IMG/VR virus record: IMGVR_UViG_3300033076_000584
Location: 1-56,228 of that record
From: a virus
Lineage: Duplodnaviria > Caudoviricetes
Strand: one strand, 5' to 3'
DNA length: 56,228 bases
In this document: positions 1 through 56,228 of the stretch, in pieces
Numbering within the stretch: the stretch's first letter is position 1
Layout: every line of letters starts with the position of its first letter
Position numbers and translations under genes: made by a program
The notes under the pieces: model-generated
Database searches by the model: none
What the model saw: only the letters and a program-made list of their open reading frames with translations
What the model was told of the DNA's origin: nothing

Positions 1-455
1 AGCGGGTGGTTGGTCGCCACGAGCGAAACGCCGTCGCCGCCGACATACGAACCGTTGAAAGCACGGTTCAGGATGTTAGCGCCAAGGGTTTCCTTCGTTT
101 CGATCAGCGACTGTGCGAGGTGACGCGCATAGGTCTGACCGATACGAATGTGGTCGCCGTCTTCGACGAGCACCTTCGTCAGCGCGAATGCAAGGCCGTA
201 GACCTTGTAGACGTAGCGCTGAATGAAGAGCACGCCACCCGACTGGTAGGTGACCGGCATGCCGTCCGGCAGTTCCGGCGCAGCGCCGAAGCCGTACAGG
301 ACGGGTTCTTCGTGGTAGTTACGAGCAATGCCTTGGAAGGTCTTGAAAACCTGTGCATACTCATCGGCCCGCTGATCGTAGATGCCATTGAACTCTTCGT
401 TCAGAATAGGCTCTACAATAGAGCGGAAATCAGTTGAACGCATTGGCGTAGCCAT
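1..455 (-). CDS. Major capsid protein (Mu gpT-like/HK97 fold), N-terminal part; continues across the window junction into 56228..55766
   Basis: Not in the ORF track. Manual translation from ATG 455 (SD AAGGAGG): MATPMRSTDFRSIVEPILNEEFNGIYDQR...YGLAFALTKVLVEDGDHIRIG...GGDGVSLVATNHP. 151 codons + 2 nt, joining in frame with the window end; total 305 aa. Confidence 0.92.
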   Translation of the reverse strand, partial: MATPMRSTDFRSIVEPILNEEFNGIYDQRADEYAQVFKTFQGIARNYHEEPVLYGFGAAPELPDGMPVTYQSGGVLFIQRYVYKVYGLAFALTKVLVEDGDHIRIGQTYARHLAQSLIETKETLGANILNRAFNGSYVGGDGVSLVATNHP

Positions 456-469
456 AGTTCAAGCCCTCC

Positions 470-1051
470 TTAGATAGCGGCCTTATCAGCGACGAACTGA
501 TGTTCGCTGATCTGGACTTCAACAGTGAGATACGCGTCGTCTGCGTTGTCTTGCACAGCATCGCTGAGACCGACAAGACGGACGGAGGCGTTGGCGGCGG
601 CCGATGCAACATCCAGTGCGGCTGTCGACAAACCAGTCGTGCTGTTACCAGCAGTCGTGTTGGCGAAGTCATACTGTTTGCCGATGTCAGCGGTCGTAAC
701 GTTGGCGTTCGTCTGCACTTGGTAGACGATCATCGGGTCAACCGTGACATAAGCAGTGATGGTGGTTGCCGAAGTGGAAGCGGTCCACTTGTTGCTCACG
801 CGATAGCGGCCGTCGCTATCGGTGAACTCCACGCCCTGAAAGGTGCCGATGAAAGCTTCGCCCGTTGCAGCAGCAACGATTGTGCCTTCAGTCTGGCCGC
901 CTGACGTGGCGGGGGCAATGCGAACCGGCTGGTTCTGGAAGATATTGGCAGCGTAGCCCGACGCGATGGTGTAAGCCACCGGACGGATCACACCCGACGG
1001 GTGCGATGAAGGACGCAAGCCAAACGGCTGAGCAGTAGTAGTCATAGCCAT
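470..1051 (-). CDS. Putative capsid decoration/cement protein
   Basis: 193 aa, T/A-rich, PFGLRP...GxFxGVEFTD..YVxxDP pattern; directly upstream of the capsid gene. Confidence 0.6.
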   Translation of the reverse strand: MAMTTTAQPFGLRPSSHPSGVIRPVAYTIASGYAANIFQNQPVRIAPATSGGQTEGTIVAAATGEAFIGTFQGVEFTDSDGRYRVSNKWTASTSATTITAYVTVDPMIVYQVQTNANVTTADIGKQYDFANTTAGNSTTGLSTAALDVASAAANASVRLVGLSDAVQDNADDAYLTVEVQISEHQFVADKAAI

Positions 1052-1080
1052 TTACCTCTTGATGGTTGAGAGACCGGCCA

Positions 1081-1620
1081 TCAGAAAATACCTCTGGCCG
1101 GAGCGTAATCGCCCACTTCACGCATCCCATCGCTTTCCAGCAGCCTGCCACCAGCGCGCTCGGCTTGCTCACGCATCAACTGCGCGGTCTCGTCGAGCTT
1201 CTCTTCCTCACGCAACGGTGCGTCGTGGTGAGCCTCCTGCATGTACCTGTAATACAGGGACAAGGGCAGCTTAGCCGCGATCATCTCGTTGACTGCAATG
1301 CAACCAGCGTATTCGCCAGTCTTTTGCGTGACCAATTCCATGCCGGGAACATCTTCAGCGCGGATCAACTCGTAACCGAGGCGAGTGCGCTGTTGAATAG
1401 TATCCGACTTGTTGGTCGTCGTGAGCCAGCAGACATGGTAACCCGGAATGTCGGGGATATTCGGTAAGTGGTCGTTGTATAGGTTCATGCGGAACATCTC
1501 GAGCCGTTCGTCATCGGTCATCTCGCGGTTCTCTGACACATGACGATCAGTTTCCCCACGAGCGCGACGGCTATCACCCAGTTCACGCTTCAGGCGTTCA
1601 TCCATACGTTCTTCAGTCAT
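1081..1620 (-). CDS. Conserved head-module hypothetical protein
   Basis: 179 aa, SD AGGAG, PxIPGYHxCWL...GYE motif; lies between scaffold and capsid genes. Confidence 0.6.
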   Translation of the reverse strand: MTEERMDERLKRELGDSRRARGETDRHVSENREMTDDERLEMFRMNLYNDHLPNIPDIPGYHVCWLTTTNKSDTIQQRTRLGYELIRAEDVPGMELVTQKTGEYAGCIAVNEMIAAKLPLSLYYRYMQEAHHDAPLREEEKLDETAQLMREQAERAGGRLLESDGMREVGDYAPARGIF

Positions 1621-1634
1621 TAGCTCTCTCCTTT

Positions 1635-2588
1635 TTAGCGAGCTGAGTTGTTACGATCATATTCTTGATACGCCTTGAGCTGAGACTTCCGGCGAACCGG
1701 ATCATCCCAAATGCCCGCTTCGATCATAGCCTGTTTTCTTTCCGGTGTCACGTATACTTCTTTACGTGTGGAAACAGGCGCATGTTCACGGGTGTTGCCA
1801 GTCGGCGGTGCCTTGCGGCGAGGGGCGGCTTCACGAGACGGAGCCTCGTCACCACCAATTCGGATAGCGACACGACGCGTCAGTTCGTGCCAGTATTCTT
1901 CCGATGCAGGGTTCCAGCCTTCAGCAGCCAGAGCGTTGTCAATCGCCGTAGTGATTGCGCTGTCCTCATCGCGGCCGTTGGGCTTATACCAAGGATTAGC
2001 ATCCAGCCATTGGCTCCGATAGTCCGCGATACGCGGATCGGTACGCGGCGCGGTTGCCTGCTGGGCGTATTGCTCAGCCTGCTGCTGGGCCTGTGCCAGT
2101 TGCGCGGCGCGGATATTCGCCTCATCGCGGATACGCATGGCCTGCGTCACGTCGTCACCATTGCCAGCCTCGATAGCCTTCGCAATGATGAGTTCGGCCT
2201 GCTGCTTTTCGTACAGGGCTTGCTGATACTGCTGAGCGATAGTTTGGGCCTGCTGCGAGAGCGTGTTACCCTCGAGGGCAGACATACGCTGCATGAGCTC
2301 TGCGTTTTGCTGGCGCAGGTATTCAATCTCACGCTTGGCGCGTTCCTTGGCCTGCTTCTGGATCTCACGACGGGTGCGGCGGTCGCGCGTCTGACGCTTA
2401 GTGACCTCCTGTTCTGTGTCCTCATCGGACACGCCCATCCGCTCCTCATCCTCATCCTCATCGTCGGATTGCTCCTCAGGCTCTTCAGCCTTGGGCTCAT
2501 CCTCTTGATAAACGGGGATTTTTTCGTCTTCTGTCTCTACAACGACGAGATCATCATCGTCATTCTCGTTGAACACATCTTCAGCCAT
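1635..2588 (-). CDS. Putative head scaffolding protein
   Basis: Acidic N-terminus, long coiled coil, WxxxNPWY motif, basic C-terminal tail; typical position. Confidence 0.7.
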   Translation of the reverse strand: MAEDVFNENDDDDLVVVETEDEKIPVYQEDEPKAEEPEEQSDDEDEDEERMGVSDEDTEQEVTKRQTRDRRTRREIQKQAKERAKREIEYLRQQNAELMQRMSALEGNTLSQQAQTIAQQYQQALYEKQQAELIIAKAIEAGNGDDVTQAMRIRDEANIRAAQLAQAQQQAEQYAQQATAPRTDPRIADYRSQWLDANPWYKPNGRDEDSAITTAIDNALAAEGWNPASEEYWHELTRRVAIRIGGDEAPSREAAPRRKAPPTGNTREHAPVSTRKEVYVTPERKQAMIEAGIWDDPVRRKSQLKAYQEYDRNNSAR

Positions 2589-2616
2589 GACCGGCTCCTT
2601 TCATCAGCCTTATGGA

Positions 2617-3045
2617 TCAGACGAAGGCCTTCATTGCGAGCGGATCGCCCGTAACTCGACCAATCAGATCCAGATCGTTTAAAATTACGAAGATGACTTC
2701 CTGATCATCGTCGATTTTGATTGTCCACTTATCGCCGCCGTACTTGGGGACGCGGACAAAGTCCCCCGGATTGCACCATGACCCCTCGGGCCAAGGCTCC
2801 TGCGTGTTACGGTTTTTGAAGGCGAGAGACCCAACAGCCACCACCTTAGCAACCTGCGTGTTCCAAGTCTCAGTGTCCTTGGTATCGCCGGTCAGGATGA
2901 TGCCGCCTGCGGTCTTTTTCTTCGCCAGACGGATCTGACAAAGCACGCGAGAGCCAAACGGCTCAACGCCCGGATCAATCGCCGGGAAAGCCTCATCGAG
3001 GCTCTCGTAGGTGAATTGAACCTTATTCAGTACGAAGTCTTGCAT
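2617..3045 (-). CDS. groES: Phage co-chaperonin GroES (Cpn10)
   Basis: PFGSRVL...KKTAGGIIL...VVAVG...GDFV..PKYGG...ILNDLDLIG, the GroES signature. Confidence 0.9.
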   Translation of the reverse strand: MQDFVLNKVQFTYESLDEAFPAIDPGVEPFGSRVLCQIRLAKKKTAGGIILTGDTKDTETWNTQVAKVVAVGSLAFKNRNTQEPWPEGSWCNPGDFVRVPKYGGDKWTIKIDDDQEVIFVILNDLDLIGRVTGDPLAMKAFV

Positions 3046-3063
3046 GGTGCTCCTTCCCGCAAG

Positions 3064-3258
3064 TTATAGATCAAAGCCTTTTCGCTCTTCTTCCGCGACC
3101 ATGTTGAGTAGCGTGGTCTTGGCAAGCTCTAGGCCAGCGTACATGCCGATCACCTTACCGTATTCGTAAAGGTCACGGCCTTGAGGTTGTTGCAGCGCAT
3201 CGCGGGCCAGTTCGGTCTGCGATTGCTCCAGTCGCTGCAACAGTGTCTCAATTCTCAT
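3064..3258 (-). CDS. Small conserved portal-adjacent protein
   Basis: 64 aa, YGKVIGMYAGL motif; ATGA overlap with the upstream ORF. Confidence 0.6.
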   Translation of the reverse strand: MRIETLLQRLEQSQTELARDALQQPQGRDLYEYGKVIGMYAGLELAKTTLLNMVAEEERKGFDL

Positions 3259-3380
3259 GCAGGCGTCTTTGGCATCGACGGAACCTTGGGCATTTCACCC
3301 ATGGCCATCCGCTTGTGCTGCTTCACGCCTTCGCCCTTTTGGGCAACGTCACTTGTGTTCGGCTTATCGCTCTTAGCCAT
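3255..3380 (-). CDS. Small basic hypothetical protein (41 aa)
   Basis: Below track cutoff. SD AAGGAGG; MAKSDKPNTSDVAQKGEGVKQHKRMAMGEMPKVPSMPKTPA fills the gap after the portal. Confidence 0.6.
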   Translation of the reverse strand: MAKSDKPNTSDVAQKGEGVKQHKRMAMGEMPKVPSMPKTPA

Positions 3381-3390
3381 CACGGCCTCC

Positions 3391-5919
3391 TTACGGTTGC
3401 GGGTTTATCCCGGTGCCGGTGGACACCGCGATCTTCTCTCCAGACGCAATCTCGGCAGCGGCAAGCTGCATAGCCGTCTGGTTGTCCTGCATGTTCATCG
3501 CCATGCGGGCGTCAAGTTCAGCACGCTTGCGCTGGTCCTCACGGTCCTGCTTCATCTGTTCGAGTTGCAGGTCGATCTGGGCGCGCGCCTCTTCAAGCTG
3601 CATACGCTGCTGCTCAAGCTGCATGTCAGCCTGATCCTGCATAGCTTGTGCCTGCATCTTCTGGCTCTCAAGCTGCAATTGCGCCTGATCATTCTGTGCT
3701 TGCGCTGCCATTTTCTGCTGCTCGACAGCGATACGCGGGTCTTGCGGCATGTTCGGCTGCTGGAATTGCTGGATGACCTGCTGCACCTGCTGAATGACAG
3801 GGGGCAGGCTCTGGAAGACGTTCGGCGCTTCGTTTGCCACGGTCTGAGATGCCTCGGCCAGCATACGGTCAAACGCCTGCTTGGCTTCGGGATCTTTCAC
3901 CTTCTTCATGTCTTCCACAACGTCGGTGCCTGACACCTCTTCGGACAACTCAAGCACGCTCGAGACGTACCAAAGGGCCAAGTGCTCCTTCAGGTGGTTT
4001 AACATAATCGGGAGATAGACGGGCGCAATGATCGGGTTCATGCCCAGAACCGGGTTCATCATGTACGCCAAGTGCGTCTTGAGGTGTGCGATGTGGTCCT
4101 GTGCAGGGAAGGCGACAACCGGCCGACCCATTGTCGCTGCCGCGTTCTCGTTCACCGCGTTCTGCTCTTTCGGCTCCATCGGAGGATTGAGCAGCTCCTT
4201 GGCGTTCGGGATCTTCAGCGTATCAAGGATGCGCTCTTCGACCTTACGCACGTTGTAAAGCTGCGGCATGGCGCTCGCACGCTGGGCAACGGCTTGGATC
4301 TGGGCAAAGCGCTGGGCTTCCGAGAAGATGTTCGGGTCAGACACCGGCACAACGTCCAGCGGGCCCTCAAAGTCCTCACGCGTTGCCAGCTCTTCACCGA
4401 CTTCCTCTTCTGTTTCCTCGTCATTGAGGTACATCGCATTGAGGCGGTGCAGGATGCCGAGCAGCTTCTGCATGGAATTGTGCAGGCGAGCGTGGATGGC
4501 GCTGAACACAACCATGCCCTGCTCAAGCTTGGCGAGCGTCGTGCCCACCGGAGCGTTCGGGTTGCCGTCAGCGATGTCGTCCAGCGTCGTGCGGACAACG
4601 CCCTTGCCTGCGTCGATCAGGAAGCCCAGAAGCTGGAACAACACCGGGTTCGGCGGGTTATAGGGCAGGGGCATGACCAGCTTGCGGATGTCGTCTGCTG
4701 CCAAGCCGCCTTCGATCTCCATGACCTGTGTCGGCTGGATCTCAAGAGACTGACCGCCCTTCGAGCCACCCTTCAGCTTGAGCATGGTCTGGCTGTTGCT
4801 GACGTGCGCTGCATCCATCAAGGCGCGTAAAGCACCAGTTGACGCCGCAGACAGGCCGCCGATCATGTGCGGCAGGCCAATCGGGTAGGCACCGCGCCAC
4901 GGCACGAACGGAAACTCGACGAACCACTGAAGCTCTTCCTTGGCCTCGTCCAGCTCATCCCAGTTGCGATAGATGCTCAGAACCTTGCCTGACACCTTGT
5001 CGATGCTGATGATGTAGGGGAGAGCGCCCTCACCCTCAATGTCGGCCAGAGCGTAAACCTCATAGACGGTGCGCAGACCATCCTCGTTATAGCTGCTCTC
5101 GTTACGGCCCTCGATCTTGTTGTTGGCCTTCTCGGCCGCGCTCATGTCGGGCTCCATCGACACCGGGCCGATGTCAACGTCACGGTACATGCCGTCCTTG
5201 ACGCGCTTCTGGTAGTCGATGGCGGTCAGATACTGGACGTGCGTCTTGCGCTGCGCCGTGTAGAAATTGGTCGCGGCAAAGGGCAGGTACATCTCGTCGA
5301 TGCCGACGAACAGAAACTCAGGGCGATTGCGCGCCTCGTTCCATGTGGTCTTGAGGTACTGCGCACCACCCAATGGCACCTGTGTGAGCAATTGCTCAAG
5401 CTCGGCGCGGAACTCAGGGCTCTGCACCGTTAGCTGCCAGTTCATGAATTTGGTCTTGCGCTGAGCCTTGCGCACCTTGTCGGCCGTGATCTCGCCGGGG
5501 ATGAAGTCCTTTACTGGACCCTGAGGGGGTAGCAGCTCCTTGATGGCGCGAGACGCAAAGTCAACGCAGGCCTCAGTGAGCATAGGATGCACGACCTTAG
5601 ACGCACCTTGGAAGTCAGCGCCGCCGGGAGCGTCATCGCCCAGACCAGTGCGACGGATGCCCTCTTCATACTGCTCGTCGCGCTTCTTGCGGGCTTCCTT
5701 ATCCTTCGAGATCAGATCGAGGAACTCAGCGCCAATCTTGCCAAGCTCGCTCTCAGGCATGCCCTCTGCAAGGTTCGCATAGAAGTCGTCCGAGCGCGGC
5801 TCTTCGTCTTCGTCTAGGCTGACGATGGCACCACCGTCATCGGTATCGACAACATCTTGGTCTTCGTCATCGTCCATTTCGATGATTTCGCCTGTGAGGA
5901 TGTTCTCGTCTTCGTCCAT
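3391..5919 (-). CDS. Portal protein (P22-like, long Gln-rich C-terminal barrel)
   Basis: 842 aa after TerL; GASKVVHPMLTEA, NAPVGTTLA and DVVPVSDPNIFS motifs; Q-rich coiled-coil tail. Confidence 0.88.
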   Translation of the reverse strand: MDEDENILTGEIIEMDDDEDQDVVDTDDGGAIVSLDEDEEPRSDDFYANLAEGMPESELGKIGAEFLDLISKDKEARKKRDEQYEEGIRRTGLGDDAPGGADFQGASKVVHPMLTEACVDFASRAIKELLPPQGPVKDFIPGEITADKVRKAQRKTKFMNWQLTVQSPEFRAELEQLLTQVPLGGAQYLKTTWNEARNRPEFLFVGIDEMYLPFAATNFYTAQRKTHVQYLTAIDYQKRVKDGMYRDVDIGPVSMEPDMSAAEKANNKIEGRNESSYNEDGLRTVYEVYALADIEGEGALPYIISIDKVSGKVLSIYRNWDELDEAKEELQWFVEFPFVPWRGAYPIGLPHMIGGLSAASTGALRALMDAAHVSNSQTMLKLKGGSKGGQSLEIQPTQVMEIEGGLAADDIRKLVMPLPYNPPNPVLFQLLGFLIDAGKGVVRTTLDDIADGNPNAPVGTTLAKLEQGMVVFSAIHARLHNSMQKLLGILHRLNAMYLNDEETEEEVGEELATREDFEGPLDVVPVSDPNIFSEAQRFAQIQAVAQRASAMPQLYNVRKVEERILDTLKIPNAKELLNPPMEPKEQNAVNENAAATMGRPVVAFPAQDHIAHLKTHLAYMMNPVLGMNPIIAPVYLPIMLNHLKEHLALWYVSSVLELSEEVSGTDVVEDMKKVKDPEAKQAFDRMLAEASQTVANEAPNVFQSLPPVIQQVQQVIQQFQQPNMPQDPRIAVEQQKMAAQAQNDQAQLQLESQKMQAQAMQDQADMQLEQQRMQLEEARAQIDLQLEQMKQDREDQRKRAELDARMAMNMQDNQTAMQLAAAEIASGEKIAVSTGTGINPQP

Positions 5920-5931
5920 CGCCTGATCCTT

Positions 5932-7386
5932 TTAAATGGCGTAGGGGTTGGAGACGCGCTTAGGTGGCGGCCCAACCTCATCTTTGCGTGCTTGTACAGC
6001 ATCTAGCATGTTTTTGTCTATGCAAAGCCTGATTGCCTGCGTCACGCTGTCCACATAATCGTCATGCTTGATGCTGCCCGGGCCCGTGAAGGCGCACAAT
6101 TGCGCAAGCATTGGCTCGATCCAGTTCTTCGGACGGCCCTCATGCTTGTCGCTCTCAGGCAGCCAGACCATGCGGCGCGCAAAGACAGGGCTCACCATGT
6201 GCAGGCGGGTCAACTTGTCAGCCCGGCCGGGGTTGTAGGCATAGGCATCAATGCGCTCACGCTCGAGCATCTGACGCAGCGAGATACCCGACCCCTTGTC
6301 TTCGATCAGCAGGATGTCAGGCTTGCGTCCGCTCGTTATGGGCTTGCTCGAGCCAAACATGGGCTTGATCAGCGCCTGATCTGCGTCGTCACCATAAGGG
6401 ATGGCCATCTCTTTGCGCACGCGGCGGATGAGATCCGGCATACCCAGATGGTCCTCCCAGCAGTCCAGCAGCATGATGTTGTTGCGCTTCTCATGGAAGA
6501 ACACGCCCCAGACCGTGCAGGCAGTGGCATCAGGGTCACCAGTTCGCTTGTCGAACGTCGCCTCAGTGAAGGCGGTGTCCAGCGACATGATAATCCAGTC
6601 AAAGCGGGGCAGCGGGTTCTTGGCTGGCCAGAGACGGAATTGGCTGCGCTTGATGATGCCGCTTTCTTCTGGGTCGATCAGCTCCCCGTACAGCTCCTGA
6701 CGGCCCAACTGGGTGCCTTCGTACTGCTGAAGCTGGTCGAAGAAGCTGTCAGGCAGGTTTGCCTTGTTGTCATAGGTCGAGCCGGTGATGATATGGCGGC
6801 CCTTCTTGGGCTTCACCAGCTTGCGCACGAGATCCTTAGGCTTCGGCGTTGTGGTCCAGACCACCTGAGGCTTCTCGCCCAGACGCAGGCCCATCATGGC
6901 CATGTCCCATGTCTCATCGTACTGCCACGCAGCGAGCTCGTCGCACCAGATGCGTGTGTGCTGTGGACCGCGCAGACGCTCAGGCTTTTCTGCCGTGAAG
7001 CCGCGAATGATCGACACCTTGCCATCCTCATTGAACATCTCAATGATCATGTCGGTCTTGTTGTAGTTCTTGATCAGCTCAGGCGGTATTACGCTGAGCA
7101 GGCCGCTCTCGCCCTCAAAGCAGGTAAACTTAACGTCCTGATAGGTCGGCGCGATCACTGCGCTGTCGAAGGTGTTGGTGTCCGTATAGACGGCCCGGCC
7201 GAGCCACTCAGCACCGACGCGGGTCTTGCCGAAGCCGCGCCCTGCGAGAATGCCACACTCGAGAAAGTCAAAGTCCAGCCGCTGGTTGTCGCGCGCTGTG
7301 GCATCCCAAGACAGTTGCCAATCAGCATAAGCCAGCTCTGGGAGGCTGTACTCTTCCAGCTCCTCAGGGGACAGGTCGAGTATCAT
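5932..7386 (-). CDS. terL: Terminase large subunit
   Basis: Walker A AGRGFGKT, LRGPQ...WCDELAAW Walker B, TTTP coupling motif, nuclease SLDTA...HDDYVDS. Confidence 0.96.
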   Translation of the reverse strand: MILDLSPEELEEYSLPELAYADWQLSWDATARDNQRLDFDFLECGILAGRGFGKTRVGAEWLGRAVYTDTNTFDSAVIAPTYQDVKFTCFEGESGLLSVIPPELIKNYNKTDMIIEMFNEDGKVSIIRGFTAEKPERLRGPQHTRIWCDELAAWQYDETWDMAMMGLRLGEKPQVVWTTTPKPKDLVRKLVKPKKGRHIITGSTYDNKANLPDSFFDQLQQYEGTQLGRQELYGELIDPEESGIIKRSQFRLWPAKNPLPRFDWIIMSLDTAFTEATFDKRTGDPDATACTVWGVFFHEKRNNIMLLDCWEDHLGMPDLIRRVRKEMAIPYGDDADQALIKPMFGSSKPITSGRKPDILLIEDKGSGISLRQMLERERIDAYAYNPGRADKLTRLHMVSPVFARRMVWLPESDKHEGRPKNWIEPMLAQLCAFTGPGSIKHDDYVDSVTQAIRLCIDKNMLDAVQARKDEVGPPPKRVSNPYAI

Positions 7387-7829
7387 TCAGCGGCCTTGCG
7401 TGCGAGGATGCGGGTGATCTTCTCTTTCTTCTTCTTCACCTCTTCGACCTGCACTGCGCCGCCATCAGCACCAGTGATGCGCTGCTCTTTGGTTTCGCGC
7501 CAGTCTTCTGGGAAACGAGCCGACATAGAGCGTGAGTAAAGCGCAGGCTGGAACTTGTCAGCAAACAGACCAAGGCGACCCTGACGTTCCCACCATCCCT
7601 GCGAAAGCTCGCGCGCGCGTGCGAAGGCGACCGAAAACTCTTCGTGAGCAGCGGGCCATTCATCCTTTAAAGTTGATTTAGCTACGCCGATCTCTGCGGC
7701 CATCTCGACAATGGAATAGCCTTCAGCCCCCATGCGGAGGACATCGTCACAGAACTTGGGATCGTATTTGGAGGGGCGGCCTACTACCCTTATGGGTTTG
7801 CCGTACTTTGGGCCTTCATCATCACTCAT
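7383..7829 (-). CDS. terS: Terminase small subunit
   Basis: GRPSKY plus HTH, W...HEEFS.A..RAR, ITGADGGAVQV tail; overlaps the TerL start. Confidence 0.85.
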   Translation of the reverse strand: MSDDEGPKYGKPIRVVGRPSKYDPKFCDDVLRMGAEGYSIVEMAAEIGVAKSTLKDEWPAAHEEFSVAFARARELSQGWWERQGRLGLFADKFQPALYSRSMSARFPEDWRETKEQRITGADGGAVQVEEVKKKKEKITRILARKAAE

Positions 7830-7868
7830 CGCTTGCTCCGCATCGGGACAGGGCTTCCGATAGGTCTC

Positions 7869-7897
7869 TATCTAAACCTTGTGGTGCGGTAATGCAA
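7869..7897 (-). promoter_or_regulatory. Putative sigma70-type promoter for the packaging/head operon
   Basis: TTGCAT-17 nt-TAGATA upstream of terS. Confidence 0.45.
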
Positions 7898-7961
7898 TGG
7901 TGGCATATGTTGAACCCGATATGCCAGCGGGCGGACTTCCACTTAGGGGTATACGCTGTCT

Positions 7962-8495
7962 TTAGGCTTTGCGAAAGTTAATTATCTGCTCTCGAATGCC
8001 TGCCAGTGTCTCTTTGCGCTTGGCGATAGACGCGTTCCGATCAATCCCGACAAAGTCTTCAGGGTCTGCGTCAGCGCGCTGCATGTCGTACAAGGCGATG
8101 GCCTCGCTCTCATATCGCAGCAACAGGCTGTTGAGATCCTCTTTGGGCTCATCATCCTCCATCGGGCATTCCTCGCCCGGTAGGCAGTCGTAAACCTCGC
8201 GGTAATACTTCAGACCGGCCAACAGGAATAGCTCCATGTCTGGCGGCTCGTCATTGCGCAGTTGGAAGAACTCTTCATAGGGCATCTCGAAGACGATCTC
8301 ATTCCCTGCGCCCTCGACGTAAATATCGAGCTCCATGCGGATGTTGCCATCAATGGGATATACATCAATCCGCACATCCTTGAGCCATTCGGTGATATGG
8401 CTGTTGATTAGGTTCCACATACCCTCTTCAAAGCCGCTGAATTTGCTCTCAACATCCACGATGCCGTCGAACTTGGTCATGTCTACGTATGTCAT
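7962..8495 (-). CDS. Acidic hypothetical protein
   Basis: 177 aa ORF with SD; ATGA overlap with the upstream ORF. Confidence 0.6.
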   Translation of the reverse strand: MTYVDMTKFDGIVDVESKFSGFEEGMWNLINSHITEWLKDVRIDVYPIDGNIRMELDIYVEGAGNEIVFEMPYEEFFQLRNDEPPDMELFLLAGLKYYREVYDCLPGEECPMEDDEPKEDLNSLLLRYESEAIALYDMQRADADPEDFVGIDRNASIAKRKETLAGIREQIINFRKA

Positions 8496-8887
8496 TCTGC
8501 ACTCCCCTCTATAGCATCAACATCATCCGCTATTTTGCGCAGTATTGCAGACACCTGAGAGGGCGGATCGTTATACCACTCCTTGGAGATCTGCGCATAG
8601 GACAGGAAAATGTCCCCTACATCAACACTAAAATTAGCGATGAAATCGTCATGATCTGGGGCTTTTAGGAATATGTCGAGAAGGCCTTCTTCGATGTTTA
8701 ATCTACAGCACAATGCCCCCGGCTTGGTAAGCCATCGCTCAAACATCTTCTCAACGACCTCGTAAGCAGCGATGCTCATAAACTCGCCGTCTTTTTCGTG
8801 ATCGTGGATTGAGTGATAAACACCCCCACCCTCATCTCCGAAATCAACCAAAGCTGCATCGCAAAACTCAGTATGATAGCTTTTCAC
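8492..8887 (-). CDS. Acidic hypothetical protein
   Basis: 131 aa ORF in a tightly packed early operon. Confidence 0.55.
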   Translation of the reverse strand: MKSYHTEFCDAALVDFGDEGGGVYHSIHDHEKDGEFMSIAAYEVVEKMFERWLTKPGALCCRLNIEEGLLDIFLKAPDHDDFIANFSVDVGDIFLSYAQISKEWYNDPPSQVSAILRKIADDVDAIEGSAE

Positions 8888-8890
8888 GGC

Positions 8891-9124
8891 TCAATACTCC
8901 CAGATCTTGATTTCGCGGATCTCGGCCAGCGGGATCTCAATGGTGGTCCACTCGCGACGGCAGATCACCTTGTCTTCGGTGACCTCACGGATCGGCAGGT
9001 TAGTGCCAATGCCATTGCCACGAATGTAGATCGACTGCGGGTTCGGACGGCTGCCGGGGGTCGTGATGTTCGCCTTGAGGAAATCTGCGATCTCGGCGCG
9101 GTTCTGGTTGGTTACTTCAATCAT
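8891..9124 (-). CDS. Hypothetical protein (77 aa)
   Basis: Start moved to ATG 9124 (MIEVTNQ), preceded by AGGAGG and leader hairpin copy B. Confidence 0.65.
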   Translation of the reverse strand: MIEVTNQNRAEIADFLKANITTPGSRPNPQSIYIRGNGIGTNLPIREVTEDKVICRREWTTIEIPLAEIREIKIWEY

Positions 9125-9160
9125 GTCTGCCTCCTGTGGGGGCCGAAGCCCCCCTCCCCT
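9125..9160 (-). promoter_or_regulatory. Leader hairpin-RBS cassette, copy B (no promoter)
   Basis: GGGGGC-TTCG-GCCCCC-AC-AGGAGG-CAGAC-ATG. Confidence 0.7.
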
Positions 9161-9163
9161 CAA

Positions 9164-9589
9164 TCAAAACTCTGGGTTAAGTTCGCGGTGATGGCCCGAA
9201 ACCAAGGCCCACGTGCCGTTGTTGATCCACGAACCGCTCTCACGACGGCGATAGAACTTGCGGCCAGTGCTGGTGGTGATGAGCTTGAGGCTCTTGCTGA
9301 TCGCGGTGATGACGCCGCAGGGGTAGTAGTCACCGTTGAAAGCATAGGACACTTCGGCACCTACAACCGGAGCCTCGACAACGTCGAAGCGGGGCGACAC
9401 CCACTCACCAGCGTCGGTTGCGATATGGAGGCGGCCAGTCAGCTTGGTTGCGCTATCAGCGATACGCTGCGCGTCTTCAATGCTGTCGAAATCCCAGCGG
9501 CTGGTCCAACGTGTGTAATCTGCGCCCTCAGGAAAAGCCTTTGCGATGGCGGTAACTTCGTTGGCGGCGTTCAGTTCAAAGTGCAACAT
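9164..9589 (-). CDS. Early hypothetical protein
   Basis: 141 aa; first gene after cassette A, SD GGAG. Confidence 0.7.
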   Translation of the reverse strand: MLHFELNAANEVTAIAKAFPEGADYTRWTSRWDFDSIEDAQRIADSATKLTGRLHIATDAGEWVSPRFDVVEAPVVGAEVSYAFNGDYYPCGVITAISKSLKLITTSTGRKFYRRRESGSWINNGTWALVSGHHRELNPEF

Positions 9590-9694
9590 GTTCAGTCTCC
9601 AGTTGTGGGGCAGAAGCCCCGTTGACCAATTCTCTTTGAACGATGTTTATTCACATTACAATAGGAAAAATGCACTAAGTGTCGTTTTTTTTCG
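9590..9694 (-). promoter_or_regulatory. Early promoter + leader hairpin-RBS cassette, copy A
   Basis: CGAAAAAAAACGACACTTAGTGCATTTTTC UP-like tract, TTGTAA-17-CAAAGA (weak -10), GGTCAAC-GGGGC-TTCT-GCCCC-AC-AACT-GGAG. Confidence 0.65.
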
Positions 9695-9854
9695 ATAGGG
9701 CCTCGAGCTCCCTAATCGCCCAGTTCAGGCCTTGGATCTCCACCCCCATGTCATGCAGGCCATGCGCGTCTTTGGCTTGCATGAACACCCCGGCCATCTC
9801 CCAGCATATGCGTACCCTATCTTGCAGGGCTGCGATCCGCTCTTGTGGGCTCAT
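9675..9854 (-). CDS. Hypothetical protein (59 aa)
   Basis: Manual translation MSPQERIAALQDRVRICWEMAG...SKKNDT; ATGA-coupled to its neighbour. Confidence 0.5.
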   Translation of the reverse strand: MSPQERIAALQDRVRICWEMAGVFMQAKDAHGLHDMGVEIQGLNWAIRELEALSKKNDT

Positions 9855-9979
9855 TTCAGCTTGTCCAGAAACACGCGCAGGTCATAGGGAATACCCTCAT
9901 CCTCTACGGCCTTCTGAAACTTCTTGAGGTAGCTGTCGGGGATTTTGTTCCCGCCGTACCATGCTGGGCGTTTAGTCAT
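9851..9979 (-). CDS. Hypothetical protein (42 aa)
   Basis: Manual translation MTKRPAWYGGNKIPDSY...DKLK; overlaps both neighbours. Confidence 0.45.
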   Translation of the reverse strand: MTKRPAWYGGNKIPDSYLKKFQKAVEDEGIPYDLRVFLDKLK

Positions 9980-10172
9980 TTCTCTCTACCGCCTCCGCTC
10001 TGTAACTTTTCTCCATATAGAAGATAGTTCGGTCCACTTGGTCTTTAATGCTTTTCAGGCTTTTACAGACATCCATCATGCCTGATGTTTTGGCCTCTTT
10101 GATGGCTGCGCTTATACGCTTCTGAAGACGTATCGCAGCCCTTCCCTCTGCATCGGTAGATAATATGCTCAT
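9972..10172 (-). CDS. Hypothetical protein
   Basis: 66 aa ORF in the operon. Confidence 0.5.
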   Translation of the reverse strand: MSILSTDAEGRAAIRLQKRISAAIKEAKTSGMMDVCKSLKSIKDQVDRTIFYMEKSYRAEAVERND

Positions 10173-10182
10173 TTTGCTTCCC

Positions 10183-10413
10183 CTAAAGTTGCGTTGGCAG
10201 TGGATCGCCTTCAGATGTCGTCACGAGGTGCGTTTCGTCCTTGATCTTGTAGCCCACCTTCTCAAAGCCAATGAACATGGCGGCAACCGTGTACTTGCCC
10301 TCAGGCGTGCTTGCGTTGACCGAGGCAATGATGTCGCCAGTCTCTGGATGCACAAACTGGAGCTGCTCGGGCATCAAGATGTTGTCCCGGCAGATTAGGT
10401 CTGGCTTAATCAT
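10183..10413 (-). CDS. Hypothetical protein
   Basis: 76 aa ORF in the operon. Confidence 0.5.
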   Translation of the reverse strand: MIKPDLICRDNILMPEQLQFVHPETGDIIASVNASTPEGKYTVAAMFIGFEKVGYKIKDETHLVTTSEGDPLPTQL

Positions 10414-10415
10414 GT

Positions 10416-10736
10416 TTAGCGGCTTCCTTTGTAGTCCGCGCGTCGGCGCTCCAAGCTTTCCAGCTTCTTCATCGAGCTGGCAATAGTCTCGGCGTCAATC
10501 GTAACGTGGATGGCTTTGCCTTCTACGGAAAAATTCACTCCCTCTGCGCTGAACGCATCGAGCAACAAACCGCATTGAATGGCGTTTAAGTTCCCTTTCA
10601 GGATCTCAAACCGGCCCAACGATATTTTAGGAATACCGGTTCGAACACCCGCCTCAACTTGGTTCCAGTCAAGCGCGGCTCGGGCTATTCGGCTAAGCAC
10701 TGGCAGTGTTTGAATTATAGGTGCTATGTTGGTCAT
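10416..10736 (-). CDS. XRE-family HTH DNA-binding protein
   Basis: RIARAALDWNQVEAGVRTGIPKISLGRFE...AFSAEGVNF matches the alphaproteobacterial XRE pattern. Confidence 0.7.
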   Translation of the reverse strand: MTNIAPIIQTLPVLSRIARAALDWNQVEAGVRTGIPKISLGRFEILKGNLNAIQCGLLLDAFSAEGVNFSVEGKAIHVTIDAETIASSMKKLESLERRRADYKGSR

Positions 10737-10900
10737 TTTACCTCTCCCAAAGCTCTCTTAACCAAATGCAAGGCTATTGTTGCGCGCCCAACAAATTCTG
10801 GATGGCCGTTGTCTAAAGCCACTTCCTGATAGTCCCTCAAAGCGGGCAGGATGTCGCGCAGAACCGCCTCCAGATCTCCTATGCGCTCTTCTTTAGTCAT
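10733..10900 (-). CDS. Hypothetical protein (55 aa)
   Basis: Manual translation MTKEERIGDLEAVLRDIL...LGEVK. Confidence 0.45.
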   Translation of the reverse strand: MTKEERIGDLEAVLRDILPALRDYQEVALDNGHPEFVGRATIALHLVKRALGEVK

Positions 10901-11057
10901 ATTCTTTCCCAAACATCTCTTGGTTGGTGAGAAGCGTGTGCATCTTCATGCGCCGGGCCTCTCGGACCAGTGCGTAGTATTTGCGGCGCGCTCGATCTAA
11001 CTGGATCGGAAGCATCTTCTCCCGATACCGCAGGAATTTCTCTTGTTTCTCTGTCAT
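10893..11057 (-). CDS. Basic hypothetical protein
   Basis: Start probably MTEKQEKF. Confidence 0.5.
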   Translation of the reverse strand: MTEKQEKFLRYREKMLPIQLDRARRKYYALVREARRMKMHTLLTNQEMFGKEYD

Positions 11058-11099
11058 GATACGCAACTGGCTGTGGCCACCCGAAGGCAGCCACCCCAA

Positions 11100-11276
11100 T
11101 TATCCCCGGATGCTCAAGGGGCACACGCCGACGCCGATGTTCAGCACGGTGCCGTTTTGATATTGGCAGAACTGGTTGCCCCGCTCGATCCATTGACGGA
11201 CCAGAAAATACTGGATCTGCGCCAATGCAGGCGTGGCCGTTGCTGCCAATGCGATTGCGATAATTACCTTCTTCAT
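11100..11276 (-). CDS. Small secreted protein (58 aa, Sec signal peptide, 2 Cys)
   Basis: Not in track. SD AAGGAG; MKKVIIAIALAATATPALA|QIQYFLVRQWIERGNQFCQYQNGTVLNIGVGVCPLSIRG. Confidence 0.7.
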   Translation of the reverse strand: MKKVIIAIALAATATPALAQIQYFLVRQWIERGNQFCQYQNGTVLNIGVGVCPLSIRG

Positions 11277-11497
11277 TTCACTGCTCCTTTGTTAGTACGC
11301 TCCCACAAACGGTCGAGAACAACGGAATAAGGCTCGTTCTCCTCATCCCAGTCGTTCTCTTCAATGTGGTCCATCAGGTCGAAGAAATCGCCCTCTTCAT
11401 CGCCAAATGCGAAGTTGCGGACCTCATTGGTGATATGATTGACGAACGTGGCACCCTTGGGGCCGCTGTCGATGCTGTAGTTTTCAAAGCGGATCAT
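11273..11497 (-). CDS. Acidic early hypothetical protein
   Basis: 74 aa, D/E-rich; first gene after cassette C. Confidence 0.65.
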   Translation of the reverse strand: MIRFENYSIDSGPKGATFVNHITNEVRNFAFGDEEGDFFDLMDHIEENDWDEENEPYSVVLDRLWERTNKGAVK

Positions 11498-11563
11498 GCT
11501 ACCTCCTGTGGGCCACCGGCCCTGTTGATCTTTTTACTCTACAATTATCTCGTCACTTTGCAA
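11498..11563 (-). promoter_or_regulatory. Early promoter + leader hairpin-RBS cassette, copy C
   Basis: TTGCAA-16-TAGAGT, GATCAACA-GGGCC-GGT-GGCCC-AC-AGGAGGT-AGC-ATG. Confidence 0.7.
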
Positions 11564-11719
11564 GGGGATATTTACATCTTTCATCTCACCCCGGACAAGT
11601 TCGCCCTTATCCCACTGGCCCGACATGATGCCCCGCTGCACAACTTCGCTAAAGGGCCTACCCTCAATCTCGCGTCGGTTGATTAGCTTCCGCCGAGCTG
11701 CCTCAATGTCTTGGCTCAT
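11534..11719 (-). CDS. Hypothetical protein
   Basis: Probable start MSQDIEAARR. Confidence 0.5.
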   Translation of the reverse strand: MSQDIEAARRKLINRREIEGRPFSEVVQRGIMSGQWDKGELVRGEMKDVNIPLQSDEIIVE

Positions 11720-11898
11720 TGCACTGTGTCCATCTCGTCTGGTCTGGTAATGATGATGGCCCACTTGCCATCGCAAAAAGGGACTGTGAGGTGAAGGTGT
11801 CCCTCAATGAAGGCCATCTCATCCCACATCTCTGTCTCGGCATCTTCCAGCCGGGATATGAACTCGAAGATCACCTCACCTAGTTGCGTAGGCGTCAT
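11716..11898 (-). CDS. Hypothetical protein
   Basis: Probable start MTPTQLGE. Confidence 0.5.
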   Translation of the reverse strand: MTPTQLGEVIFEFISRLEDAETEMWDEMAFIEGHLHLTVPFCDGKWAIIITRPDEMDTVQ

Positions 11899-12073
11899 AG
11901 GCGTACCTTTCCTCGATGTAGTCGGCCACATGCTCAATCAACTGGCAATTGGCTTCAGTCGCCTTCAAATCAATCGTAGGCACGTCCATCGCCTTGCAGA
12001 TCGCCATGTGCGCCTCATCACGTAGATCAGCCACGATGCGAGACACTAACTCTAAATCAGAGTGCTTCCCCAC
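11876..12073 (-). CDS. Hypothetical protein
   Basis: ORF in the operon; start uncertain. Confidence 0.45.
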   Translation of the reverse strand: MGKHSDLELVSRIVADLRDEAHMAICKAMDVPTIDLKATEANCQLIEHVADYIEERYAYDAYATR

Positions 12074-12342
12074 AGGACCGATACCCTTCCGTTTGAGCTT
12101 TGAGCTCGTTTATATCCAACCGCCTCAACAATCTCCGCTTTTTCCGCAGATTTTGCAATATGCCCCCATGCCCTCTGATCGGGCGCAACGGGCAACGTTG
12201 GGTTGGCCTTGCGAACTTCCTCAGTCGTGAACGTCTTATGCTCTCGAGCGTACTGCACAAAGGCTTGAAAGGCCGCAGCCTTCCATTCATCCCCTGCGTG
12301 ATCTGCTGCCTGCTTGGCGCGCTCTAATCCAATCTCAATCAT
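12052..12342 (-). CDS. Conserved phage hypothetical protein (possibly winged helix)
   Basis: FTTEEVR...P.DQRAWG......GY...W.S pattern; SD GAGGGGG. Confidence 0.6.
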   Translation of the reverse strand: MIEIGLERAKQAADHAGDEWKAAAFQAFVQYAREHKTFTTEEVRKANPTLPVAPDQRAWGHIAKSAEKAEIVEAVGYKRAQSSNGRVSVLWGSTLI

Positions 12343-12352
12343 ATTACCCCCC

Positions 12353-12718
12353 TCAATACGACGTGTCGTCGCAAACCATGTCCAGAATGCCGTCCATGAT
12401 GCTGTCAGGCGTTGCCAGCTTCCACTTAGGCTGATCGGCCGTCAGATCGCTCGAGCTGCCGTCTGGCTCGTAATACACCACCTTGGCCTCGTAGTAAGTT
12501 TTGACCGAGCAACGCACGGCGATGAAGCTTGTGGCCCAGCTACCGCTATCAAGGTTCAGCCTGACCCATGCGGTCTTGCCGGTCTTACTGGTCCTGATGC
12601 TGCTCACATCGACCCAGCCGGTGGTTCTTTCGTCTTTGCTCTCAGCGGCCTTGCGCCATGTTGCAGCGGCCGCCTCTGTTGGCACCAATAGTGCCAGCGC
12701 CAGTAATAGCTTTTTCAT
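12353..12718 (-). CDS. Secreted protein, surface-adhesin E-like
   Basis: Signal peptide MKKLLLALALLVPTEAAA; W....vD..SI...aWv...C...W....PDS......vC pattern. Confidence 0.65.
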   Translation of the reverse strand: MKKLLLALALLVPTEAAAATWRKAAESKDERTTGWVDVSSIRTSKTGKTAWVRLNLDSGSWATSFIAVRCSVKTYYEAKVVYYEPDGSSSDLTADQPKWKLATPDSIMDGILDMVCDDTSY

Positions 12719-12924
12719 TTGATCAATCCCAAATATGTGCTGTTCGGTGACAGCCCCGCATAAACCTTGGCCTCTTCCTGCTCGTATATCGTCATGCGGC
12801 GATACACTTTGCCGGTTTCCAAAATGGCTTTGCAGAGCGCCTTCGAACCGTCCTCAAGCTTGCGACGCCGGGCCTGTAGGTTTTGGTCCTGCTTGAAGAA
12901 CTCATCGCAGCGGTCACTAACCAT
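12715..12924 (-). CDS. Hypothetical protein
   Basis: 69 aa ORF in the operon. Confidence 0.5.
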   Translation of the reverse strand: MVSDRCDEFFKQDQNLQARRRKLEDGSKALCKAILETGKVYRRMTIYEQEEAKVYAGLSPNSTYLGLIK

Positions 12925-13093
12925 CTTTCAGCACCCGCATCGACTTCTTGAACCGGCCCTTTTCATCTCGGTCGGTCAGGGTCTCGTACTCTTCTTGCAG
13001 CGCCTTGAGCTTGTTGGTGGGCCCAATGCCCCCAAGGAACCAGCCAGCGGCAAAGAACACGATGGCGACACCGCCAATAATCAATTCGTTCAT
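12917..13093 (-). CDS. Small single-pass membrane protein (58 aa)
   Basis: Manual translation MNELIIGGVAIVFFAAGWFLGG...LTDRDEKGRFKKS... Confidence 0.6.
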   Translation of the reverse strand: MNELIIGGVAIVFFAAGWFLGGIGPTNKLKALQEEYETLTDRDEKGRFKKSMRVLKDG

Positions 13094-13287
13094 GCGACTT
13101 TCCTTCCCATACGTTCCCCTGCACGTTGGCGCAGGCTTTCAACTCTCGTTCCCCGGCAGCCAGATGCCATGTCATATTCGCGGCACAGGCTCGTCAGCTC
13201 ACGCTCCAAGGTAGCCATCTCAGTCTTGAGACGGTCGTATTTGGTAAAGGCTTTAGAAGCCCTCTTCAAAATATCGTTCACCCTCAT
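13090..13287 (-). CDS. Hypothetical coiled-coil protein
   Basis: Start MRVNDILK after SD GAGGAG. Confidence 0.55.
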   Translation of the reverse strand: MRVNDILKRASKAFTKYDRLKTEMATLERELTSLCREYDMASGCRGTRVESLRQRAGERMGRKVA

Positions 13288-13498
13288 TCTCCTCAAACAT
13301 ATCATCTTCGACCCAGACGAACCCGGCGAGCATGGCTTCGACAGCCACCGAGATCGGGCCAGAGACCGCAATCTCGCCGCTCTCGATACGCCGGATCATC
13401 CGGTAACCATTTGTGGTGGACAGGCGCAGGGCGTCGGCCATCTGGCGAACCGTCATGCCGAGCTGTTTGCGCGCTGCCTTGAACTCTTCAGATGTCAT
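13253..13498 (-). CDS. XRE/Cro-like HTH protein
   Basis: MTSEEFKAARKQLGMTVRQMADAL...IRRIESGE..VSGP. Confidence 0.8.
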   Translation of the reverse strand: MTSEEFKAARKQLGMTVRQMADALRLSTTNGYRMIRRIESGEIAVSGPISVAVEAMLAGFVWVEDDMFEENEGERYFEEGF

Positions 13499-13893
13499 GC
13501 AATCAACTCAATCAAAAAACTAACGCTGAACACGATGGCAGCGGTTACCAGCACCGTTGCAGCAAATTTCACGTAAGAGAACGGCTCTTGCGGCATCTGG
13601 ATGATGATCGGCTCTGCCTGCTTCCGAGGCTGGCGGGGCTGCTGTATCTTACGCGGCTTACGCTCCTGTTTTTTTTGGCCTTCCAAGGCGTCAGCAAGCG
13701 CACTTGCCAGTGCAGCATTACGGATGTTCTCAGCGCGCTTCAGGCCGATGTTGTGGACCCTTGCGGCAATGTCAGCCGGATCTGCGTCAACCAGATCACC
13801 AACGGTCTTAAAACCAGCCTCTACGAGCTCTGCGCGCAGCTTGCTCTTGATGGCCAGAGATACGGGTTTGTCTTTCCAATCGTACATGTTCAT
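13495..13893 (-). CDS. HhH / RNAP alpha-CTD-like domain with C-terminal transmembrane helix
   Basis: L.EAGFKTVGDLV.ADPADIA..VHNIGLKRAENI; hydrophobic tail FAATVLVTAAIVFSVSFLIELI. Confidence 0.55.
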   Translation of the reverse strand: MNMYDWKDKPVSLAIKSKLRAELVEAGFKTVGDLVDADPADIAARVHNIGLKRAENIRNAALASALADALEGQKKQERKPRKIQQPRQPRKQAEPIIIQMPQEPFSYVKFAATVLVTAAIVFSVSFLIELIA

Positions 13894-14081
13894 GCTCCCA
13901 GTTTAATTACGTCGTATTGAATAGCGCGGCCATTATGCAGCTTGCCGCGATCCGCAGCCTCCAGCTCCATGGCGAGGCACACGGCGTCAGACCAAGTCTC
14001 GCTATGCGCAACGGTGGCAATCCACTCGGTGCGGCCATTGATGTCTTGGGCTGTGTGCTTGATGATTTCGAACTTAATCAT
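13890..14081 (-). CDS. Hypothetical protein
   Basis: 63 aa, SD GGAGG. Confidence 0.55.
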   Translation of the reverse strand: MIKFEIIKHTAQDINGRTEWIATVAHSETWSDAVCLAMELEAADRGKLHNGRAIQYDVIKLGA

Positions 14082-14084
14082 GGC

Positions 14085-14324
14085 TCAGGCCTCCAGTCCG
14101 CGCTGAGAAAGGATGCCGTCGATTTCGAAAAAAGCCAGACCGGCCTGATTGGCCCACTCCGATGGCGACCATGTGTTGGTGTACGGAACATACACGTTCA
14201 CGGTCTCGTAGATGTTACGCTCCGGCTTGAAGTAGATGAAATAGTGATAGCCTTCACCGCGAACGATTTCGAGCGGGATGCCAGCCTTGTCGATTGCGGC
14301 CTGTGCTTGGCGGATCGTCGTCAT
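14085..14324 (-). CDS. Early hypothetical protein (79 aa)
   Basis: Start MTTIRQAQ after cassette D; lEIVRGEGYHYF motif. Confidence 0.65.
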   Translation of the reverse strand: MTTIRQAQAAIDKAGIPLEIVRGEGYHYFIYFKPERNIYETVNVYVPYTNTWSPSEWANQAGLAFFEIDGILSQRGLEA

Positions 14325-14412
14325 GTCAGTCTCCTTGTTGTGGGCACCAATGCCCTCTGACAAAACCCCCTCTAAGCGCATTAAATACCGGGGTCAATAA
14401 CTTTTTTTACGC
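14325..14412 (-). promoter_or_regulatory. Early promoter + leader hairpin-RBS cassette, copy D
   Basis: A-tract, TTGACC-17-TAGAGG, TGTCAGA-GGGCA-TTGG-TGCCC-AC-AACAAGGAG-ACTGAC-ATG. Confidence 0.75.
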
Positions 14413-14426
14413 ACAGTGTGAAACAG

Positions 14427-14582
14427 CTAGGTACGGCCAGACACGTCCAGAGACGGTTGGTAGCGAACGATGTCCCAATCACTCTCAAAGTCGAAAGGCT
14501 TCCACCGCCACTTTGCCGGATCTTGATTGCGGCGCGTCTGTCCGTTGCGGAACAGAATATCCACTTTCTCAAGATCCGGCAT
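14427..14582 (-). CDS. Hypothetical protein (about 51 aa)
   Basis: Manual translation MPDLEKVDILFRNGQTRRNQDPAKWRWKPFDFESDWDIVRYQ... Confidence 0.5.
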   Translation of the reverse strand: MPDLEKVDILFRNGQTRRNQDPAKWRWKPFDFESDWDIVRYQPSLDVSGRT

Positions 14583-14592
14583 TCGCCCCCTG

Positions 14593-14898
14593 TTAACCGG
14601 CAAGGTCTTCCTCTTTCACAAACACGCCGTTGATCATACGGCCCTTGCGGTCCTTGATCTCGTTCCATGCGTTGGCGATGCACTGCTCAATTGGCACGTT
14701 CTGCTGAGCGGCCAAGATGGTCAGGACGACGAAGGCATCCCCGATGCTGTCCTCGAACTGATCTTTCTTGTTCTTGGCAATGGCCTCGGCCAGCTCCCCG
14801 ATCTCTTCGATCAGCTTGACGAACTGGGCCTGCGGTGTGCTGCCGAGGATGAGGTTGCGGGCGTCGGCCCACTCACGAATGCGTTCTGCGTACACCAT
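14593..14898 (-). CDS. mazG: MazG-like NTP pyrophosphohydrolase
   Basis: KLIEEIGELAEAI...EDSIGDAFVVL (EExGE...D.IGD) and AWNEIKDRKGRMINGVFVKE. Confidence 0.88.
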   Translation of the reverse strand: MVYAERIREWADARNLILGSTPQAQFVKLIEEIGELAEAIAKNKKDQFEDSIGDAFVVLTILAAQQNVPIEQCIANAWNEIKDRKGRMINGVFVKEEDLAG

Positions 14899-15086
14899 TA
14901 TGCGCTCCGATCTACAAAATGAGAGAAAGACCCGTCCGAGTTTTCCCGGCGGTTCACGAAATAGGGGCGGCCGCTGGCGATCACCCAGTTAAGCTTGTTA
15001 AGTTGAGCGCAGTGGTTTTGCAGGGCGTCGATCCCGTAGCGGGCCGGAGAAGCCTGCTCGCGGCTCTTTCGTAGCGTATCAGTCAT
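14898..15086 (-). CDS. Hypothetical protein downstream of the initiator
   Basis: Start MTDTLRKS, overlapping the initiator stop. Confidence 0.5.
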   Translation of the reverse strand: MTDTLRKSREQASPARYGIDALQNHCAQLNKLNWVIASGRPYFVNRRENSDGSFSHFVDRSA

Positions 15087-15822
15087 TATAATTTCCTTCG
15101 AGTATCTTCTGAAAATTGGCCTTCTTGAAGACCCAATCGAACGTGCAGCCCTTCCAGCCGTGATCACCCCGCAAGAAGGGGCTCATCTCGATGTTGTTGA
15201 ACACGGTCACAAAATCTTCGGTGTTGTATTGCTTGATGCGAGAGTTGATTAGCTGCCGACGCTCGGGCGTCAGGTCACGCACCCTCGGCCTACCAAGCTT
15301 GTCAGCAACAAGGTTCCATTCCCTAAAAACCTCATCAGCCTTGATCCGCTCTTCCTGCGTGTCTGAAACATCTGTTTCAGGCATACTCTCGTTAGAGAGT
15401 ATATCTTGGTTAATGGTTAATGGTTTATGGTTATTGGTTAGGGTTACGACCGGGTTGCCACTGGCATCCGACTGGAAACCCACTGGGTTTTCTTTGGGCT
15501 TCTTACCCACGGATTTTGGCCGTCCACCACGCTTGCCGTTCTCACGGTTGCGCTGCGCGCTCTTGTGGTAATCGGCAATGTCTGCCTCACAGCGAGCGTG
15601 TTTCCACCCGTCTTCGGTGCGCTCAAACATGTCTTGCAAGACGATCTCAACCACTTCGGCAGCCACCCGTATCCGTCTCGCAACCCACTGGGTTTCCAAC
15701 GGGATAGGGGCCTCGTTCTCGTAGTACATGTCGATCAGCCGACGGTAGGCCAGATCCTCTTCATTCGAGAGGTGGCGCGTCGAGCGGGCGTAATCGCCTA
15801 TATTGAATTTATAGTAGTGCAT
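15079..15822 (-). CDS. Replication initiator protein (YdaU/DUF1376 N-terminal domain)
   Basis: MHYYKFNIGDY...HLS.EEDLAYRRLIDMYY..E.PIP; ENGKRGGRPK linker; C-terminal FDWVFK.ANFQKILEGNY; start ATG 15822 with SD GGAGG. Confidence 0.85.
   Translation of the reverse strand: MHYYKFNIGDYARSTRHLSNEEDLAYRRLIDMYYENEAPIPLETQWVARRIRVAAEVVEIVLQDMFERTEDGWKHARCEADIADYHKSAQRNRENGKRGGRPKSVGKKPKENPVGFQSDASGNPVVTLTNNHKPLTINQDILSNESMPETDVSDTQEERIKADEVFREWNLVADKLGRPRVRDLTPERRQLINSRIKQYNTEDFVTVFNNIEMSPFLRGDHGWKGCTFDWVFKKANFQKILEGNYND
15405..15697. repeat. Candidate replication origin inside the initiator gene
   Basis: AT-rich TGGTT(A/T) tandem run at about 15407-15446; palindromic AACCCACTGGGTT at 15477-15489 and 15682-15694. 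Confidence 0.55.
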
Positions 15823-15823
15823 G

Positions 15824-15871
15824 TCAGCCTCCGTATTGCACACGGAGAGACAGCGGGGTATAAAAAGACAT
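15824..15871 (-). CDS. Putative leader peptide (15 aa) coupled to the replication initiator
   Basis: SD GAGGAGG, ATG 15871, MSFYTPLSLRVQYGG*; its TGA is 1 nt before the initiator ATG. Confidence 0.6.
   Translation of the reverse strand: MSFYTPLSLRVQYGG
15836..15864 (+). promoter_or_regulatory. Antisense sigma70 promoter
   Basis: TTGCAC-17 nt-TATAAA, pointing against the operon. Confidence 0.7.
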
Positions 15872-15940
15872 AACGTTGCCTCCTCTACAGGCGATGTTGG
15901 GGTGAGGCCGCCGCGAACCCGGTCTCACCCCCAAAACCTA
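15870..15940 (+). ncRNA. Putative counter-transcribed antisense RNA (about 70 nt)
   Basis: Two hairpins: AACGTTGCC/GGCGATGTT with CCTCCT at the loop, and GGGGTGAGGCCG/CGGTCTCACCCC; complementary to the leader-peptide SD and start. Confidence 0.55.
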
Positions 15941-15942
15941 AC

Positions 15943-16296
15943 TCATTGATAGATTGATCGCAAGTCATCATATTTGACTTTGGATTTTGGCCGCAAACCA
16001 AGGTAATGCTTGACGCTGGTCAGGTCCATTTTCATGATGTGAGCGATGTCCTGCGCGGTGTGGCGGTGCTTGAAATGCAGGGTCCGCACAAAGTCGGCTC
16101 GAGCCTCAACGCACTGCTTATCTCGGCCGTTGCCAAAGATATGGCGAGGCATCACGTTGTGCCGGTCGCACACCTCATCCGCAATCGGACGAAGCTGGGC
16201 GGGCACTTCCACCTCTTTTGGCACGATGATCGGCATCTTTAGGAACTCTTCCAGCGTCATTCTCCGACGTGGCAGGTTTTTGGTCATGCGTATCAT
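15943..16296 (-). CDS. DnaA C-terminal (domain IV)-like HTH protein
   Basis: I..EVC....V....I.G..R....V.AR........IA..M..D.TSV.H pattern. Confidence 0.7.
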   Translation of the reverse strand: MIRMTKNLPRRRMTLEEFLKMPIIVPKEVEVPAQLRPIADEVCDRHNVMPRHIFGNGRDKQCVEARADFVRTLHFKHRHTAQDIAHIMKMDLTSVKHYLGLRPKSKVKYDDLRSIYQ

Positions 16297-16629
16297 TCAG
16301 CTCTCCACAAAGGTTATGTGGGGAAAGAGCGCTTTGAAGATGGCCTTGCGCAGGGTGTACTCGGCTGTCTTGAAGCCCTTCACATCCTCGACCACGTTCT
16401 TGTCCCCCTCGAAATACTGAAAATCTGGCTTCATCCCTACCCGGCGGCCATTGTCGTGCTTGATCTGCACCCCGTTGATCTGGAACCAGAACTGCGGCTG
16501 CACCACCAGATGGGTGATGTGACCCGCCCGCTCGAGCATATGCAGATCGTTGCAGCGCTTGGCCTCCTTGATGCTGTCATGGGTGTGACCATGCAGGCAT
16601 TGGGATTTCTTCGCCCCGTACTTACTCAC
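16297..16629 (-). CDS. DUF1064-family PD-(D/E)xK nuclease
   Basis: SKYGAKK...DSIKEAKR..L..L...G.I..L..QP.F...PDF.Y......VEDVKG. Confidence 0.85.
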   Translation of the reverse strand: MSKYGAKKSQCLHGHTHDSIKEAKRCNDLHMLERAGHITHLVVQPQFWFQINGVQIKHDNGRRVGMKPDFQYFEGDKNVVEDVKGFKTAEYTLRKAIFKALFPHITFVES

Positions 16630-16819
16630 TGATCATGTCATCCAGCACGCGACGCACATGGACGTACATTGCAAGGGTCGGTGACTGCTTGCCGGTGCGC
16701 CAGTTGCTCAGCACGTTTGCACCAATCTCAGCCCTGCGGGCGAGCTGGTATGCCCGGATGTTGTGCATTGCCATATCGGCATAAAGCTTGTTGATCAGAT
16801 GCTTTACATCATCGCTCAT
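16622..16819 (-). CDS. Cro-like XRE HTH regulator
   Basis: LARRAEIGANVLSNWRTGKQSPTL; first gene of the leftward operon, SD AAGGAG. Confidence 0.75.
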   Translation of the reverse strand: MSDDVKHLINKLYADMAMHNIRAYQLARRAEIGANVLSNWRTGKQSPTLAMYVHVRRVLDDMISE

Positions 16820-16841
16820 GGTTTTCTCCTTTTCACGGCGG

Positions 16842-16905
16842 CGTATACATCGTTTTACACCCAATGCAATTTTTTTATTGACCTTGGGGTTGGCGCTGCT
16901 ATGGT
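16842..16905. promoter_or_regulatory. Back-to-back divergent promoters
   Basis: Minus strand TTGCAT-16-TATACG; plus strand TTGACC-16-(TGC)TATGGT; shared A/T tract between them. Confidence 0.65.
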
Positions 16906-16938
16906 GCAGCCCTCAAACAAATAGAACTGGAGACCGTT

Positions 16939-17502
16939 ATGAGTGTGTATAAGAAGCTCAACGATGCCCGCACGATGGTGCATGCGCAGCCGTTGAAGAA
17001 GAGCGGCCGCAACACGTTTGCTGGCTATGACTATTTCGAACTGTCCGACTTTCTGATCCCGGCGCTGAACGCGTTTGAGATGGTTGGCCTGTGCGCCGTC
17101 ATCTCGTTTGATAACGAATATGCGACCATGCGGATCGTGGACATCGACACTGGCGAAGAGATCGTCATTACCTCTCCGATGGGCAGTGCATCCTTGAAGG
17201 GCTGCCATGAGGTGCAGAACATTGGCGCGGTTGAAACCTACCAGCGCCGCTATCTCTGGACGACCGCGCTCGAAATTGTGGAGCGGGATGCTCTGGAAGC
17301 CACAACCGGCCGCGACGCACCTGAGCCGAAGAAGGTTCTGGCTGACGACGCCCAGATTGCTGAGCTGATCACCATGATCGAGGTTACAGGCACCGACGTT
17401 GCCAGCCTGTGCCGCTTCTACAAGGTCGATGCCATCAAGCAATTGACCAAGGATCAGGCCGATCACGCAATTGCGTCCGTTAAGAAGAAGGTGTCGAAAT
17501 GA
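16939..17502 (+). CDS. erf: ERF-family single-strand annealing protein
   Basis: KKSGRN.FAGYDYFELSDF...QNIGAVETYQRRYL. Confidence 0.88.
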   Translation: MSVYKKLNDARTMVHAQPLKKSGRNTFAGYDYFELSDFLIPALNAFEMVGLCAVISFDNEYATMRIVDIDTGEEIVITSPMGSASLKGCHEVQNIGAVETYQRRYLWTTALEIVERDALEATTGRDAPEPKKVLADDAQIAELITMIEVTGTDVASLCRFYKVDAIKQLTKDQADHAIASVKKKVSK

Positions 17503-18113
17503 TTGAGCAGAACACACCCGAATGGCATCAGGCCCGTTGTGGCTCTCTGGGTGCCTCTGCCGTCCATGAAGCCCTCGCCAAGACCAAAACTGGCTGGGGT
17601 GCTGGCCGTGCCAATGCAAAGGCCCGTATCGTGCTGGAGCGCCTCACAGGCACGCCGCAGGAAAGCTTCACCAACGCTGCCATGCAGTGGGGCCATGATC
17701 AGGAGGACAACGCAGCCAATGCCTACGCCTTCCTGACGGGCAATGAGGTGCAGGTGTGCGGGATCTATAAGCACCCGTCGATTGAGGGTACGCACGCCTC
17801 GCCTGACCGCCTTGTGGGCGAAGAGGGCTTGGTAGAGATCAAGTGCCCAAATTCCGCCACACATCTCGACACGCTGCTGAGCAAGACAGTCCCGGCCAAA
17901 TACATCACCCAGATGCAGTGGCAGATGGCTGTCACCGGCCGCAAATGGTGCGACTTTGTCAGCTATGACCCCCGCTTCCCTGAGCATCATCAGGTGTTTG
18001 TGCAACGCGTCGAGCGGGACGACGAGCGCATCGCTGAGCTGGAAAAGGATGTGGCTGAGTTTCTGGCCGAGGTCGAAGCAGATCTGAAGGCGCTCGATGA
18101 AGGTCAATCATAA
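17499..18113 (+). CDS. YqaJ/lambda-type exonuclease
   Basis: EQNTPEWHQAR.G...AS, MQWG...E, ASPD....GLVEIKCP, QMQWQM...WCDFVSYDPR. Confidence 0.92.
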   Translation: MIEQNTPEWHQARCGSLGASAVHEALAKTKTGWGAGRANAKARIVLERLTGTPQESFTNAAMQWGHDQEDNAANAYAFLTGNEVQVCGIYKHPSIEGTHASPDRLVGEEGLVEIKCPNSATHLDTLLSKTVPAKYITQMQWQMAVTGRKWCDFVSYDPRFPEHHQVFVQRVERDDERIAELEKDVAEFLAEVEADLKALDEGQS

Positions 18114-18450
18114 ACGGATGAAGCCAAAGGCCGGTGCGGCCCCGACGGCTGAAGAGCGGCGCTTCATGGGCTGGGTGGCAGAGTGTGCCTGCCTTGCCTG
18201 TGGACGCCGTCCGGTGACCCTGCATCACGTGACCAGCGATGGCCACAAACGGATCTCACGCAGCCATAAGAGATTGGTTCCCCTGTGCGCCATGCACCAC
18301 CTGATCCAGCACGGCCCGACCATATCGGTTGAGGCTCTGGGCCATAAGGGGTTCAAGGAACGCTGGGGCGTCGATCTTCTGGCCGAGGCCGAAAGGCTTT
18401 GGGAGCAGTGGAATGAAGAGCATAATTCTAAAAACGAAGGCGCAGCGTGA
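18097..18450 (+). CDS. HNH-like zinc-binding protein (DUF968-like)
   Basis: CLACG...LHH...VPLCAMHH motif. Confidence 0.65.
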   Translation: MKVNHKRMKPKAGAAPTAEERRFMGWVAECACLACGRRPVTLHHVTSDGHKRISRSHKRLVPLCAMHHLIQHGPTISVEALGHKGFKERWGVDLLAEAERLWEQWNEEHNSKNEGAA

Positions 18451-18820
18451 CTATGCCAAGCAGCTCATTGACGAAGCCCCAGACAACTATGTGGTCTCGT
18501 TCAAAGAGCGCACCCGCAGCCTCGACCAAAATGCGCTTATGTGGGCGCTATTGGAAGACATTTCGGACGCAAAGCCCGGTGGGCGCGATCTGGACAAGGA
18601 AACATGGAAGGCAGTCTTCCTGTTCGAGATCGGCATCAAGGCACGTTTTGAGCCAAACCTTGGCGGGGACGGCATGGTTGTGATCCCGCCCAAGTCATCG
18701 ACTTTATCGGTCAGCCAATTCTCCGACCTGATCGAGTGTATCTATGCGTTTGGAGCAAACCACGGCATCGTATGGCGAGACTATACGCATGGCCTTATCG
18801 AAGAAAGAAACAACAAATGA
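18413..18820 (+). CDS. ninB: NinB/Orf-family recombination protein
   Basis: Start MKSIIL; RSLDQNALMWALL.DIS...WK..F...S.LSV.QFSDLIE.IYAFGA..GI.W. Confidence 0.85.
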   Translation: MKSIILKTKAQRDYAKQLIDEAPDNYVVSFKERTRSLDQNALMWALLEDISDAKPGGRDLDKETWKAVFLFEIGIKARFEPNLGGDGMVVIPPKSSTLSVSQFSDLIECIYAFGANHGIVWRDYTHGLIEERNNK

Positions 18821-19053
18821 GCGAACAAGTTAGTGCTGATGAGCTGCGTCTGCTGATCGAGCGGATTGAGGAGCTGGAGGCTGAAAAGCAGGAAATCATA
18901 GACTGTGTGAAGGAAACGTACAGCGAAGCCAAGTCACGTGGCTATGACACCAAGATCATGCGCCAGATCGTCCGCCTGCGGAAGATGGAAGCCCACGCCC
19001 GTCAAGAAGCCGACATGCTTCTGGACACCTATCGCGCAGCATTGGGGATCTGA
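18817..19053 (+). CDS. gapR: GapR-like nucleoid-associated protein (DUF2312)
   Basis: ELRLLIERIEELEAEK..I....KE.YSEAKSRGYDTKIMRQIVRLRK......E...LLD.Y..ALG. Confidence 0.9.
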   Translation: MSEQVSADELRLLIERIEELEAEKQEIIDCVKETYSEAKSRGYDTKIMRQIVRLRKMEAHARQEADMLLDTYRAALGI

Positions 19054-19055
19054 TC

Positions 19056-19415
19056 ATGCAGGTAATCACAATCAAGGGAAACATCGGCAAGGATGGCACC
19101 GTCAAGGACGTTCGCGGCCGGGATGTGTTGTCGTTCTCTGTCGGCGTAAAGCAGGGCTATGGCGATAACACGTCAACCAACTGGTACCGGGTGCAGGTGT
19201 GGGGCAAGATGGCCCAGACACTACTCCCCAAGGCCGTAAAGGGCGTGACGGTCATTGCGATGGGCAACCTTAAAGTTAGCGAATATCAAGGCAAGCCAAG
19301 CTTTGATGTTGACGTGGCCGACGCAAATCACGTTAATTTTGTTGGCGCGCCCAAGGCTGAGAGCCGACCGGCCGCTCCTGCGTTTGACGATCTATCGGAC
19401 GACGTTCCATTTTGA
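19056..19415 (+). CDS. ssb: Single-stranded DNA-binding protein
   Basis: GNIGKD, FSVGV, TNWYRVQVWGK; acidic DDVPF tail. Confidence 0.92.
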   Translation: MQVITIKGNIGKDGTVKDVRGRDVLSFSVGVKQGYGDNTSTNWYRVQVWGKMAQTLLPKAVKGVTVIAMGNLKVSEYQGKPSFDVDVADANHVNFVGAPKAESRPAAPAFDDLSDDVPF

Positions 19416-19426
19416 GGAGATGAGAC

Positions 19427-19660
19427 ATGGGGTGGTGGAATATCTTTGAGAACACGAAACGCATCAAGGAACTCAATGAGGAGCTGAACCTTTGCGCGGA
19501 GCACCGCAAGCAAGGCACCTTGGAGATCCAGAAGCTTCAGATCCTCAACGCAACTCTCAGGAGGGAAAACGAGATGCTGCGTAGGGATTTCCGCCACCTC
19601 ATGGAAAACACCCAGCCCCGCGATCCGAAGACGGGGCGCATGATAAAGAAGAGCAAATGA
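19427..19660 (+). CDS. Coiled-coil hypothetical protein
   Basis: 77 aa, SD GAGGAG, ends in PRDPKTGRMIKK. Confidence 0.6.
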   Translation: MGWWNIFENTKRIKELNEELNLCAEHRKQGTLEIQKLQILNATLRRENEMLRRDFRHLMENTQPRDPKTGRMIKKSK

Positions 19661-19869
19661 TCAGGACCAAACCCGAAGACGAAGCCCTCCTTGCCGCTCT
19701 CTTGGCTGCCACGCAGCCGGGGGCGGCAGTCTCTTATGACCTGCTTATGGCGGCGCACGACCGACTGAAAGAGCTCCTGAGGCAGAAGGGCGACATGTTC
19801 CAGCAGCTAATCGAGCAGATGGACGAGATCGACGCCCTAAAAGCAGACCTCGAAAAAAAATCACTCTAA
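19657..19869 (+). CDS. Hypothetical protein
   Basis: 70 aa, ATGA overlap. Confidence 0.55.
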   Translation: MIRTKPEDEALLAALLAATQPGAAVSYDLLMAAHDRLKELLRQKGDMFQQLIEQMDEIDALKADLEKKSL

Positions 19870-19951
19870 GTGCATTTTTCACTTTACAGAGGTAAATGCG
19901 GCGCGTAGGAGGGCTTTGTCAGGGCCGATGGCCCACAAACGGAGAAATGAC
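19851..19951 (+). promoter_or_regulatory. Early promoter + leader hairpin-RBS cassette, copy E
   Basis: CGAAAAAAAATCACTCTAAGTGCATTTTTC, TTTACA-17-TAGGAG, TGTCA-GGGCC-GAT-GGCCC-AC-AAAC-GGAG. Confidence 0.75.
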
Positions 19952-20350
19952 ATGGCACATCTTGAGTTTGCAGTCCGCAATGATCTGATTGATCTGGGCC
20001 TTGATAGCGACGGCGAGCAGGTCGTTGGTTTTGCCTTTTATGTTGTAGCAGAAGATTGTGAAGGTCGCCGTTGGGCGCATGATCGCCGCTTTCTGGATCG
20101 CGTAAAGGCTTACGATGCCGAGGAAGGTATTTCTTATTGGGCGCGTCGCAATCGTGATGCGGTTGAAGCAGCCGCCGAGCGCCTGCGCGCTCGCGTCGAA
20201 GCTCATGTCGATGCTGGTGGCGAGCTGACAGATGATTGCTGGTTTGAGATTGATCCAGCTTATGGCTCAGACGCTTATCAGGCTCTGGATGCAGGCGGTT
20301 ATTTCGCCGCTCGTGAGCGACATCAGGATCGTGAAGCTTATTTTGCTTAA
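19952..20350 (+). CDS. Early hypothetical protein (132 aa)
   Basis: Start MAHLEF after cassette E; W.EIDPAYGSDAY motif. Confidence 0.7.
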   Translation: MAHLEFAVRNDLIDLGLDSDGEQVVGFAFYVVAEDCEGRRWAHDRRFLDRVKAYDAEEGISYWARRNRDAVEAAAERLRARVEAHVDAGGELTDDCWFEIDPAYGSDAYQALDAGGYFAARERHQDREAYFA

Positions 20351-20355
20351 CTAAT

Positions 20356-20388
20356 AGGGGCTTCGGCCCCACCCTTTTGGAGGTGGAC
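20356..20388 (+). promoter_or_regulatory. Leader hairpin-RBS cassette, copy F (no promoter)
   Basis: GGGGC-TTCG-GCCCC-AC-CCTTTT-GGAGGT-GGAC-ATG. Confidence 0.65.
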
Positions 20389-20559
20389 ATGAAAACAGCA
20401 TCTTATTTCCCATGGCCAAGCAAGAAATGGGCGGTTCTCGTCATTGAGAACATTGCAGATGGCAAGCGGGAGAAGATTGAAGAGATCTTTATTCCGACAG
20501 ACAAACGAAAGGCGCGCAAGATTGCCGCTGAGCTCAACGCAACGCCGTGGAACTTCTAA
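20389..20559 (+). CDS. Hypothetical protein (56 aa)
   Basis: MKTASYF...KRKARKIAAELNATPWNF. Confidence 0.6.
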   Translation: MKTASYFPWPSKKWAVLVIENIADGKREKIEEIFIPTDKRKARKIAAELNATPWNF

Positions 20560-20714
20560 TGGGCATCTGGACGATCTGGGGCCGCAAGACGAACGGCAAT
20601 GTGGTCAAATGCTTCACATGGCGCGGAGAGCGCTCAGAGGGCCTCCAGAGGGCTTATATGGAGGCTAAGGATTGGGACTATGGCTTAGCCTATTGCTGGG
20701 CAGAAAGGGTGTGA
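20559..20714 (+). CDS. Hypothetical protein (51 aa)
   Basis: Manual translation MGIWTIWGRKTNGNVVKCFTWRG...; TAATG overlap. Confidence 0.5.
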   Translation: MGIWTIWGRKTNGNVVKCFTWRGERSEGLQRAYMEAKDWDYGLAYCWAERV

Positions 20715-20715
20715 G

Positions 20716-20788
20716 ATGAAAAAACGCACATTTAATGCTGGGCCATTTGAGGATGCGCTACAAATGCCCATCCCCGAAATGGTGTCAG
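20716..20788. terminator. Long imperfect hairpin where early (+) and late (-) transcription converge
   Basis: CCATTTGAGGATG...CATCCCCGAAATGG arms, with a T-tract further along the minus strand. Confidence 0.45.
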
Positions 20789-22258
20789 TTAAACGTCGTA
20801 CTTCTCAGAAAGTTCCTCAAGCTCAACGTGGCCGCCCTTCTGCATCAAAGGCATCTCGCCCTTGAGCATCTTTTCCATGACGATCTCAGGGGACACACCC
20901 AAGCGGTCTGCCGTGTACTTGATGCGGGCTTCAAACGTCTTCAAGAAGGGCTCTGCAACTGAACCAAGACCAGTGTCCTCTCCGCCGCCGACCCACATAG
21001 AGGCCTGATATTGAGCTGGAGACATGCCAAGCTTTTTGGCCTGATCCTGCTGCCATGCCTCGTAATACCCATATTCGTTTTCATTCGGCATAGACGCCCA
21101 GAAATTGGGCCGAGCCACAGCTTCATCCATAGAGATTGAGCCAGACTTGAGCCAATCCTGCGGACGATAAGTTACCTTGGGCTTTGGATTGTCCAGCTTG
21201 CTGGTAAACTCATCAATATCAGCGCCTTGCATATTGGGATATTGGGCGAGCAAATCAGCAATGATTTTCTGCCGATCATTTGCTTCTGGCTTAACCAGTT
21301 CATCAAAAGACGTTGCCAAGAAACGCGGATCTTGACTGATGATCCCCGGCAAACGGAAATTGTGCGTATCAATCGTGGCAACTTGTTGGTTGCCTTGCAG
21401 ATTGCTGGAAAAGCTTGCAGGCTTAGGGTTGTCGAAGATGTTCCAGCCGCCCTCTTCAGCAATGTTGCGGGCATGCTTAACGTGGCTGCTTTGAGCCACA
21501 GAGCCATAGCCCGGCGCTGGCTTGTCAGGCACAGGGATGCCGTTTTTCAACAGATAGTTGTAATACGACGCCATGCGGATGTTGTCTTGAACCTTAGCGC
21601 GCGGGCTGGTTGCTGCGACAATATCCATTAAACGAGAGTATTCAGCCGGGGCGCGGTCTTGGCCAACAGATGAAACCAAACGACGATAAAGCGGATCGGT
21701 GTTGTACCATTCAAGGCCGCCACGCTCTGCGCCGCGCTCCACTGTTTCGTTAATTCCACGAGCCACATCTTCGTTGGCCAAGGCATCCACGATGCGCGCA
21801 GAAGGGCCACGAGGGGCTTGATAGCGTTCAATCTGAAACTGGGGAACATCAGGCACTTGGCGTAGTTTGCTATAATCAAACATGGTGCCAAGATTGCCTT
21901 CGTTCGCAGCACGCCAGTCGGAAAATGACGGGGCACTCTTGTCCTTGGTAGATGTCGCAGCAAATACGTCCGCCGCCAAATCACGATTGGTGCCAGCGCC
22001 AGTTTTTAGATAGGCTGGTGCTTCGACCTTAGGGGTCGAGGATTTTGTTGCTTTAGGCTTAGACGCTTTCGGCGCTTCAGCTTTAGCGACAACGCTTTTG
22101 ACGGCTTTTGCCTCAGGAACCTTTTTAGCTTCACGCTGTACAGCCTTGCGGATCATGGCCTCATCAGCCTGATCGCCAAGAGTTTCCATTACCTGCTTAA
22201 CGAGCGGGCGACCAAAGTCCTTGTAAAGTTGTGTTAGAAATTTTGATGCAGCGCTCAT
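20789..22258 (-). CDS. Putative virion-delivered protein with a DNA-glycosylase-like (HhH-GPD/DUF7178-like) domain
   Basis: GLEWY...AATSP....N...PK..SF..NL.G....TIDTH..R...Y...PAQYQA..W; last gene of the ejection operon. Confidence 0.5.
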   Translation of the reverse strand: MSAASKFLTQLYKDFGRPLVKQVMETLGDQADEAMIRKAVQREAKKVPEAKAVKSVVAKAEAPKASKPKATKSSTPKVEAPAYLKTGAGTNRDLAADVFAATSTKDKSAPSFSDWRAANEGNLGTMFDYSKLRQVPDVPQFQIERYQAPRGPSARIVDALANEDVARGINETVERGAERGGLEWYNTDPLYRRLVSSVGQDRAPAEYSRLMDIVAATSPRAKVQDNIRMASYYNYLLKNGIPVPDKPAPGYGSVAQSSHVKHARNIAEEGGWNIFDNPKPASFSSNLQGNQQVATIDTHNFRLPGIISQDPRFLATSFDELVKPEANDRQKIIADLLAQYPNMQGADIDEFTSKLDNPKPKVTYRPQDWLKSGSISMDEAVARPNFWASMPNENEYGYYEAWQQDQAKKLGMSPAQYQASMWVGGGEDTGLGSVAEPFLKTFEARIKYTADRLGVSPEIVMEKMLKGEMPLMQKGGHVELEELSEKYDV

Positions 22259-22788
22259 TTGCCGGATCTCCGCTTAACGGTGAAGCCACCCTTCTTATAC
22301 TGTTTTGCAGGCTTTTTCACGCCAAACTTAGAAACCGCCTGTTTTGCTTTGCCGATGGCAGCTTTTCCGTACTGGCCTGCCTTGTTGGCAACGCCATAAC
22401 CAAGGGCCGCAAGCACGCCTTCTTCTAACATGCTGCGCGGCAGATCGGCCAACCCTTCAGCCTCGCCAGCGCCATATGCAGCGCCCATAGCTATTTCAGG
22501 GGCATAACGAGCAAGACGCGGCGCGCGGGCGGCCAATTGAGCCATGCGAGCGCCACCAACACCGGGCACCATACCCGGCAGGATCGAACCAGCGCCCTCA
22601 AAGGCAAGCGCCTCATAAGGGTTGGCCTCTTCATAGGCCTTCATTTCGCGCCGGATGCGAGCAACCTCACGAGAATAGGCAGACGGATCTCGCTGAGCGA
22701 GAGCGCGCAAGCCAGCCTCAATCTCATCACCAAAGGCAAACGTCACCCCCTTGGCAGTGGCTCGAGCTCGATCCTTAAATCCGGGCAT
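22255..22788 (-). CDS. Putative internal virion protein, paralogous to the N-terminal module of 22788..25148
   Basis: GVTFAFGDEIEAGLR...Y......IR.....Y....P..AL.. Confidence 0.65.
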   Translation of the reverse strand: MPGFKDRARATAKGVTFAFGDEIEAGLRALAQRDPSAYSREVARIRREMKAYEEANPYEALAFEGAGSILPGMVPGVGGARMAQLAARAPRLARYAPEIAMGAAYGAGEAEGLADLPRSMLEEGVLAALGYGVANKAGQYGKAAIGKAKQAVSKFGVKKPAKQYKKGGFTVKRRSGK

Positions 22789-25148
22789 TACTGAGGCTCT
22801 CCCGTGTCTGTGATCGTTCCGCCACCAAGGCCGCCCTTCTCAGCGATGTAGCGCTTAAACTCTTCCTGCTCTTGCGGAGACAGCTTGGCAAAATCGTCCC
22901 AGAATTGTTTCATGGCCAGATCAGGATCAACGGCGGCCCCTTGAGCCCCAGCGGGCATTGCAGCCAAACCACTGACAGTGACGCCAGTTGGCTCCTCATC
23001 AAGAGAGGGAAGCTTAAATTCAACAGGCTCTTCTTCTGGCATTTCCTCGCCCGGAGACGGCGCAGAGATGCGCGCAGTGGCCGTGCCAGCCTTAGATGCC
23101 TTACGCTCCAATGCCTCGCTGGCGGCCTTCTGTGCGGGCGCAGCCTGCTCAATTGCTGTCAGAACCTCGTCGATCTCATCAGGAGATCCAGCACGCAGCA
23201 TCTTGGCAAGTTGATTGAAGGTAGCCTTAGAGACGTTCGCATTGCGCATATCGTTCACCGCACGCAGCGTCCGCATGGCAATCGTCATCTTGGGGCTTGT
23301 CAGAAGATCAACAGCATTGGCGACGTTGCCCATGCCAATTTCTTCCTCGAGAGCCTGCTTTTCAGCGGCGCGACCAAAGGTCTGGCTGCCCTTGGTGATG
23401 CGGTTGATGCTGTCAAACAGCTCGCTCTCACGCTTCAGCGCGGCCTCAAATACCTTAAACTCGCTCGGGTCCATCAATGCCTTGAGGGAGTTGCGCGTGT
23501 TGTCGTTCTCGATGATGTTCTTAGCAAAGTTCTTGCGGTTGGCCGTGTTCTCAAAGCCCTGCATGACGTGCTGCACATAGCCCGTTTTAAAGGCCTGAAG
23601 CTCGCCCGGAGACAAGTCTTTGACCGCCTTGCGCACTTCCTGCCAGCGCATCTTTCCGCCCTGACGACCAAGTTCAAGGGCTTCTTTGATCTCGATGTCG
23701 CCCTTGTATTGCTGGCGCGCAGCCTTGTACTCTTCAGGGCCGATCTCATCGAGGCGCTTCACAAACGCATCGCGGATGCCCTTTAGAGCCGTGGCGTTAC
23801 CGCCCTGACCGCTGGCATAAAGTTCGTTAACGCGGCGATCCAGAGACTGCTTGATCTGATCAAGCGTGCGCATGTCAGGCGCTTCGCGGCCGGTCCCCTT
23901 CAAACCAACAAGCGCGCCCTCTTCATTGAGGACAGGCTCAAAGATTTCCTTCAGCTTAAACTGCGAGGGATCTTCGCCGCGCAGCAGCGCAGCAGACTGC
24001 TCACGGCGCACGTTTTCAAGGGCGCTCTGATAGGCTCCCCGGATGTCTGGGTCGTTCAAGATTTGCATGATGCGGGGATCTTTGACCTCAACATCCTTCC
24101 AGCCAGCGCCATAGTTCGCCTCAGCGTTGCTGCGCAGCGTCTTGAGGATCTGCTCTTCAGAAGCAAAATAGTCAGGCGTCGGGATGGCCGTGCGGACCTT
24201 TTCCTGCACGCGACCCTTTGCGTTCACCTGCTGCCCGATCAGACGTTCTGCAAGTTGCGCGCGCTCGTCGCTCGGGACATTGACAACGGTTTCTGTAAGC
24301 CGCTCCATCTCAGGCGTGGCAGTGCCCAGAACCGACGGGATGCCGTACTTTTGCTCAAGCTCGAGCAGTTGGCGAAACTCTTCTGGGGCCAATTCACTGC
24401 GAGACATGCGCTCAGCAAGGATGGATGCTGCACGACGGCCAGCCTCTTCTTCGCTCAAGCCAGCACCACGCGCAGCGATAACGTCGCGGCCAAAGTTGAC
24501 ACCCTTACCGATGCCATAGGCACCAGCGCCGAAGCCAGCGCCAAAGACAGTGTTCAAAGCAGCATTGGTCAGACGGCTTTCCAGATCTTCCCCTGACCCA
24601 GCTCCAGAAATAGCGCCCTGCGCAGCACCGCGTGCCATAACCCTCTTAACAGGAGATGCAATTTTGCTGATCCCTGTCGCAGCCTCAAAGCCACGGCCAA
24701 GCACATTGACGCCCGGAATGAAGGCAGACCCGATGCCGCCAGCGACATTCAGGCCCAGCGCAGTGCCGGGATAGGCTTCTGAGAACTTGGCGCGGCTCTG
24801 CCGAATGTCGCGCAAAATCTTGTCATAGTCTTCACCAGTTGCGGCAGCACGAACAGCCGCCTCTGCCTCATCGGCAAATTCAAAGGCAGCGCCACCGGCA
24901 ATTTCACGAGCGCCACCAGCCAAGGTTTCCCCAAGGCTCAGTTCAGGCGGCTCTTTCTCAAACGACGGCGGTTGCTCAGGATTGATGTTACCCCCCGGCG
25001 AGCGGAAGGTAGACAGCATCTGATCCAACTCTTCATCGCTGACATTCGCCAAATCAGATGGCGGAGCAGTCTTCGAAAGCAGGGCATCAAGCTCTTCATC
25101 AGAAAGCTGAGAAAGAGGCTTGTTCCACGCTGCAAGGGCGTCTGCCAT
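22788..25148 (-). CDS. Large ejection/internal virion protein
   Basis: 786 aa, helical, with G/A-rich hydrophobic segments; podovirus-like position after the nozzle. Confidence 0.65.
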   Translation of the reverse strand: MADALAAWNKPLSQLSDEELDALLSKTAPPSDLANVSDEELDQMLSTFRSPGGNINPEQPPSFEKEPPELSLGETLAGGAREIAGGAAFEFADEAEAAVRAAATGEDYDKILRDIRQSRAKFSEAYPGTALGLNVAGGIGSAFIPGVNVLGRGFEAATGISKIASPVKRVMARGAAQGAISGAGSGEDLESRLTNAALNTVFGAGFGAGAYGIGKGVNFGRDVIAARGAGLSEEEAGRRAASILAERMSRSELAPEEFRQLLELEQKYGIPSVLGTATPEMERLTETVVNVPSDERAQLAERLIGQQVNAKGRVQEKVRTAIPTPDYFASEEQILKTLRSNAEANYGAGWKDVEVKDPRIMQILNDPDIRGAYQSALENVRREQSAALLRGEDPSQFKLKEIFEPVLNEEGALVGLKGTGREAPDMRTLDQIKQSLDRRVNELYASGQGGNATALKGIRDAFVKRLDEIGPEEYKAARQQYKGDIEIKEALELGRQGGKMRWQEVRKAVKDLSPGELQAFKTGYVQHVMQGFENTANRKNFAKNIIENDNTRNSLKALMDPSEFKVFEAALKRESELFDSINRITKGSQTFGRAAEKQALEEEIGMGNVANAVDLLTSPKMTIAMRTLRAVNDMRNANVSKATFNQLAKMLRAGSPDEIDEVLTAIEQAAPAQKAASEALERKASKAGTATARISAPSPGEEMPEEEPVEFKLPSLDEEPTGVTVSGLAAMPAGAQGAAVDPDLAMKQFWDDFAKLSPQEQEEFKRYIAEKGGLGGGTITDTGEPQ

Positions 25149-25840
25149 TACTTACCTCCGCGACGGGCCTTTTCCGCCATAAGCTGGTCATAGGAATACG
25201 GTACTGTGCCCATACGCGCTTGCTGTCGAGCGATTTTAACAGCCTGCGAGACCTTATTGGCATAGGTTTGCGCAGCCTGCCGGAAGCGGTTCTCAGACGT
25301 GCTTGTACGCATTGTCTGAAGAGCCTTCATTGCGCCTTCCGCTTCCTTCTCAGACATGGCACCAAGCCCCTTGAGGGCTTCAATCGCTTGCGGGAAAGCT
25401 TCGCCCTGCGCTTGTTCAAGAAGGTTAGCAAAGTCTGCTGCCGAAGAGGCGGGGAAGTTTCCGATGCCAAATCCACCCTTCCACGGCTCAGGCAGACCAA
25501 CAGCCGCGCTCATGCCGCGATGCTTCATAAGCTGGCCAAGGGTGTTCAATGCGTTCTTTGCAGAACTTTCCACCTTGGGCAGGCTAAATTCAGCCTTTGC
25601 AGAGCTCTCGCCAATAACCTTGCCACGAGCAGCTTGGCGCTGGGCTTCGGCCTGCTCAGCGGGCGTAAGACGCTTCTGAGGCGGGTTTTCACGCAGGCGT
25701 TGAAGCTCAAGGGCGGCGGTCCGATTACGTAGATACTGACCCTCAAGATCAGCGAGGCTTTTGTTTTGCGCTGTGGTCGCCTTTTTGGAGATTGGAGCGT
25801 GGTACTTCGGATCGCTGAAATTAACAGAAGTGCCCATCAC
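25148..25840 (-). CDS. Putative ejection protein
   Basis: ALKGLGAMSEKE motif; translationally coupled. Confidence 0.55.
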   Translation of the reverse strand: MMGTSVNFSDPKYHAPISKKATTAQNKSLADLEGQYLRNRTAALELQRLRENPPQKRLTPAEQAEAQRQAARGKVIGESSAKAEFSLPKVESSAKNALNTLGQLMKHRGMSAAVGLPEPWKGGFGIGNFPASSAADFANLLEQAQGEAFPQAIEALKGLGAMSEKEAEGAMKALQTMRTSTSENRFRQAAQTYANKVSQAVKIARQQARMGTVPYSYDQLMAEKARRGGK

Positions 25841-26643
25841 TTGCCTCCTTTGGCGTAACCAATAAGCCGCCGTGCTTTTTGTTCAAAGCGCGGCCCAAAA
25901 GTGCGAATAAATTCATCTAGGGTTTCTTGCGTCGGAGAAGCGGTTAACGCAGCCCATGCAGCTTCGTTTGGCTGCACGATCTTCTCGCCGGTTTCTGGTT
26001 CGTATGAAACACCATCTTCAACAATAACAGATTTGATTGGCTTCGGCTTGTTATACGTGGCCATCAAGCGCTGAAGATCAATCGCCGTCTTGATGTCACC
26101 CTGCGCCAGTGCGGCGCGCTGCTTAGCAAGCGCCTGAAGGGCTTCCGCACGTTGTTCTTCGCCAGTACGCTTTAGCTCTCCAAACTTTTGGAGGACGGGC
26201 AGCACGTTACCCATAGTGCCGGAGAAGCCGCGCACGCTTGTCGGAGCGAAGAACGCAGAAGACAGAGCAAGAAGCTTTTCAGTCTCGCTCGGGCCATAGC
26301 GACGCTGCCTAATCTCAGCAGCAAGATCGTCGTAATACTTGCGCTGCTCAGCGGCGTTGGCAAGGATAGCCTGCGAGATCTGCTTAGGATCTGTCAGGTT
26401 CATGGCGCTCAAGCCACCAATGGAGGCATAAGCGTTAACAGCGTCATCATCAGCAGCCGCGTTGTCTGCGGCGTCTTCGTTGGCCACGTTCAGATCTTCG
26501 TCTTCCATAGGACCACCCACTTGCTGTTCTCGCGCCAAACGCTCAATAACGTCTTTCTTGGCCATCATAGCCTGTCTGACTGGCGCATAGAAAGGGCTAG
26601 TCAGAAATTCCTCTTCGCTCTTTGCGCCAAAAAGATTGCTCAT
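25837..26643 (-). CDS. Putative ejection protein
   Basis: 268 aa helical protein in the operon. Confidence 0.55.
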   Translation of the reverse strand: MSNLFGAKSEEEFLTSPFYAPVRQAMMAKKDVIERLAREQQVGGPMEDEDLNVANEDAADNAAADDDAVNAYASIGGLSAMNLTDPKQISQAILANAAEQRKYYDDLAAEIRQRRYGPSETEKLLALSSAFFAPTSVRGFSGTMGNVLPVLQKFGELKRTGEEQRAEALQALAKQRAALAQGDIKTAIDLQRLMATYNKPKPIKSVIVEDGVSYEPETGEKIVQPNEAAWAALTASPTQETLDEFIRTFGPRFEQKARRLIGYAKGGK

Positions 26644-27830
26644 CAGCCGAATACATCCTTTGCTGCCTTAATGATAGCAGCGCCACCAGTGAGCGCGCCA
26701 GCGACCTGAGATGCCGTTGAAGCCGGGTACTCAGGGCGATAGCTCGTCGGTTGGATGCCGTATTCCTGCGTCGCTGTCGGGACGCCACCAGCAACCGCAC
26801 CCATCGTCTGGGCCATCTGGCTGATCTGCTGTTGCGGGTACGCTTGACGGCGCTCCCACTCGCTCCGGGCAAAGTCGAGGTTCTGCTGAGCGAGCTGTTG
26901 CTGCTGTGCGCCAATCTGCTGCAAGGCACCGGCCCCTGCCAGTTCCTGCTGCTGACGCTGCTGAGCGAGATTGCCAAGTTGGCCCGCCGCGCTCAGAATA
27001 TTCGCCGTATCTGCGCCGTAGAGGTTGCCCATCTGCTGTCCAAGAGCACCCATTTGCTCACCAGCTCGTGCCAAAGCACCCTGCTGCTGGAAGCCCAAGC
27101 CACCGGCCGTCTGAGCCAACTGTGCCTGACGCTCAAGATCGGCCTGAGCCAAACCTGCTGCTTGACCATATCCCTGTTGCAATGCTTGCGCCTGCTGTGC
27201 GGAAATGCCCTCCATAGTGTCACGAAGGGCGCGGCCCACCAATTCAGCCTGCCGTGTGCCGCCAAACTGACCAGCAGAAATCATCTTGTCGCTAATGGCA
27301 GGCAAAAGCTGCTCTTGCAGTGTCCGTGCGCCCAGCGCCCCGATCCGGCCAATAACGGCCTCCTGATACGGGTTCATGTACTGGTTGATGTTCTGAACAG
27401 CCGTCTGGCCAGCCTGCCCCAAATAGGGCTGCGCCATGCTCAATCCAGTCGGCGTCGCGCTCTGCGCTGCATACTGTCCAGCTTGCTGCAATGCGGGCTG
27501 TGCAGCACCCAAGGAGGAACGACCGAATACGTTCTGCGTTTGCTGAGACGCCTGACCCAATTCAGGGCGGAAGGTAAACGCACCCTCACGGGTCGCCTGA
27601 AAGCCCTTCTGCTGATCGGGGGCAAAGTCAGCAAAGCGCGGGATCGCCTTACCAGAGGCATCGACGTACTCTTGGAAGGGTCGTGCCGCCACAGCTTGCT
27701 GGTTAGCCAAAACGTCCATGGCATAGTTGGAATACCACTCAGGCAGGATCGTCTGCTTGGTAATGTCCGTCAGCGCAGAACCGGCAGGAATATCTTGCCC
27801 TTCAGCCATGAATGAGGTGGTGTCAGCCAT
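26643..27830 (-). CDS. Putative DNA-ejection/pilot protein (Gln/Ala/Gly-rich)
   Basis: YMNPY...GQFGGTRQ...L..IGAQQQ pattern. Confidence 0.65.
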   Translation of the reverse strand: MADTTSFMAEGQDIPAGSALTDITKQTILPEWYSNYAMDVLANQQAVAARPFQEYVDASGKAIPRFADFAPDQQKGFQATREGAFTFRPELGQASQQTQNVFGRSSLGAAQPALQQAGQYAAQSATPTGLSMAQPYLGQAGQTAVQNINQYMNPYQEAVIGRIGALGARTLQEQLLPAISDKMISAGQFGGTRQAELVGRALRDTMEGISAQQAQALQQGYGQAAGLAQADLERQAQLAQTAGGLGFQQQGALARAGEQMGALGQQMGNLYGADTANILSAAGQLGNLAQQRQQQELAGAGALQQIGAQQQQLAQQNLDFARSEWERRQAYPQQQISQMAQTMGAVAGGVPTATQEYGIQPTSYRPEYPASTASQVAGALTGGAAIIKAAKDVFG

Positions 27831-30004
27831 TAGATACGTCCTCCAGACATGTACGCTTCAGGGTGTTTTGCGTTCACGCTGAACTTACCCTTTGCCAAGT
27901 TCTTGCCCTTATGTTTGCGGACTTTCACCCGCATTTCATCAAGTTTCTTTGCGCCAGCCTTAGAGGAACCATCCCCAAGGAGAGCGACCGTTTCGGCGTC
28001 AATAACATACTCGCCATCAGAAAGCACCGCCGGAATGTCATCCGAACGACCAGTGCCGGGCCCTTCAACCGCAAAGCTTTCACGAGACGACCCGCGCGAA
28101 TATCCCATATCCCCGCCATGAGACATCCCAACAGGCTGTTGGGGGATGCCACTGACAGCGCGATACGTTTCTTCACCCAGTGTCCCGGGGCCATAACCAG
28201 CATAAGGCGACGTAGCCCGGCTCAGATCTGCACCAGCCGGAATGTCCATGGCCTGCCCCATGCCATAACGATACCAGTCAGTGACGGGACGTGCAGCCAA
28301 CGTGCGATCAGCAGCAGTGCCGCCAAGGCCACCAACGGTGAAGGCCCCGCCCTGACCGGGCGTTGGAAGCTTGGCAGAAAATGCTGGATTAAGCCGCCCT
28401 GTCGATGAGTATTTACCAGCAGAGCCGCCACCCTTGCTGCCACCGCCAAAAATGTTTCCAGCCAGACCAACGCCCAAGCCAGCAAGTTTGAGGTAATCCG
28501 CGATCTTGTCAATCGTGCTCTTCTCAACAGGCTTATTCGGATCTTCAGTAAATGCGGGATTGGTCTGCTGAAGAACAACATCTGTTACGCTTGGGAGCAT
28601 AAACGGCGTGTCTTTAGCAGTTACGACAATCTCATCTTGCCCCGTCTCTGCATTTTTCTTTGTAACCGGCTGTGTATCAGGCGGTGTGTAAGTTGGATAC
28701 TTGCCTGCAATTGCAACCTGCAAAGGAGATGTGGGAAGGTTGATAGGAGTGCGATTACCCGTGACAATGATCTCTTCATTATCAGCAAAATTCTCTTGCT
28801 CATCAACAGGCCGCGTGTCGCGCACGTTCTCGCCGCCGCTATACTGAACGTTTCCAAACAGATTGTTTGTTGGCGGGACGAAGGGAAGTTTACCTGTCTG
28901 AGCGGTGACAACGGTTTCAGGAAGCTGATCAATCCCGGCAACCTGATCGTTAATCAAGTTGCGATTTGAGTATTTTGCAGCCGAATTAGCAACCGATGGA
29001 ATGGTGCTCAAGGCACTCGAAACCACAGGAGCCGCCAAATTGCGAATACCCGTGACGACAATGTCACCCGCCGCCGGAATTGCCGATGTGACGGCGTTTG
29101 TGACAGGAGCCGTGGCACCAGCGCTTGCGCCCGATGTCGGAGCAAGGAATTTACTAACGCCAGAGGCATCCAAAGCGCCAGCCGTAAGACCAGAAATGGC
29201 AGCAGACTTAGCAATGTCGCCAATTGACCTGCCTTGCAATGCTCCCGACAGCGCCGTGCCGCCACCTGCGGCAACCCCTGCTGCAAGTGCACTGCTACCC
29301 AACGCCTTTGCAAGCCCAAGTGGTCCAATCGCTGCGCCCGCAATCATCGGCAATGAGATGTCCAAGAACGTCCCAAAACCGCTTTTCTCAGGCTTATGCT
29401 CAGTGATTGTCTGCCAATCACCGCCCGGAGACGCGCCTTGAAGGATGAAGTTAGCCTTCTTGCCCTCTTGGCCAAACATGCCAGCGGCAGCCTTGGCGGC
29501 AAGAGATCCACCCTCATAGCCCATGCCAGAGGCAACAACTTCGCCAGTGTCGCGGTTGATTAAGCGCACTTCCTGATCTGGCCGAACGGCAAAGCGGCCA
29601 ATGTCCCACGCCTTTTCTCCCGTCGGATCACCAAACGAGGCGGCAAACTGGTTTTCAAAGTCAGGCTTTGCAGCCAGCGCCATAAGCTCTTCGTTAGTCA
29701 GGGGACGTGCAGCGCCTGTCTGACGGTCGGTTACCGAAAAACCATAAGGCGACACCTCATAGGGGCCGCCCTGCGTTTTTGAGAGGTACTCATCAACCCT
29801 GTTAAGATAGGCCTGCGCCTCGGGAGAATAATCAAAACTCTCAGCAGTCAGATCCTCGAGATCCGGTGACAACTCACCCTTTGCGCCAAATGCTGCAAGA
29901 CGCGCCTTGTTCACGTAATCTTGGGGCTTGTTGTACATCCCCCGAGAATAGGTCAGTTCCGGGTTCTGGACGCTTATAGCAAAGGGATTTTCCGGGGCTG
30001 CCAT
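27830..30004 (-). CDS. Internal virion protein
   Basis: C-terminal GPGTGRSDDIPAVLSDGEYVIDAETVALLGDGSS domain; internal ExIVVT(G/A) repeats. Confidence 0.65.
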   Translation of the reverse strand: MAAPENPFAISVQNPELTYSRGMYNKPQDYVNKARLAAFGAKGELSPDLEDLTAESFDYSPEAQAYLNRVDEYLSKTQGGPYEVSPYGFSVTDRQTGAARPLTNEELMALAAKPDFENQFAASFGDPTGEKAWDIGRFAVRPDQEVRLINRDTGEVVASGMGYEGGSLAAKAAAGMFGQEGKKANFILQGASPGGDWQTITEHKPEKSGFGTFLDISLPMIAGAAIGPLGLAKALGSSALAAGVAAGGGTALSGALQGRSIGDIAKSAAISGLTAGALDASGVSKFLAPTSGASAGATAPVTNAVTSAIPAAGDIVVTGIRNLAAPVVSSALSTIPSVANSAAKYSNRNLINDQVAGIDQLPETVVTAQTGKLPFVPPTNNLFGNVQYSGGENVRDTRPVDEQENFADNEEIIVTGNRTPINLPTSPLQVAIAGKYPTYTPPDTQPVTKKNAETGQDEIVVTAKDTPFMLPSVTDVVLQQTNPAFTEDPNKPVEKSTIDKIADYLKLAGLGVGLAGNIFGGGSKGGGSAGKYSSTGRLNPAFSAKLPTPGQGGAFTVGGLGGTAADRTLAARPVTDWYRYGMGQAMDIPAGADLSRATSPYAGYGPGTLGEETYRAVSGIPQQPVGMSHGGDMGYSRGSSRESFAVEGPGTGRSDDIPAVLSDGEYVIDAETVALLGDGSSKAGAKKLDEMRVKVRKHKGKNLAKGKFSVNAKHPEAYMSGGRI

Positions 30005-30237
30005 TAACCGTTTCCTTCAAGCATCGGGTAAGCTCTCATTGCCCATTCCCGCCAATCATCAAATTGATAAGGGTTTGGCGGGTTGCGCTGCACAAAAGGT
30101 TGCGCGCGTACAAACCCAGCGGCCCAGTCTTGCCATTGCGCCTCGTCCTCTAGTTTCCCAAAAGACCAAGCATCTCCGTTGGACAATATAACACTATCCG
30201 CCCAGTCTCGTAAAGTCAGTCCGCGCGGATCTATCAT
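30004..30237 (-). CDS. Trp-rich conserved hypothetical virion-module protein
   Basis: DPRG....WA...WQDWA...P.PY.FDDWREWA. Confidence 0.65.
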   Translation of the reverse strand: MIDPRGLTLRDWADSVILSNGDAWSFGKLEDEAQWQDWAAGFVRAQPFVQRNPPNPYQFDDWREWAMRAYPMLEGNG

Positions 30238-31865
30238 TAGCCGATCACCGTGCCATCACCCGGCTGCGTATGCGCCAAGATCAGACCCATCTGATAGTCG
30301 CCACCCACCGTGTTACTTTCGAAGCGGAAACGTAGCTCACGGCGCTGCGTCTTAAAGTAAATGACCTGATCCTGCGGGGTTGGCGGTGTCTCGTAAATGG
30401 TCATCGGCTCGCCGTTAACCTCAGGCGCTCGAGCGTTGGCGCGGCCCATGACTTGCACCGTCATGTCACCAGACTGCACAAAGTCAGGCTCTAACATCAG
30501 CACCTGAATAGCCTTGTTGGTCTGAGCCGACACCGGCAGCGACAGGTCTGCCGTCTCGAAGTACGACTGGATCGGCTGTATACTCTGGCCGTCAATTGCG
30601 TCAGTGCCCACCTCATGCACCCAGAGACGATATTGTGGATCGTCACTTTCTTGAGTGATGCGATCAAAGCCTGCCTCAGTGATGCGAACGTCGCCAGCCT
30701 GCGTGACGCGCGTATCCGTCGGCGTCAGGTTAGGCTCAACACCCGTCATGAGCGGCTTACGGAATACCGTCGGGAACGTGCCAGCACCGCGACCACCTTC
30801 TGGCAAAGGCGTGTCGTACCAAGTGTTTTCACGCACGTTGTAGATGACAGCATGGTTCGGCTCGGTTGATGTGCCCTTGGGGAAACACCACCAGATTTCA
30901 CCGAAGCGCGGCACCTTGATGGCAAACACCTTCTGCCGATACGCATAATTGAGGTTATCGAAGAAGAAGTTCTGGTTCATCTGGTTCTCGACCTCGCGCA
31001 CGACGCCGTTGAACATCAGAAAGCGGTCAGAACCCACCCAGAAGAAGATCCCGTCATACTCAATCACGCTGTTGGCGCTCATGATCGAGGTCTGAGTGCT
31101 GATCGTGTCAAACTGGAAAACAGCATCGCCGCCCACAAAAGAGGCGCGCAGGAGGCTGTCAGCCGACCACAGAAGGCCAGACGGCGAGTTGCCCGGGCCA
31201 CCGCGCAGGGGCATCCCCTTGACGAGTTTCTGGCCGGTAATGTTTGCAGCGCCCGACCCAGCCCCCGTAAAGTCAGACGGATCGCCCGGCGTTGACCACG
31301 CAACATAGCCGTCGTTGCCGAAGATGAAGGTGTACGGATGCAAGGCAACTACGCCACCCGTCAGACTGTAACCTGTTGGAAGGTTGGTTACCTCAGTCAG
31401 CGGTGCAGTGCCGAACAGATCGCCAATGAAAAGCTGGCCGCCGTTGCTGTTGCAGATGCAATTCAGGTTCGGAGCCACTTGGGCAAGGATTTTGTTCGTG
31501 AAGTTGCCCAGCAGATCCGTCGCCGTCTCAACGTCAAACTGCCACATATTAGCATCGCTCTCCACGAGCGTGCCCGGCGTGCGGTCATAGATGATGGACG
31601 TGTTGTACGTGCCATCCATGTAGAGGCGCTCCACAAGGTTTGCTGAGCCTGCATGGATGTAGGTTAGCTGGTCCGACGTGTAAGCATGCAAAGCACGAGG
31701 GATGCCGCGTAGATACTTGTTCGCAGAGCGATAGCCCCAGATCTTACGCGGCAAGCCACGCTGGAAGCGCACCCAGCTACCATCAACGTACTGGTCGCCT
31801 TCAAACTTGGTGCCGTCACGCTTGATGCCGGGCGCTGATCTGATCTGTACGACGTTATCTGCCAT
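30237..31865 (-). CDS. Tail nozzle / packaged-DNA stabilisation protein (P22 gp10-like)
   Basis: PGIKRDGT....YVDG.WVRFQRG.PRK; FGEIWW.FP...VIYN.RE..WY; beta-rich 542 aa. Confidence 0.75.
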   Translation of the reverse strand: MADNVVQIRSAPGIKRDGTKFEGDQYVDGSWVRFQRGLPRKIWGYRSANKYLRGIPRALHAYTSDQLTYIHAGSANLVERLYMDGTYNTSIIYDRTPGTLVESDANMWQFDVETATDLLGNFTNKILAQVAPNLNCICNSNGGQLFIGDLFGTAPLTEVTNLPTGYSLTGGVVALHPYTFIFGNDGYVAWSTPGDPSDFTGAGSGAANITGQKLVKGMPLRGGPGNSPSGLLWSADSLLRASFVGGDAVFQFDTISTQTSIMSANSVIEYDGIFFWVGSDRFLMFNGVVREVENQMNQNFFFDNLNYAYRQKVFAIKVPRFGEIWWCFPKGTSTEPNHAVIYNVRENTWYDTPLPEGGRGAGTFPTVFRKPLMTGVEPNLTPTDTRVTQAGDVRITEAGFDRITQESDDPQYRLWVHEVGTDAIDGQSIQPIQSYFETADLSLPVSAQTNKAIQVLMLEPDFVQSGDMTVQVMGRANARAPEVNGEPMTIYETPPTPQDQVIYFKTQRRELRFRFESNTVGGDYQMGLILAHTQPGDGTVIG

Positions 31866-31874
31866 AGCCCTGCC

Positions 31875-32594
31875 TTATGCGTAATACTGGATGACTACAG
31901 AACCACCGGAAGCAACGGTGATCGGGTAACTGTTGCCGGGGGTAACTGCCACGTTGTTGTATGTGACAGACGTGGCCGGAATACCACTGGCGTTGGGGTA
32001 CGAACCCACCTGAGATGCGCCGGGGAACGAATAGCCGAACGCAGTAGTAGTGCCGCCGGGGCCGCCGGGGAAGATAACTTCACCTACTGCGGCATACCCA
32101 AAGCTGCCGGGGTATCCCAAGCTACCGGAAAGCGGACTGCCTGCAAGACCCCAAGTGCCAGCCACAAGGTAATATGGGAACGTACCAGAGCCCCACGGAT
32201 TACTGTCGGTCCACGAGAACGTATTGTTGGAGTAGAAGGTAAAATCCCGGTCAAACGCATGGACGGCACTTTGGTAACCGCCCGCGTTATAGATACTAGC
32301 GCAGATATTGGCCGTGTTGTACGCAGCCGCTGCGCTAATCGGAAGATTGTTAGCGCCCGAACCAGAAACAGAGTTGCCTACGTTGACACTCGCTACGCTA
32401 ATGCCACCCGGCGCGTCATCCGAGCTAGGGCCGCCCGCCCCGATAACAGCCACAAGATTAGTAACACCAGCAGGCGCAACCCACGTGGTGCTGCTCGTAA
32501 AGGTCACAGTCTGCAAAGACCCCGCGCCCGACGACGCCTGACTAAACCCGTAGCCCCTTGCGCTTGCCGCACCCCGTGTAATGATTGTCGGCAT
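31875..32594 (-). CDS. Glycine-rich tail-associated protein
   Basis: TFTSSTTWVAPAGVT...VTPGNSYPITV, shared with 45504..47839. Confidence 0.65.
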   Translation of the reverse strand: MPTIITRGAASARGYGFSQASSGAGSLQTVTFTSSTTWVAPAGVTNLVAVIGAGGPSSDDAPGGISVASVNVGNSVSGSGANNLPISAAAAYNTANICASIYNAGGYQSAVHAFDRDFTFYSNNTFSWTDSNPWGSGTFPYYLVAGTWGLAGSPLSGSLGYPGSFGYAAVGEVIFPGGPGGTTTAFGYSFPGASQVGSYPNASGIPATSVTYNNVAVTPGNSYPITVASGGSVVIQYYA

Positions 32595-32605
32595 TAGGCG
32601 GCTCC

Positions 32606-34462
32606 TTAGTATTTGGTCTGAGAGGCCAAAACCGTGAACGTGGCGCTACCCGTCTTAATGATCGTGTAGGTGTAAACGTCAATGCTGTTAGTATTACCAG
32701 ACGACGGCGCGACACCACCCTGCCAGCGCGTCGTGACGCCACTTGTGGTGCCATCGACCTGCACAACGTTGTTGTAGTACGCTGTACTGCCATTAGTGGC
32801 GAGGAAGGCAACCGTGATCGCTTGGCCCGTGCTAAGCAACGTGTTGAGCGATGCGCTTCCGTTGCCGCGCAGGTTGATTGTCCAGTTACCAGTCGCACTT
32901 GTCGTGTAGTAGACGACGGACTGGGTCGTAATATCAAACGCAATCGTGCCAGACGCCGCGTTTGTGCTGATAGTGGCGGTCTCAGCAATGTTATTGAACA
33001 CCGCAGCAAGATTTGTCGTGCCGCCGCTAAACGTCTGCCGACCAGTGAAGGTGTTATTTACAGACGGATCGAAGCCCGACGCGGCATTGGTGATTGTAAT
33101 GCCACCCGCAGAGTTTGTGACGGTAATACCAGCGCCAGCAGTGATCGTGCTCAAGGTGTAGCCGCTGCCGTTACCGATCAGAAGCTGGCCGTTCGTCGGC
33201 GCAGTGCCGGTGCCCGTACCGCCCTGAGCGCGCGACAGGGGCGTCGTGAGGCCAGACAGGGACGTAATGTCGCTGTTTGCCCCAGAAGCAGCCGCAGACA
33301 TTGCAGAACGCGCCGCAGAAGCGGAAGCGGCGGTAAACAGGCTGATACCCGTTGCGGTACCGCCGAGATTGATCAGAGCGCCGCCAGATGTGGTCGATCC
33401 TGTACCGCCCTGCACAACCGACAGAGGCACAGCGAGACCAGCAGTAGACGCGTCAACGACATCAGTGCCGTCCGAATACAAAATGGCGCGAGCGCCCTGC
33501 ACGATGGGGACACCCGTGACCTGCGTCGTGGTGCGGACGCTAAAGTCGAAGGTGCCAGTCGTCTGGTTCGACACCCAATACTGCTGCGTCGTGTTCGGAA
33601 CCACAATTTCCATGTTCGCAAGCAACGTGCCGACGAAGCGATAGGCGATGCGGTTGAGCTCTGAACCAGAGAGAGTGTAGGGGCTCGTCTGGCCAGTCAG
33701 GTCGATAGACGTATAGTCGAACGCAAACACCGCGTTTTGGCCGAAGCCAACAGTGTACCACGTAATTCCATCGGTCATGATGGTGCAGCTATCGTCAATC
33801 GCAAGCGTTAGCGTGCTGCTGCCATTGATTGTTTCACCACCAGACGGGTCAACCGTAAGGTCGCCAGTGCCGCTATTGCGGATGTTGACGTACCAGCCGT
33901 TGGTCAGGCCAGCCGCAGCAGGAAGACTGACGGTCCCCAGCGCGCCAGTCCACACGTAAGTTGCGCCGCGATCCGTCGCGCCAAGGGTGAAGCTGCTGTT
34001 AAATTCCGTGACAGGCGTGTTGGTTGAGAGCGTGGAGCCAGTAGCGGTCAGGCCATAACCCGCCAAAGCAGAAGCCTGTGCCTGCGCCGTTGACGCGCCC
34101 ATCTGATAGGTGCGCCATGTACCGGCAGCCGTCGCGTTGCTGGTCAGATAGACTTGCCACTGCTGCCCCTGCGGAATTGACGCAATCGTCCCGCCAATGT
34201 TGTTCTTAATCGTAATCGTGCTGGGGCCGAGGTTGTTGAACAACACCGTCTGGCCGGTTGCCGTCTCGTCGGCAGGCGGCATGATGATCGAATAAGCACC
34301 CGTAGGCGTAACGTCGATGATGCGCGCAACAGGCGTGAAAAGCGTGCCACTCTCGAGCGGCCACTCGAGCTCAGTGTCAGCCGTTAGCGGCAGCGCCAGA
34401 TAGGATACGTCGGACGGATAGATCGTCGATCCGCCGAAGACCTGTGTATAGGTGTTGGTCAT
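32606..34462 (-). CDS. Tail fibre/baseplate-like structural protein
   Basis: 618 aa T/G/S-rich; QGGTG repeats, SGANSDITSLSGLTTPLS fibre motif, C-terminal DVYTYTIIKT. Confidence 0.75.
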   Translation of the reverse strand: MTNTYTQVFGGSTIYPSDVSYLALPLTADTELEWPLESGTLFTPVARIIDVTPTGAYSIIMPPADETATGQTVLFNNLGPSTITIKNNIGGTIASIPQGQQWQVYLTSNATAAGTWRTYQMGASTAQAQASALAGYGLTATGSTLSTNTPVTEFNSSFTLGATDRGATYVWTGALGTVSLPAAAGLTNGWYVNIRNSGTGDLTVDPSGGETINGSSTLTLAIDDSCTIMTDGITWYTVGFGQNAVFAFDYTSIDLTGQTSPYTLSGSELNRIAYRFVGTLLANMEIVVPNTTQQYWVSNQTTGTFDFSVRTTTQVTGVPIVQGARAILYSDGTDVVDASTAGLAVPLSVVQGGTGSTTSGGALINLGGTATGISLFTAASASAARSAMSAAASGANSDITSLSGLTTPLSRAQGGTGTGTAPTNGQLLIGNGSGYTLSTITAGAGITVTNSAGGITITNAASGFDPSVNNTFTGRQTFSGGTTNLAAVFNNIAETATISTNAASGTIAFDITTQSVVYYTTSATGNWTINLRGNGSASLNTLLSTGQAITVAFLATNGSTAYYNNVVQVDGTTSGVTTRWQGGVAPSSGNTNSIDVYTYTIIKTGSATFTVLASQTKY

Positions 34463-35115
34463 TAGGCCTCCTTACGAACCGCCGAGCGGTCGAGTATCTT
34501 GGCGAGATCTTCGCCGTTAAGCATTGCGGCAGATCGGTCGTACATGTTCTGCCAAACAGAAATGCGCTCATCGTTCTTCAGGAACGGCGTTGCCTCAAGC
34601 AGCGTGCCGTACAGCAAAAGCTGTGGCGCATAGTCAGTGAGCCAGTTGGTCTGGATCTCATCATCCAGAAGCGGCGGCAGTTCGTAATACAGGATCTCGA
34701 ACGGATATGAGTTGTCAGGCGTTGGCGTGATCAGCCAGTGGTTATAGTCGTAATCGCTGTAGAAGACGGGCTCAGATGTTTGTGAGCGATCTGGCCAGTA
34801 GCTGACTGCATACTCATAACCGCGAGTGAAAAGCACCTTACGCGTGTCGAACGAAACCCCGGTGCCGATGTTAACCGAAACGGTGTCACGCCAGCGATCA
34901 GGCTTGCTGTACACAGACTGGCCGTTGACCAGCGTACCCGTAACGACGTTGATAAACCCTTGGACCTTCAACTCACGAGCGATGCGCCGCTCTGCAAGGT
35001 TGATCAGGCGTGGGATCTGTTCGTAAACAACAGGGTCAGACGCATAAGACGACCCGCGCTCCAGATAGCGCCGGACGTCTTGCTGAAGCGTCGTGAAGGT
35101 CATCGTCTGTGCCAT
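34462..35115 (-). CDS. Head-tail adaptor protein
   Basis: IPRLINLAERRI.RELK...PTPD..Y..EILYY...NWLT..AP.LLLYGTLLEA..FLK. Confidence 0.7.
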   Translation of the reverse strand: MAQTMTFTTLQQDVRRYLERGSSYASDPVVYEQIPRLINLAERRIARELKVQGFINVVTGTLVNGQSVYSKPDRWRDTVSVNIGTGVSFDTRKVLFTRGYEYAVSYWPDRSQTSEPVFYSDYDYNHWLITPTPDNSYPFEILYYELPPLLDDEIQTNWLTDYAPQLLLYGTLLEATPFLKNDERISVWQNMYDRSAAMLNGEDLAKILDRSAVRKEA

Positions 35116-35153
35116 CGGCGTGTCCTACAGCATTTTGTGGCAAAAAGCCACGG

Positions 35154-35309
35154 TCAGGAGAGGTACTCAAATACAAGGGCGGCGATGCCGACAACAAGGG
35201 CGGTAAGGGTCATTTTACCCTTAGAGACACCCTTTTCACCACCAATCGGAAGCGTCTTGCCGATCACAGCCTTGGCGGCTTCTTTCTTGAGAAGGTTCTT
35301 GATGTTCAT
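35154..35309 (-). CDS. Small membrane protein (51 aa) downstream of the endolysin
   Basis: Start MNIKNLLK; basic N-terminus and one C-terminal TM helix. Confidence 0.55.
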   Translation of the reverse strand: MNIKNLLKKEAAKAVIGKTLPIGGEKGVSKGKMTLTALVVGIAALVFEYLS

Positions 35310-35319
35310 GTTGATCTCC

Positions 35320-35931
35320 TTAGAGCCAAGTAGCGTACTTCTTGGTCTTTGCTTTACGGTCATCCAGACCATGGGTGCCGCCATTAATGCGCTTTGTTAG
35401 AGCCAAAATGGCAGCGTCGTTGATACCCTGATCGCAGATGCCCCACAGCTTGTTGCGGTCGAAGAACCACAGCGCGCTCTCAAAGCACAGCTCACCAGCC
35501 ACGAGATCCGGGTTAGTCATGACATCTGGGCGACCGATATAGTCGGCAAACGCTTGATAATTCGACTTGCCGGTCAACTGGAGGGCACCCCGACCACGGA
35601 ATTTCCAGCCATCGCCAGAAGCCTCATCGCCGTTGCCCATACGGTTGGCATAGACGCGGTTGGCAATCTTCTGCGGCTGGCGCTCATAAGCGCGAGCAAG
35701 TGCATCTGTCGGGAAATACTTGCCGAAGATGCCGCGCAGACCCTTTGCGCCGTAGTTTAGGTTCTCGGAGAACGCTTTAAAGTTCCCGCTTTCATGCGCA
35801 GTTTGAGCAAAGAAATGCGCAGCGCGATTAGGTGATAGCTTATAGTAAGCGGCAGCCGCTTTAAGCGTGCCCGGACCAAACGCACCATCTGCCGTTACTC
35901 CGATCTTTTGCTGAAGGTTTACAAGGCTCAT
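35320..35931 (-). CDS. Endolysin, glycoside hydrolase family 19, with a short N-terminal PG-binding-like motif
   Basis: AHFFAQTAHESG, ENLNY, DGWKFRGRGALQLTGKSNY, TKRINGG..GLDDR; LQ..IGV.ADG.FGPGT. Confidence 0.93.
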   Translation of the reverse strand: MSLVNLQQKIGVTADGAFGPGTLKAAAAYYKLSPNRAAHFFAQTAHESGNFKAFSENLNYGAKGLRGIFGKYFPTDALARAYERQPQKIANRVYANRMGNGDEASGDGWKFRGRGALQLTGKSNYQAFADYIGRPDVMTNPDLVAGELCFESALWFFDRNKLWGICDQGINDAAILALTKRINGGTHGLDDRKAKTKKYATWL

Positions 35932-36419
35932 TTGCCAGCACTCCGCCAATCAGGGAAATCATTCTCATCGACCACGCCGTCGCCGTTAGCGTCATAGCGC
36001 AGATCGTTGCGGTACTTTTCCCACGGGGCCAAATCGTCATCGTCATCGCCATCAACCGCCTCGGTCAACTCGACCGGCTCTTCCTTCTTTTCGAAGAATG
36101 TCTCGGTTGGGGCGATAGGCGCTGGGGTCTCCGGTTCGGTGGGCTCTTCAGGCTTTGCGTCACGCGCGTTGGCGTTCAGGCTCAAGCCACCCAGCAAGCC
36201 AACAAACGCCCCCACGATTGTGTTGAAGGCGGGGCCGATGATCTCGAAGACCTTATCGCTGTCCACCACATCGTTCGACACGAACATGCCAGCCACCATT
36301 GCGGCGACCACAACAAGGATGACCATCGCCAAGGTGACGACAGCCATGCGGATCGTGAACTCGATTGTGTCCTCGATGCCCTCTTGCTTACTCTCAAAGC
36401 GATCCCAGAAGCTCATCAA
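35928..36419 (-). CDS. Holin-like 2-TM protein with C-terminal EF-hand-like loop
   Basis: Two hydrophobic helices; DANGDGVVDEND; overlaps the endolysin start. Confidence 0.6.
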   Translation of the reverse strand: MMSFWDRFESKQEGIEDTIEFTIRMAVVTLAMVILVVVAAMVAGMFVSNDVVDSDKVFEIIGPAFNTIVGAFVGLLGGLSLNANARDAKPEEPTEPETPAPIAPTETFFEKKEEPVELTEAVDGDDDDDLAPWEKYRNDLRYDANGDGVVDENDFPDWRSAGK

Positions 36420-36931
36420 TTATCCCTTTCGGCCAGCGGGTTGGCCAGCGTCTTGGTGATCTTGTCGTTCACCTGCGCTTCCAATTCTTTAACCCGGCGC
36501 TGCTGCTCAATGTCCTGAGCGCGTAGCTCTTGTATAATAGCACGTTGAGATTGCAATGTCTCCCTCTCTGACACTTGGGTCCGAGCGGTCACTGCATCGA
36601 CCGTCTGGCGGGCGCTCATGACGCTACTACCAAGGCTCGAAGAGAGCGACGCAAGGTTGTCCGACAGGTACTTGGTGGTCTCCAAGTTCATGCGGATCAT
36701 GCGCTCGTTGCTGGCCTGCTGCTCCTTCATCTGGGCAAACTCATCGCCCATAGATGCGTAGGTCGCAGTGACCTCCTTCATATTGAGAAACTGCTGATAA
36801 ACTTCAAAACCAGCCCAGAGCGAGCCAGCAGCAGTAGAGAGAGCAGTGAAAACAACAAAAAGCTTACCGCCAGTAAACTTGATGCCACCAATCTCAACTG
36901 AAGTCCCTTCAGTTTTTTCTTCGTCATTCAT
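36416..36931 (-). CDS. Membrane-anchored coiled-coil protein
   Basis: GIKFTGGK-TM-LWAGFEVY, heptad-rich body, ends LANPLA. Confidence 0.65.
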   Translation of the reverse strand: MNDEEKTEGTSVEIGGIKFTGGKLFVVFTALSTAAGSLWAGFEVYQQFLNMKEVTATYASMGDEFAQMKEQQASNERMIRMNLETTKYLSDNLASLSSSLGSSVMSARQTVDAVTARTQVSERETLQSQRAIIQELRAQDIEQQRRVKELEAQVNDKITKTLANPLAERDN

Positions 36932-38465
36932 ATTGGTCCTCCACCATTTCATTCCAGCGCTGATCCTGCCCCTGCATCATGCGGTATAGGGCCAAGTTGG
37001 CGTCTGGTATGCGACGGCCTTTGTAGATGTCTTTGGGTTGATAGAACGGCAGATCAGGGATGCGCGCCTGCGTGTAAGCGCCATAACCAACCGGAACAGT
37101 GCCGAGCTCCGCCATAGTCTCACCGTCTTGACTGTTCACGTCGCCAATGTCTGTCGGCTTATCGACGGCCATCTCGCCTTGCATGCCGAGCAATTCAAGC
37201 TGCTGCGCCTGCCCTGACGGCGTGGTTGTGTCGCTGCCGATCACCGTCGTAATTACAGGCGCGAACGTCGGGCCCTCAGTTGGCTGGATCGAATAGGTCA
37301 CGCCTGCCGTCTCTGTTGTGGTCTGCTCGCCGTACTGCTGTGTGTATTGTGCATCAGCCTGTGCCACAAAAGCCACACTCTGGAGGCTGGCTTGCAAGAC
37401 GGTCTCGCGCGGAAACAGGTCGGCCTCTTCAATTGCCTCCCGCTGAAAGAAGTCTACGTTGCGATCCCGCCGCACCTCAACACTTATGGCTGCCGTCTGA
37501 TCTGGGCCTAACTGCTCTGCGCGCGCGGCTTCAGCGGCCTGCGCCTCTTGCCCAACTGCTTCACTTGCCTGCGCCACTTCTTCATCCGTTGGCGGACTGG
37601 AGGTTTCGATAGCAGACAGGGCCTGAAGTTGATCAGGGCTTAGCGGCTCGTCGTTAGCGTCTTCTGCTTGGCTCTCATCCACCTCTTCCTGCACCGCGAC
37701 GTCATCAGATACGACCTCTTCTTCCTGCACCTCAGCAACGACGACCTCTTCCTGCGCAACCTCTTCGATTACCACCTCCTGCACAGGCTCGCTTTGCGTT
37801 ACCTCTTCAGTGGGGTCGGGCGTGACATCAGGCGCAGGATTAACAGCGTCAGGAACCTGAACAACGGGTTCTGGGGCCGCAACCATCAATATGCCCGACT
37901 GATTTTGCAGGTTCTGAACATTCTGCCCATAGAACAAGCTTACGTTATCAGAGGATGTTGGGCCAGTGATACCGCTCGAAACAGTGTGAAATGTATTGCC
38001 TAAGGTGCCGAAATTAAACTGAATTTTGCCGTCAGAGAAGATGCCGATCTCAAAGGTGTTCGGGTTTTGAGTGCCAAACTCAAACGTATTGTACCAGCCA
38101 AAGATGGCGGACGTACTATCGGTTCGGTAATAAGGATTGCCGCCACTAATCAGGTCAGTCCAGTACCCGTAGATCGTATTGCGCTGCGCCTGCTCAAGCG
38201 GAATGCCGTTGCAGCAAAGGTGATTAGGGCCTTGGAATGAAATAAACCCGTTCGTGGACACCCATGCCGAGGTGTATGTCTGGCCATAATACTCAAATGG
38301 GAAACCAAGCTGGACAAGGCGCGTGCTGTCATCACCCCCATTAAGAGGCGTCATCGTCTGTGGCGAGCCAAGGATCTGCGGCGGAATTAGGCTAGGTGTG
38401 TACTCCTGCGCCCATGCAGGCCACGCGATCAGCGCCGCGAGGAGGACTTTTCTTTTTCGTCCCAT
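36924..38465 (-). CDS. Secreted protein with nidogen(NIDO)-like N-terminal domain and acidic stalk
   Basis: Signal peptide (AWPAWA|Q); DD....LGFPFEYYGQTY....VSTNGFISF...IYGYWTDL...NTFE; E-rich linker; C-terminal PDLPFYQPKDIY. Confidence 0.65.
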   Translation of the reverse strand: MGRKRKVLLAALIAWPAWAQEYTPSLIPPQILGSPQTMTPLNGGDDSTRLVQLGFPFEYYGQTYTSAWVSTNGFISFQGPNHLCCNGIPLEQAQRNTIYGYWTDLISGGNPYYRTDSTSAIFGWYNTFEFGTQNPNTFEIGIFSDGKIQFNFGTLGNTFHTVSSGITGPTSSDNVSLFYGQNVQNLQNQSGILMVAAPEPVVQVPDAVNPAPDVTPDPTEEVTQSEPVQEVVIEEVAQEEVVVAEVQEEEVVSDDVAVQEEVDESQAEDANDEPLSPDQLQALSAIETSSPPTDEEVAQASEAVGQEAQAAEAARAEQLGPDQTAAISVEVRRDRNVDFFQREAIEEADLFPRETVLQASLQSVAFVAQADAQYTQQYGEQTTTETAGVTYSIQPTEGPTFAPVITTVIGSDTTTPSGQAQQLELLGMQGEMAVDKPTDIGDVNSQDGETMAELGTVPVGYGAYTQARIPDLPFYQPKDIYKGRRIPDANLALYRMMQGQDQRWNEMVEDQYE

Positions 38466-39421
38466 GCCGCAGCGGCCTCCTTGCCGATCTTACCCTCAAA
38501 CGGACAGGGGGTGCCTGCCATCTTCATCGCATTAAATACGCGATCATCCTGACAGAGCAGCGACACGGCCGCCACGCGCATCCCCATGTCGTAGAGCGTC
38601 TTAGAGAGTTTCAGAGCCTCGCAGTTCTTGTCGCGGATGGTCTTGCCGCCAGAGATGCCGAGGATCTGCGTCTGGACCGCCCCAGAGACGCCTGTGGTGC
38701 AGAGATCCTGCGAATAGCTCATCATGCTCGGAGCAATGGCTGACGGCGGGGGAGACGTAATCTTCTGGGTCACACTCTGGTTTGAGTTGCTCTCGCTATA
38801 GCTTTTGCTGTCCGAGACGTTCGTGTTCTTGTTGACGTTCGTGCTTTCGGACGTGCTGGTCGACGTGCTCTGGTTCACGTTCGTGTTAACCGAGCGGCTA
38901 TCGTTGATGTTCGTGTTCAGATTGGTGCTCTCGCTGGTCGAGATATTCGTGTTCAGGTTCGTGCTGGTCGACGTGCTGGTCGCCGTGCTGTCATTGAAAT
39001 TGCGGTTCGTGTTCACGCTCGTTGAGGACGACGTGCTTTCATTGAAGTTGCGATTGGTGTTCAGATTGGTGCTGTTAACCGTGCTAGTCGATGTGCTGTT
39101 TATCGACTGGTTTATGGTGCTGGTCGAAACGTCCGTGTTGAAGTTGTTGTTCGTGGCGGTCGATGTGGACGTGTTCTGATTGATGTTCGTCGCCGTGCCA
39201 GACTGGATGTTGTTGTTCGTGTTAACCGACGTGCTGGTCGAGGTATTCACGTTATTGTTGTTGTTCGTCGCGGTGCTGGTCGACGTGTTTACGTTCGTGT
39301 TGGTATTCGTGCTGGTCGCAGTGCTGTTGGTCGTCGTGTCATAGACGTAATTCGTGGTCTGGGCCAGCACGAGACTAGACCAGCCCACAGCGACAAGGGC
39401 CAGATAGCGCTTGTTGACCAT
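38429..39421 (-). CDS. Secreted Asn/Thr/Ser-repeat protein with C-terminal 4-Cys domain (330 aa)
   Basis: Start MVNKRYLALVAVGWSSLVLA|Q; about 200 aa of N/T/S repeats; PPPSAIAP...C..G.S...C...C...TPCP. Confidence 0.75.
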   Translation of the reverse strand: MVNKRYLALVAVGWSSLVLAQTTNYVYDTTTNSTATSTNTNTNVNTSTSTATNNNNNVNTSTSTSVNTNNNIQSGTATNINQNTSTSTATNNNFNTDVSTSTINQSINSTSTSTVNSTNLNTNRNFNESTSSSTSVNTNRNFNDSTATSTSTSTNLNTNISTSESTNLNTNINDSRSVNTNVNQSTSTSTSESTNVNKNTNVSDSKSYSESNSNQSVTQKITSPPPSAIAPSMMSYSQDLCTTGVSGAVQTQILGISGGKTIRDKNCEALKLSKTLYDMGMRVAAVSLLCQDDRVFNAMKMAGTPCPFEGKIGKEAAAAWDEKEKSSSRR

Positions 39422-39422
39422 G

Positions 39423-39584
39423 TTATTTGCCCAGAAGATTGGCGAGCAGCATGATGATCCCGCCCGCGCAAGCAATCAGGATGTGCTCAATGCGCTTGAT
39501 GCGGAGGATGGTTTCCCTCCAGCGCTCTTCTTCCTTGGTCTCGAGAGCCGTAAGTCGGCTATCTACTTCCTTCAGTGAGGCCAC
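39423..39584 (-). CDS. Small coiled-coil + TM protein (53 aa; XhlA/holin-like)
   Basis: Not in track. GTG start, SD GGAGG; MASLKEVDSRLTALETKEEERWRETILRIKRIEHILIACAGGIIMLLANLLGK. Confidence 0.65.
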   Translation of the reverse strand: MASLKEVDSRLTALETKEEERWRETILRIKRIEHILIACAGGIIMLLANLLGK

Positions 39585-39596
39585 CAAAACCCTCCA

Positions 39597-39980
39597 TCAT
39601 TTCAAGTTCCTCAACTTGTAGATGGTCGACAGGTAGACGCCTGTCAGGGTGTCAATCAGGTTAGCGACAGCCCGATTACCCTGACAGATGTCTTCGTGGT
39701 GCTCCTCGATCCATTTAGCATCAGCCTCCAACGCCTTGAGGCAGTCGCTGGGGGTCTCTTTAGGGGCTGGGATAGCCCCGATAAGCTTAAACGCGCCCTG
39801 ATAGGCCTCAACGAGGTTATCTAGGGCATCAATCACATCATCGTAGAATGCGCCCAGAGCCACGTGCTTGGCATAGCTGCCGCGCCCAAATTCTTCGTCT
39901 GCGTCGGAAACACGCCAGTGCTCAAAGTGAGCAAGGTTGCGAGCGTAGAAGACCCGGCTGATCAGTTGTTCAATCATCAC
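39597..39980 (-). CDS. Ferritin/Dps-like four-helix protein (DUF5856-like)
   Basis: HFEHW...SYAKHVALG.FYD......D.LVEAYQG...NLID........YKL..LK. Confidence 0.75.
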   Translation of the reverse strand: MMIEQLISRVFYARNLAHFEHWRVSDADEEFGRGSYAKHVALGAFYDDVIDALDNLVEAYQGAFKLIGAIPAPKETPSDCLKALEADAKWIEEHHEDICQGNRAVANLIDTLTGVYLSTIYKLRNLK

Positions 39981-40594
39981 GCGATCCTCTCAGACGATAG
40001 AATGACAGAAGGTGCTGCCGGGGCCACTGCACCAGCCGCAATGTAGTCCAGCGTGACAGCCGTGTTGGTCGGCAGCCACATGATCTCAATGTACTGGCCA
40101 GCAGTTACTTGCTCATACAGCACGATCTGGAAGAAGGTGTTACCGCCGTCACCCGCCTTGGGGACATTGATGACAGTCGATGAGTTGGCGATGTCCGTGC
40201 CGTTCTTACGGAACCAGATTGTTACGTTGCGGTTGGCTGTATCGCTGTTCGCAAACTGCAAGGACGGCGCAACCATGTAGGTGCCAGCCGCTGCAAAGGT
40301 GATGCGCGTCGGGTTCCCGCTGCCGTTGTTGGTAATCGAGATGCCAGAGCTAAACCCGGTGGTGCCGATCAGGACAGCCGTTGCAGTCGATGTGCTGCCC
40401 GTCTGGTCAATCGTGCTGTACGCCGAAATGTAGGCGCGGCCAGCTAGAGAGTTGTAGGGCAGCGCACTCGCTGAGTTGCCGATGGCAGACGCAGCCACTT
40501 TGCGGCTCTCACCGCCCTGCACGATCTCAAGCAGTTCGGTCCCAGCAAGCGGCGTGGAGGCCGCTGTCATGTCCGTGATTTTGACGTTTGCCAT
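39977..40594 (-). CDS. Structural protein with C1q/TNF-like C-terminal domain
   Basis: MANVKITDM.AA.TPL.GTE...IVQGG anchor; ITF..AGTY....S.QF...IWFRKNG.DI..S. Confidence 0.65.
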   Translation of the reverse strand: MANVKITDMTAASTPLAGTELLEIVQGGESRKVAASAIGNSASALPYNSLAGRAYISAYSTIDQTGSTSTATAVLIGTTGFSSGISITNNGSGNPTRITFAAAGTYMVAPSLQFANSDTANRNVTIWFRKNGTDIANSSTVINVPKAGDGGNTFFQIVLYEQVTAGQYIEIMWLPTNTAVTLDYIAAGAVAPAAPSVILSSERIA

Positions 40595-40625
40595 TAGGGC
40601 CTCCTTAGTGGCGCTATATCATGAG

Positions 40626-43600
40626 TTAATAAACCGGGAAAGCCTGTGTTGGCGGCGTGAAGTTGGACGTGTAGCGAGCTATACCTTTAGTGATGCGGAC
40701 ATCGTCGATGTAGCCGATCCAGCTCTGCGCAGGGATGCCGCTGTCGTTCCAGCCGTTAGCCCACCCCCCAATTGCAGCAAATTGGGTAAGCGAAATAGGA
40801 TATTCACCAAAGGTCGTCGTGGAGCCGTACTGCACCCCATTCACAAAAAGCCTTGCTGACGAATTATTTACAGAAAGGGCCACATGATACCAAGTGTTCG
40901 TGGAGAGAACTGGCCCAGTGATGTTGTAAACCGTACCGCTACGAGCCGGTCTATAGTCAGCGTTAATGCTGCCATCGGGATAGGTGTAAAGCGCCAAGAA
41001 AGCAAAACCTCCGGCAAACACCTCCGTTTCGTTGAAAATTGGGCGGTATCCATTGAGGGTGGTAGGGTAAATCCACGCCTCAACCGTGTACGTGTTACCC
41101 AAGTACATTTGGGGCGTAATTGGGATTTGCAAGCGATCAGCATTACTATTGAACGACGCCGATGATCCACCGAACTTGCTCTGCACAGTGCTGACCTGCG
41201 CATTGCCGACAGTCTCCATGTCGTTGATTGTGGTCGCATCGTATGCGCCAGCGTTCATGCCGTTGACCATCAAGACGGTAGCCGCAGTTGGGTTTGCGGG
41301 AGCAGTTGGCACCGTATAGGATGTGCCTGTATACGCCTGCACACCTTTAAGGATACGAGCGTTAGCTATGTAACCAATGAACGGCTCTTGGATGCTCGAG
41401 AAGAAGTACCCAATCTGCGCGTTTGCATTGCAGTCTACGTTAGACGTAGCCGATTGTAAGACGCGGGAACCATTAAGGTAAAGGTTTATATTTGTCCCGT
41501 CATACACAGCAGCGACATGGCTCCACGCATTAAGCGGAACCGCAACGCCAGAATTATACAAAGTGCCGTTATAGAAAATTAGGTTCCCCGTACTCGTGGC
41601 GAGCGACACCTGCCACGCGCAAGGCGTTGGATCGCCCGCTCGCTTAACGAATATGGTGCGATAAGCAGACCTGTCGCCAGTCGGATATACCCATGCCTCA
41701 AGGGTATACGTTCCTCCAGAGAGAACCATGCTGGGGCCATTAGGAATGCTTACGTAGTCTGCGTTCCCATCAAAGTACATTGACCCGCCGTTGCTTGCGA
41801 TGGTGGCCGTGTAGAAAGGGTCGAAGGATTGGACTGACGTGTTACCTGCAACAGTAAGGGTGAAGTTGTTAGTGCTGTTGTCCCTAAAACTGCCGTTCTG
41901 GCACGTAAGAAGCGACGTATTGGTGATCGCAGTAAGCGGCGATGTGGGCGGCGTGAACGCCCCGGTGTACACTGCCGTACCTTTGACGATACGGAAATTA
42001 GAGATGTAACCGGGGAACGACGTGTTAACCGAAGACCCGCCACTATAGCGACCGCCACCAACAACCGCATCGGTGTTCGTGCAGTTATAAGAGGTGGAGG
42101 ATGTACCTTGGCTAACGCCATTAATCCAAAGGGTCGTTGTTCCCGAGGCACGAGTTACAGCAACATGCGTCCACTGGTTTACATAACTTGTGCCGGACGA
42201 AGCCACGAGGACGCCACCTGAGAAAATGCGAATTACGCTGGAGCTAAATGCGGTCAGCGTAAATCCATCCGAGGCAGCACCGCCTGACCGGCCTTCATAA
42301 ATACCCACATCGCTTGGGTTGCTCGTTGCGTAAATCCAGCACTCAACGGTGTAATCGCCAGTGCCCAACGCAAAAGCAGAGTTGCTCGGTGTTTGGAGGT
42401 AGTCGCCAGAACCATCAAAATAGTTCGACCAGAACCCAGTCGTGTTGAACGGCGAGTTGCCGGTGACGGTTACGTTGCCAAACGGCGTAATGACGAAGTT
42501 GTTCGTGCTGTTATCCGTGAAGGCAGCGTTTTGTAGGGTCAGCAGGGAGGTGCCGCTAATCGCGGTGAGGTTGCTTGTAGGCGGGGTGAAATTGGCGGTA
42601 TAGACTGCTGTGCCTTTGACGACGCGCAGGTTATTGAGATAGCCATCAAAGTTGACGCTAAGGCCGTCAAAAAAAGCACCTATGTAAGAATTGCTTGCAG
42701 AGGCATTGCCGCTTGCCGTTACAGCAGTCCCGCCAACGCCGTTCAAATAAATCTTTAGTGAGCTAGAGGCACGGACAACGGCGACATGTGTCCATGCGTT
42801 AAAAGTTATTGTACCAGATGAGGCGGTTGTTCCTGCACAATTGCAGTCAACCCGATTGGCAATACCTCCAGCGCCATTGCCTTGGCGGATTAGGACGCCA
42901 TTGTTAGCAGAAGTTCGCGTATCGAATATAGGACCGTTATCGTCGGCTGAATTGGTAAAATACGCCCAAAACTCAATAGTAAAATCTCCAGTCCCCATAG
43001 CAAATGCAGCATTGCTGGGGCCAGCTAGGTAGTTGCTTCCGTTACCCGGAAAATACCCAGACCAGTTCGTGATGTCGCTCTGGTTGTAGGTGATGCCCGT
43101 GTATGTCGAAGACAAGAACGGGTTAAAGTCCTGAACCGACGTGTTGCCAAATGACGTGATGGTGAAGTTGTTGGTGCTGGCATCGCGGAAACGATTGCTC
43201 TGGCAGGTAAGGTAAACAGTACCGCTAATCGCCGTAAGGGGCGACGTAGGCGGCGTGAATGCTGCGGTATAAACAGCAGAAGACGTCACTCGAAGGTTGG
43301 AGACATAGCCGTCCATATAGCTGCTTGCGCCGTCCCAGTTCCCTCCCCCGATTAGAGAGCCATTAAACCCCCAGCTAAAAGTCGCAGCGGCGGATACTGT
43401 TGCACTCGCAACCTCAACGCCGTCCCTATACATTTTCACGCTTGTGCCGTTACGCACAGCAGCGAAATGGTACCAAGTCCCTTTGTTGTTCGTTACGTTG
43501 GCGACGAGAAGCTGGTTCGTTCCCGCAGACGGGCTTGAGAAGCCCCCGTTATTCCAAGCAAAGACGAATTTGTCGTTATACGAGGCGCTGTCTGCGTTAC

Positions 43601-44093
43601 TCAGTGTCAAAGCGAGAGCATCGGTAGTCCATGCCCCCCGGTTATTACCAAAAAGAAGTGGGTAGTTTGTAGTACGAGTAGAGACGTACACCCAGCATTC
43701 AATTGTCCAGTTACCGGTGCCAAAATTTAAACTGGAAGAAGACGGGATCGACAGGTAATCCCCTGATCCGTCAAAATAATTCGACCAGTTCGCGCTATAA
43801 GGCGTGAAGCTGCCCTGCGTCGTGTTACCAAGGCGACCAACAGGATTGAATGCGCCGCTGCTGTCTACGAACAGGTTGTTGTTTGCGTTGCCAAGCGACG
43901 TGCTGGAAAGCAGCAGGGAGACGTAATTAAAATACGGATCAGGAACGATATTGGCATTCGGCCACAGGCCCTGTTTCTGCCAGTAAGCGGCTTGGTCAAG
44001 CGTCCACACACCCGGAGCGGAGCCGTATGCAGCAGGCCCCGTAGGAGTTACAGGAATAGCGCGGACAATCCCGCCGGGCCAACGCTCGCTCAT
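40626..44093 (-). CDS. Multi-LamG (concanavalin A-like) tail/receptor-binding protein
   Basis: Five repeats of YFDG.GDYL...(W/F/Y)T(I/V/L)E.W.Y...W.HVA..R....YxNG...GYISN.RI.KG.A.Y...FTPPT. Confidence 0.88.
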   Translation of the reverse strand: MSERWPGGIVRAIPVTPTGPAAYGSAPGVWTLDQAAYWQKQGLWPNANIVPDPYFNYVSLLLSSTSLGNANNNLFVDSSGAFNPVGRLGNTTQGSFTPYSANWSNYFDGSGDYLSIPSSSSLNFGTGNWTIECWVYVSTRTTNYPLLFGNNRGAWTTDALALTLSNADSASYNDKFVFAWNNGGFSSPSAGTNQLLVANVTNNKGTWYHFAAVRNGTSVKMYRDGVEVASATVSAAATFSWGFNGSLIGGGNWDGASSYMDGYVSNLRVTSSAVYTAAFTPPTSPLTAISGTVYLTCQSNRFRDASTNNFTITSFGNTSVQDFNPFLSSTYTGITYNQSDITNWSGYFPGNGSNYLAGPSNAAFAMGTGDFTIEFWAYFTNSADDNGPIFDTRTSANNGVLIRQGNGAGGIANRVDCNCAGTTASSGTITFNAWTHVAVVRASSSLKIYLNGVGGTAVTASGNASASNSYIGAFFDGLSVNFDGYLNNLRVVKGTAVYTANFTPPTSNLTAISGTSLLTLQNAAFTDNSTNNFVITPFGNVTVTGNSPFNTTGFWSNYFDGSGDYLQTPSNSAFALGTGDYTVECWIYATSNPSDVGIYEGRSGGAASDGFTLTAFSSSVIRIFSGGVLVASSGTSYVNQWTHVAVTRASGTTTLWINGVSQGTSSTSYNCTNTDAVVGGGRYSGGSSVNTSFPGYISNFRIVKGTAVYTGAFTPPTSPLTAITNTSLLTCQNGSFRDNSTNNFTLTVAGNTSVQSFDPFYTATIASNGGSMYFDGNADYVSIPNGPSMVLSGGTYTLEAWVYPTGDRSAYRTIFVKRAGDPTPCAWQVSLATSTGNLIFYNGTLYNSGVAVPLNAWSHVAAVYDGTNINLYLNGSRVLQSATSNVDCNANAQIGYFFSSIQEPFIGYIANARILKGVQAYTGTSYTVPTAPANPTAATVLMVNGMNAGAYDATTINDMETVGNAQVSTVQSKFGGSSASFNSNADRLQIPITPQMYLGNTYTVEAWIYPTTLNGYRPIFNETEVFAGGFAFLALYTYPDGSINADYRPARSGTVYNITGPVLSTNTWYHVALSVNNSSARLFVNGVQYGSTTTFGEYPISLTQFAAIGGWANGWNDSGIPAQSWIGYIDDVRITKGIARYTSNFTPPTQAFPVY

Positions 44094-44108
44094 AGTCTGT
44101 TCCTTAAA

Positions 44109-44333
44109 TTAGGGCTCCACTATAGCAGTAGAAGTCGCGCGATCCAAGCGTAGTGTGCCGTCGCAGCATATGCTCCAATCCACACCGGTTTTCTCACCCC
44201 AACTCGGCACGCCGATCTGGACGTTTTTAACTACAAACTCTTTCCCATCCTCAAACACGCGCCACACGTGGTCCTCAGTGCCGCGCCCCGGCATCCCACG
44301 CGACTTGTTAAATCGGATGCAGATCCGAGCCAT
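44109..44333 (-). CDS. Small conserved hypothetical protein
   Basis: IRFNKSRG.PGRGT.DHVWRVFE.GKE; TAATG overlap with the oxygenase. Confidence 0.6.
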   Translation of the reverse strand: MARICIRFNKSRGMPGRGTEDHVWRVFEDGKEFVVKNVQIGVPSWGEKTGVDWSICCDGTLRLDRATSTAIVEP

Positions 44334-45004
44334 TAGATGACTTCGGCCGACGCAGGGCAGAAGGTGGGTGCCGTCTGCTGCACTGTCAGATTGAAATGGA
44401 CGAAGCGGAACGGCTCCTTAGACGCATTACGCCCAAAGCTGTGGGCAAGCCACGCAGGCGCAAACATCATCATGCCCGGCTCAGGCTTGAAGTTGATCAT
44501 CGTGCTGGCCAACGTCGCTTCAGCCGGGTTAGCTTCTGGCAGGCTCATCATGACGCGGGCGGGGCGTGGGTCGTGGATAATCGCGTGCGGCGCACCCTCT
44601 GGCACGTCAAGGAAGTAGAAGCCGACGATAAAGTTACCACCGGGGTGTGCGTGATAGTCCATGGACGAGGTCTGGTAGTGCTCTTGGCACCAGAGCTCAG
44701 TGAAGGCCGTGCTGAAGCCATCCATCGCAAACCCTTGGCTGGCCAGAATGTTCCACGCTGTGCTGCCGATAAACTCGGCAAATGGCTCAATCCTCTCATC
44801 CTCAAGCATGTTCCCAGACATGAGGACGGGGTGGATTTTGTTAGGCTTGTTCTTGCCGTGGACCTGCTTGATGCTCTTTGCCGCAATATCCCTTACAACC
44901 TCAAGAAACTGAGGCTGCTTGGTGATGTAGATCGGCGTTGCGAAGTAGTGAAACTGGTCTAGCGGTGCCTGCTCCGGCTCCGCTGCTTTTTTCTTCCGTG
45001 CCAT
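44333..45004 (-). CDS. Putative 2OG-Fe(II) oxygenase (TIGR02466-like)
   Basis: F.TPIY, W.Q......H.HP....GFYFL..P, DPRP, P.PG....PAWL.H...R....FN. Confidence 0.8.
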   Translation of the reverse strand: MARKKKAAEPEQAPLDQFHYFATPIYITKQPQFLEVVRDIAAKSIKQVHGKNKPNKIHPVLMSGNMLEDERIEPFAEFIGSTAWNILASQGFAMDGFSTAFTELWCQEHYQTSSMDYHAHPGGNFIVGFYFLDVPEGAPHAIIHDPRPARVMMSLPEANPAEATLASTMINFKPEPGMMMFAPAWLAHSFGRNASKEPFRFVHFNLTVQQTAPTFCPASAEVI

Positions 45005-45026
45005 TGGTGCTCCTCAATGGTTAGGT

Positions 45027-45503
45027 TTATGGAGCCACCCAGTTACCAGCTTCATCCTTGCGAGGGAAGCGAGGAAATGGAGGCGTGATAGGATCGACGC
45101 TTTCAAGAACCCATGCCTCATGAGCTACCTTAGCCGCCTGCCAAAGATCGACGGCCTCGCCTGCTGCGATCATTTCGTTGCAGATGTTGATCCGCCCGTC
45201 ACGTATGTCGTGAGCCATCGCTTCAAGCTCCGCCGTTCTTACAACGCGCTCTTCTTCGGTCATAAGGCGCACGCTGTGTACGTCCTTCACAACACCGTCC
45301 ACCCATTGGTAGCTAACGCCTTCATACACCTCGTAAGCGCCAAGTGCAGGCTTATCTACACGGATGAACTTAGCAAAGGTTTCTGGCAGGTTCTCAGTGT
45401 CCACGTCGGGGAAAGCTGCGCGAAAATTCTCCGCAAAGATGGGATGCTCATAAGGCTGCCCGTCACGGATTTGGATGTAAAGCTCGAGATCAGTGTGCTC
45501 CAT
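45027..45503 (-). CDS. Tail-fibre assembly/chaperone-like protein
   Basis: LYIQIRDGQP.EHP....NF..AFP.VD..NLP; follows the fibre genes. Confidence 0.55.
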   Translation of the reverse strand: MEHTDLELYIQIRDGQPYEHPIFAENFRAAFPDVDTENLPETFAKFIRVDKPALGAYEVYEGVSYQWVDGVVKDVHSVRLMTEEERVVRTAELEAMAHDIRDGRINICNEMIAAGEAVDLWQAAKVAHEAWVLESVDPITPPFPRFPRKDEAGNWVAP

Positions 45504-46688
45504 TTACAAGTTCCCTGTGCAAGTTGAGGGGAATTGGCGTGTGTTGCCCGGGTAAATAATGCGGACAGCGCCGCCACCGCCAGCACCAGCAGATGCCGCG
45601 CTCCAAGAACCGCAACAGATGAAGTAGATTAAATACCCACCACCACCGCCGCCGCCATATGCCCCACCCGCTGTTGCATTAGAAGAAAATCCTGCCGGGG
45701 CAGCAGGAGTTGCACCTCCGGAGCCCCCGCCGCCGGACACGTTGGTCACTGTTGTGCCCGAATAAATCCCTCCGGCACCGCTTGCGCCCTGCCCGAGGAG
45801 GCCAACACCGCCACCAGAGCCAGTCGTCCCGTACTGCTCAAACGCACAAACGATCCGCGCATAACCTCCAGCGCCACCACCACCGCCGCCGCCAGAGGCG
45901 TTAAAACCGTTGCCACCCTGAGAGCCACCTTGTCCGCCGTTTCCAGAATATCCACCAGCGCCGCCGCCGCCTTGGATACCCTGCCCCCCGCTACCGCCAC
46001 CATCCCCGACGTAATTACCCCCTGAAGATGCGCCAGATTTAGCGCCGCCACCACCTTTAACCACGGCTGTTGACACAAAATAACTGTCATTCCCTTGGGT
46101 ATTTCCGCTTGGATATTGGTTCCCACCAGAACCACCTGCGCCAACAACAACAGTGTAGGAGTTGCCCGGAGTAACAGCGTAGTTATTTTTATACCCGAGG
46201 CCGCCACCGGGGCCGTTAGTAGAAGCAGACCAAGCACCACCGCCACCGCCGCCGACGGCGACAACAGAGACGCTGACTACCCCTGCGGGGGCGACCCAAG
46301 AATATGTGCCGGGCGTAGTATACTGCGTTTGTCCAACTACTACGGCAGGCGTCACGCTATTACTCTGGGCAGAATAAGCTCCGTACCCAGACGCATTTTG
46401 GGCGGCCACAGCGAAGGTGTAAGCCGTGCTTGAGCAAAGCCCAGATATAGTGATCGGAGACGAGCTTCCCGTTGCCGTAAAACAACCGGGCGTCGATTTG
46501 GCTATATAACCTGTAATTCCCGCAGGAATGCCAGTGCAAGTCGGCGCTGTAAACGAAACACTAACGATGCCGTTGCCAACAACAGAAGCCGTGCCAATGG
46601 TCGGAGCGCCCGGAGGCGCAGGCCAAAGTCCTTGACCGCGTGCCTGAAACTGCTGCGAAAGAGACCAGACGCCGGTATAAGTGGGCAT
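45504..46688 (-). CDS. FN3 + glycine-rich tail-associated protein (paralog 2)
   Basis: PGAPTIGTA...VSFTAP...YTF.V.A.N..G (FN3); Y.TPGTYSWVAPAGV.SVSVVAVGGGG...GAVRII. Confidence 0.8.
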   Translation of the reverse strand: MPTYTGVWSLSQQFQARGQGLWPAPPGAPTIGTASVVGNGIVSVSFTAPTCTGIPAGITGYIAKSTPGCFTATGSSSPITISGLCSSTAYTFAVAAQNASGYGAYSAQSNSVTPAVVVGQTQYTTPGTYSWVAPAGVVSVSVVAVGGGGGGAWSASTNGPGGGLGYKNNYAVTPGNSYTVVVGAGGSGGNQYPSGNTQGNDSYFVSTAVVKGGGGAKSGASSGGNYVGDGGGSGGQGIQGGGGAGGYSGNGGQGGSQGGNGFNASGGGGGGGAGGYARIVCAFEQYGTTGSGGGVGLLGQGASGAGGIYSGTTVTNVSGGGGSGGATPAAPAGFSSNATAGGAYGGGGGGGYLIYFICCGSWSAASAGAGGGGAVRIIYPGNTRQFPSTCTGNL

Positions 46689-47839
46689 TAGAGGTTTCCT
46701 GTATTGGTAGACGGGAATTGGCGTGAACTACCGGGCCAGATGATACGAACTGCGCCAACACCACCAGCCGCGCCACAGTAGCTGTAAGAGTTTACACAAT
46801 CGCAATAGTAGAACGACATGCCACCGCCGCCGCCATATGCACCGCCAACGCCCGTTGCGGCTGCAAAGGAGTTCCCCAGACCGCCATTAGCGCCACCAGA
46901 GCCTCCGCCCCCTTGACCGGCCGCGCCGCCGTAAGACGTGCCCCACGGACCGTTATTGAGCGGCACGCCATTAGCACCTTGGCCGAGAATACCTACGCCG
47001 CCGCCGCCACCACCAGATCTGTTGTTGTAGAACCCAGACCCGCCGCCAGAGCCGCCCCCGCCAGTACCGGCATTTGGCCCAACGCTGTAACCATATCCTG
47101 CGGTGCCACCAGCGCCAGCGTAACCACCAGCGCCGCCACCGCCGCTCCACGAACTTCCAACCCCACCGCCGTTACCGCCGCCGTCGCCAGTGTAAGTGCC
47201 ACCACCGGTCGCAGCCGGGCCCCCAATTCCTTTGCCGCCCTTAACTACACAGGCGCTGACAAAGTAACTATCGTTCCCGTTAGACCCGTAAGTATATGCT
47301 GGGGGTATTGCACCGCCAGCACCGACAACAACCGTATAAGAATTGCCCGGCGTTACAGAGTAGTTATTTTTATACCCCAGACCTGCGCCACTTCCGCCAA
47401 AGATAAAGCCACCGCTACCCCCGCCGCCAACAGCGACGACTGAGACGGAAGTAACACCTGCGGGAGCGACCCAGCTATAGGTACCCGCAGCGGTATACGC
47501 CTGTTGCCCGATTGCTGCGGGAGTAACGCTACTCGACGTCGCGCTATAAGGGCTTGAGCCGAAGGAGTTTGTTGCAAAAACGCGGAAAGTGTACGGAGTG
47601 CCTGTCGTTAAGCATCCAACTGTAATCGGAGATGACGCGCCGGTGACCATGACGCACCCGGGCGATGAAACAGCAGTATAACCGGTAATTGCGCTACCAC
47701 CCACACAAGACGGCGCAGTAAACGGGACCGAAACGGAAACTGCGGATAAAATTGTGGGCGTGCCAATGGTCGGCGCATTTGGCACCTTAAGTGGATTATA
47801 GCCCGGTCGAATGAAGCCGCCTTGATACCGTCTGGACAT
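46688..47839 (-). CDS. FN3 + glycine-rich tail-associated protein (paralog 1)
   Basis: Same architecture; both end RQFPST.TGNL. Confidence 0.8.
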   Translation of the reverse strand: MSRRYQGGFIRPGYNPLKVPNAPTIGTPTILSAVSVSVPFTAPSCVGGSAITGYTAVSSPGCVMVTGASSPITVGCLTTGTPYTFRVFATNSFGSSPYSATSSSVTPAAIGQQAYTAAGTYSWVAPAGVTSVSVVAVGGGGSGGFIFGGSGAGLGYKNNYSVTPGNSYTVVVGAGGAIPPAYTYGSNGNDSYFVSACVVKGGKGIGGPAATGGGTYTGDGGGNGGGVGSSWSGGGGAGGYAGAGGTAGYGYSVGPNAGTGGGGSGGGSGFYNNRSGGGGGGVGILGQGANGVPLNNGPWGTSYGGAAGQGGGGSGGANGGLGNSFAAATGVGGAYGGGGGMSFYYCDCVNSYSYCGAAGGVGAVRIIWPGSSRQFPSTNTGNL

Positions 47840-47848
47840 CGCTCATCC

Positions 47849-48244
47849 TTAGCTGAGTTCTTCGTAGCTCACGCTATAAGTAATGCCGCTCGCCGTACCA
47901 GACGTGACGATGATGCTGGTGCCTTCTTCGAGATAGATCTGCGTGGTCTTGTCCACAACGATCAGAGACGCGTCCGCCGGAACCGAGATGGTCGAAGCAA
48001 TCGGGTAGGCAGTGCCGCCCGTAGGGGCCGACCCTTGGGCGACACCGCCATTCGTGTAAATCGACACCGTGCAGTCAACTGCATTCGTGCCGTTCACGTT
48101 AGCCGCCAAGATTTGGTTGATCTTGAGAACCTTGCCGCTTGAGGCAGCGTTTGGAAGAAGCACGACAGCAGTAGTTGCCGACGGGGTGAGATACGTCGTT
48201 TTGCCTGTGGCGGTCGTGAGACCAAGGATGTTTGGAGCTGCCAT
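47849..48244 (-). CDS. Small beta-sandwich tail protein
   Basis: MAAPNI...N.ASSGKV.KIN.I..ANV.G...I.VPADASL....K...IYLEEG...SYEE. Confidence 0.7.
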   Translation of the reverse strand: MAAPNILGLTTATGKTTYLTPSATTAVVLLPNAASSGKVLKINQILAANVNGTNAVDCTVSIYTNGGVAQGSAPTGGTAYPIASTISVPADASLIVVDKTTQIYLEEGTSIIVTSGTASGITYSVSYEELS

Positions 48245-48254
48245 AATTCAGTCC

Positions 48255-50636
48255 TTATAGCCCGAAGATGAAGTTTATGCCAGTAACCTTGGCTTGGGAA
48301 ATACCTGATGGTGCAGGAGCCTGAGAGACCCACGTCGTGCCATTGCTGACAAGGACGTTACCGCTTGCGCCCGGGGCCACCGTCTGCACTGCGCTGGTGC
48401 CATTACCGAGGATGACGTTGTTCGCCGCAAGCGTTGTCGCGCCCGTGCCGCCATTAGCGACAGGCAGCGTGCCAGTGACGCCTGTGGTCAGGGGCAAGCC
48501 GGTTGCGTTGGTCAGCGTGACAGTGGAGGGCGTGCCGAGGTTTGGCGTTGTAAAGACCGGAGAGTTGGTCAGCGCAACATCGCCAGTGCCACTTACAGCA
48601 TAGCTGGTGCCCCACGCAGATCCTGTCGAAACTGCGATGCCAGCGCCGGGGTAGACCATGCTGCTAGGAGCCGGGCCCCATGATGCCGTTGTGCCGTTCG
48701 AGGTCAGAATGTACCCATTAGCACCAATAGCCAGACGTGTGGCGCTGTTGGCACCGTCGCCAATGATCAGATCGCCGGTCGATGTGATGGGCGACAGCGC
48801 GTTAAATGCCGCAGTTGCCGTCGTCTGGCCTGTGCCGCCATTGGCAACGGATACTGGCGTAGACAGGCTAAATTGATTGCCGGTTAGAGTTAGACCGGTG
48901 CCCGCCGTGTAGACAGGGGCAGACGACACCTGCACAAAGTTGATCGCAGTCGTGCCGAAGGTGATTGTGCCCTGCGTATTGCAGACATACGTCTCGCCAG
49001 CACCAGTCGCACCAGACGTGACAAAGAAGGCGTCGCCCTCGCCAAGGCTGTTCGGGCTTTTCAGCGCATAGGTGTCGGCGTCAGTGGCGCGGGTCAGAAC
49101 CCAAGCGACAGAGCCGCTGCCGACCGTCGTGACGGTGTAGACGCCGTTCTCGTAAGCGTTGGTCTGGTTATAGACCAAAATACGGTCACCAACCTGCGCC
49201 ACAGTGCCGTCCGGCGTAAACGCGCCAAGAGTACCTGCGTTGGTCAGAGTAGCACCAACACCCGCCGTGCCGTTGTTGTACGTGGCGTTGAGGTTGCCTG
49301 TGGTGTTCGGCACCTCATACTTGACGGGCGTGTGGTACGTGATGCTCGATGCGACCAGAGTGTCGACATACTGCTTGGTCGCCACTTGCAGCGCCAAAGT
49401 CGGATCAGCAGCAACGGTAACTTGCGTCAGCGACGGCGACATCGTGTAAGAAAAAGATCCGCCGCTGGCAGACAGAAGGCCGGTCCCTATCGCAAGCGTG
49501 CCGAGCGATGTGGTCGAGTTGGCAAACAACAGATCGCCAACTGCATAGCTTGTGAGGCCCGTGCCGCCGTTCGTTGCAGCCAGTGTGCCACCAATGGTGA
49601 TCGTGCCAGCAGCCGTGATCGGGCCACCCGTGGTCGTGAGGCCAGTCGTGCCGCCAGACACGTCAACAGACGTAACGGTGCCCAAACCAGAGATAGTGGT
49701 CCATTCGACATCGGTTGCAGTCGAGTTGAGCGTCAGCGCCTTACCAGCGTTGCCAGTGTAGCTTGGCAGCAAGTTAACACGAGCGCCTGCCGCCGTTGAA
49801 GCCCCAGTGCCGCCACCAGCTATGGAAACCTGCCCAGTCAACACATAAGCGTTGCTGACGACGTTGAACGACAGGCCGGTGACGCCGCCTGAAATATCGT
49901 ACCAAGCTGGCGCGCCGAGGGGGCCGCCTGACACAAAAATCTGATTGAGGTTGCCGGTATTAGACAGGGCCGTCTGCGAACCTGTAGAATAGAAGATGGC
50001 ACCGGCAGCAGGCGAGAGCGAGCTACCGGTGCCGCCACGAGACATGGGGAGCACTCCAGACGTCTCAGTGGTATCGGATAGATCGACAGCCGGGTGAACG
50101 TGGTCGTCGCGTGCTGCAAAAGTGCTTGACCCGGCGACAGCGACGCCGCCCGGCAGCGGAGTTGCTGCGGTCAAAGCAAGGGAGATAGTGCGGTCAGCGG
50201 CAAGCGTGCCACCGCCAGACAAGCCATTACCAGCAATGATTGAGCGGCTCGTGGGAACGTACCCGCTAAGGCTGATCGGAGTGGTAGAGGCAACCTCTAC
50301 GCGGCCCTTTGCGTCAATCTGTAGAACCGGGATTTCAGAAGACGAGCCGTAGGTGCCAGCAGTGACGCCGCTATTAGCAAGCTGAGTATAGCCCACCCCA
50401 CCATCAGCAATAGAAATGACGCGGTTAGCAGTAAGGTCGCCACCGCCAGTGAGGCCACCGCCACCAGTGATTGTGCGGCTTGACGGGACAGCGCCGACAG
50501 ACGCGATGTTTCCGAAGCGGACCTTGTAGGTGACGCCGTTAAGAACATAAGGCAGATACCCATCTTGGCTCAGACCGTCGTACTCGGTGAGCTGCGAAAT
50601 GCGTGTCGGAACCAGATTTGAGGGAACTGTTGTCAT
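48255..50636 (-). CDS. Long tail fibre protein
   Basis: 793 aa; repeated L..xxGGTG shaft motifs, ATKQYVD, DRILVYNQT...NGVY.V.....WVLTRATDAD. Confidence 0.85.
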   Translation of the reverse strand: MTTVPSNLVPTRISQLTEYDGLSQDGYLPYVLNGVTYKVRFGNIASVGAVPSSRTITGGGGLTGGGDLTANRVISIADGGVGYTQLANSGVTAGTYGSSSEIPVLQIDAKGRVEVASTTPISLSGYVPTSRSIIAGNGLSGGGTLAADRTISLALTAATPLPGGVAVAGSSTFAARDDHVHPAVDLSDTTETSGVLPMSRGGTGSSLSPAAGAIFYSTGSQTALSNTGNLNQIFVSGGPLGAPAWYDISGGVTGLSFNVVSNAYVLTGQVSIAGGGTGASTAAGARVNLLPSYTGNAGKALTLNSTATDVEWTTISGLGTVTSVDVSGGTTGLTTTGGPITAAGTITIGGTLAATNGGTGLTSYAVGDLLFANSTTSLGTLAIGTGLLSASGGSFSYTMSPSLTQVTVAADPTLALQVATKQYVDTLVASSITYHTPVKYEVPNTTGNLNATYNNGTAGVGATLTNAGTLGAFTPDGTVAQVGDRILVYNQTNAYENGVYTVTTVGSGSVAWVLTRATDADTYALKSPNSLGEGDAFFVTSGATGAGETYVCNTQGTITFGTTAINFVQVSSAPVYTAGTGLTLTGNQFSLSTPVSVANGGTGQTTATAAFNALSPITSTGDLIIGDGANSATRLAIGANGYILTSNGTTASWGPAPSSMVYPGAGIAVSTGSAWGTSYAVSGTGDVALTNSPVFTTPNLGTPSTVTLTNATGLPLTTGVTGTLPVANGGTGATTLAANNVILGNGTSAVQTVAPGASGNVLVSNGTTWVSQAPAPSGISQAKVTGINFIFGL

Positions 50637-50939
50637 TTACGGCTCCAAATACTCTTCGAAATCCTCGCTGACGAGGAAATAGCTGTCGTCTTCGGTCGGC
50701 AAACCGAGCGGATCTGTGTTAATTGGCGTGTCAGGACGCGCAAAACGCAGTGCGATCTTCTCAGGTTGGCGCGCTGGTAGGCGATATGGGTCATATTCGT
50801 CCATATCGGCTAGGCAAACCTTCAATCCGGGGTAATTTGGGTCCGAATACAGGTCATCAAGGCTCATTTTGCGTGAGCAACGGCCACAAATCCCGATGCC
50901 AAGGGTCGATTTGCCGCGAGTGTCGAGATAAATGCCCAT
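50637..50939 (-). CDS. Zn-ribbon-like virion-module protein
   Basis: Start MGIYLDTRG; ICGRC...GLKVC..D.D.YDPY. Confidence 0.65.
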   Translation of the reverse strand: MGIYLDTRGKSTLGIGICGRCSRKMSLDDLYSDPNYPGLKVCLADMDEYDPYRLPARQPEKIALRFARPDTPINTDPLGLPTEDDSYFLVSEDFEEYLEP

Positions 50940-50940
50940 A

Positions 50941-51927
50941 TTACCTCGTATACATGCTGATATTGGGCGCAATCATCATCGGAGAGTTGTCGCGCTCCTC
51001 TGCCTGCGCCGTATACAGCGCCTGCTGGGCCTTTGCATCCAACAAACCGATCATGTTCACGTCAACTTCAACGATTTCCATCGCCATCTTGGCTGCCAGC
51101 ATAGCCACAAGGGCTTCATACCAGCGCTGAGGAACCTCAATCTCCTGCGTCATGGTGCCAACGTCCATGATGTAACGCTGGACCCACAAAACAAGCTGGC
51201 AAGTGTCAGCGCCGCTGTTCGGAACCGGCCACAAGTGCATGATTGGGTTCGGAATAAGGCGGTCGTACCAGTATTGCAGAGGACGATTGCTCTGGAACGT
51301 CTTGTTCGGCAGGTTCGTGTAGTCGTCGCGGTTCATGCGCGCCAACGGGATCTCTGTCGGTGTGTTGCCCGTATAGATTTCCTCGAACACGAGGTTGCCG
51401 CTGGTTGCCCGCACGCGGAAATACGGCGTGGCGACCGAGCTTACGAGATCGTACCAAGTCCACTCCCCCGAGACAGCAACCGGATCTTCGGTCTGGATGG
51501 TTTCCCAGACGATGTTATCGGATGAGCGCTCAATGGCAATCGGAACAGATGCGTCAGCCCACTTAATGCCAACCGTCGTGACAAACGTGTCGCCGCCAAA
51601 CGAGATGGTATGCGTGGTAGAAGTGGTCGTGTCAGTGCCGCTAACGGTCTGAAGCTGACGGAAATTGCTGTTGAGGATGTCAACAACCTTGGTGTCAAGC
51701 ACCACGTCACCCACGCCGTTATACAGCGGGATGATTTGCTTCTCGATGCACCACAGCGGCGCACCCATGTTAGCGAGATCCGATAGCAGCAGATAGAGCT
51801 GGTCGTTCGCAATATCGACGTATTCAGCCGTGATGCTTTCGGCAGGCAGCTTGCAGCGCCGGATGGCGTTTTCGATCACCTTCCGCGTGTTGAATACTGT
51901 CTGAGATACCGTGTTGCTGTAAGCCAT
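50941..51927 (-). CDS. Head-tail connector / tail tubular protein
   Basis: LLLSDLAN.G..LW; RDDY.NLPNK....RP.QYW.DR......LWPVP; PQRWYEA. Confidence 0.75.
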   Translation of the reverse strand: MAYSNTVSQTVFNTRKVIENAIRRCKLPAESITAEYVDIANDQLYLLLSDLANMGAPLWCIEKQIIPLYNGVGDVVLDTKVVDILNSNFRQLQTVSGTDTTTSTTHTISFGGDTFVTTVGIKWADASVPIAIERSSDNIVWETIQTEDPVAVSGEWTWYDLVSSVATPYFRVRATSGNLVFEEIYTGNTPTEIPLARMNRDDYTNLPNKTFQSNRPLQYWYDRLIPNPIMHLWPVPNSGADTCQLVLWVQRYIMDVGTMTQEIEVPQRWYEALVAMLAAKMAMEIVEVDVNMIGLLDAKAQQALYTAQAEERDNSPMMIAPNISMYTR

Positions 51928-51990
51928 CAATCCTGCTCGCTGGTTTTAGTCAGCAGCCCACTAGCTTGAGCAGGCATTTCTGGCATCAGG

Positions 51991-52031
51991 GTTATACAAG
52001 AAGAGGCGGCCAATCACAAGTCAGCCGCCCC
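51991..52031 (-). terminator. Intrinsic terminator overlapping an internal promoter
   Basis: GGGGCGGCTG...TGGCCGCCTC-TTCTTG hairpin; TTGTGA-17-TATAAC embedded in it. Confidence 0.55.
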
Positions 52032-52042
52032 AGTCCCCCTGT

Positions 52043-53113
52043 TTAACACATTCCCCCGCCGTAATACTTTTTCATCAGGCCACCCATAGCCATTCCCTGC
52101 GGTGCAGACATAGGCTGAGGGGTGGTTCCCTGCATCGGCACATTGCTAAGCGTCAACCGTTGTTGCTGCGGGACGTTGCTTAGCGTCATGCCTTGCGGCT
52201 GCCTTGCCATTCCCAGAGACTTACCCAGAGCCACGCCTTGCGCGTTCTGGGGTATTTGCTGTGCGGGTGCTGGCGGAGCACCATAAAAAGCATCCGGCCC
52301 CGTTGGGCGATACGGAACGTTAGGATCAACCATAGGCTGCGGGGTCGAGCCGCTATACTGGTTTAGAAACGCCATCGACTTGTTCAAAATGTCGGCGTGC
52401 TGCTCTGGCGTTGAATTAGGATTGAGCTGCAAATTGCGTAGAATGCCTTGATACATCCTAAACTCATCAGGAGACACGCCACTGTTAAACAGGCCTTTAC
52501 CAGATGCGTTCATTTCAGCGGCGCGTGCATTAAATGCCTGCAACGCTGCATTCCGATCAAAAGATGTCGGCGCTGGCTGCGCAGGTGCTGTCCGCGTAGC
52601 AGGCATACTGGTGATCGCAATCTGTTCTTCAGGCGTCAGAGTGCGCGGCGCAGAGACCCAATTGCTTGGCATAGCTTCTGCATTGCGGAATTGCTCAGCA
52701 AGCTTAGGAAGAATGCCACCCATCGCCGCAAGGTCGTTAGGATTAACGCCGAACATATTGCGCATACCGCCCATACCGCGCGGACCGCGAAGATCTCGTT
52801 CAGTTGTCGTATTTACTGGGTTGTAAATATGCGGCTGAGCCATGGGCCCTTGTTGATACGGCTGCGGGATGGCAGGCATAACGAGCATCCCATTCCCGGT
52901 ATTGGTCGGCCGCGTAGGGCGTTGCCCGCTAAGCATCTGACCAAGGTTGGCAAGCATGTTAGACGGCGTCATGCCACTCTGCGGGTTGGGCCGGTTCATA
53001 AGCGCCATGAGACCGCCGCCAAGTTGGGGCTGTTGTGCAGGCATCTGTGCGTTTTGCTGTGGAGCAATCCGCCCTAACACCTTGCCGAGGTTAGACTTCA
53101 TGATCATTTGCAC
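52043..53113 (-). CDS. Pro/Gln/Met-rich low-complexity protein, probably virion-internal
   Basis: 356 aa; ends GMAMGGLMKKYYGGGMC. Confidence 0.6.
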   Translation of the reverse strand: MQMIMKSNLGKVLGRIAPQQNAQMPAQQPQLGGGLMALMNRPNPQSGMTPSNMLANLGQMLSGQRPTRPTNTGNGMLVMPAIPQPYQQGPMAQPHIYNPVNTTTERDLRGPRGMGGMRNMFGVNPNDLAAMGGILPKLAEQFRNAEAMPSNWVSAPRTLTPEEQIAITSMPATRTAPAQPAPTSFDRNAALQAFNARAAEMNASGKGLFNSGVSPDEFRMYQGILRNLQLNPNSTPEQHADILNKSMAFLNQYSGSTPQPMVDPNVPYRPTGPDAFYGAPPAPAQQIPQNAQGVALGKSLGMARQPQGMTLSNVPQQQRLTLSNVPMQGTTPQPMSAPQGMAMGGLMKKYYGGGMC

Positions 53114-53802
53114 TTACCCTTCGGCATGGCGGCCAGACCGCCCTTGTTCAGAGGGATCGAGAGGCGCTTAGCAGGGCCATACATCGGCTTCGTGCTGGTT
53201 GACGGCACAGCCTTCTTGACGGCCATCGGCTTGATGGCTTCTTTCTGCATCACGCGCATTTCTTTGTCGCTCATAGCGCCCATACCGCGCTTGCGCTCGC
53301 TTGCCATGCGCTCCTGAGCCATGCGGATGCCCTTCTTGCCCATGGCCATTTCGTCACGCGTCATGCGCGCGGCCAGAACGTCGTCAGCCTCGGCCGAGCG
53401 CAGCATCTTCATTTCGCGATCAGTCATAGCGCCCATGCCACGCTCAGGGCCCTTGCCGATAGGTGTGCCCTCACCACGCTTCACGCGCGGGATCTTGGCA
53501 CCGGCAGCGCGGGCTTCGTTCAAAGCGATGGCAACAGCCTGCTTCGTGCTCTTGACCTTCGGGCCTTCCTTCGAGCCGCTGTGCAGCTTGCCTTCGGTGA
53601 ACTCTTTCATCACCCGGCCGATCTTCTGCTCAGCCTTCTTAACATGACCGCCCTTGGCATACTTGGCGACCATGGCAGGCTTGCTCATGGGGCCTTCACC
53701 ATCGGCCATATCATTACGGCTGACAGTCATGCCGCCACGGGCAAATGTGCGGCCCGCAGTGGTGGAATAGTTGGTCTTGGTCGTGTTCTTAAAACCGTCC
53801 AT
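53104..53802 (-). CDS. Basic Lys/Met-rich protein with DUF6496-like segment
   Basis: KIGRVMKEF..GKLHSGS..GPKVKS.KQAVAIAL.EAR; duplicated RGMGAM(T/S)D.EM. Confidence 0.7.
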   Translation of the reverse strand: MDGFKNTTKTNYSTTAGRTFARGGMTVSRNDMADGEGPMSKPAMVAKYAKGGHVKKAEQKIGRVMKEFTEGKLHSGSKEGPKVKSTKQAVAIALNEARAAGAKIPRVKRGEGTPIGKGPERGMGAMTDREMKMLRSAEADDVLAARMTRDEMAMGKKGIRMAQERMASERKRGMGAMSDKEMRVMQKEAIKPMAVKKAVPSTSTKPMYGPAKRLSIPLNKGGLAAMPKGKCK

Positions 53803-53803
53803 G

Positions 53804-53980
53804 TTACTTACCTTTCTTGCGGGCAACAGCCATATTATCAATGAGATTGGGGTAGGGGCGACCGGCAGCAGCAGCGCGCGCCTTGGCAGCCTTTTTCTTC
53901 TTTACGGACAATGACTTAGGCTTGCCGAGATCCTTCGGCCGCTTCTTGTCCCAAACAGGCTTTACAGCAAAGTCGCTCAT
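53804..53980 (-). CDS. Small basic protein (58 aa)
   Basis: AKARAAAAGRPYPNLIDNM motif. Confidence 0.65.
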   Translation of the reverse strand: MSDFAVKPVWDKKRPKDLGKPKSLSVKKKKAAKARAAAAGRPYPNLIDNMAVARKKGK

Positions 53981-54795
53981 CAGCAGTCCCACTTTCTAAG
54001 AGACAGGGCCTTGCGCGTTGGACGGCCCTTCTCGTCCTTCATTGGCCCGGGCATGCCGCTCATCCGAGCACAGAAGCTCTTGCGACGAGCGGCCGCCTTG
54101 GGAGACTTTTTGGCCTGCTTGGCCGAAACTGGTGGCTTGATGTCGTGGCCCTGCGCCTTCAGGCTGGCACGTCCCTTGGCGTTCAATCCGCCCTCAGGGT
54201 TCTTGCCTTCCTTGCGCGTCCATGCGCCGCCCTCTGCCATGGCCAGACCGCCTCGAGCATGGGGCTGTTTACCAACCATCTCGCGCAAGTGCTGATTGCG
54301 GGTGCTAACGAAAGCAACGTCACGCTCATGGTCAACGGGGTTGTTGCGCAGAGACGTGGCAAGGCCACCCTCTTGGAATTGCTTGCGATACTGTATGCCA
54401 CCAGACACGCCTGCGCCCGGCTGATACTGCAACCCTGCGCTGAAGGGGCCGCGCTGGTACTGAGCTTGAAGTTGAGCAACGTCCATGCCGGGGCTCACAG
54501 AGCCGCCAACATTTAGCTGACCGCCTGCAACTGGCATACCGTAATTTGCAGACGCGCCGCCGAAACCCTGCGGCCCGACCATTGCGTTACCGCTCAACAC
54601 GCCGGGGCCCACCTGCTGCATGTCCGAAAAAGACATGCCTTGCGGGTTTAACTGGGGGTTGCCGGGGATCTGCATCGACTGCTGATTTGGCGGAGGGCCA
54701 AGCGGCTTTAGACGCAAATTAAGGGCGTCATTGATCTCATCACGGGCTTTCGCCAGTCGCGCTTCAAACGGATAATTAGGCGGGCCAAAGGGCAT
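53980..54795 (-). CDS. Protein with C-terminal DUF6321-like basic domain
   Basis: WTRKEGKNP.GGLNAKGRAS...RRKSFCARM.GM...SLRKWDC. Confidence 0.7.
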   Translation of the reverse strand: MPFGPPNYPFEARLAKARDEINDALNLRLKPLGPPPNQQSMQIPGNPQLNPQGMSFSDMQQVGPGVLSGNAMVGPQGFGGASANYGMPVAGGQLNVGGSVSPGMDVAQLQAQYQRGPFSAGLQYQPGAGVSGGIQYRKQFQEGGLATSLRNNPVDHERDVAFVSTRNQHLREMVGKQPHARGGLAMAEGGAWTRKEGKNPEGGLNAKGRASLKAQGHDIKPPVSAKQAKKSPKAAARRKSFCARMSGMPGPMKDEKGRPTRKALSLRKWDC

Positions 54796-54805
54796 TGTGT
54801 TCGCC

Positions 54806-55072
54806 TTACGTGTACAGCACCACGACAGTGCCAGTGGTTACAACCGTCAGACCATTGTTAGCAGCGATGCCGTTGCCACCGAAGTGGACAGTCTCACCAG
54901 CCGTTGCGCCAGTCTTGGTGTACAGCACCACGCCGCTGCCAGCAGAAGCGTGGTCGTAAACGGTTACGTTACCAGCGCCAGTGACGGACAAACCAAAGAA
55001 CCCCGCCGGGGTCGGCTTAATCGTGGTGGTTGTGTTGTTAACAACCCGATAGCCAAGTTTATCACACATCAT
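54806..55072 (-). CDS. Small beta-rich virion protein
   Basis: Start MMCDKLGY after AAGGAG; G.VTVYD..SA.SG...GI....GL.V. Confidence 0.65.
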   Translation of the reverse strand: MMCDKLGYRVVNNTTTTIKPTPAGFFGLSVTGAGNVTVYDHASAGSGVVLYTKTGATAGETVHFGGNGIAANNGLTVVTTGTVVVLYT

Positions 55073-55176
55073 GTTGAAATCTCCTTCGGAGAAGGTGACC
55101 ACTTGAAGCGGGTATAGAGGGGGTGCCCCAAGTGGTCGCCTAACTATATCACACTAATTGCCAAAAGCGATATGCC

Positions 55177-55584
55177 TTAGGCGACAGTGCAACCGTTGTT
55201 CGAAAGGATCATCCAGCCGAGCGTGGTGAAGTATTGAAGCATCACGCTATCACCCACGTCGTTGAACGTGATGGTCGTGAAGCCCGTCTTCGTGGTCGGG
55301 GTCAGCGTGCCGTCGCCGCCGTCAGCAACCATAACAATCGACAGGATCTGGCCGTTCGTGCCGTTAGCCAGCGTCAGAGCGTTTGCGCCCGTTGTGGTGA
55401 GGCGAACAGTCGCAGCCGTGATCGGAACAGCGCCAGCGCCCGAGCGGGTGGTGACAGTGCCAATCGTAATGCCGGTGAGATCGCCTGTAACGTTACCCGT
55501 AACGTTGCCAGTGATGTTGCCGGTGACAGTGCCGATGAAGCCGTTGGTCGAAGTAACCGGACCGGAGAAAGTTGTAGAACCCAT
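55177..55584 (-). CDS. Capsid-associated fibre/decoration-like protein
   Basis: MGSTTFSGPV.S.NGF, (TGNV)n repeats, LTLANG..GQ; first gene after the capsid gene. Confidence 0.7.
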   Translation of the reverse strand: MGSTTFSGPVTSTNGFIGTVTGNITGNVTGNVTGDLTGITIGTVTTRSGAGAVPITAATVRLTTTGANALTLANGTNGQILSIVMVADGGDGTLTPTTKTGFTTITFNDVGDSVMLQYFTTLGWMILSNNGCTVA

Positions 55585-55597
55585 GTTCATATCCTTT

Positions 55598-55665
55598 ATG
55601 CACAAGTCGCTCGCCAGTCTGTGCATCGTCCGCTGGGGCGGTCTGGCAAGCTATTAATCCCAGAG
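55598..55665 (-). ncRNA. Structured cis RNA with two pseudoknots, probably the Mu-gpT-DE motif
   Basis: CUGGG/CCCAG, GCUUGCCAG/CUGGCGAGC and AUGCACA/UGUGCAU interleaved a-b-a'-c-b'-c'; downstream of a gpT-like capsid gene. Confidence 0.65.
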
Positions 55666-55705
55666 CCCCTCCATAGCATAAGAAATAGGCCTCTGCATAG
55701 CACAC

Positions 55706-55743
55706 AAAAGAAAACCCCCCTTGGCGGACCAAGAGGGGCTCCC
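55706..55743 (-). terminator. Rho-independent terminator after the capsid gene
   Basis: GAGCCCCTCTTGG-TCCG-CCAAGGGGGGTTTTCTTTT. Confidence 0.8.
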
Positions 55744-55765
55744 TTTGACCAGATGGTCAGCGTGA

Positions 55766-56228
55766 TTACACGCCCGGCGTACCGTAAACGCCACGCGGGT
55801 CGGTCCAGCCGAACGCATAACGCTCGGTGGCCTTGTACCGCATGCTGTCGGTTTCGAAGTCGCCTTCCATGGACTTTTCCAGACCACGGCGCATAGCGAG
55901 CTTCAGACCTTCCGGCGCATCCGTCTGCACCCACCATGCGGTGGTCGACGTGATACGCGACAGGTTGGCTTGACCGCCATCCAACAGCCCCATCGACTTG
56001 ACGGGGTTCACGTCGTTATCTGCCGTGCCAGCACGGAGAACCGACTTCAGCAGCACTTCAGCTTGGAAGACGTTGCTGGGACCAGCGACGATCTTCTTCG
56101 GCGTCAAACGAATGCGCTTGCCGTTGTTGTCAACAGCGTTGCGGATTTGAATGAGGATTTGCTCAAGCGAGGTCTGCGACAGAGCCGCAGCCGTGTTGAG
56201 CTGGTTGCTGAAGGTGGCACCGTTGGCC
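55766..56228 (-). CDS. Major capsid protein, C-terminal part
   Basis: (L)ANGATFSNQL...LSQTSLEQ..IQI....D.NGKRI...PKK...EGDFETDSMRYKATERY.FGWTDPRG.YG. Confidence 0.92.
   Translation of the reverse strand, partial: ANGATFSNQLNTAAALSQTSLEQILIQIRNAVDNNGKRIRLTPKKIVAGPSNVFQAEVLLKSVLRAGTADNDVNPVKSMGLLDGGQANLSRITSTTAWWVQTDAPEGLKLAMRRGLEKSMEGDFETDSMRYKATERYAFGWTDPRGVYGTPGV

Follow-up and report, generated by a model that had tools for sequence, protein, structure and literature searches.

The question raised by this locus is whether the short gap in front of a phage replication initiator gene holds a control device of the plasmid type. Several plasmid groups set their copy number in the classic way, by an antisense RNA and a leader peptide that together govern synthesis of the initiator. 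The locus lies in a stretch of viral DNA of 56,228 nt, which was analysed as a whole and is called the window here. All genes of the locus are on the minus strand, and the gap between the upstream ORF and the DUF1376 ORF comprises the 120 nt from 15823 to 15942, between the upstream TGA (15945-15943) and the initiator ATG (15822-15820), as given in a preliminary description of this DNA. The three interlocking parts that this description placed in the gap, namely a leader ORF, an inverted repeat and an antisense promoter with its RNA, were all found at the positions given there (Table 1). Only one copy of the arrangement, hereafter the cassette, is present in the window, and the idea of a repeated regulatory cassette was rejected.

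Table 1. Features of the gap and of the genes on either side of it, with positions in the window
Feature	Position	Strand	Basis or remark
Replication initiator, 247 aa, N-terminal DUF1376	15079..15822	-	Pfam and PHROGs
mRNA hairpin pairing the initiator SD GGAGG (15832-15828) and AUG	15819..15854	-	MFE fold
Leader ORF, 15 codons and stop, MSFYTPLSLRVQYGG	15824..15871	-	ATG 15871-15869, TGA 15826-15824
Putative antisense promoter, TTGCAC (15836-15841), 17-nt spacer, TATAAA (15859-15864)	15836..15864	+	read from the sequence
Predicted counter-transcribed RNA, about 60 nt, SL1 and SL2	15870..15931	+	fold and covariance model
SL1 of the antisense RNA, 10-bp stem (15872-15881/15889-15898), 7-nt loop CCUCUAC	15872..15898	+	fold
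Leader SD GAGGAGG, proposed target of the antisense RNA	15879..15885	-	7 nt before the leader ATG
SL2, long G+C-rich hairpin	15899..15931	.	folds of both strands
Putative sense promoter, TTGCGA (15963-15958), 17 nt, TAGGTT (15940-15935)	15935..15963	-	read from the sequence
Upstream gene, 117 aa, weak likeness to the DnaA C-terminal HTH	15943..16296	-	ORF and Pfam

The initiator matched Pfam PF07120 over residues 2-83 with an E value of 5e-24 (84.9 bits; cut-off 30.1). Its C-terminal domain is common to O-like and DnaD-like phage initiators, and its matches in PHROGs are annotated as primosomal, replication initiation O-like and DnaD-like helicase loader proteins. The likeness of the upstream gene to PF08299 (DnaA_C) is below the 31.5-bit cut-off (E 6e-4, 20 bits). 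Homologues of this gene stand before the leader in four other loci (L007, L281, L093 and L002), and the -35-like hexamer assigned to the putative sense promoter falls within its final codons.

The coordinates agree with the preliminary description of a 15-codon ORF with the strong SD GAGGAGG, whose stop is separated from the initiator ATG by 1 nt. At the sequence level, the leader is a reading frame that possesses an SD and is coupled to the start of the initiator. The cassette was found in 51 loci, which comprise 47 distinct sequences and group into 14 clusters at less than 75% identity. Every locus is on a contig of an uncultured virus or a metagenome. The loci are related to one another, which limits the independence of the counts given below. 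They were collected by protein-based and leader-pattern searches, in which the motifs inside the ORF were not required. The initiators that follow have four types of N-terminal region, with PHROGs annotations of replication initiation, DnaD-like or primosomal proteins. In 48 of the 51 loci, a leader ORF of 14-23 codons with a strong SD overlaps or abuts the downstream start with its stop codon: the two form ATGA in 36 of these loci, the stop precedes the start by 1-2 nt in 10, and the overlap is 20 nt in 2. The sequence upstream of the leader ATG in the relatives is AGGAGG, replaced in two leaders by AGGAGC or GGGAGC, and in the 50 leaders (of 51) that could be read by script, 5-9 nt separate it from the ATG. 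The peptides themselves are mutually unrelated across the 51 loci, with no conservation at the peptide level. In 3 of the 51 leaders, the start codon is fused in frame to an HNH endonuclease ORF; this means that the leader start heads a real coding frame. It had been proposed that the initiator is translated only through coupling to the leader. The architecture in the 48 loci supports the coupling, but the word "only" seems too strong, because the initiator has a good SD of its own.

The closest phage relative (L082/L013) lacks the cassette. Its upstream gene is 92% identical, and downstream it carries another module, consisting of a small Zn-finger-like ORF and an initiator with a different N-terminus. 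Therefore, it affords no direct comparison. A blastn search with the leaders gave no match in 50,697 GenBank phage records or in 72,556 PLSDB plasmid records. Two leader patterns were also searched in a prokaryote genome collection; the 30 + 4 hits were chance-like and without the architecture (the four were judged by eye).

The antisense promoter lies within the leader ORF, and the RNA start predicted from it is at 15870-15872. The preliminary description called this promoter near-consensus. The hexamers and the 17-nt spacer are indeed present on the opposite strand, but 8 of the 12 positions agree with the consensus and, judged by E. coli rules, the T expected at -7 is missing, so that "near-consensus" overstates it. 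It was absent from the list produced by a promoter scan. Sites with three or fewer mismatches to the consensus numbered 22 in the window against 20.5 expected. Since such a match in a single sequence is not above chance, it is solely conservation in the relatives that gives the antisense promoter its significance.

This conservation is as follows. A TA stands exactly 21 nt from a GCAA in 51 of 51 leaders, where the occurrence of GCAA is partly by construction, because it served as the alignment anchor. The TA and the GCAA are the sole invariant columns of the ORF body among the 14 cluster representatives, the identity of which is 41% in this region. On the opposite strand they read TTGC-N19-TA, that is, -35 and -10 elements with a 17-nt spacer, again in all 51. 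These bases are not confined to whole codons: the last base is always T in codon 4 and always G in codon 11, and the only Gln codon used is CAA. The base at -7 is C in 32 leaders, A in 14, G in 3 and T in 2. It should be mentioned that the invariant C of TTGC is not needed by a -35 element, which hints that GCAA is under an extra constraint; it doubles as the 5' arm of an mRNA helix in the ATGA group. A nut-like boxA/boxB, a GNRA tetraloop, a sigma-54 promoter and an IHF site were each considered for GCAA and ACATCGCC, and by eye none fitted across the clades.

A transcript from the plus strand would begin at this promoter and carry two hairpins. In the window, the antisense strand from 15870 to 15935 folds into two hairpins at -35.3 kcal/mol with a z value of -5.85 (0 of 200 shuffles as good), compared with a z value of -1.76 for the sense strand. 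This fold corresponds to the two-hairpin antisense RNA carrying CCUCCU that had been described. The top of the SL1 stem and the loop together form the anti-SD GCCUCCU. SL2 would come last in the antisense RNA and first in the mRNA, as the 3' and the 5' hairpin, respectively. Neither strand has a U-run after SL2, which leaves the 3' end of the antisense RNA unexplained.

SL1 and SL2 fold on the antisense strand in all 47 distinct sequences, including all 14 that were folded first, and both helices are recovered by RNAalifold. The sequence of SL2 is wholly different between the clades and its pairing is retained, with double changes in 5 of the 7 basal pairs. Of the 46 distinct rows, 41-43 retain the three G.U/U.G pairs of SL1, which would turn into A.C mismatches on the mRNA strand. 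One SL1 pair covaries (A-U in 34, U-A in 9). The mean energy of SL1 is -11.8 kcal/mol on the antisense strand and -4.8 kcal/mol on the mRNA strand, and the antisense form is the more stable in 47 of 47. The energy gap between the strands lies almost wholly in SL1, as SL2 forms equally well in the mRNA. In the alignment fitted to the covariance model (A2), a procedure that favours pairing, and with 30 of the 46 distinct rows from one clade, 96.5% of the cells pair compared with 35-51% when the alignment is slid, and the covariation score is 0.230 compared with 0.122 (0 of 500 shuffles as high). Within the 30-row clade, the SL1 stem is invariant, whereas the loop 3' of CCU occurs in 19 versions among 29 leaders; the ORF body of this clade shows 0.29 bit per site. 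A hypervariable loop over a fixed stem is consistent with repression in cis and in trans and with a role in specificity, but is not proof of either.

The covariance model (R1) matched at leaders only, in about 2.1 Mb of fetched loci; from the prokaryote genome collection, L318 (36 bits) and L298 (30 bits) match it over the full length and are without the TA/GCAA leader ORF. A match to a ctRNA model of Rfam had been suggested as a check. Release 15 (4227 families) gave no hit in the window leader at E up to 10; for 8 further leader loci the limit was an E value of 1, and again nothing matched. Assembled contigs from two metatranscriptomes cover 15496-15858 of a relative of about 96% similarity and are blind to strand and ends. 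Three sequencing runs, all of them as assembled contigs, contain the stretch almost in full, and the RNA-labelled runs contain small shares of it. The uORF, the antisense -35/-10 and the covarying stem, conservation of which in homologous loci the preliminary description proposed as a check, are conserved in the relatives, the uORF in 48 of the 51 loci. Sequence and comparison together demonstrate the parts, their conservation and the predicted strand-specific structure. We infer from them that the antisense RNA is made and represses the initiator, and that translation of the leader is required.

The inverted repeat that buries the GGAGG of the initiator was confirmed in the window. It consists of CTCCGT (15847-15842), GTGCAAT and ACGGAG (15834-15829) with outer TGTC/GACA, and the predicted hairpin has -17.0 kcal/mol (z -3.0; 2 of 200 shuffles as good). 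The 3' half of the leader ORF holds this hairpin, with the conserved GCAA in the loop. A similar hairpin folds in each relative, but without a common register: RNAalifold found no helix occluding the SD that is common to 7 DUF1376 leaders, and a shared helix of this kind was rejected, as none is in register in the closest DUF1376 relatives. Pairing of the ribosome-binding site in the relatives was 0.68 compared with 0.63 for composition-matched shuffles, with 9 of 10 slightly above the shuffle mean. In the ATGA group, a semi-conserved helix lies just before the start (117 of 156 cells paired, compared with 37-69 when slid).

The putative sense promoter of the window, a weak match with 7 of 12 consensus bases, ends 3 nt before SL2. 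Of 45 distinct leaders, 33 have a promoter-like pair whose end is no more than 2 nt from the start of the model, which is the end of SL2. Taken together, these features make it probable that the gap is a plasmid-type (R1- or I-complex-like) translational switch for the initiator, composed of a cis-antisense RNA and a leader peptide. The mRNA would begin at or just before SL2 and continue with a single-stranded stretch bearing the strong SD and the leader ORF. Ribosomes completing the leader ORF would melt the hairpin over the SD and AUG of the initiator; in relatives without an initiator SD, they might reinitiate at the overlapping AUGA. Synthesis of the initiator would thus follow translation of the leader. 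From TTGCAC-17-TATAAA, a two-hairpin RNA of about 60 nt would be produced, the SL1 loop of which displays the anti-SD. This RNA would pair with the leader and cover the SD and AUG of the leader ORF, so that translation of both leader and initiator is turned off. Each new genome copy brings a further copy of the antisense gene, and supply of the initiator would therefore drop as copies build up. In addition, transcriptional interference may contribute, because the two promoters face each other about 75 bp apart. As regards the switch proposed in the preliminary description, the leader coupling and the two-hairpin anti-SD RNA are supported by the comparison, but the near-consensus promoter and a conserved SD-burying helix are not.

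The same features might be explained in other ways. The leader coupling could be real without any regulatory antisense RNA, if SL1 and SL2 are strand-specific hairpins of single-stranded DNA that serve as a priming or single-strand initiation signal or as part of an origin, with another DNA-level role for TTGC...TA. The invariable position beside an initiator gene is in line with this, as are the lack of a terminator after SL2 and of a T at -7 in 49 of the 51 leaders. Furthermore, G.T pairs stabilise DNA hairpins too, so that strand asymmetry alone does not prove an RNA. However, this explanation does not account for the exact -35/-10 geometry of the only invariant bases in the ORF, in the right orientation and about 7 nt upstream of SL1, or for a hypervariable loop above an invariant stem, and the element is unchanged in front of four different DNA-binding initiator N-termini; we regard it as unlikely. 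Similarly low in probability is a real antisense promoter that acts chiefly by interference with, or occlusion of, the facing sense promoter, with no role for RNA-RNA pairing at the leader SD as the main mechanism. The promoter-like pair at the end of SL2 means that antisense transcription runs into the sense promoter, which together with the missing terminator is what such a mechanism would use, but it would need neither the conserved SL1 with its G.U pairs, covariation and anti-SD loop nor a hypervariable recognition loop.

It is also conceivable, though rather improbable, that the leader is an element of the mRNA 5' UTR under protein control, a stabilising 5' hairpin with a site for binding of a host factor or phage protein or for ribosome standby, and that the antisense features are by-products. 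The equal stability of SL2 in the mRNA, its placement at the mRNA 5' end by the sense promoter, and the conserved blocks ACATCGCC and AGGAGGCAACG, which are longer than an SD requires, would suit such an element. These two blocks are, however, exactly the two arms of SL1, which on the mRNA strand has the three A.C mismatches and its lower mean stability, and the TA and GCAA are left unexplained. Finally, promoter-like matches of this quality occur at the chance level in the window, and the gap might be an ordinary one in which a short ORF, an inverted repeat and promoter-like hexamers coincide by accident. Maintenance of the architecture in 51 loci and 14 diverged clusters, with covariation, makes chance extremely unlikely.

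The translational switch that we favour has counterparts among known systems. In plasmid R1 (IncFII), the antisense RNA CopA acts against the leader of the initiator mRNA, translation of tap is coupled to that of repA, the repA ribosome-binding site is within a structure, and feedback operates through gene dosage. The analogy drawn earlier with CopA/tap/repA appears to fit, as does one with the I-complex: the present locus would likewise combine a cis-antisense RNA against the initiator leader, a coupled short ORF, a structured ribosome-binding site of the initiator and dosage feedback. It differs from R1 in that there is no sequence or Rfam relation, the initiator is of the phage DUF1376/O-like type and not RepA, the antisense promoter is inside the leader ORF with the first hairpin covering the leader SD, no CopB-like repressor was seen, and the carrier is a phage of 56 kb that lacks partition genes. 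The OOP RNA of phage lambda is a short antisense RNA just upstream of the initiator gene and read away from it; it overlaps the end of cII and has a normal terminator, and it involves neither a leader peptide nor an anti-SD directed at O. Position and direction are alike, whereas the RNA predicted here would be aimed at a leader SD, the leader ORF in turn being coupled to the initiator. ColE2 RNAI, pMV158 RNAII and the antisense RNAs of pT181 and pIP501 are small structured RNAs against the rep mRNA leader, which act on the rep ribosome-binding site or by attenuation and without a leader peptide. The RNA predicted here is likewise small, structured and complementary to the leader, and some of those RNAs have two hairpins as well; the cassette adds the leader peptide. 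For the I-complex plasmids, one paper states that translation of a leader peptide is required for expression of the downstream initiator, and that a small antisense RNA encoded upstream blocks leader translation, sets the copy number and causes incompatibility in trans (PMC10286972). The same three-part logic seems to apply here as in that complex (IncI1, IncB/O, IncK and IncZ, with RNAI, repB/repY and repA/repZ), and the variable RNA of the cassette also fits a specificity role. Unlike the I-complex, the cassette has two hairpins instead of one major stem-loop, gave no Rfam hit, and is found in phages with no counterpart among the plasmid records searched.

No description of such control as a conserved module of phage replication genes was found in the literature searched, in Rfam 15 or by blastn of the phage and plasmid records. 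The phage has no integrase, as had been noted, and neither ParA nor ParB was found. Nothing speaks in favour of the low-copy carrier state suggested earlier: the integrase is missing, yet partition proteins are missing too, which leaves copy control without an obvious function. One tentative possibility, which we hold to be rather less than even, is that non-integrating phages use the cassette as a portable "incompatibility" module that diversifies in specificity. In that case, the antisense RNA would confine the phage's own initiator to an early burst, and in trans it would silence the initiator of closely related co-infecting phages. Pressure from this exclusion might diversify 4-6 loop bases while the stem stays fixed. 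As a self-contained unit of two promoters, RNA and leader, the module could be swapped between the four unrelated initiator N-termini, and its conserved DNA might offer a landing site to homing HNH endonucleases, which would hijack the leader start codon.

The comparison shows a single regulatory cassette that moves between unrelated initiator domains. If the RNA is made and represses, a group of uncultured environmental phages that seem to lack an integrase would meter their initiator by genome dosage. Such metering would offer a concrete way to time early replication or to keep it in check, and perhaps a basis for exclusion among related phages, and the covariance model with its alignment would represent a new candidate RNA family.

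The window record is rated 100% complete in IMG/VR (56,228 bp). On its minus strand, a small HTH gene, a DUF1064 gene, a 117-aa gene with a weak DnaA C-terminal match, a gap, and the gene of a 247-aa protein follow one another. This protein, the putative initiator, carries DUF1376 at its N-terminus (PF07120, E 5e-24), and its relatives are labelled primosomal, replication-initiation O-like or DnaD-like in PHROGs. YqaJ, RecA-dependent nuclease, NinB and SSB genes are on the + strand opposite the initiator operon, an arrangement like that of lambdoid early regions. The recombination genes (17499-19415, +) diverge from the HTH-to-initiator operon in a lambdoid-like early layout, and a promoter-like TTGACC-16-TATGGT with an upstream TG (16878-16905, +) faces them. 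The leader ORF, the inverted repeat and the antisense TTGCAC-17-TATAAA were all read in the sequence where the preliminary description had placed them. It should be mentioned that a 42-codon + strand ORF (15821-15949), whose start lies ahead of the putative antisense promoter, covers the entire gap.

Features of the gap before the initiator gene in the window
Feature	Position	Strand	Details
Gap before initiator	15823-15942		120 nt
Leader ORF	15871-15824	-	15 codons; GAGGAGG 7 nt upstream; stop 1 nt before initiator ATG
Inverted repeat	within gap	mRNA strand	CTCCGT/ACGGAG, outer TGTC/GACA
Putative antisense promoter	15836-15864	+	TTGCAC-17-TATAAA
mRNA hairpin	15854-15819	-	-17.0 kcal/mol, z -3.0
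Putative antisense RNA, two hairpins	15870-15935	+	-35.3 kcal/mol, z -5.85

The antisense promoter had been called near-consensus, which it is not: it matches 8 of 12 consensus bases, lacks the T at the end of the -10 hexamer and was unlisted by the promoter scan, and sites with up to three mismatches number 22 in the window against 20.5 expected. No Rfam family, ctRNA families included, matches the leader. Since the promoter match is unremarkable in the window alone and Rfam gave no match, the case rests on relatives. A protein search with the initiator N-terminal domain yielded 80 viral and 80 metagenome loci. Homologous leaders lie upstream of initiators of 68-97% identity (L003-L008, viral; L093-L099, metagenome), and the leader uORF was absent where identity was 59% or lower (L002, 53%; L100, 59%). 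Two DNA patterns drawn solely from the untranslated leader part recovered many further leaders, and a covariance model (R1), built from 14 leaders (alignment A1), had strong matches only at such leaders when all fetched loci (about 2.1 Mb) were scored. The set analysed comprises 51 loci, 47 distinct by sequence (alignment A2: 50 rows, 46 distinct), whose leader-ORF bodies form 14 clusters below 75% identity. The cassette of leader ORF and putative antisense RNA was not found in representative prokaryote genomes, GenBank phages or PLSDB plasmids.

In the closest phage (L082/L013), the upstream gene is 92% identical, but another module occupies the place of the cassette. This module, a small Cys-rich ORF and a different initiator N-terminus, lies between the upstream gene, with the mosaic joint immediately after its stop, and an initiator C-terminus of 69% identity (L082:3300-3700 and L013:2400-3100 against window 15079-15945). 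The best full-length initiator relative (L002:2668-3003, 53% identity) retains an SL2-like hairpin, SL2 being the second predicted hairpin of the antisense RNA, with a model score of only 20.7 bits; an 81-aa Cys-rich ORF replaces the short leader ORF, again with TGA-G-ATG at its junction with the initiator. A close variant resembling L093, represented by contigs in runs X15 and X16 (compared at window 15898-15919 and 15840-15887), departs from the window chiefly in the loop of the first hairpin (SL1), at the apex of SL2 and in base five of the antisense -35. Its helix arms are mostly retained, with one base missing at the SL1 5' foot (15872).

The leader ORF has 14-23 codons in 48 of the 51 loci. 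AGGAGG precedes its ATG (AGGAGC or GGGAGC in two leaders), at a distance of 5-9 nt in 50 of 51, those readable by script. Its end overlaps the downstream start as ATGA in 36 of the 48, lies 1-2 nt before it in 10 and overlaps it by 20 nt in two. From cluster to cluster the peptides have essentially nothing in common; it is the position of the ORF that is conserved and not its product. In the other three loci, the leader start and first 11 codons are fused in frame to an HNH endonuclease ORF (Pfam HNH), which argues that the leader start is a working translation start. These fusions are in L228:3898-4362 (+), L240:6266-6682 (-) and L179. In two further loci (L292:6058-6594, -; L294) an ORF begins at a GTG right behind the leader SD; it is HNH-like in L292 and merely short in L294. 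HNH endonucleases may use the conserved leader DNA for homing. Many relatives have no initiator SD, only AUGA, and coupling is the natural reading of this arrangement. From these sequence features, the leader is very probably translated and coupled to the initiator.

The two-hairpin fold of the putative antisense RNA in the preliminary description is present in both the window and its relatives. None of 200 shuffles folded as well as the window RNA, whereas its complement on the mRNA strand has a z of only -1.76. All 14 leaders folded first form SL1 and SL2 on the antisense strand. The SL1 stem is of 8-12 bp and carries a 7-nt loop (9 in L004) starting with CCU (CCC in L094); SL2 is long and G+C-rich, with a sequence wholly different from clade to clade. 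RNAalifold found both helices even with a plain MAFFT alignment. In A2, which was fitted to the model and so favours pairing, the paired share of cells is 96.5%, compared with 35-51% once the partner is slid, and the covariation score is 0.230 vs 0.122, reached by none of 500 shuffles. Double changes occur in 7 of 17 pairs; one SL1 pair switches between A-U (34 rows) and U-A (nine). Three further SL1 positions have a G.U or U.G pair in 41-43 of 46 rows, which would be an A.C mismatch on the mRNA strand; the strand was therefore assigned as antisense. SL1 averages -11.8 kcal/mol on this strand and -4.8 on the mRNA strand, and all 47 distinct sequences fold more stably as antisense. The conserved mRNA-leader blocks ACATCGCC and AGGAGGCAACG are the two arms of SL1, whose stem top and loop hold the anti-SD GCCUCCU. 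In the largest clade (30 distinct rows) the SL1 stem is without variation, 29 leaders have 19 versions, of differing length, of the loop after CCU, and the adjacent ORF body has 0.29 bit per site. Plasmid antisense RNAs have recognition loops of this kind, fast-changing on an invariant stem. By this analogy the SL1 loop might be a recognition loop, which is suggestive only, as an unconstrained loop would look alike.

Aligned on GCAA, the ORF bodies (mean identity 41% among 14 cluster representatives) have as invariant columns only TA and, 19 nt on, GCAA. In all 51 leaders TA precedes GCAA by exactly 21 nt; as GCAA is the alignment anchor, the TA spacing alone is an independent count. Codon 4 is TAT, AAT, ATT, TCT, TTT, CCT or ACT, always with final T; A is constant as the first base of codon 5 and G as the last base of codon 11, and codon 12 is always CAA, never CAG. 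With this disregard for reading frame, the selection is at the nucleotide level. On the opposite strand these bases read TTGCnn-17 nt-TAnnnn, the key -35 and -10 positions at canonical spacing, and SL1 begins about 7 nt after the -10 hexamer. Against a promoter, only two of 51 leaders have T as the final -10 base, and the invariant C of TTGC exceeds what a -35 requires. In addition, GCAA in the ATGA group also forms the 5' side of a short mRNA helix immediately ahead of the initiator start; 117 of 156 cells are paired there (37-69 on sliding), and one pair alternates between G-C (10) and A-T (nine). The antisense RNA is probably made, and, if made, it would very probably be repressive.

A promoter-like pair is also present on the mRNA strand (e.g., TTTACA-16-TATGTA; TTGCGA-17-TAGGTT in the window). 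In 33 of 45 distinct leaders, no more than 2 nt separate its end from the modelled SL2 end, which would put the mRNA start at SL2 or within it. Some 75 bp would lie between these facing promoters, and antisense transcripts would extend into the sense one. Neither strand has a U-run after SL2, which leaves the antisense RNA 3' end unexplained.

The hairpin proposed to bury the initiator SD is clear in the window. DUF1376-type relatives each fold a similar hairpin, but RNAalifold found no helix in common register among seven of them. Pairing probability of the initiator RBS was 0.68, against 0.63 with shuffled 5' arms, and stands out only in the window and L093 (4/100 each), L280 (7/100) and L095 (8/100). 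The modelled hairpin is thus supported in the window; in relatives it is plausible, and selection on a discrete helix is not evident.

Plasmid R1 (CopA/tap/repA) combines an antisense RNA, a leader peptide and an initiator. In I-complex plasmids, as described in PMC10286972, the initiator is expressed only if an upstream leader peptide is translated; an antisense RNA blocks this translation and sets copy number and incompatibility. The phage cassette has the same logic, but no sequence or Rfam relation to these systems: its initiator is phage O-like or DUF1376, the putative antisense promoter lies within the leader ORF, the first hairpin would directly cover the leader SD, there is no terminator, and the carriers are apparently non-integrating phages. 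Lambda OOP RNA has only its position in common with it. The full-text literature searched, to which subscription journals did not belong, held no account of the cassette or of DUF1376-gene regulation. Leader-peptide and antisense-RNA control of the initiator as a whole seems a likely mechanism. By comparison with relatives, the copy-control interpretation was largely upheld for the leader ORF and the antisense RNA; for the SD hairpin it was upheld only in part, and for the lifestyle it was not. The cassette is a known control logic in a new variant, and it is also a candidate new RNA family.

The cassette precedes four initiator N-terminal types (DUF1376, HTH_36 and two without a Pfam family), all labelled replication initiation, DnaD-like or primosomal in PHROGs; this means that its constant partner is not the DNA-binding domain of the initiator. 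Several types, including that of the window, have a common C-terminal domain, and the leader cassette therefore travels with a modular initiator. This domain is at window 15079-15400 (about residues 135-247) and in the L268, L246, L177 and L204 proteins; a GW(K/Q)..FDW/F motif is near its end, behind unrelated N-termini, in at least three of the four types (three compared). A domain search of the window gave no tyrosine or serine recombinase, ParB_N or ParA-type (AAA_31) domain, and no tyrosine integrase was found in five other leader-bearing viral records (96-100% complete). A protein with a ParB_N domain (416-463 aa), not necessarily a partition protein, is encoded in two of these five. Since no integrase or partition domain was found in the window, and the cassette in none of the plasmids and genomes searched, the proposed low-copy, plasmid-like carrier state is without support. 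A dosage-dependent restriction of the initiator during lytic growth, or an exclusion of related co-infecting phages, would fit better.

Follow-up and report, generated by a model that had tools for sequence, protein, structure and literature searches.

Several described systems use short peptides to load or cut proteins. The internal proteins IPI-III and Alt of phage T4 carry an N-terminal leader of about 10 residues that is cut at L/I-x-E by the prohead protease gp21. Encapsulin cargo-loading peptides are short and mostly terminal, have hydrophobic and Gly positions, and are carried by unrelated cargo of an HK97-fold shell. Gly-Gly sites are found in ubiquitin-like precursors, in the substrates of the adenovirus and ASFV clan CE proteases, and in double-glycine bacteriocin leaders, and they have a hydrophobic P4 (L/M/I-x-G-G); the bacteriocin leaders have a hydrophobic residue also at P7 and P12, and in ubiquitin precursors short extensions occur after the Gly-Gly. 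To our knowledge, outside T4 it is largely unknown how internal cargo is selected and loaded, the short-tailed phages included, and the cargo at issue here is ejection proteins, anti-defence effectors, and polyvalent proteins. Polyvalent proteins have been predicted to be packaged in the head, injected, and proteolytically processed, and built-in zincin-like MPTase domains were proposed as the processing enzyme (Iyer, Burroughs, Anand, de Souza, Aravind 2017, PMC5512222). No junction peptide is described in that article, the text of which has 0 occurrences of 'linker' and 'glycine', and the peptide reported below is not mentioned in the literature that was searched.

The window, that is, the whole stretch of DNA that was analysed (56,228 nucleotides), is record IMGVR_UViG_3300033076_000584, which is listed as 100% complete, and its 68 called proteins (16,413 aa) were used for the chance tests. 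Residues 1-151 of a relative's 305-aa capsid match 3-455 and residues 153-305 match 55769-56227; since the capsid gene spans both ends of the record, the genome is circularly permuted and complete. This capsid is a member of a large family of phage capsid proteins of ~304 aa (3,091 cluster representatives at E<=0.001). The phage is short-tailed (a podophage), and the peptide-bearing proteins described below are probably carried inside its head.

The peptide, which we call the seam, has seven residues, namely, aromatic/Met, Ala, any, Gly, Gly, any, and Val. In its wider form the core is [F/Y/M/L]-A/K/Q-x-G-G-x-[V/I/A/T], and a short acidic or basic amphipathic tail often follows. All 11 strings named in the sequence-only reading were found in the six minus-strand ORFs to which it had assigned them, and there are four further copies, IAEKGGL and the C-terminal RRGGK, YAKGGK, and YMSGGRI (Table 1). 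Copies in the window occupy residues 33-40, 61-67, and 140-192, or are found no farther than 7-19 residues from the C-terminus. Since the window proteins are single-domain, these seams lie before domains or at termini; GMSHGGDM of the TMP-like protein immediately precedes a strongly conserved 88-aa C-terminal domain. The true start of the DUF6496 protein is probably Met14 (ATG at 53802), and the 52043 protein has no Pfam, PHROG, or NCBIfam match. The 62-aa Lys-rich ORF is matched by 34 locus proteins, 7 of which have the motif (e.g. FKKGGLAVK and FAKGGKIKP). The KGG stress-protein repeat, which we take to be a Pfam family, was also considered and rejected; at E<=0.01, the only Pfam families matched by the proteins with the motif are DUF6321, DUF6496, and DUF7178.

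Table 1. Seam copies, the genes that carry them, and the head module (all on the minus strand)
Feature	Position (nt)	Strand	Remarks
Head module	1..5919	-	accompanies seam-bearing proteins in related loci; candidate readers here
Capsid gene, N-terminal half	3-455	-	head module
Conserved function-unassigned proteins	470-1051 and 1081-1620	-	head module
Acidic coiled-coil scaffold-like protein	1635-2588	-	head module
GroES homolog	2617-3045	-	head module
SU10-type portal	3391-5919	-	head module
DUF7178 protein, 489 aa	20789..22258	-	Pfam PF23802; last gene of ejection-type module
PLMQKGGHV in DUF7178 protein	core 20825-20845	-	MQKGGHV = residues 472-478 of 489; 14-residue tail after
177-aa protein	22255..22788	-	phrog_5880 match, as next gene
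QYKKGGFTV, C-terminal in 177-aa protein	22276-22299	-	YKKGGFTV = residues 164-171 of 177
786-aa protein	22788..25148	-	phrog_5880
IAEKGGL in 786-aa protein	22827-22847	-	13 residues before C-terminus
Ejection-module genes 25148-25840 and 25837-26643	25148..26643	-	C-terminal RRGGK and YAKGGK are Shine-Dalgarno, not counted as seam
TMP-like (tape measure) ejection protein, 724 aa	27830..30004	-	C-terminal domain common to siphophage tape measure proteins
YMSGGRI, C-terminus of TMP-like protein	27833-27853	-	doubles as next gene's Shine-Dalgarno site
GMSHGGDM in TMP-like protein	28106-28126	-	MSHGGDM = residues 627-633 of 724
Low-complexity Pro/Gln/Met-rich protein, 356 aa	52043..53113	-	C-terminus ...MAMGGLMKKYYGGGMC, nt 52049-52093
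MAMGGLM and YYGGGM in 52043 protein		-	residues 341-347 and 350-355 of 356
DUF6496 protein, 245 aa	53104..53841	-	Pfam PF20106, E 1.4e-11
LNKGGLA in DUF6496 protein	53131-53151	-	residues 231-237; 11 residues before C-terminus ...MPKGKCK
YAKGGHV in DUF6496 protein	53641-53661	-	residues 61-67; directly ahead of DUF6496 helices
FARGGMTV in DUF6496 protein	53722-53745	-	residues 33-40 of 245
Small Lys-rich ORF, 62 aa	53804..53992	-	between DUF6321 and DUF6496 genes; no seam copy in window
DUF6321 protein, 271 aa, C-terminal Cys	53980..54795	-	Pfam PF19846, E 1.4e-24, residues 197-269
MAEGGAW in DUF6321 protein	54220-54240	-	residues 186-192 of 271; abuts DUF6321 domain start
HARGGLA in DUF6321 protein	54241-54261	-	residues 179-185 of 271
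FQEGGLA in DUF6321 protein	54358-54378	-	residues 140-146 of 271
Major capsid gene, C-terminal half	55766..56227	-	match to relative's capsid

The copies RRGGK, YAKGGK, and YMSGGRI are encoded by GGA-GGN codons 6-8 nt ahead of the ATG of the next gene and thus overlap with a Shine-Dalgarno site; a GGAGG-like sequence 5-10 nt before a start is found at nt 25151-25168, 25840-25857, and 27833-27853. The codons at the two ejection-module ends are GGA GGT AAG TAA TG and AAA GGA GGC AAG TGA TG, and the C-termini of the homologs of these two genes vary (...YLGGK, ...YLGGR, ...KAGGQ, or none). In 5 relatives, among them Caulobacter phage RW, the TMP-like protein also ends in Y[ML][SD]GGR[VI], and in every case the GG codons are GGAGG or GGGGG before TAATG. 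The remaining 12 copies have GGC/GGT codons, with no start codon downstream and no such sequence before a start, and the Gly, Lys, Arg, and Glu codons differ among copies. Because the codons vary, the seam is a portable peptide, as was proposed, and is selected at the protein level. The claim that KGGHV in the last gene is not a Shine-Dalgarno by-product also holds, the copies outside such overlaps being GGC/GGT with varied K/R/E codons.

Chance expectation within the window was obtained from 500 within-protein shuffles of its 68 proteins. The loose hydrophobic-x-x-GG pattern, as noticed originally, occurs 72 times against 51.4±6.6 expected (1/500 shuffles reach 72), an excess that is inflated by glycine runs since GG alone occurs 244 times against 190.9. 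For hydrophobic-x-[KRE]-GG the count is 12 against 4.7±2.2 (0/500 shuffles), and for a pattern refined after the data were seen it is 8 against 1.2 (0/500 shuffles). A different regular expression, [FYM]xxGGx[VIALT], gave 8 against 5.9±2.4 in late proteins, with 125/500 shuffles reaching that number, and the absence of the motif from early proteins is uninformative because only 0.41 copies are expected in their 2,714 aa. When a weight matrix was built from outside proteins only, the five best window hits all fell in the three post-capsid proteins, and no threshold gives an excess of hits in the window over shuffles. The statistics for the window by itself are weak, and they change with the definition of the motif; the decisive support for the seam is its conservation in relatives.

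The homolog alignments cover 42-89% identity. Among 120 DUF7178 homologs, 95 with the C-terminal region were scored and 25 without the anchor sequence were set aside. At the C-terminal site P-[LMF]-[LMF]-A-x-G-G-x-V, the P and the GG are present in 95/95 and the V in 90/95; P4 of the seam is Ala in 81/95 and P5 is hydrophobic. The tail after the seam has the conserved features V-D-x3-L-A-x-K-Y, and Cys is found in its last five residues in 18/95 homologs when 0.23 would be expected, which suggests that this tail has a role of its own. In the DUF6496 alignment of 12 rows, Y48, A49, G51, and G52 (Y-A-x-G-G) as well as G246 and G247 are invariant (12/12), and stand-alone DUF6496 proteins of 52-54 aa start where the seam GG aligns. 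The GG at the GMSHGGDM site of the TMP-like protein is invariant in 5/5 aligned homologs with variable flanks, and both homologs found in the 52043 family end in ...AMAMGGL(L/M)xKYYGG(G)xC, making 3/3 with the window protein. At least one copy is present in 24 of the 25 distinct locus homologs of the DUF6321 protein, and the single homolog found of the 177-aa protein keeps KQYKKGGMAVK. The 786-aa protein is the weakest member because its two homologs in related loci lack the copy. The aromatic/Met and Ala positions of the seam are also conserved.

The 120 long DUF6321 proteins have 65 seam copies against 13.3±3.9 expected (maximum 25 in 200 shuffles), with at least one copy in 27/120. In related loci, DUF6496 homologs have 58 copies (3.0 expected), DUF6321 homologs 37 (2.4 expected), ejection-module homologs 11 (4.0±2.2 expected; 2/300 shuffles reach 11), and unlabelled proteins 26 (21.7 expected); the proteins of the head and tail core show no enrichment, with 21 copies where 21.4 are expected. 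Thus the view that the bearers are non-homologous late proteins stands, with the head and tail core not enriched. The seam-bearing long DUF6321 proteins carry ART-PolyVal, PBECR, Zeta toxin, and methyltransferase domains, and in the polyvalent protein P0078 seams are in all four gaps between or after DUF6321, methyltransferase, PBECR5, and ART-PolyVal and never within a domain. A seam is found 1-6 residues upstream of the domain start in 45/162 DUF6321 domains and 2-7 residues upstream in 24/30 DUF6496 domains. In polyvalent proteins it runs into an amphipathic helix, [FY]A[DK]GGxV[DE][DE]A[LI]RLA. One long seam-bearing DUF6321 gene, in locus L092, lies directly after the SU10-type portal gene (portal by Pfam), and in L089, L100, and L169 such a gene follows one of 762-806 aa that takes the place of the portal gene. 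DUF6321 and DUF6496 proteins with a seam accompany one type of head module: they are found in 17/21 and 16/16, respectively, of the loci with at least two of its genes seen, and in 6/38 and 3/10 where no head genes were seen, some of these loci probably being truncated.

These results establish that the seam peptide exists. Selection acts on it at the protein level, it stands at fixed distances directly before domain starts, it is restricted to cargo-type proteins, and AlphaFold2 models the stretches around it with low confidence. In all likelihood it serves as a signal by which putative cargo proteins are cut or loaded. We favour, tentatively and with somewhat less than an even chance, that a putative protease recognises it and cuts the protein after Gly-Gly. 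The seam would then mark the domain junctions and termini of proteins that are very probably carried in the podophage head and ejected. Such cargo would comprise the polyvalent proteins and some of the ejection module, together with the DUF6321, DUF6496, and 52043-type proteins, whose genes follow that of the capsid and which look like single-domain counterparts of the polyvalent proteins. A cut at Gly-Gly would separate modules or trim short terminal tails that were first used in assembly, which would resemble the loss of the targeting leader from T4 internal proteins. Against a cut site, some copies (YKKGGSVK, MMKKGGKAK) come as close as 3-4 residues to the C-terminus, where cleavage achieves little, overlapping tandem copies occur (FAKGGYAEGG, YMGGGMVGGYAKGG), and the DUF7178 tail is conserved. 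Moreover, no protease family was detected in 47 window proteins (PHROGs, Pfam), nor with relaxed thresholds among head-module, post-capsid, and ejection-module proteins (12 by Pfam, 15 by NCBIfam), and Pfam finds no peptidase in ten related-locus proteins, seven of them seam-bearing. No peptidase family was recognised among the precomputed Pfam accessions of 27 seam-bearing long proteins, the identities of which are as we presume them to be. The PHROGs, Pfam, and NCBIfam searches of window proteins agree with the earlier statement that a prohead protease cannot be recognised here; whatever reads the seam would then be either a phage protein yet to be characterised or an enzyme of the host. It also counts against this explanation that, Shine-Dalgarno overlaps aside, the motif is absent from several of this phage's ejection-module proteins, that the cultured relatives HTVC023P (4 copies against 4.8) and CRP-901 (4 against 4.3) are not enriched, that phage RW has its copies in essentially one virion protein, and that the window-only enrichment depends on the pattern chosen.

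A lesser possibility, which we regard as doubtful, is that the seam is an uncleaved packaging or tethering handle that, with its tail, docks cargo on a head-assembly component and stays on the mature protein. Candidate docks are the inner face of the capsid, the scaffold, the portal, and the 1081-1620 product, for which there is only a low-confidence model (pLDDT 59.7) and a fold search that gave no match. The seam would then act much as encapsulin cargo-loading peptides do. Multiple copies would give avidity, and a Cys at the end of the chain might tether the cargo further, by a covalent bond or through a metal. The restriction of the seam to cargo- and ejection-type proteins is consistent with a handle, as is its frequent terminal position: among 229 copies in non-redundant locus proteins, 21 are no more than 15 residues from the C-terminus and 33 no more than 30 from the N-terminus. 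DUF7178, 22255, and 52043 have terminal copies, as does DUF6496 at its C-terminus; copies that are internal or in tandem are equally common. The conserved, sometimes Cys-bearing DUF7178 tail points the same way, and each of the three adjacent post-capsid seam proteins has a Cys in its last two residues, which is the only Cys in two of them while the third has one other. So does the association of seam-bearing DUF6321 and DUF6496 proteins with one head-module type, the DUF6321 proteins of other phage types having no copy (e.g. S-RIM8 gp114 and the 334-499-aa proteins in L097, L104, L109-L111, and L120). However, loading would not call for the seam to be repeated at each junction between the domains of a single chain, the seam is missing from many ejection proteins of these phages, and Caulobacter phage RW has almost no copies yet its capsid shows 86% identity across the 113 C-terminal residues that align.

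It is unlikely that the seam is a passive structural element, a flexible Gly-Gly hinge or helix cap that is inherited with the modules it flanks and has no dedicated reader, although it might help chains of domains to thread through the tail channel. In the AlphaFold2 model of the DUF6496 protein the pLDDT is ~50 at the seam copies and confident helices (56-99) adjoin, so that the copies are probably in a disordered linker directly before helices; this, the fixed distance to where the helix or domain begins, and the amphipathic continuation in polyvalent proteins would suit such an element. But a hinge would not require the conservation of P, GG, and V over 95 DUF7178 homologs with no domain downstream; moreover, aromatic/Met and Ala are likewise kept at their positions, and the seam is common to non-homologous proteins. 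We consider it quite unlikely that both functions are combined, such that the seam and its tail, often with a lone C-terminal Cys, would anchor cargo inside the procapsid, covalently or via a metal, and the cargo would be freed at Gly-Gly by an unrecognised protease or by reduction in the host cytoplasm. That there is no real feature, and only Gly/Lys/Met-rich composition and Shine-Dalgarno sequences in the 3' ends of upstream genes, is very improbable and already contradicted, for although three C-terminal copies are GGAGG-type sites, the tagged proteins are Gly-rich with GG over-represented, and two window-only tests were not significant, the other copies have no start codon downstream, aligned positions are conserved in 95/95, 12/12, and 5/5 homologs, and there is an approximately five-fold excess of copies in the 120 outside proteins.

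A seven-residue code on unrelated cargo is a concrete handle that can be mutated, fused to reporters, and searched for in virion mass spectra, and its presence could be used to predict which gene products of uncultured phages are packaged. Should the seam be a cut site, it points to a protease beyond every current profile library, and if cargo is both tethered and released through it, one seven-residue code would govern the loading and release of all cargo in a widespread, mostly uncultured podophage lineage.

When compared with known systems, the seam is like the T4 capsid targeting sequence in being a short portable peptide on unrelated proteins that are putatively head-internal, and in T4 this is coupled to proteolytic removal. 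It differs in its Gly-Gly core and the lack of a recognisable prohead protease, and the analogy with T4 made in the sequence-only reading fails on position because most copies are internal or C-terminal. A T4-type targeting sequence was therefore rejected: the copies are not placed as N-terminal leaders cut at L/I-x-E, and no gp21-type protease was found in the window (PHROGs, Pfam). With known Gly-Gly sites the seam shares the upstream hydrophobic residue, and the cleavage after Gly-Gly that is theirs is proposed for the seam, but its P5 is aromatic/Met and its P4 mostly Ala. A double-glycine leader or clan CE site was rejected given the P4 Ala of the DUF7178 homologs, and C39, clan CE, and deubiquitinase-like domains were not detected in the window (PHROGs, Pfam). 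Likeness to polyvalent proteins lies in the ART-PolyVal, PBECR, Zeta-toxin, and methyltransferase domains of long seam-bearing DUF6321 proteins; in the window, however, the seam is on separate small gene products and ejection proteins and not on one giant protein, and no peptidase domain is seen here, whereas a zincin-like MPTase is proposed in PMC5512222. Encapsulin peptides have another consensus, and the seam is also internal and tandem, but like them it is short, combines hydrophobic with Gly positions, and is borne by unrelated putative cargo.

As far as sequence can tell, conservation in relatives settles that the seam, a short peptide of the aromatic/Met-Ala-x-Gly-Gly-x-Val type on predicted head-packaged cargo proteins, is real and not a product of chance. 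The relatives are related viral contigs and database homologs, and their loci, which were gathered through homologs of window proteins, do not form an unbiased sample. For the DUF7178 protein (20789-22258), 120 homologs with 42-89% identity were listed and, with 25 that lack the C-terminal anchor set aside, 95 were used. The C-terminal string P-[LMF]-[LMF]-A-x-G-G-x-V has its P in 95/95, its GG in 95/95 and its V in 90/95, and a tail of 8-34 residues follows it. In DUF6496 proteins, Y-A-x-G-G directly upstream of the domain is invariant in 12/12 aligned rows, as is the G-G of the C-terminal ...GGL(A/S)xMPK..., and relatives carry one to nine copies each. At least one copy is present in 24 of 25 distinct DUF6321 homologs from the loci. 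The TMP-like (tape measure protein-like) ejection protein (27830-30004) has GG ahead of its conserved C-terminal domain in 5/5 rows with varying flanks, and that of Caulobacter phage RW retains the seam as NMARGGYA. The low-complexity 52043 family ends in ...AMAMGGLxxKYYGG(G)xC in 3/3, and a homolog of the 22255 product retains KQYKKGGMAVK. The weakest member is the copy in the 22788 product, which is absent from two homologs.

The DUF6496 ORF probably starts at Met14 (window 53763-53802). Its N-terminus, MDGFK(N/D)(T/S)TK, stays near-invariant among relatives that differ elsewhere in the protein, and this may be another conserved signal at a terminus. The 724-aa ejection protein ends in 88 residues (27830-28120; ...GTGRSDDIPAVLSDGEYVIDAETVALLGDG...) with about 73% identity to its RW homolog; this domain is a shared module that is also present within Arthrobacter siphophage tape measure proteins. 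The products of 177 aa and 786 aa (22255-25148) both match phrog_5880 in overlapping parts of the profile and may be paralogs, or one gene duplicated and split.

The seam also occurs in longer DUF6321 proteins (476-1,669 aa) with other Pfam domains including ART-PolyVal, PBECR, Zeta toxin, DUF5661 and DUF2213. They belong to the polyvalent proteins described in the excerpted text of Iyer et al. 2017 (PMC5512222), where this class is predicted to be head-packaged, injected and processed. The pattern [FYM]xxGGx[VIALT] was found 65 times in 120 listed long DUF6321 proteins against 13.3±3.9 in shuffled ones, with 27/120 being carriers. In one of them, P0078, seams lie in every gap among the DUF6321, methyltransferase, PBECR5 and ART-PolyVal domains. 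Many seams run on as [FY]A[DK]GGxV[DE][DE]A[LI]RLA; a 38-aa extended seam from P0077 had no tblastn match in 50,697 phage records. The seam stands a few residues upstream of the domain start in 45/162 cases for DUF6321 and 24/30 for DUF6496, with preferred spacings. On viral contigs the long DUF6321 genes adjoin a large upstream gene, which in locus L092 is an SU10-type portal by Pfam and in L089, L100 and L169 is a 762-806-aa gene in the position matching that portal. Homologs of the window's capsid are recognisable in these loci as well. We tentatively favor, at somewhat less than an even chance, that the seam would be a processing site after Gly-Gly, since it lies at junctions, keeps a fixed spacing and coincides with the boundaries of stand-alone domains.

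The sequence-only reading had recognised no prohead protease, and no protease of any family was found by PHROGs or Pfam in 47 window proteins, at relaxed thresholds by Pfam in 12 or NCBIfam in 15 proteins of the head module, post-capsid region and ejection module, or by Pfam in ten related-locus proteins. The excerpted text of the SU10 paper (PMC9509320) mentions neither cleavage nor a protease. The 1081-1620 product, put forward in the sequence-only reading as a candidate reader of the motif, is a conserved 179-aa head-module protein encoded between the scaffold-like and 470-1051 genes, in which H62, E84, E103, E112, H131 and H132 are invariant and which has no recognisable fold or family. 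Its AlphaFold2 model on 16 sequences had a mean pLDDT of 59.7, a Foldseek search of the PDB with this model had no hits at E<=0.001, and in the ESM Atlas only unnamed viral clusters matched.

An uncleaved handle for loading or tethering is a less probable explanation, which we consider rather unlikely. It would account for the terminal copies with conserved, Cys-ended tails, for the copies 3-4 residues from the protein end and for tandem overlaps. After the seam, the DUF7178 tail is V-D-x3-L-A-x-K-Y or basic, and Cys is in the last five residues of 18/95 homologs where 0.23 is expected (Cys is 0.05% of these proteins). In the window only 3/68 proteins have Cys in the last three residues, and these are the three adjacent post-capsid seam proteins (52043-54795, all on the minus strand), in two of which it is the sole Cys. 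This suggests that the tails have a function in their own right, and the terminal Cys might act as a tether or as a metal site. Binding was modeled by co-folding a relative's capsid (137-row alignment) with two fragments from the same relative, the last 139 residues of the scaffold-like protein and residues 1-60 of the DUF6496 protein, the latter holding two seam copies; the result (score 0.00, mark 0.32), obtained without controls, speaks neither for nor against binding. The MPK-rich tails of seam proteins are echoed by a 42-aa ORF (3255-3383; ...RMAMGEMPKVPSMPKTPA) just past the portal gene. This ORF shows 98% identity to that of relative L008, and several relatives have a long polyvalent gene in its place.

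That the seam is a passive hinge is improbable. It agrees with disorder: in the AlphaFold2 model of the window DUF6496 protein (36-row alignment) the domain forms confident helices while the seam copies have pLDDT values no higher than about 50, and the seam is thus a conserved island in a low-confidence, probably disordered linker. A hinge does not fit the invariance of a site that has nothing after it. The same pLDDT values do not support the seam as an integral element of the DUF6496 fold; the DUF6496, DUF6321 and TMP-like sequences had 0 matches to solved structures at E<=1.

All 11 motif strings listed in the sequence-only reading were found in the six ORFs it named, and the full listing has 244 Gly-Gly sites in 68 called window proteins. 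The 22788-25148 product has a further copy, IAEKGGL, close to its C-terminus, and further GG copies lie at the extreme C-termini of the products of 25148, 25837 and 27830. These three have GGA-GGN codons 6-8 nt upstream of the next gene's overlapping start codon and thus overlap Shine-Dalgarno sites. Five relatives preserve the 27830 family C-terminus, Y-[ML]-[SD]-G-G-R-[VI]*, each time with GGAGG or GGGGG, and this copy may have both a peptide and a Shine-Dalgarno role. The other 12 copies have GGC/GGT codons and varied flanking K, R and E codons, which excludes the Shine-Dalgarno explanation for them and bears out the earlier claim that KGGHV is not its by-product. A DNA-level repeat or recombination joint was rejected since codons differ from copy to copy.

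Enrichment within the window was measured against 500 within-protein shuffles and depends on how the motif is defined. The original loose pattern gave 72 against 51.4±6.6, a figure inflated by glycine runs, hydrophobic-x-[KRE]-GG gave 12 against 4.7±2.2, and one sharpened post hoc, with the data in view, gave 8 against 1.2. Another reasonable regex gave only 8 against 5.9 expected in late proteins. The motif is, as had been noticed, absent from early proteins (zero copies), but this is uninformative with 0.41 expected in 2,714 aa. With a weight matrix trained on outside proteins only, the five best window positions fall in the three post-capsid proteins, and match counts over fixed thresholds show no excess over shuffles. 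One genome cannot establish a seven-residue motif. Chance combined with Shine-Dalgarno overlap is contradicted by the conservation and is very improbable for the seam as a whole.

Across related loci, seams number 58 against 3.0 expected in DUF6496 homologs, 37 against 2.4 in DUF6321 homologs and 11 against 4.0±2.2 in ejection-module homologs. Neither 189 core proteins of head and tail (21 against 21.4) nor 456 unlabelled proteins (26 against 21.7) are enriched. Where a window-type head module was seen in the locus, the seam is on DUF6321 in 17/21 and on DUF6496 in 16/16; where no head gene was seen, in 6/38 and 3/10. Some of the seam-positive loci in which no head gene was seen are probably incomplete ones from this lineage. 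In other phage types DUF6321 proteins lack copies, as S-RIM8 gp114 does. Annotated proteins of Planktothrix phage Pra-JY27 / Pag-Yong1 and Synechococcus phage MinM2 carry YAKGGAV, YASGGMI, YAEGGAL and YADGGFL. The association is not uniform: there is no overall enrichment in HTVC023P (4 against 4.8), despite typical terminal copies, or in CRP-901 (4 against 4.3), and in RW, a phage of C. vibrioides CB15, copies are confined to essentially one virion protein, with two in its TMP-like protein. Kuravirus SU7 was rejected as a tractable E. coli relative, having no typical copies in head and ejection genes.

The window record is listed as 100% complete. The two ends of the record interrupt its capsid gene (1-455 and 55766-56228), with one codon across bases 2, 1 and 56228, and the genome is therefore complete and circularly permuted.

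Parts of the major capsid gene matched to a relative's 305-aa capsid
Feature	Position	Strand	Basis
Major capsid gene, residues 1-151	3-455	(-)	match to relative
Major capsid gene, residues 153-305	55769-56227	(-)	match to relative

Window genes were called by a codon-usage heuristic, and the minus strand carries nearly all late genes. Genes recognised with PHROGs and Pfam code for both terminases (small and large), the portal, a GroES homolog, the SU10-type adaptor, an endolysin and fibre proteins (laminin-G and glycine-rich), and a block at 20789-30004 is of the ejection type. Among named phages, Caulobacter phages RW, KcrB, RLK and GB2A are nearest (portal identity 68%); Roseobacter phage CRP-901, Pelagibacter phage HTVC023P and Planktothrix phage Pra-JY27 (for its locus, annotated gene coordinates were used) are more distant. 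Besides the head module, the window has its adaptor, its nozzle and two ejection proteins in common with RW, but not the three low-complexity post-capsid genes. The GroES homolog (2617-3045; mobile-loop region ...KKKTAGGIILTG) is part of the lineage's conserved head module. Mimicry of the GroES mobile loop (phage GroES ...TAGGIILTG) was rejected, the residues after GG being mostly polar-Val and not a hydrophobic triplet. A 2OG-Fe(II) oxygenase gene lies near two glycine-rich fn3 fibre-like genes (44333-47839), with a 158-aa gene (45027-45503) between, and the HTVC023P late region has three such oxygenases. Lys modification by the window enzyme (44333-45004) was set aside since the pre-GG position varies (K, E, Q, D, S, R, H). 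Window 45504-50636 had no megablast match in phage records.

Literature searches on DUF6321, DUF6496 and DUF7178 found nothing, and those on the seam strings had no phage paper among the matches listed, judging by titles and abstract openings. The peptide is undescribed among the capsid-targeting and ejection-protein matches listed and is unmentioned in the excerpted polyvalent-protein paper (PMC5512222). What is new is the seam on stand-alone and ejection-module proteins, the 95/95 DUF7178 site and the Cys-ended tails. The status of the seam proteins as virion cargo is predicted. A combination of the kind known from T4, in which the tail would target the cargo and the seam would then be cut, would reconcile most of the facts.
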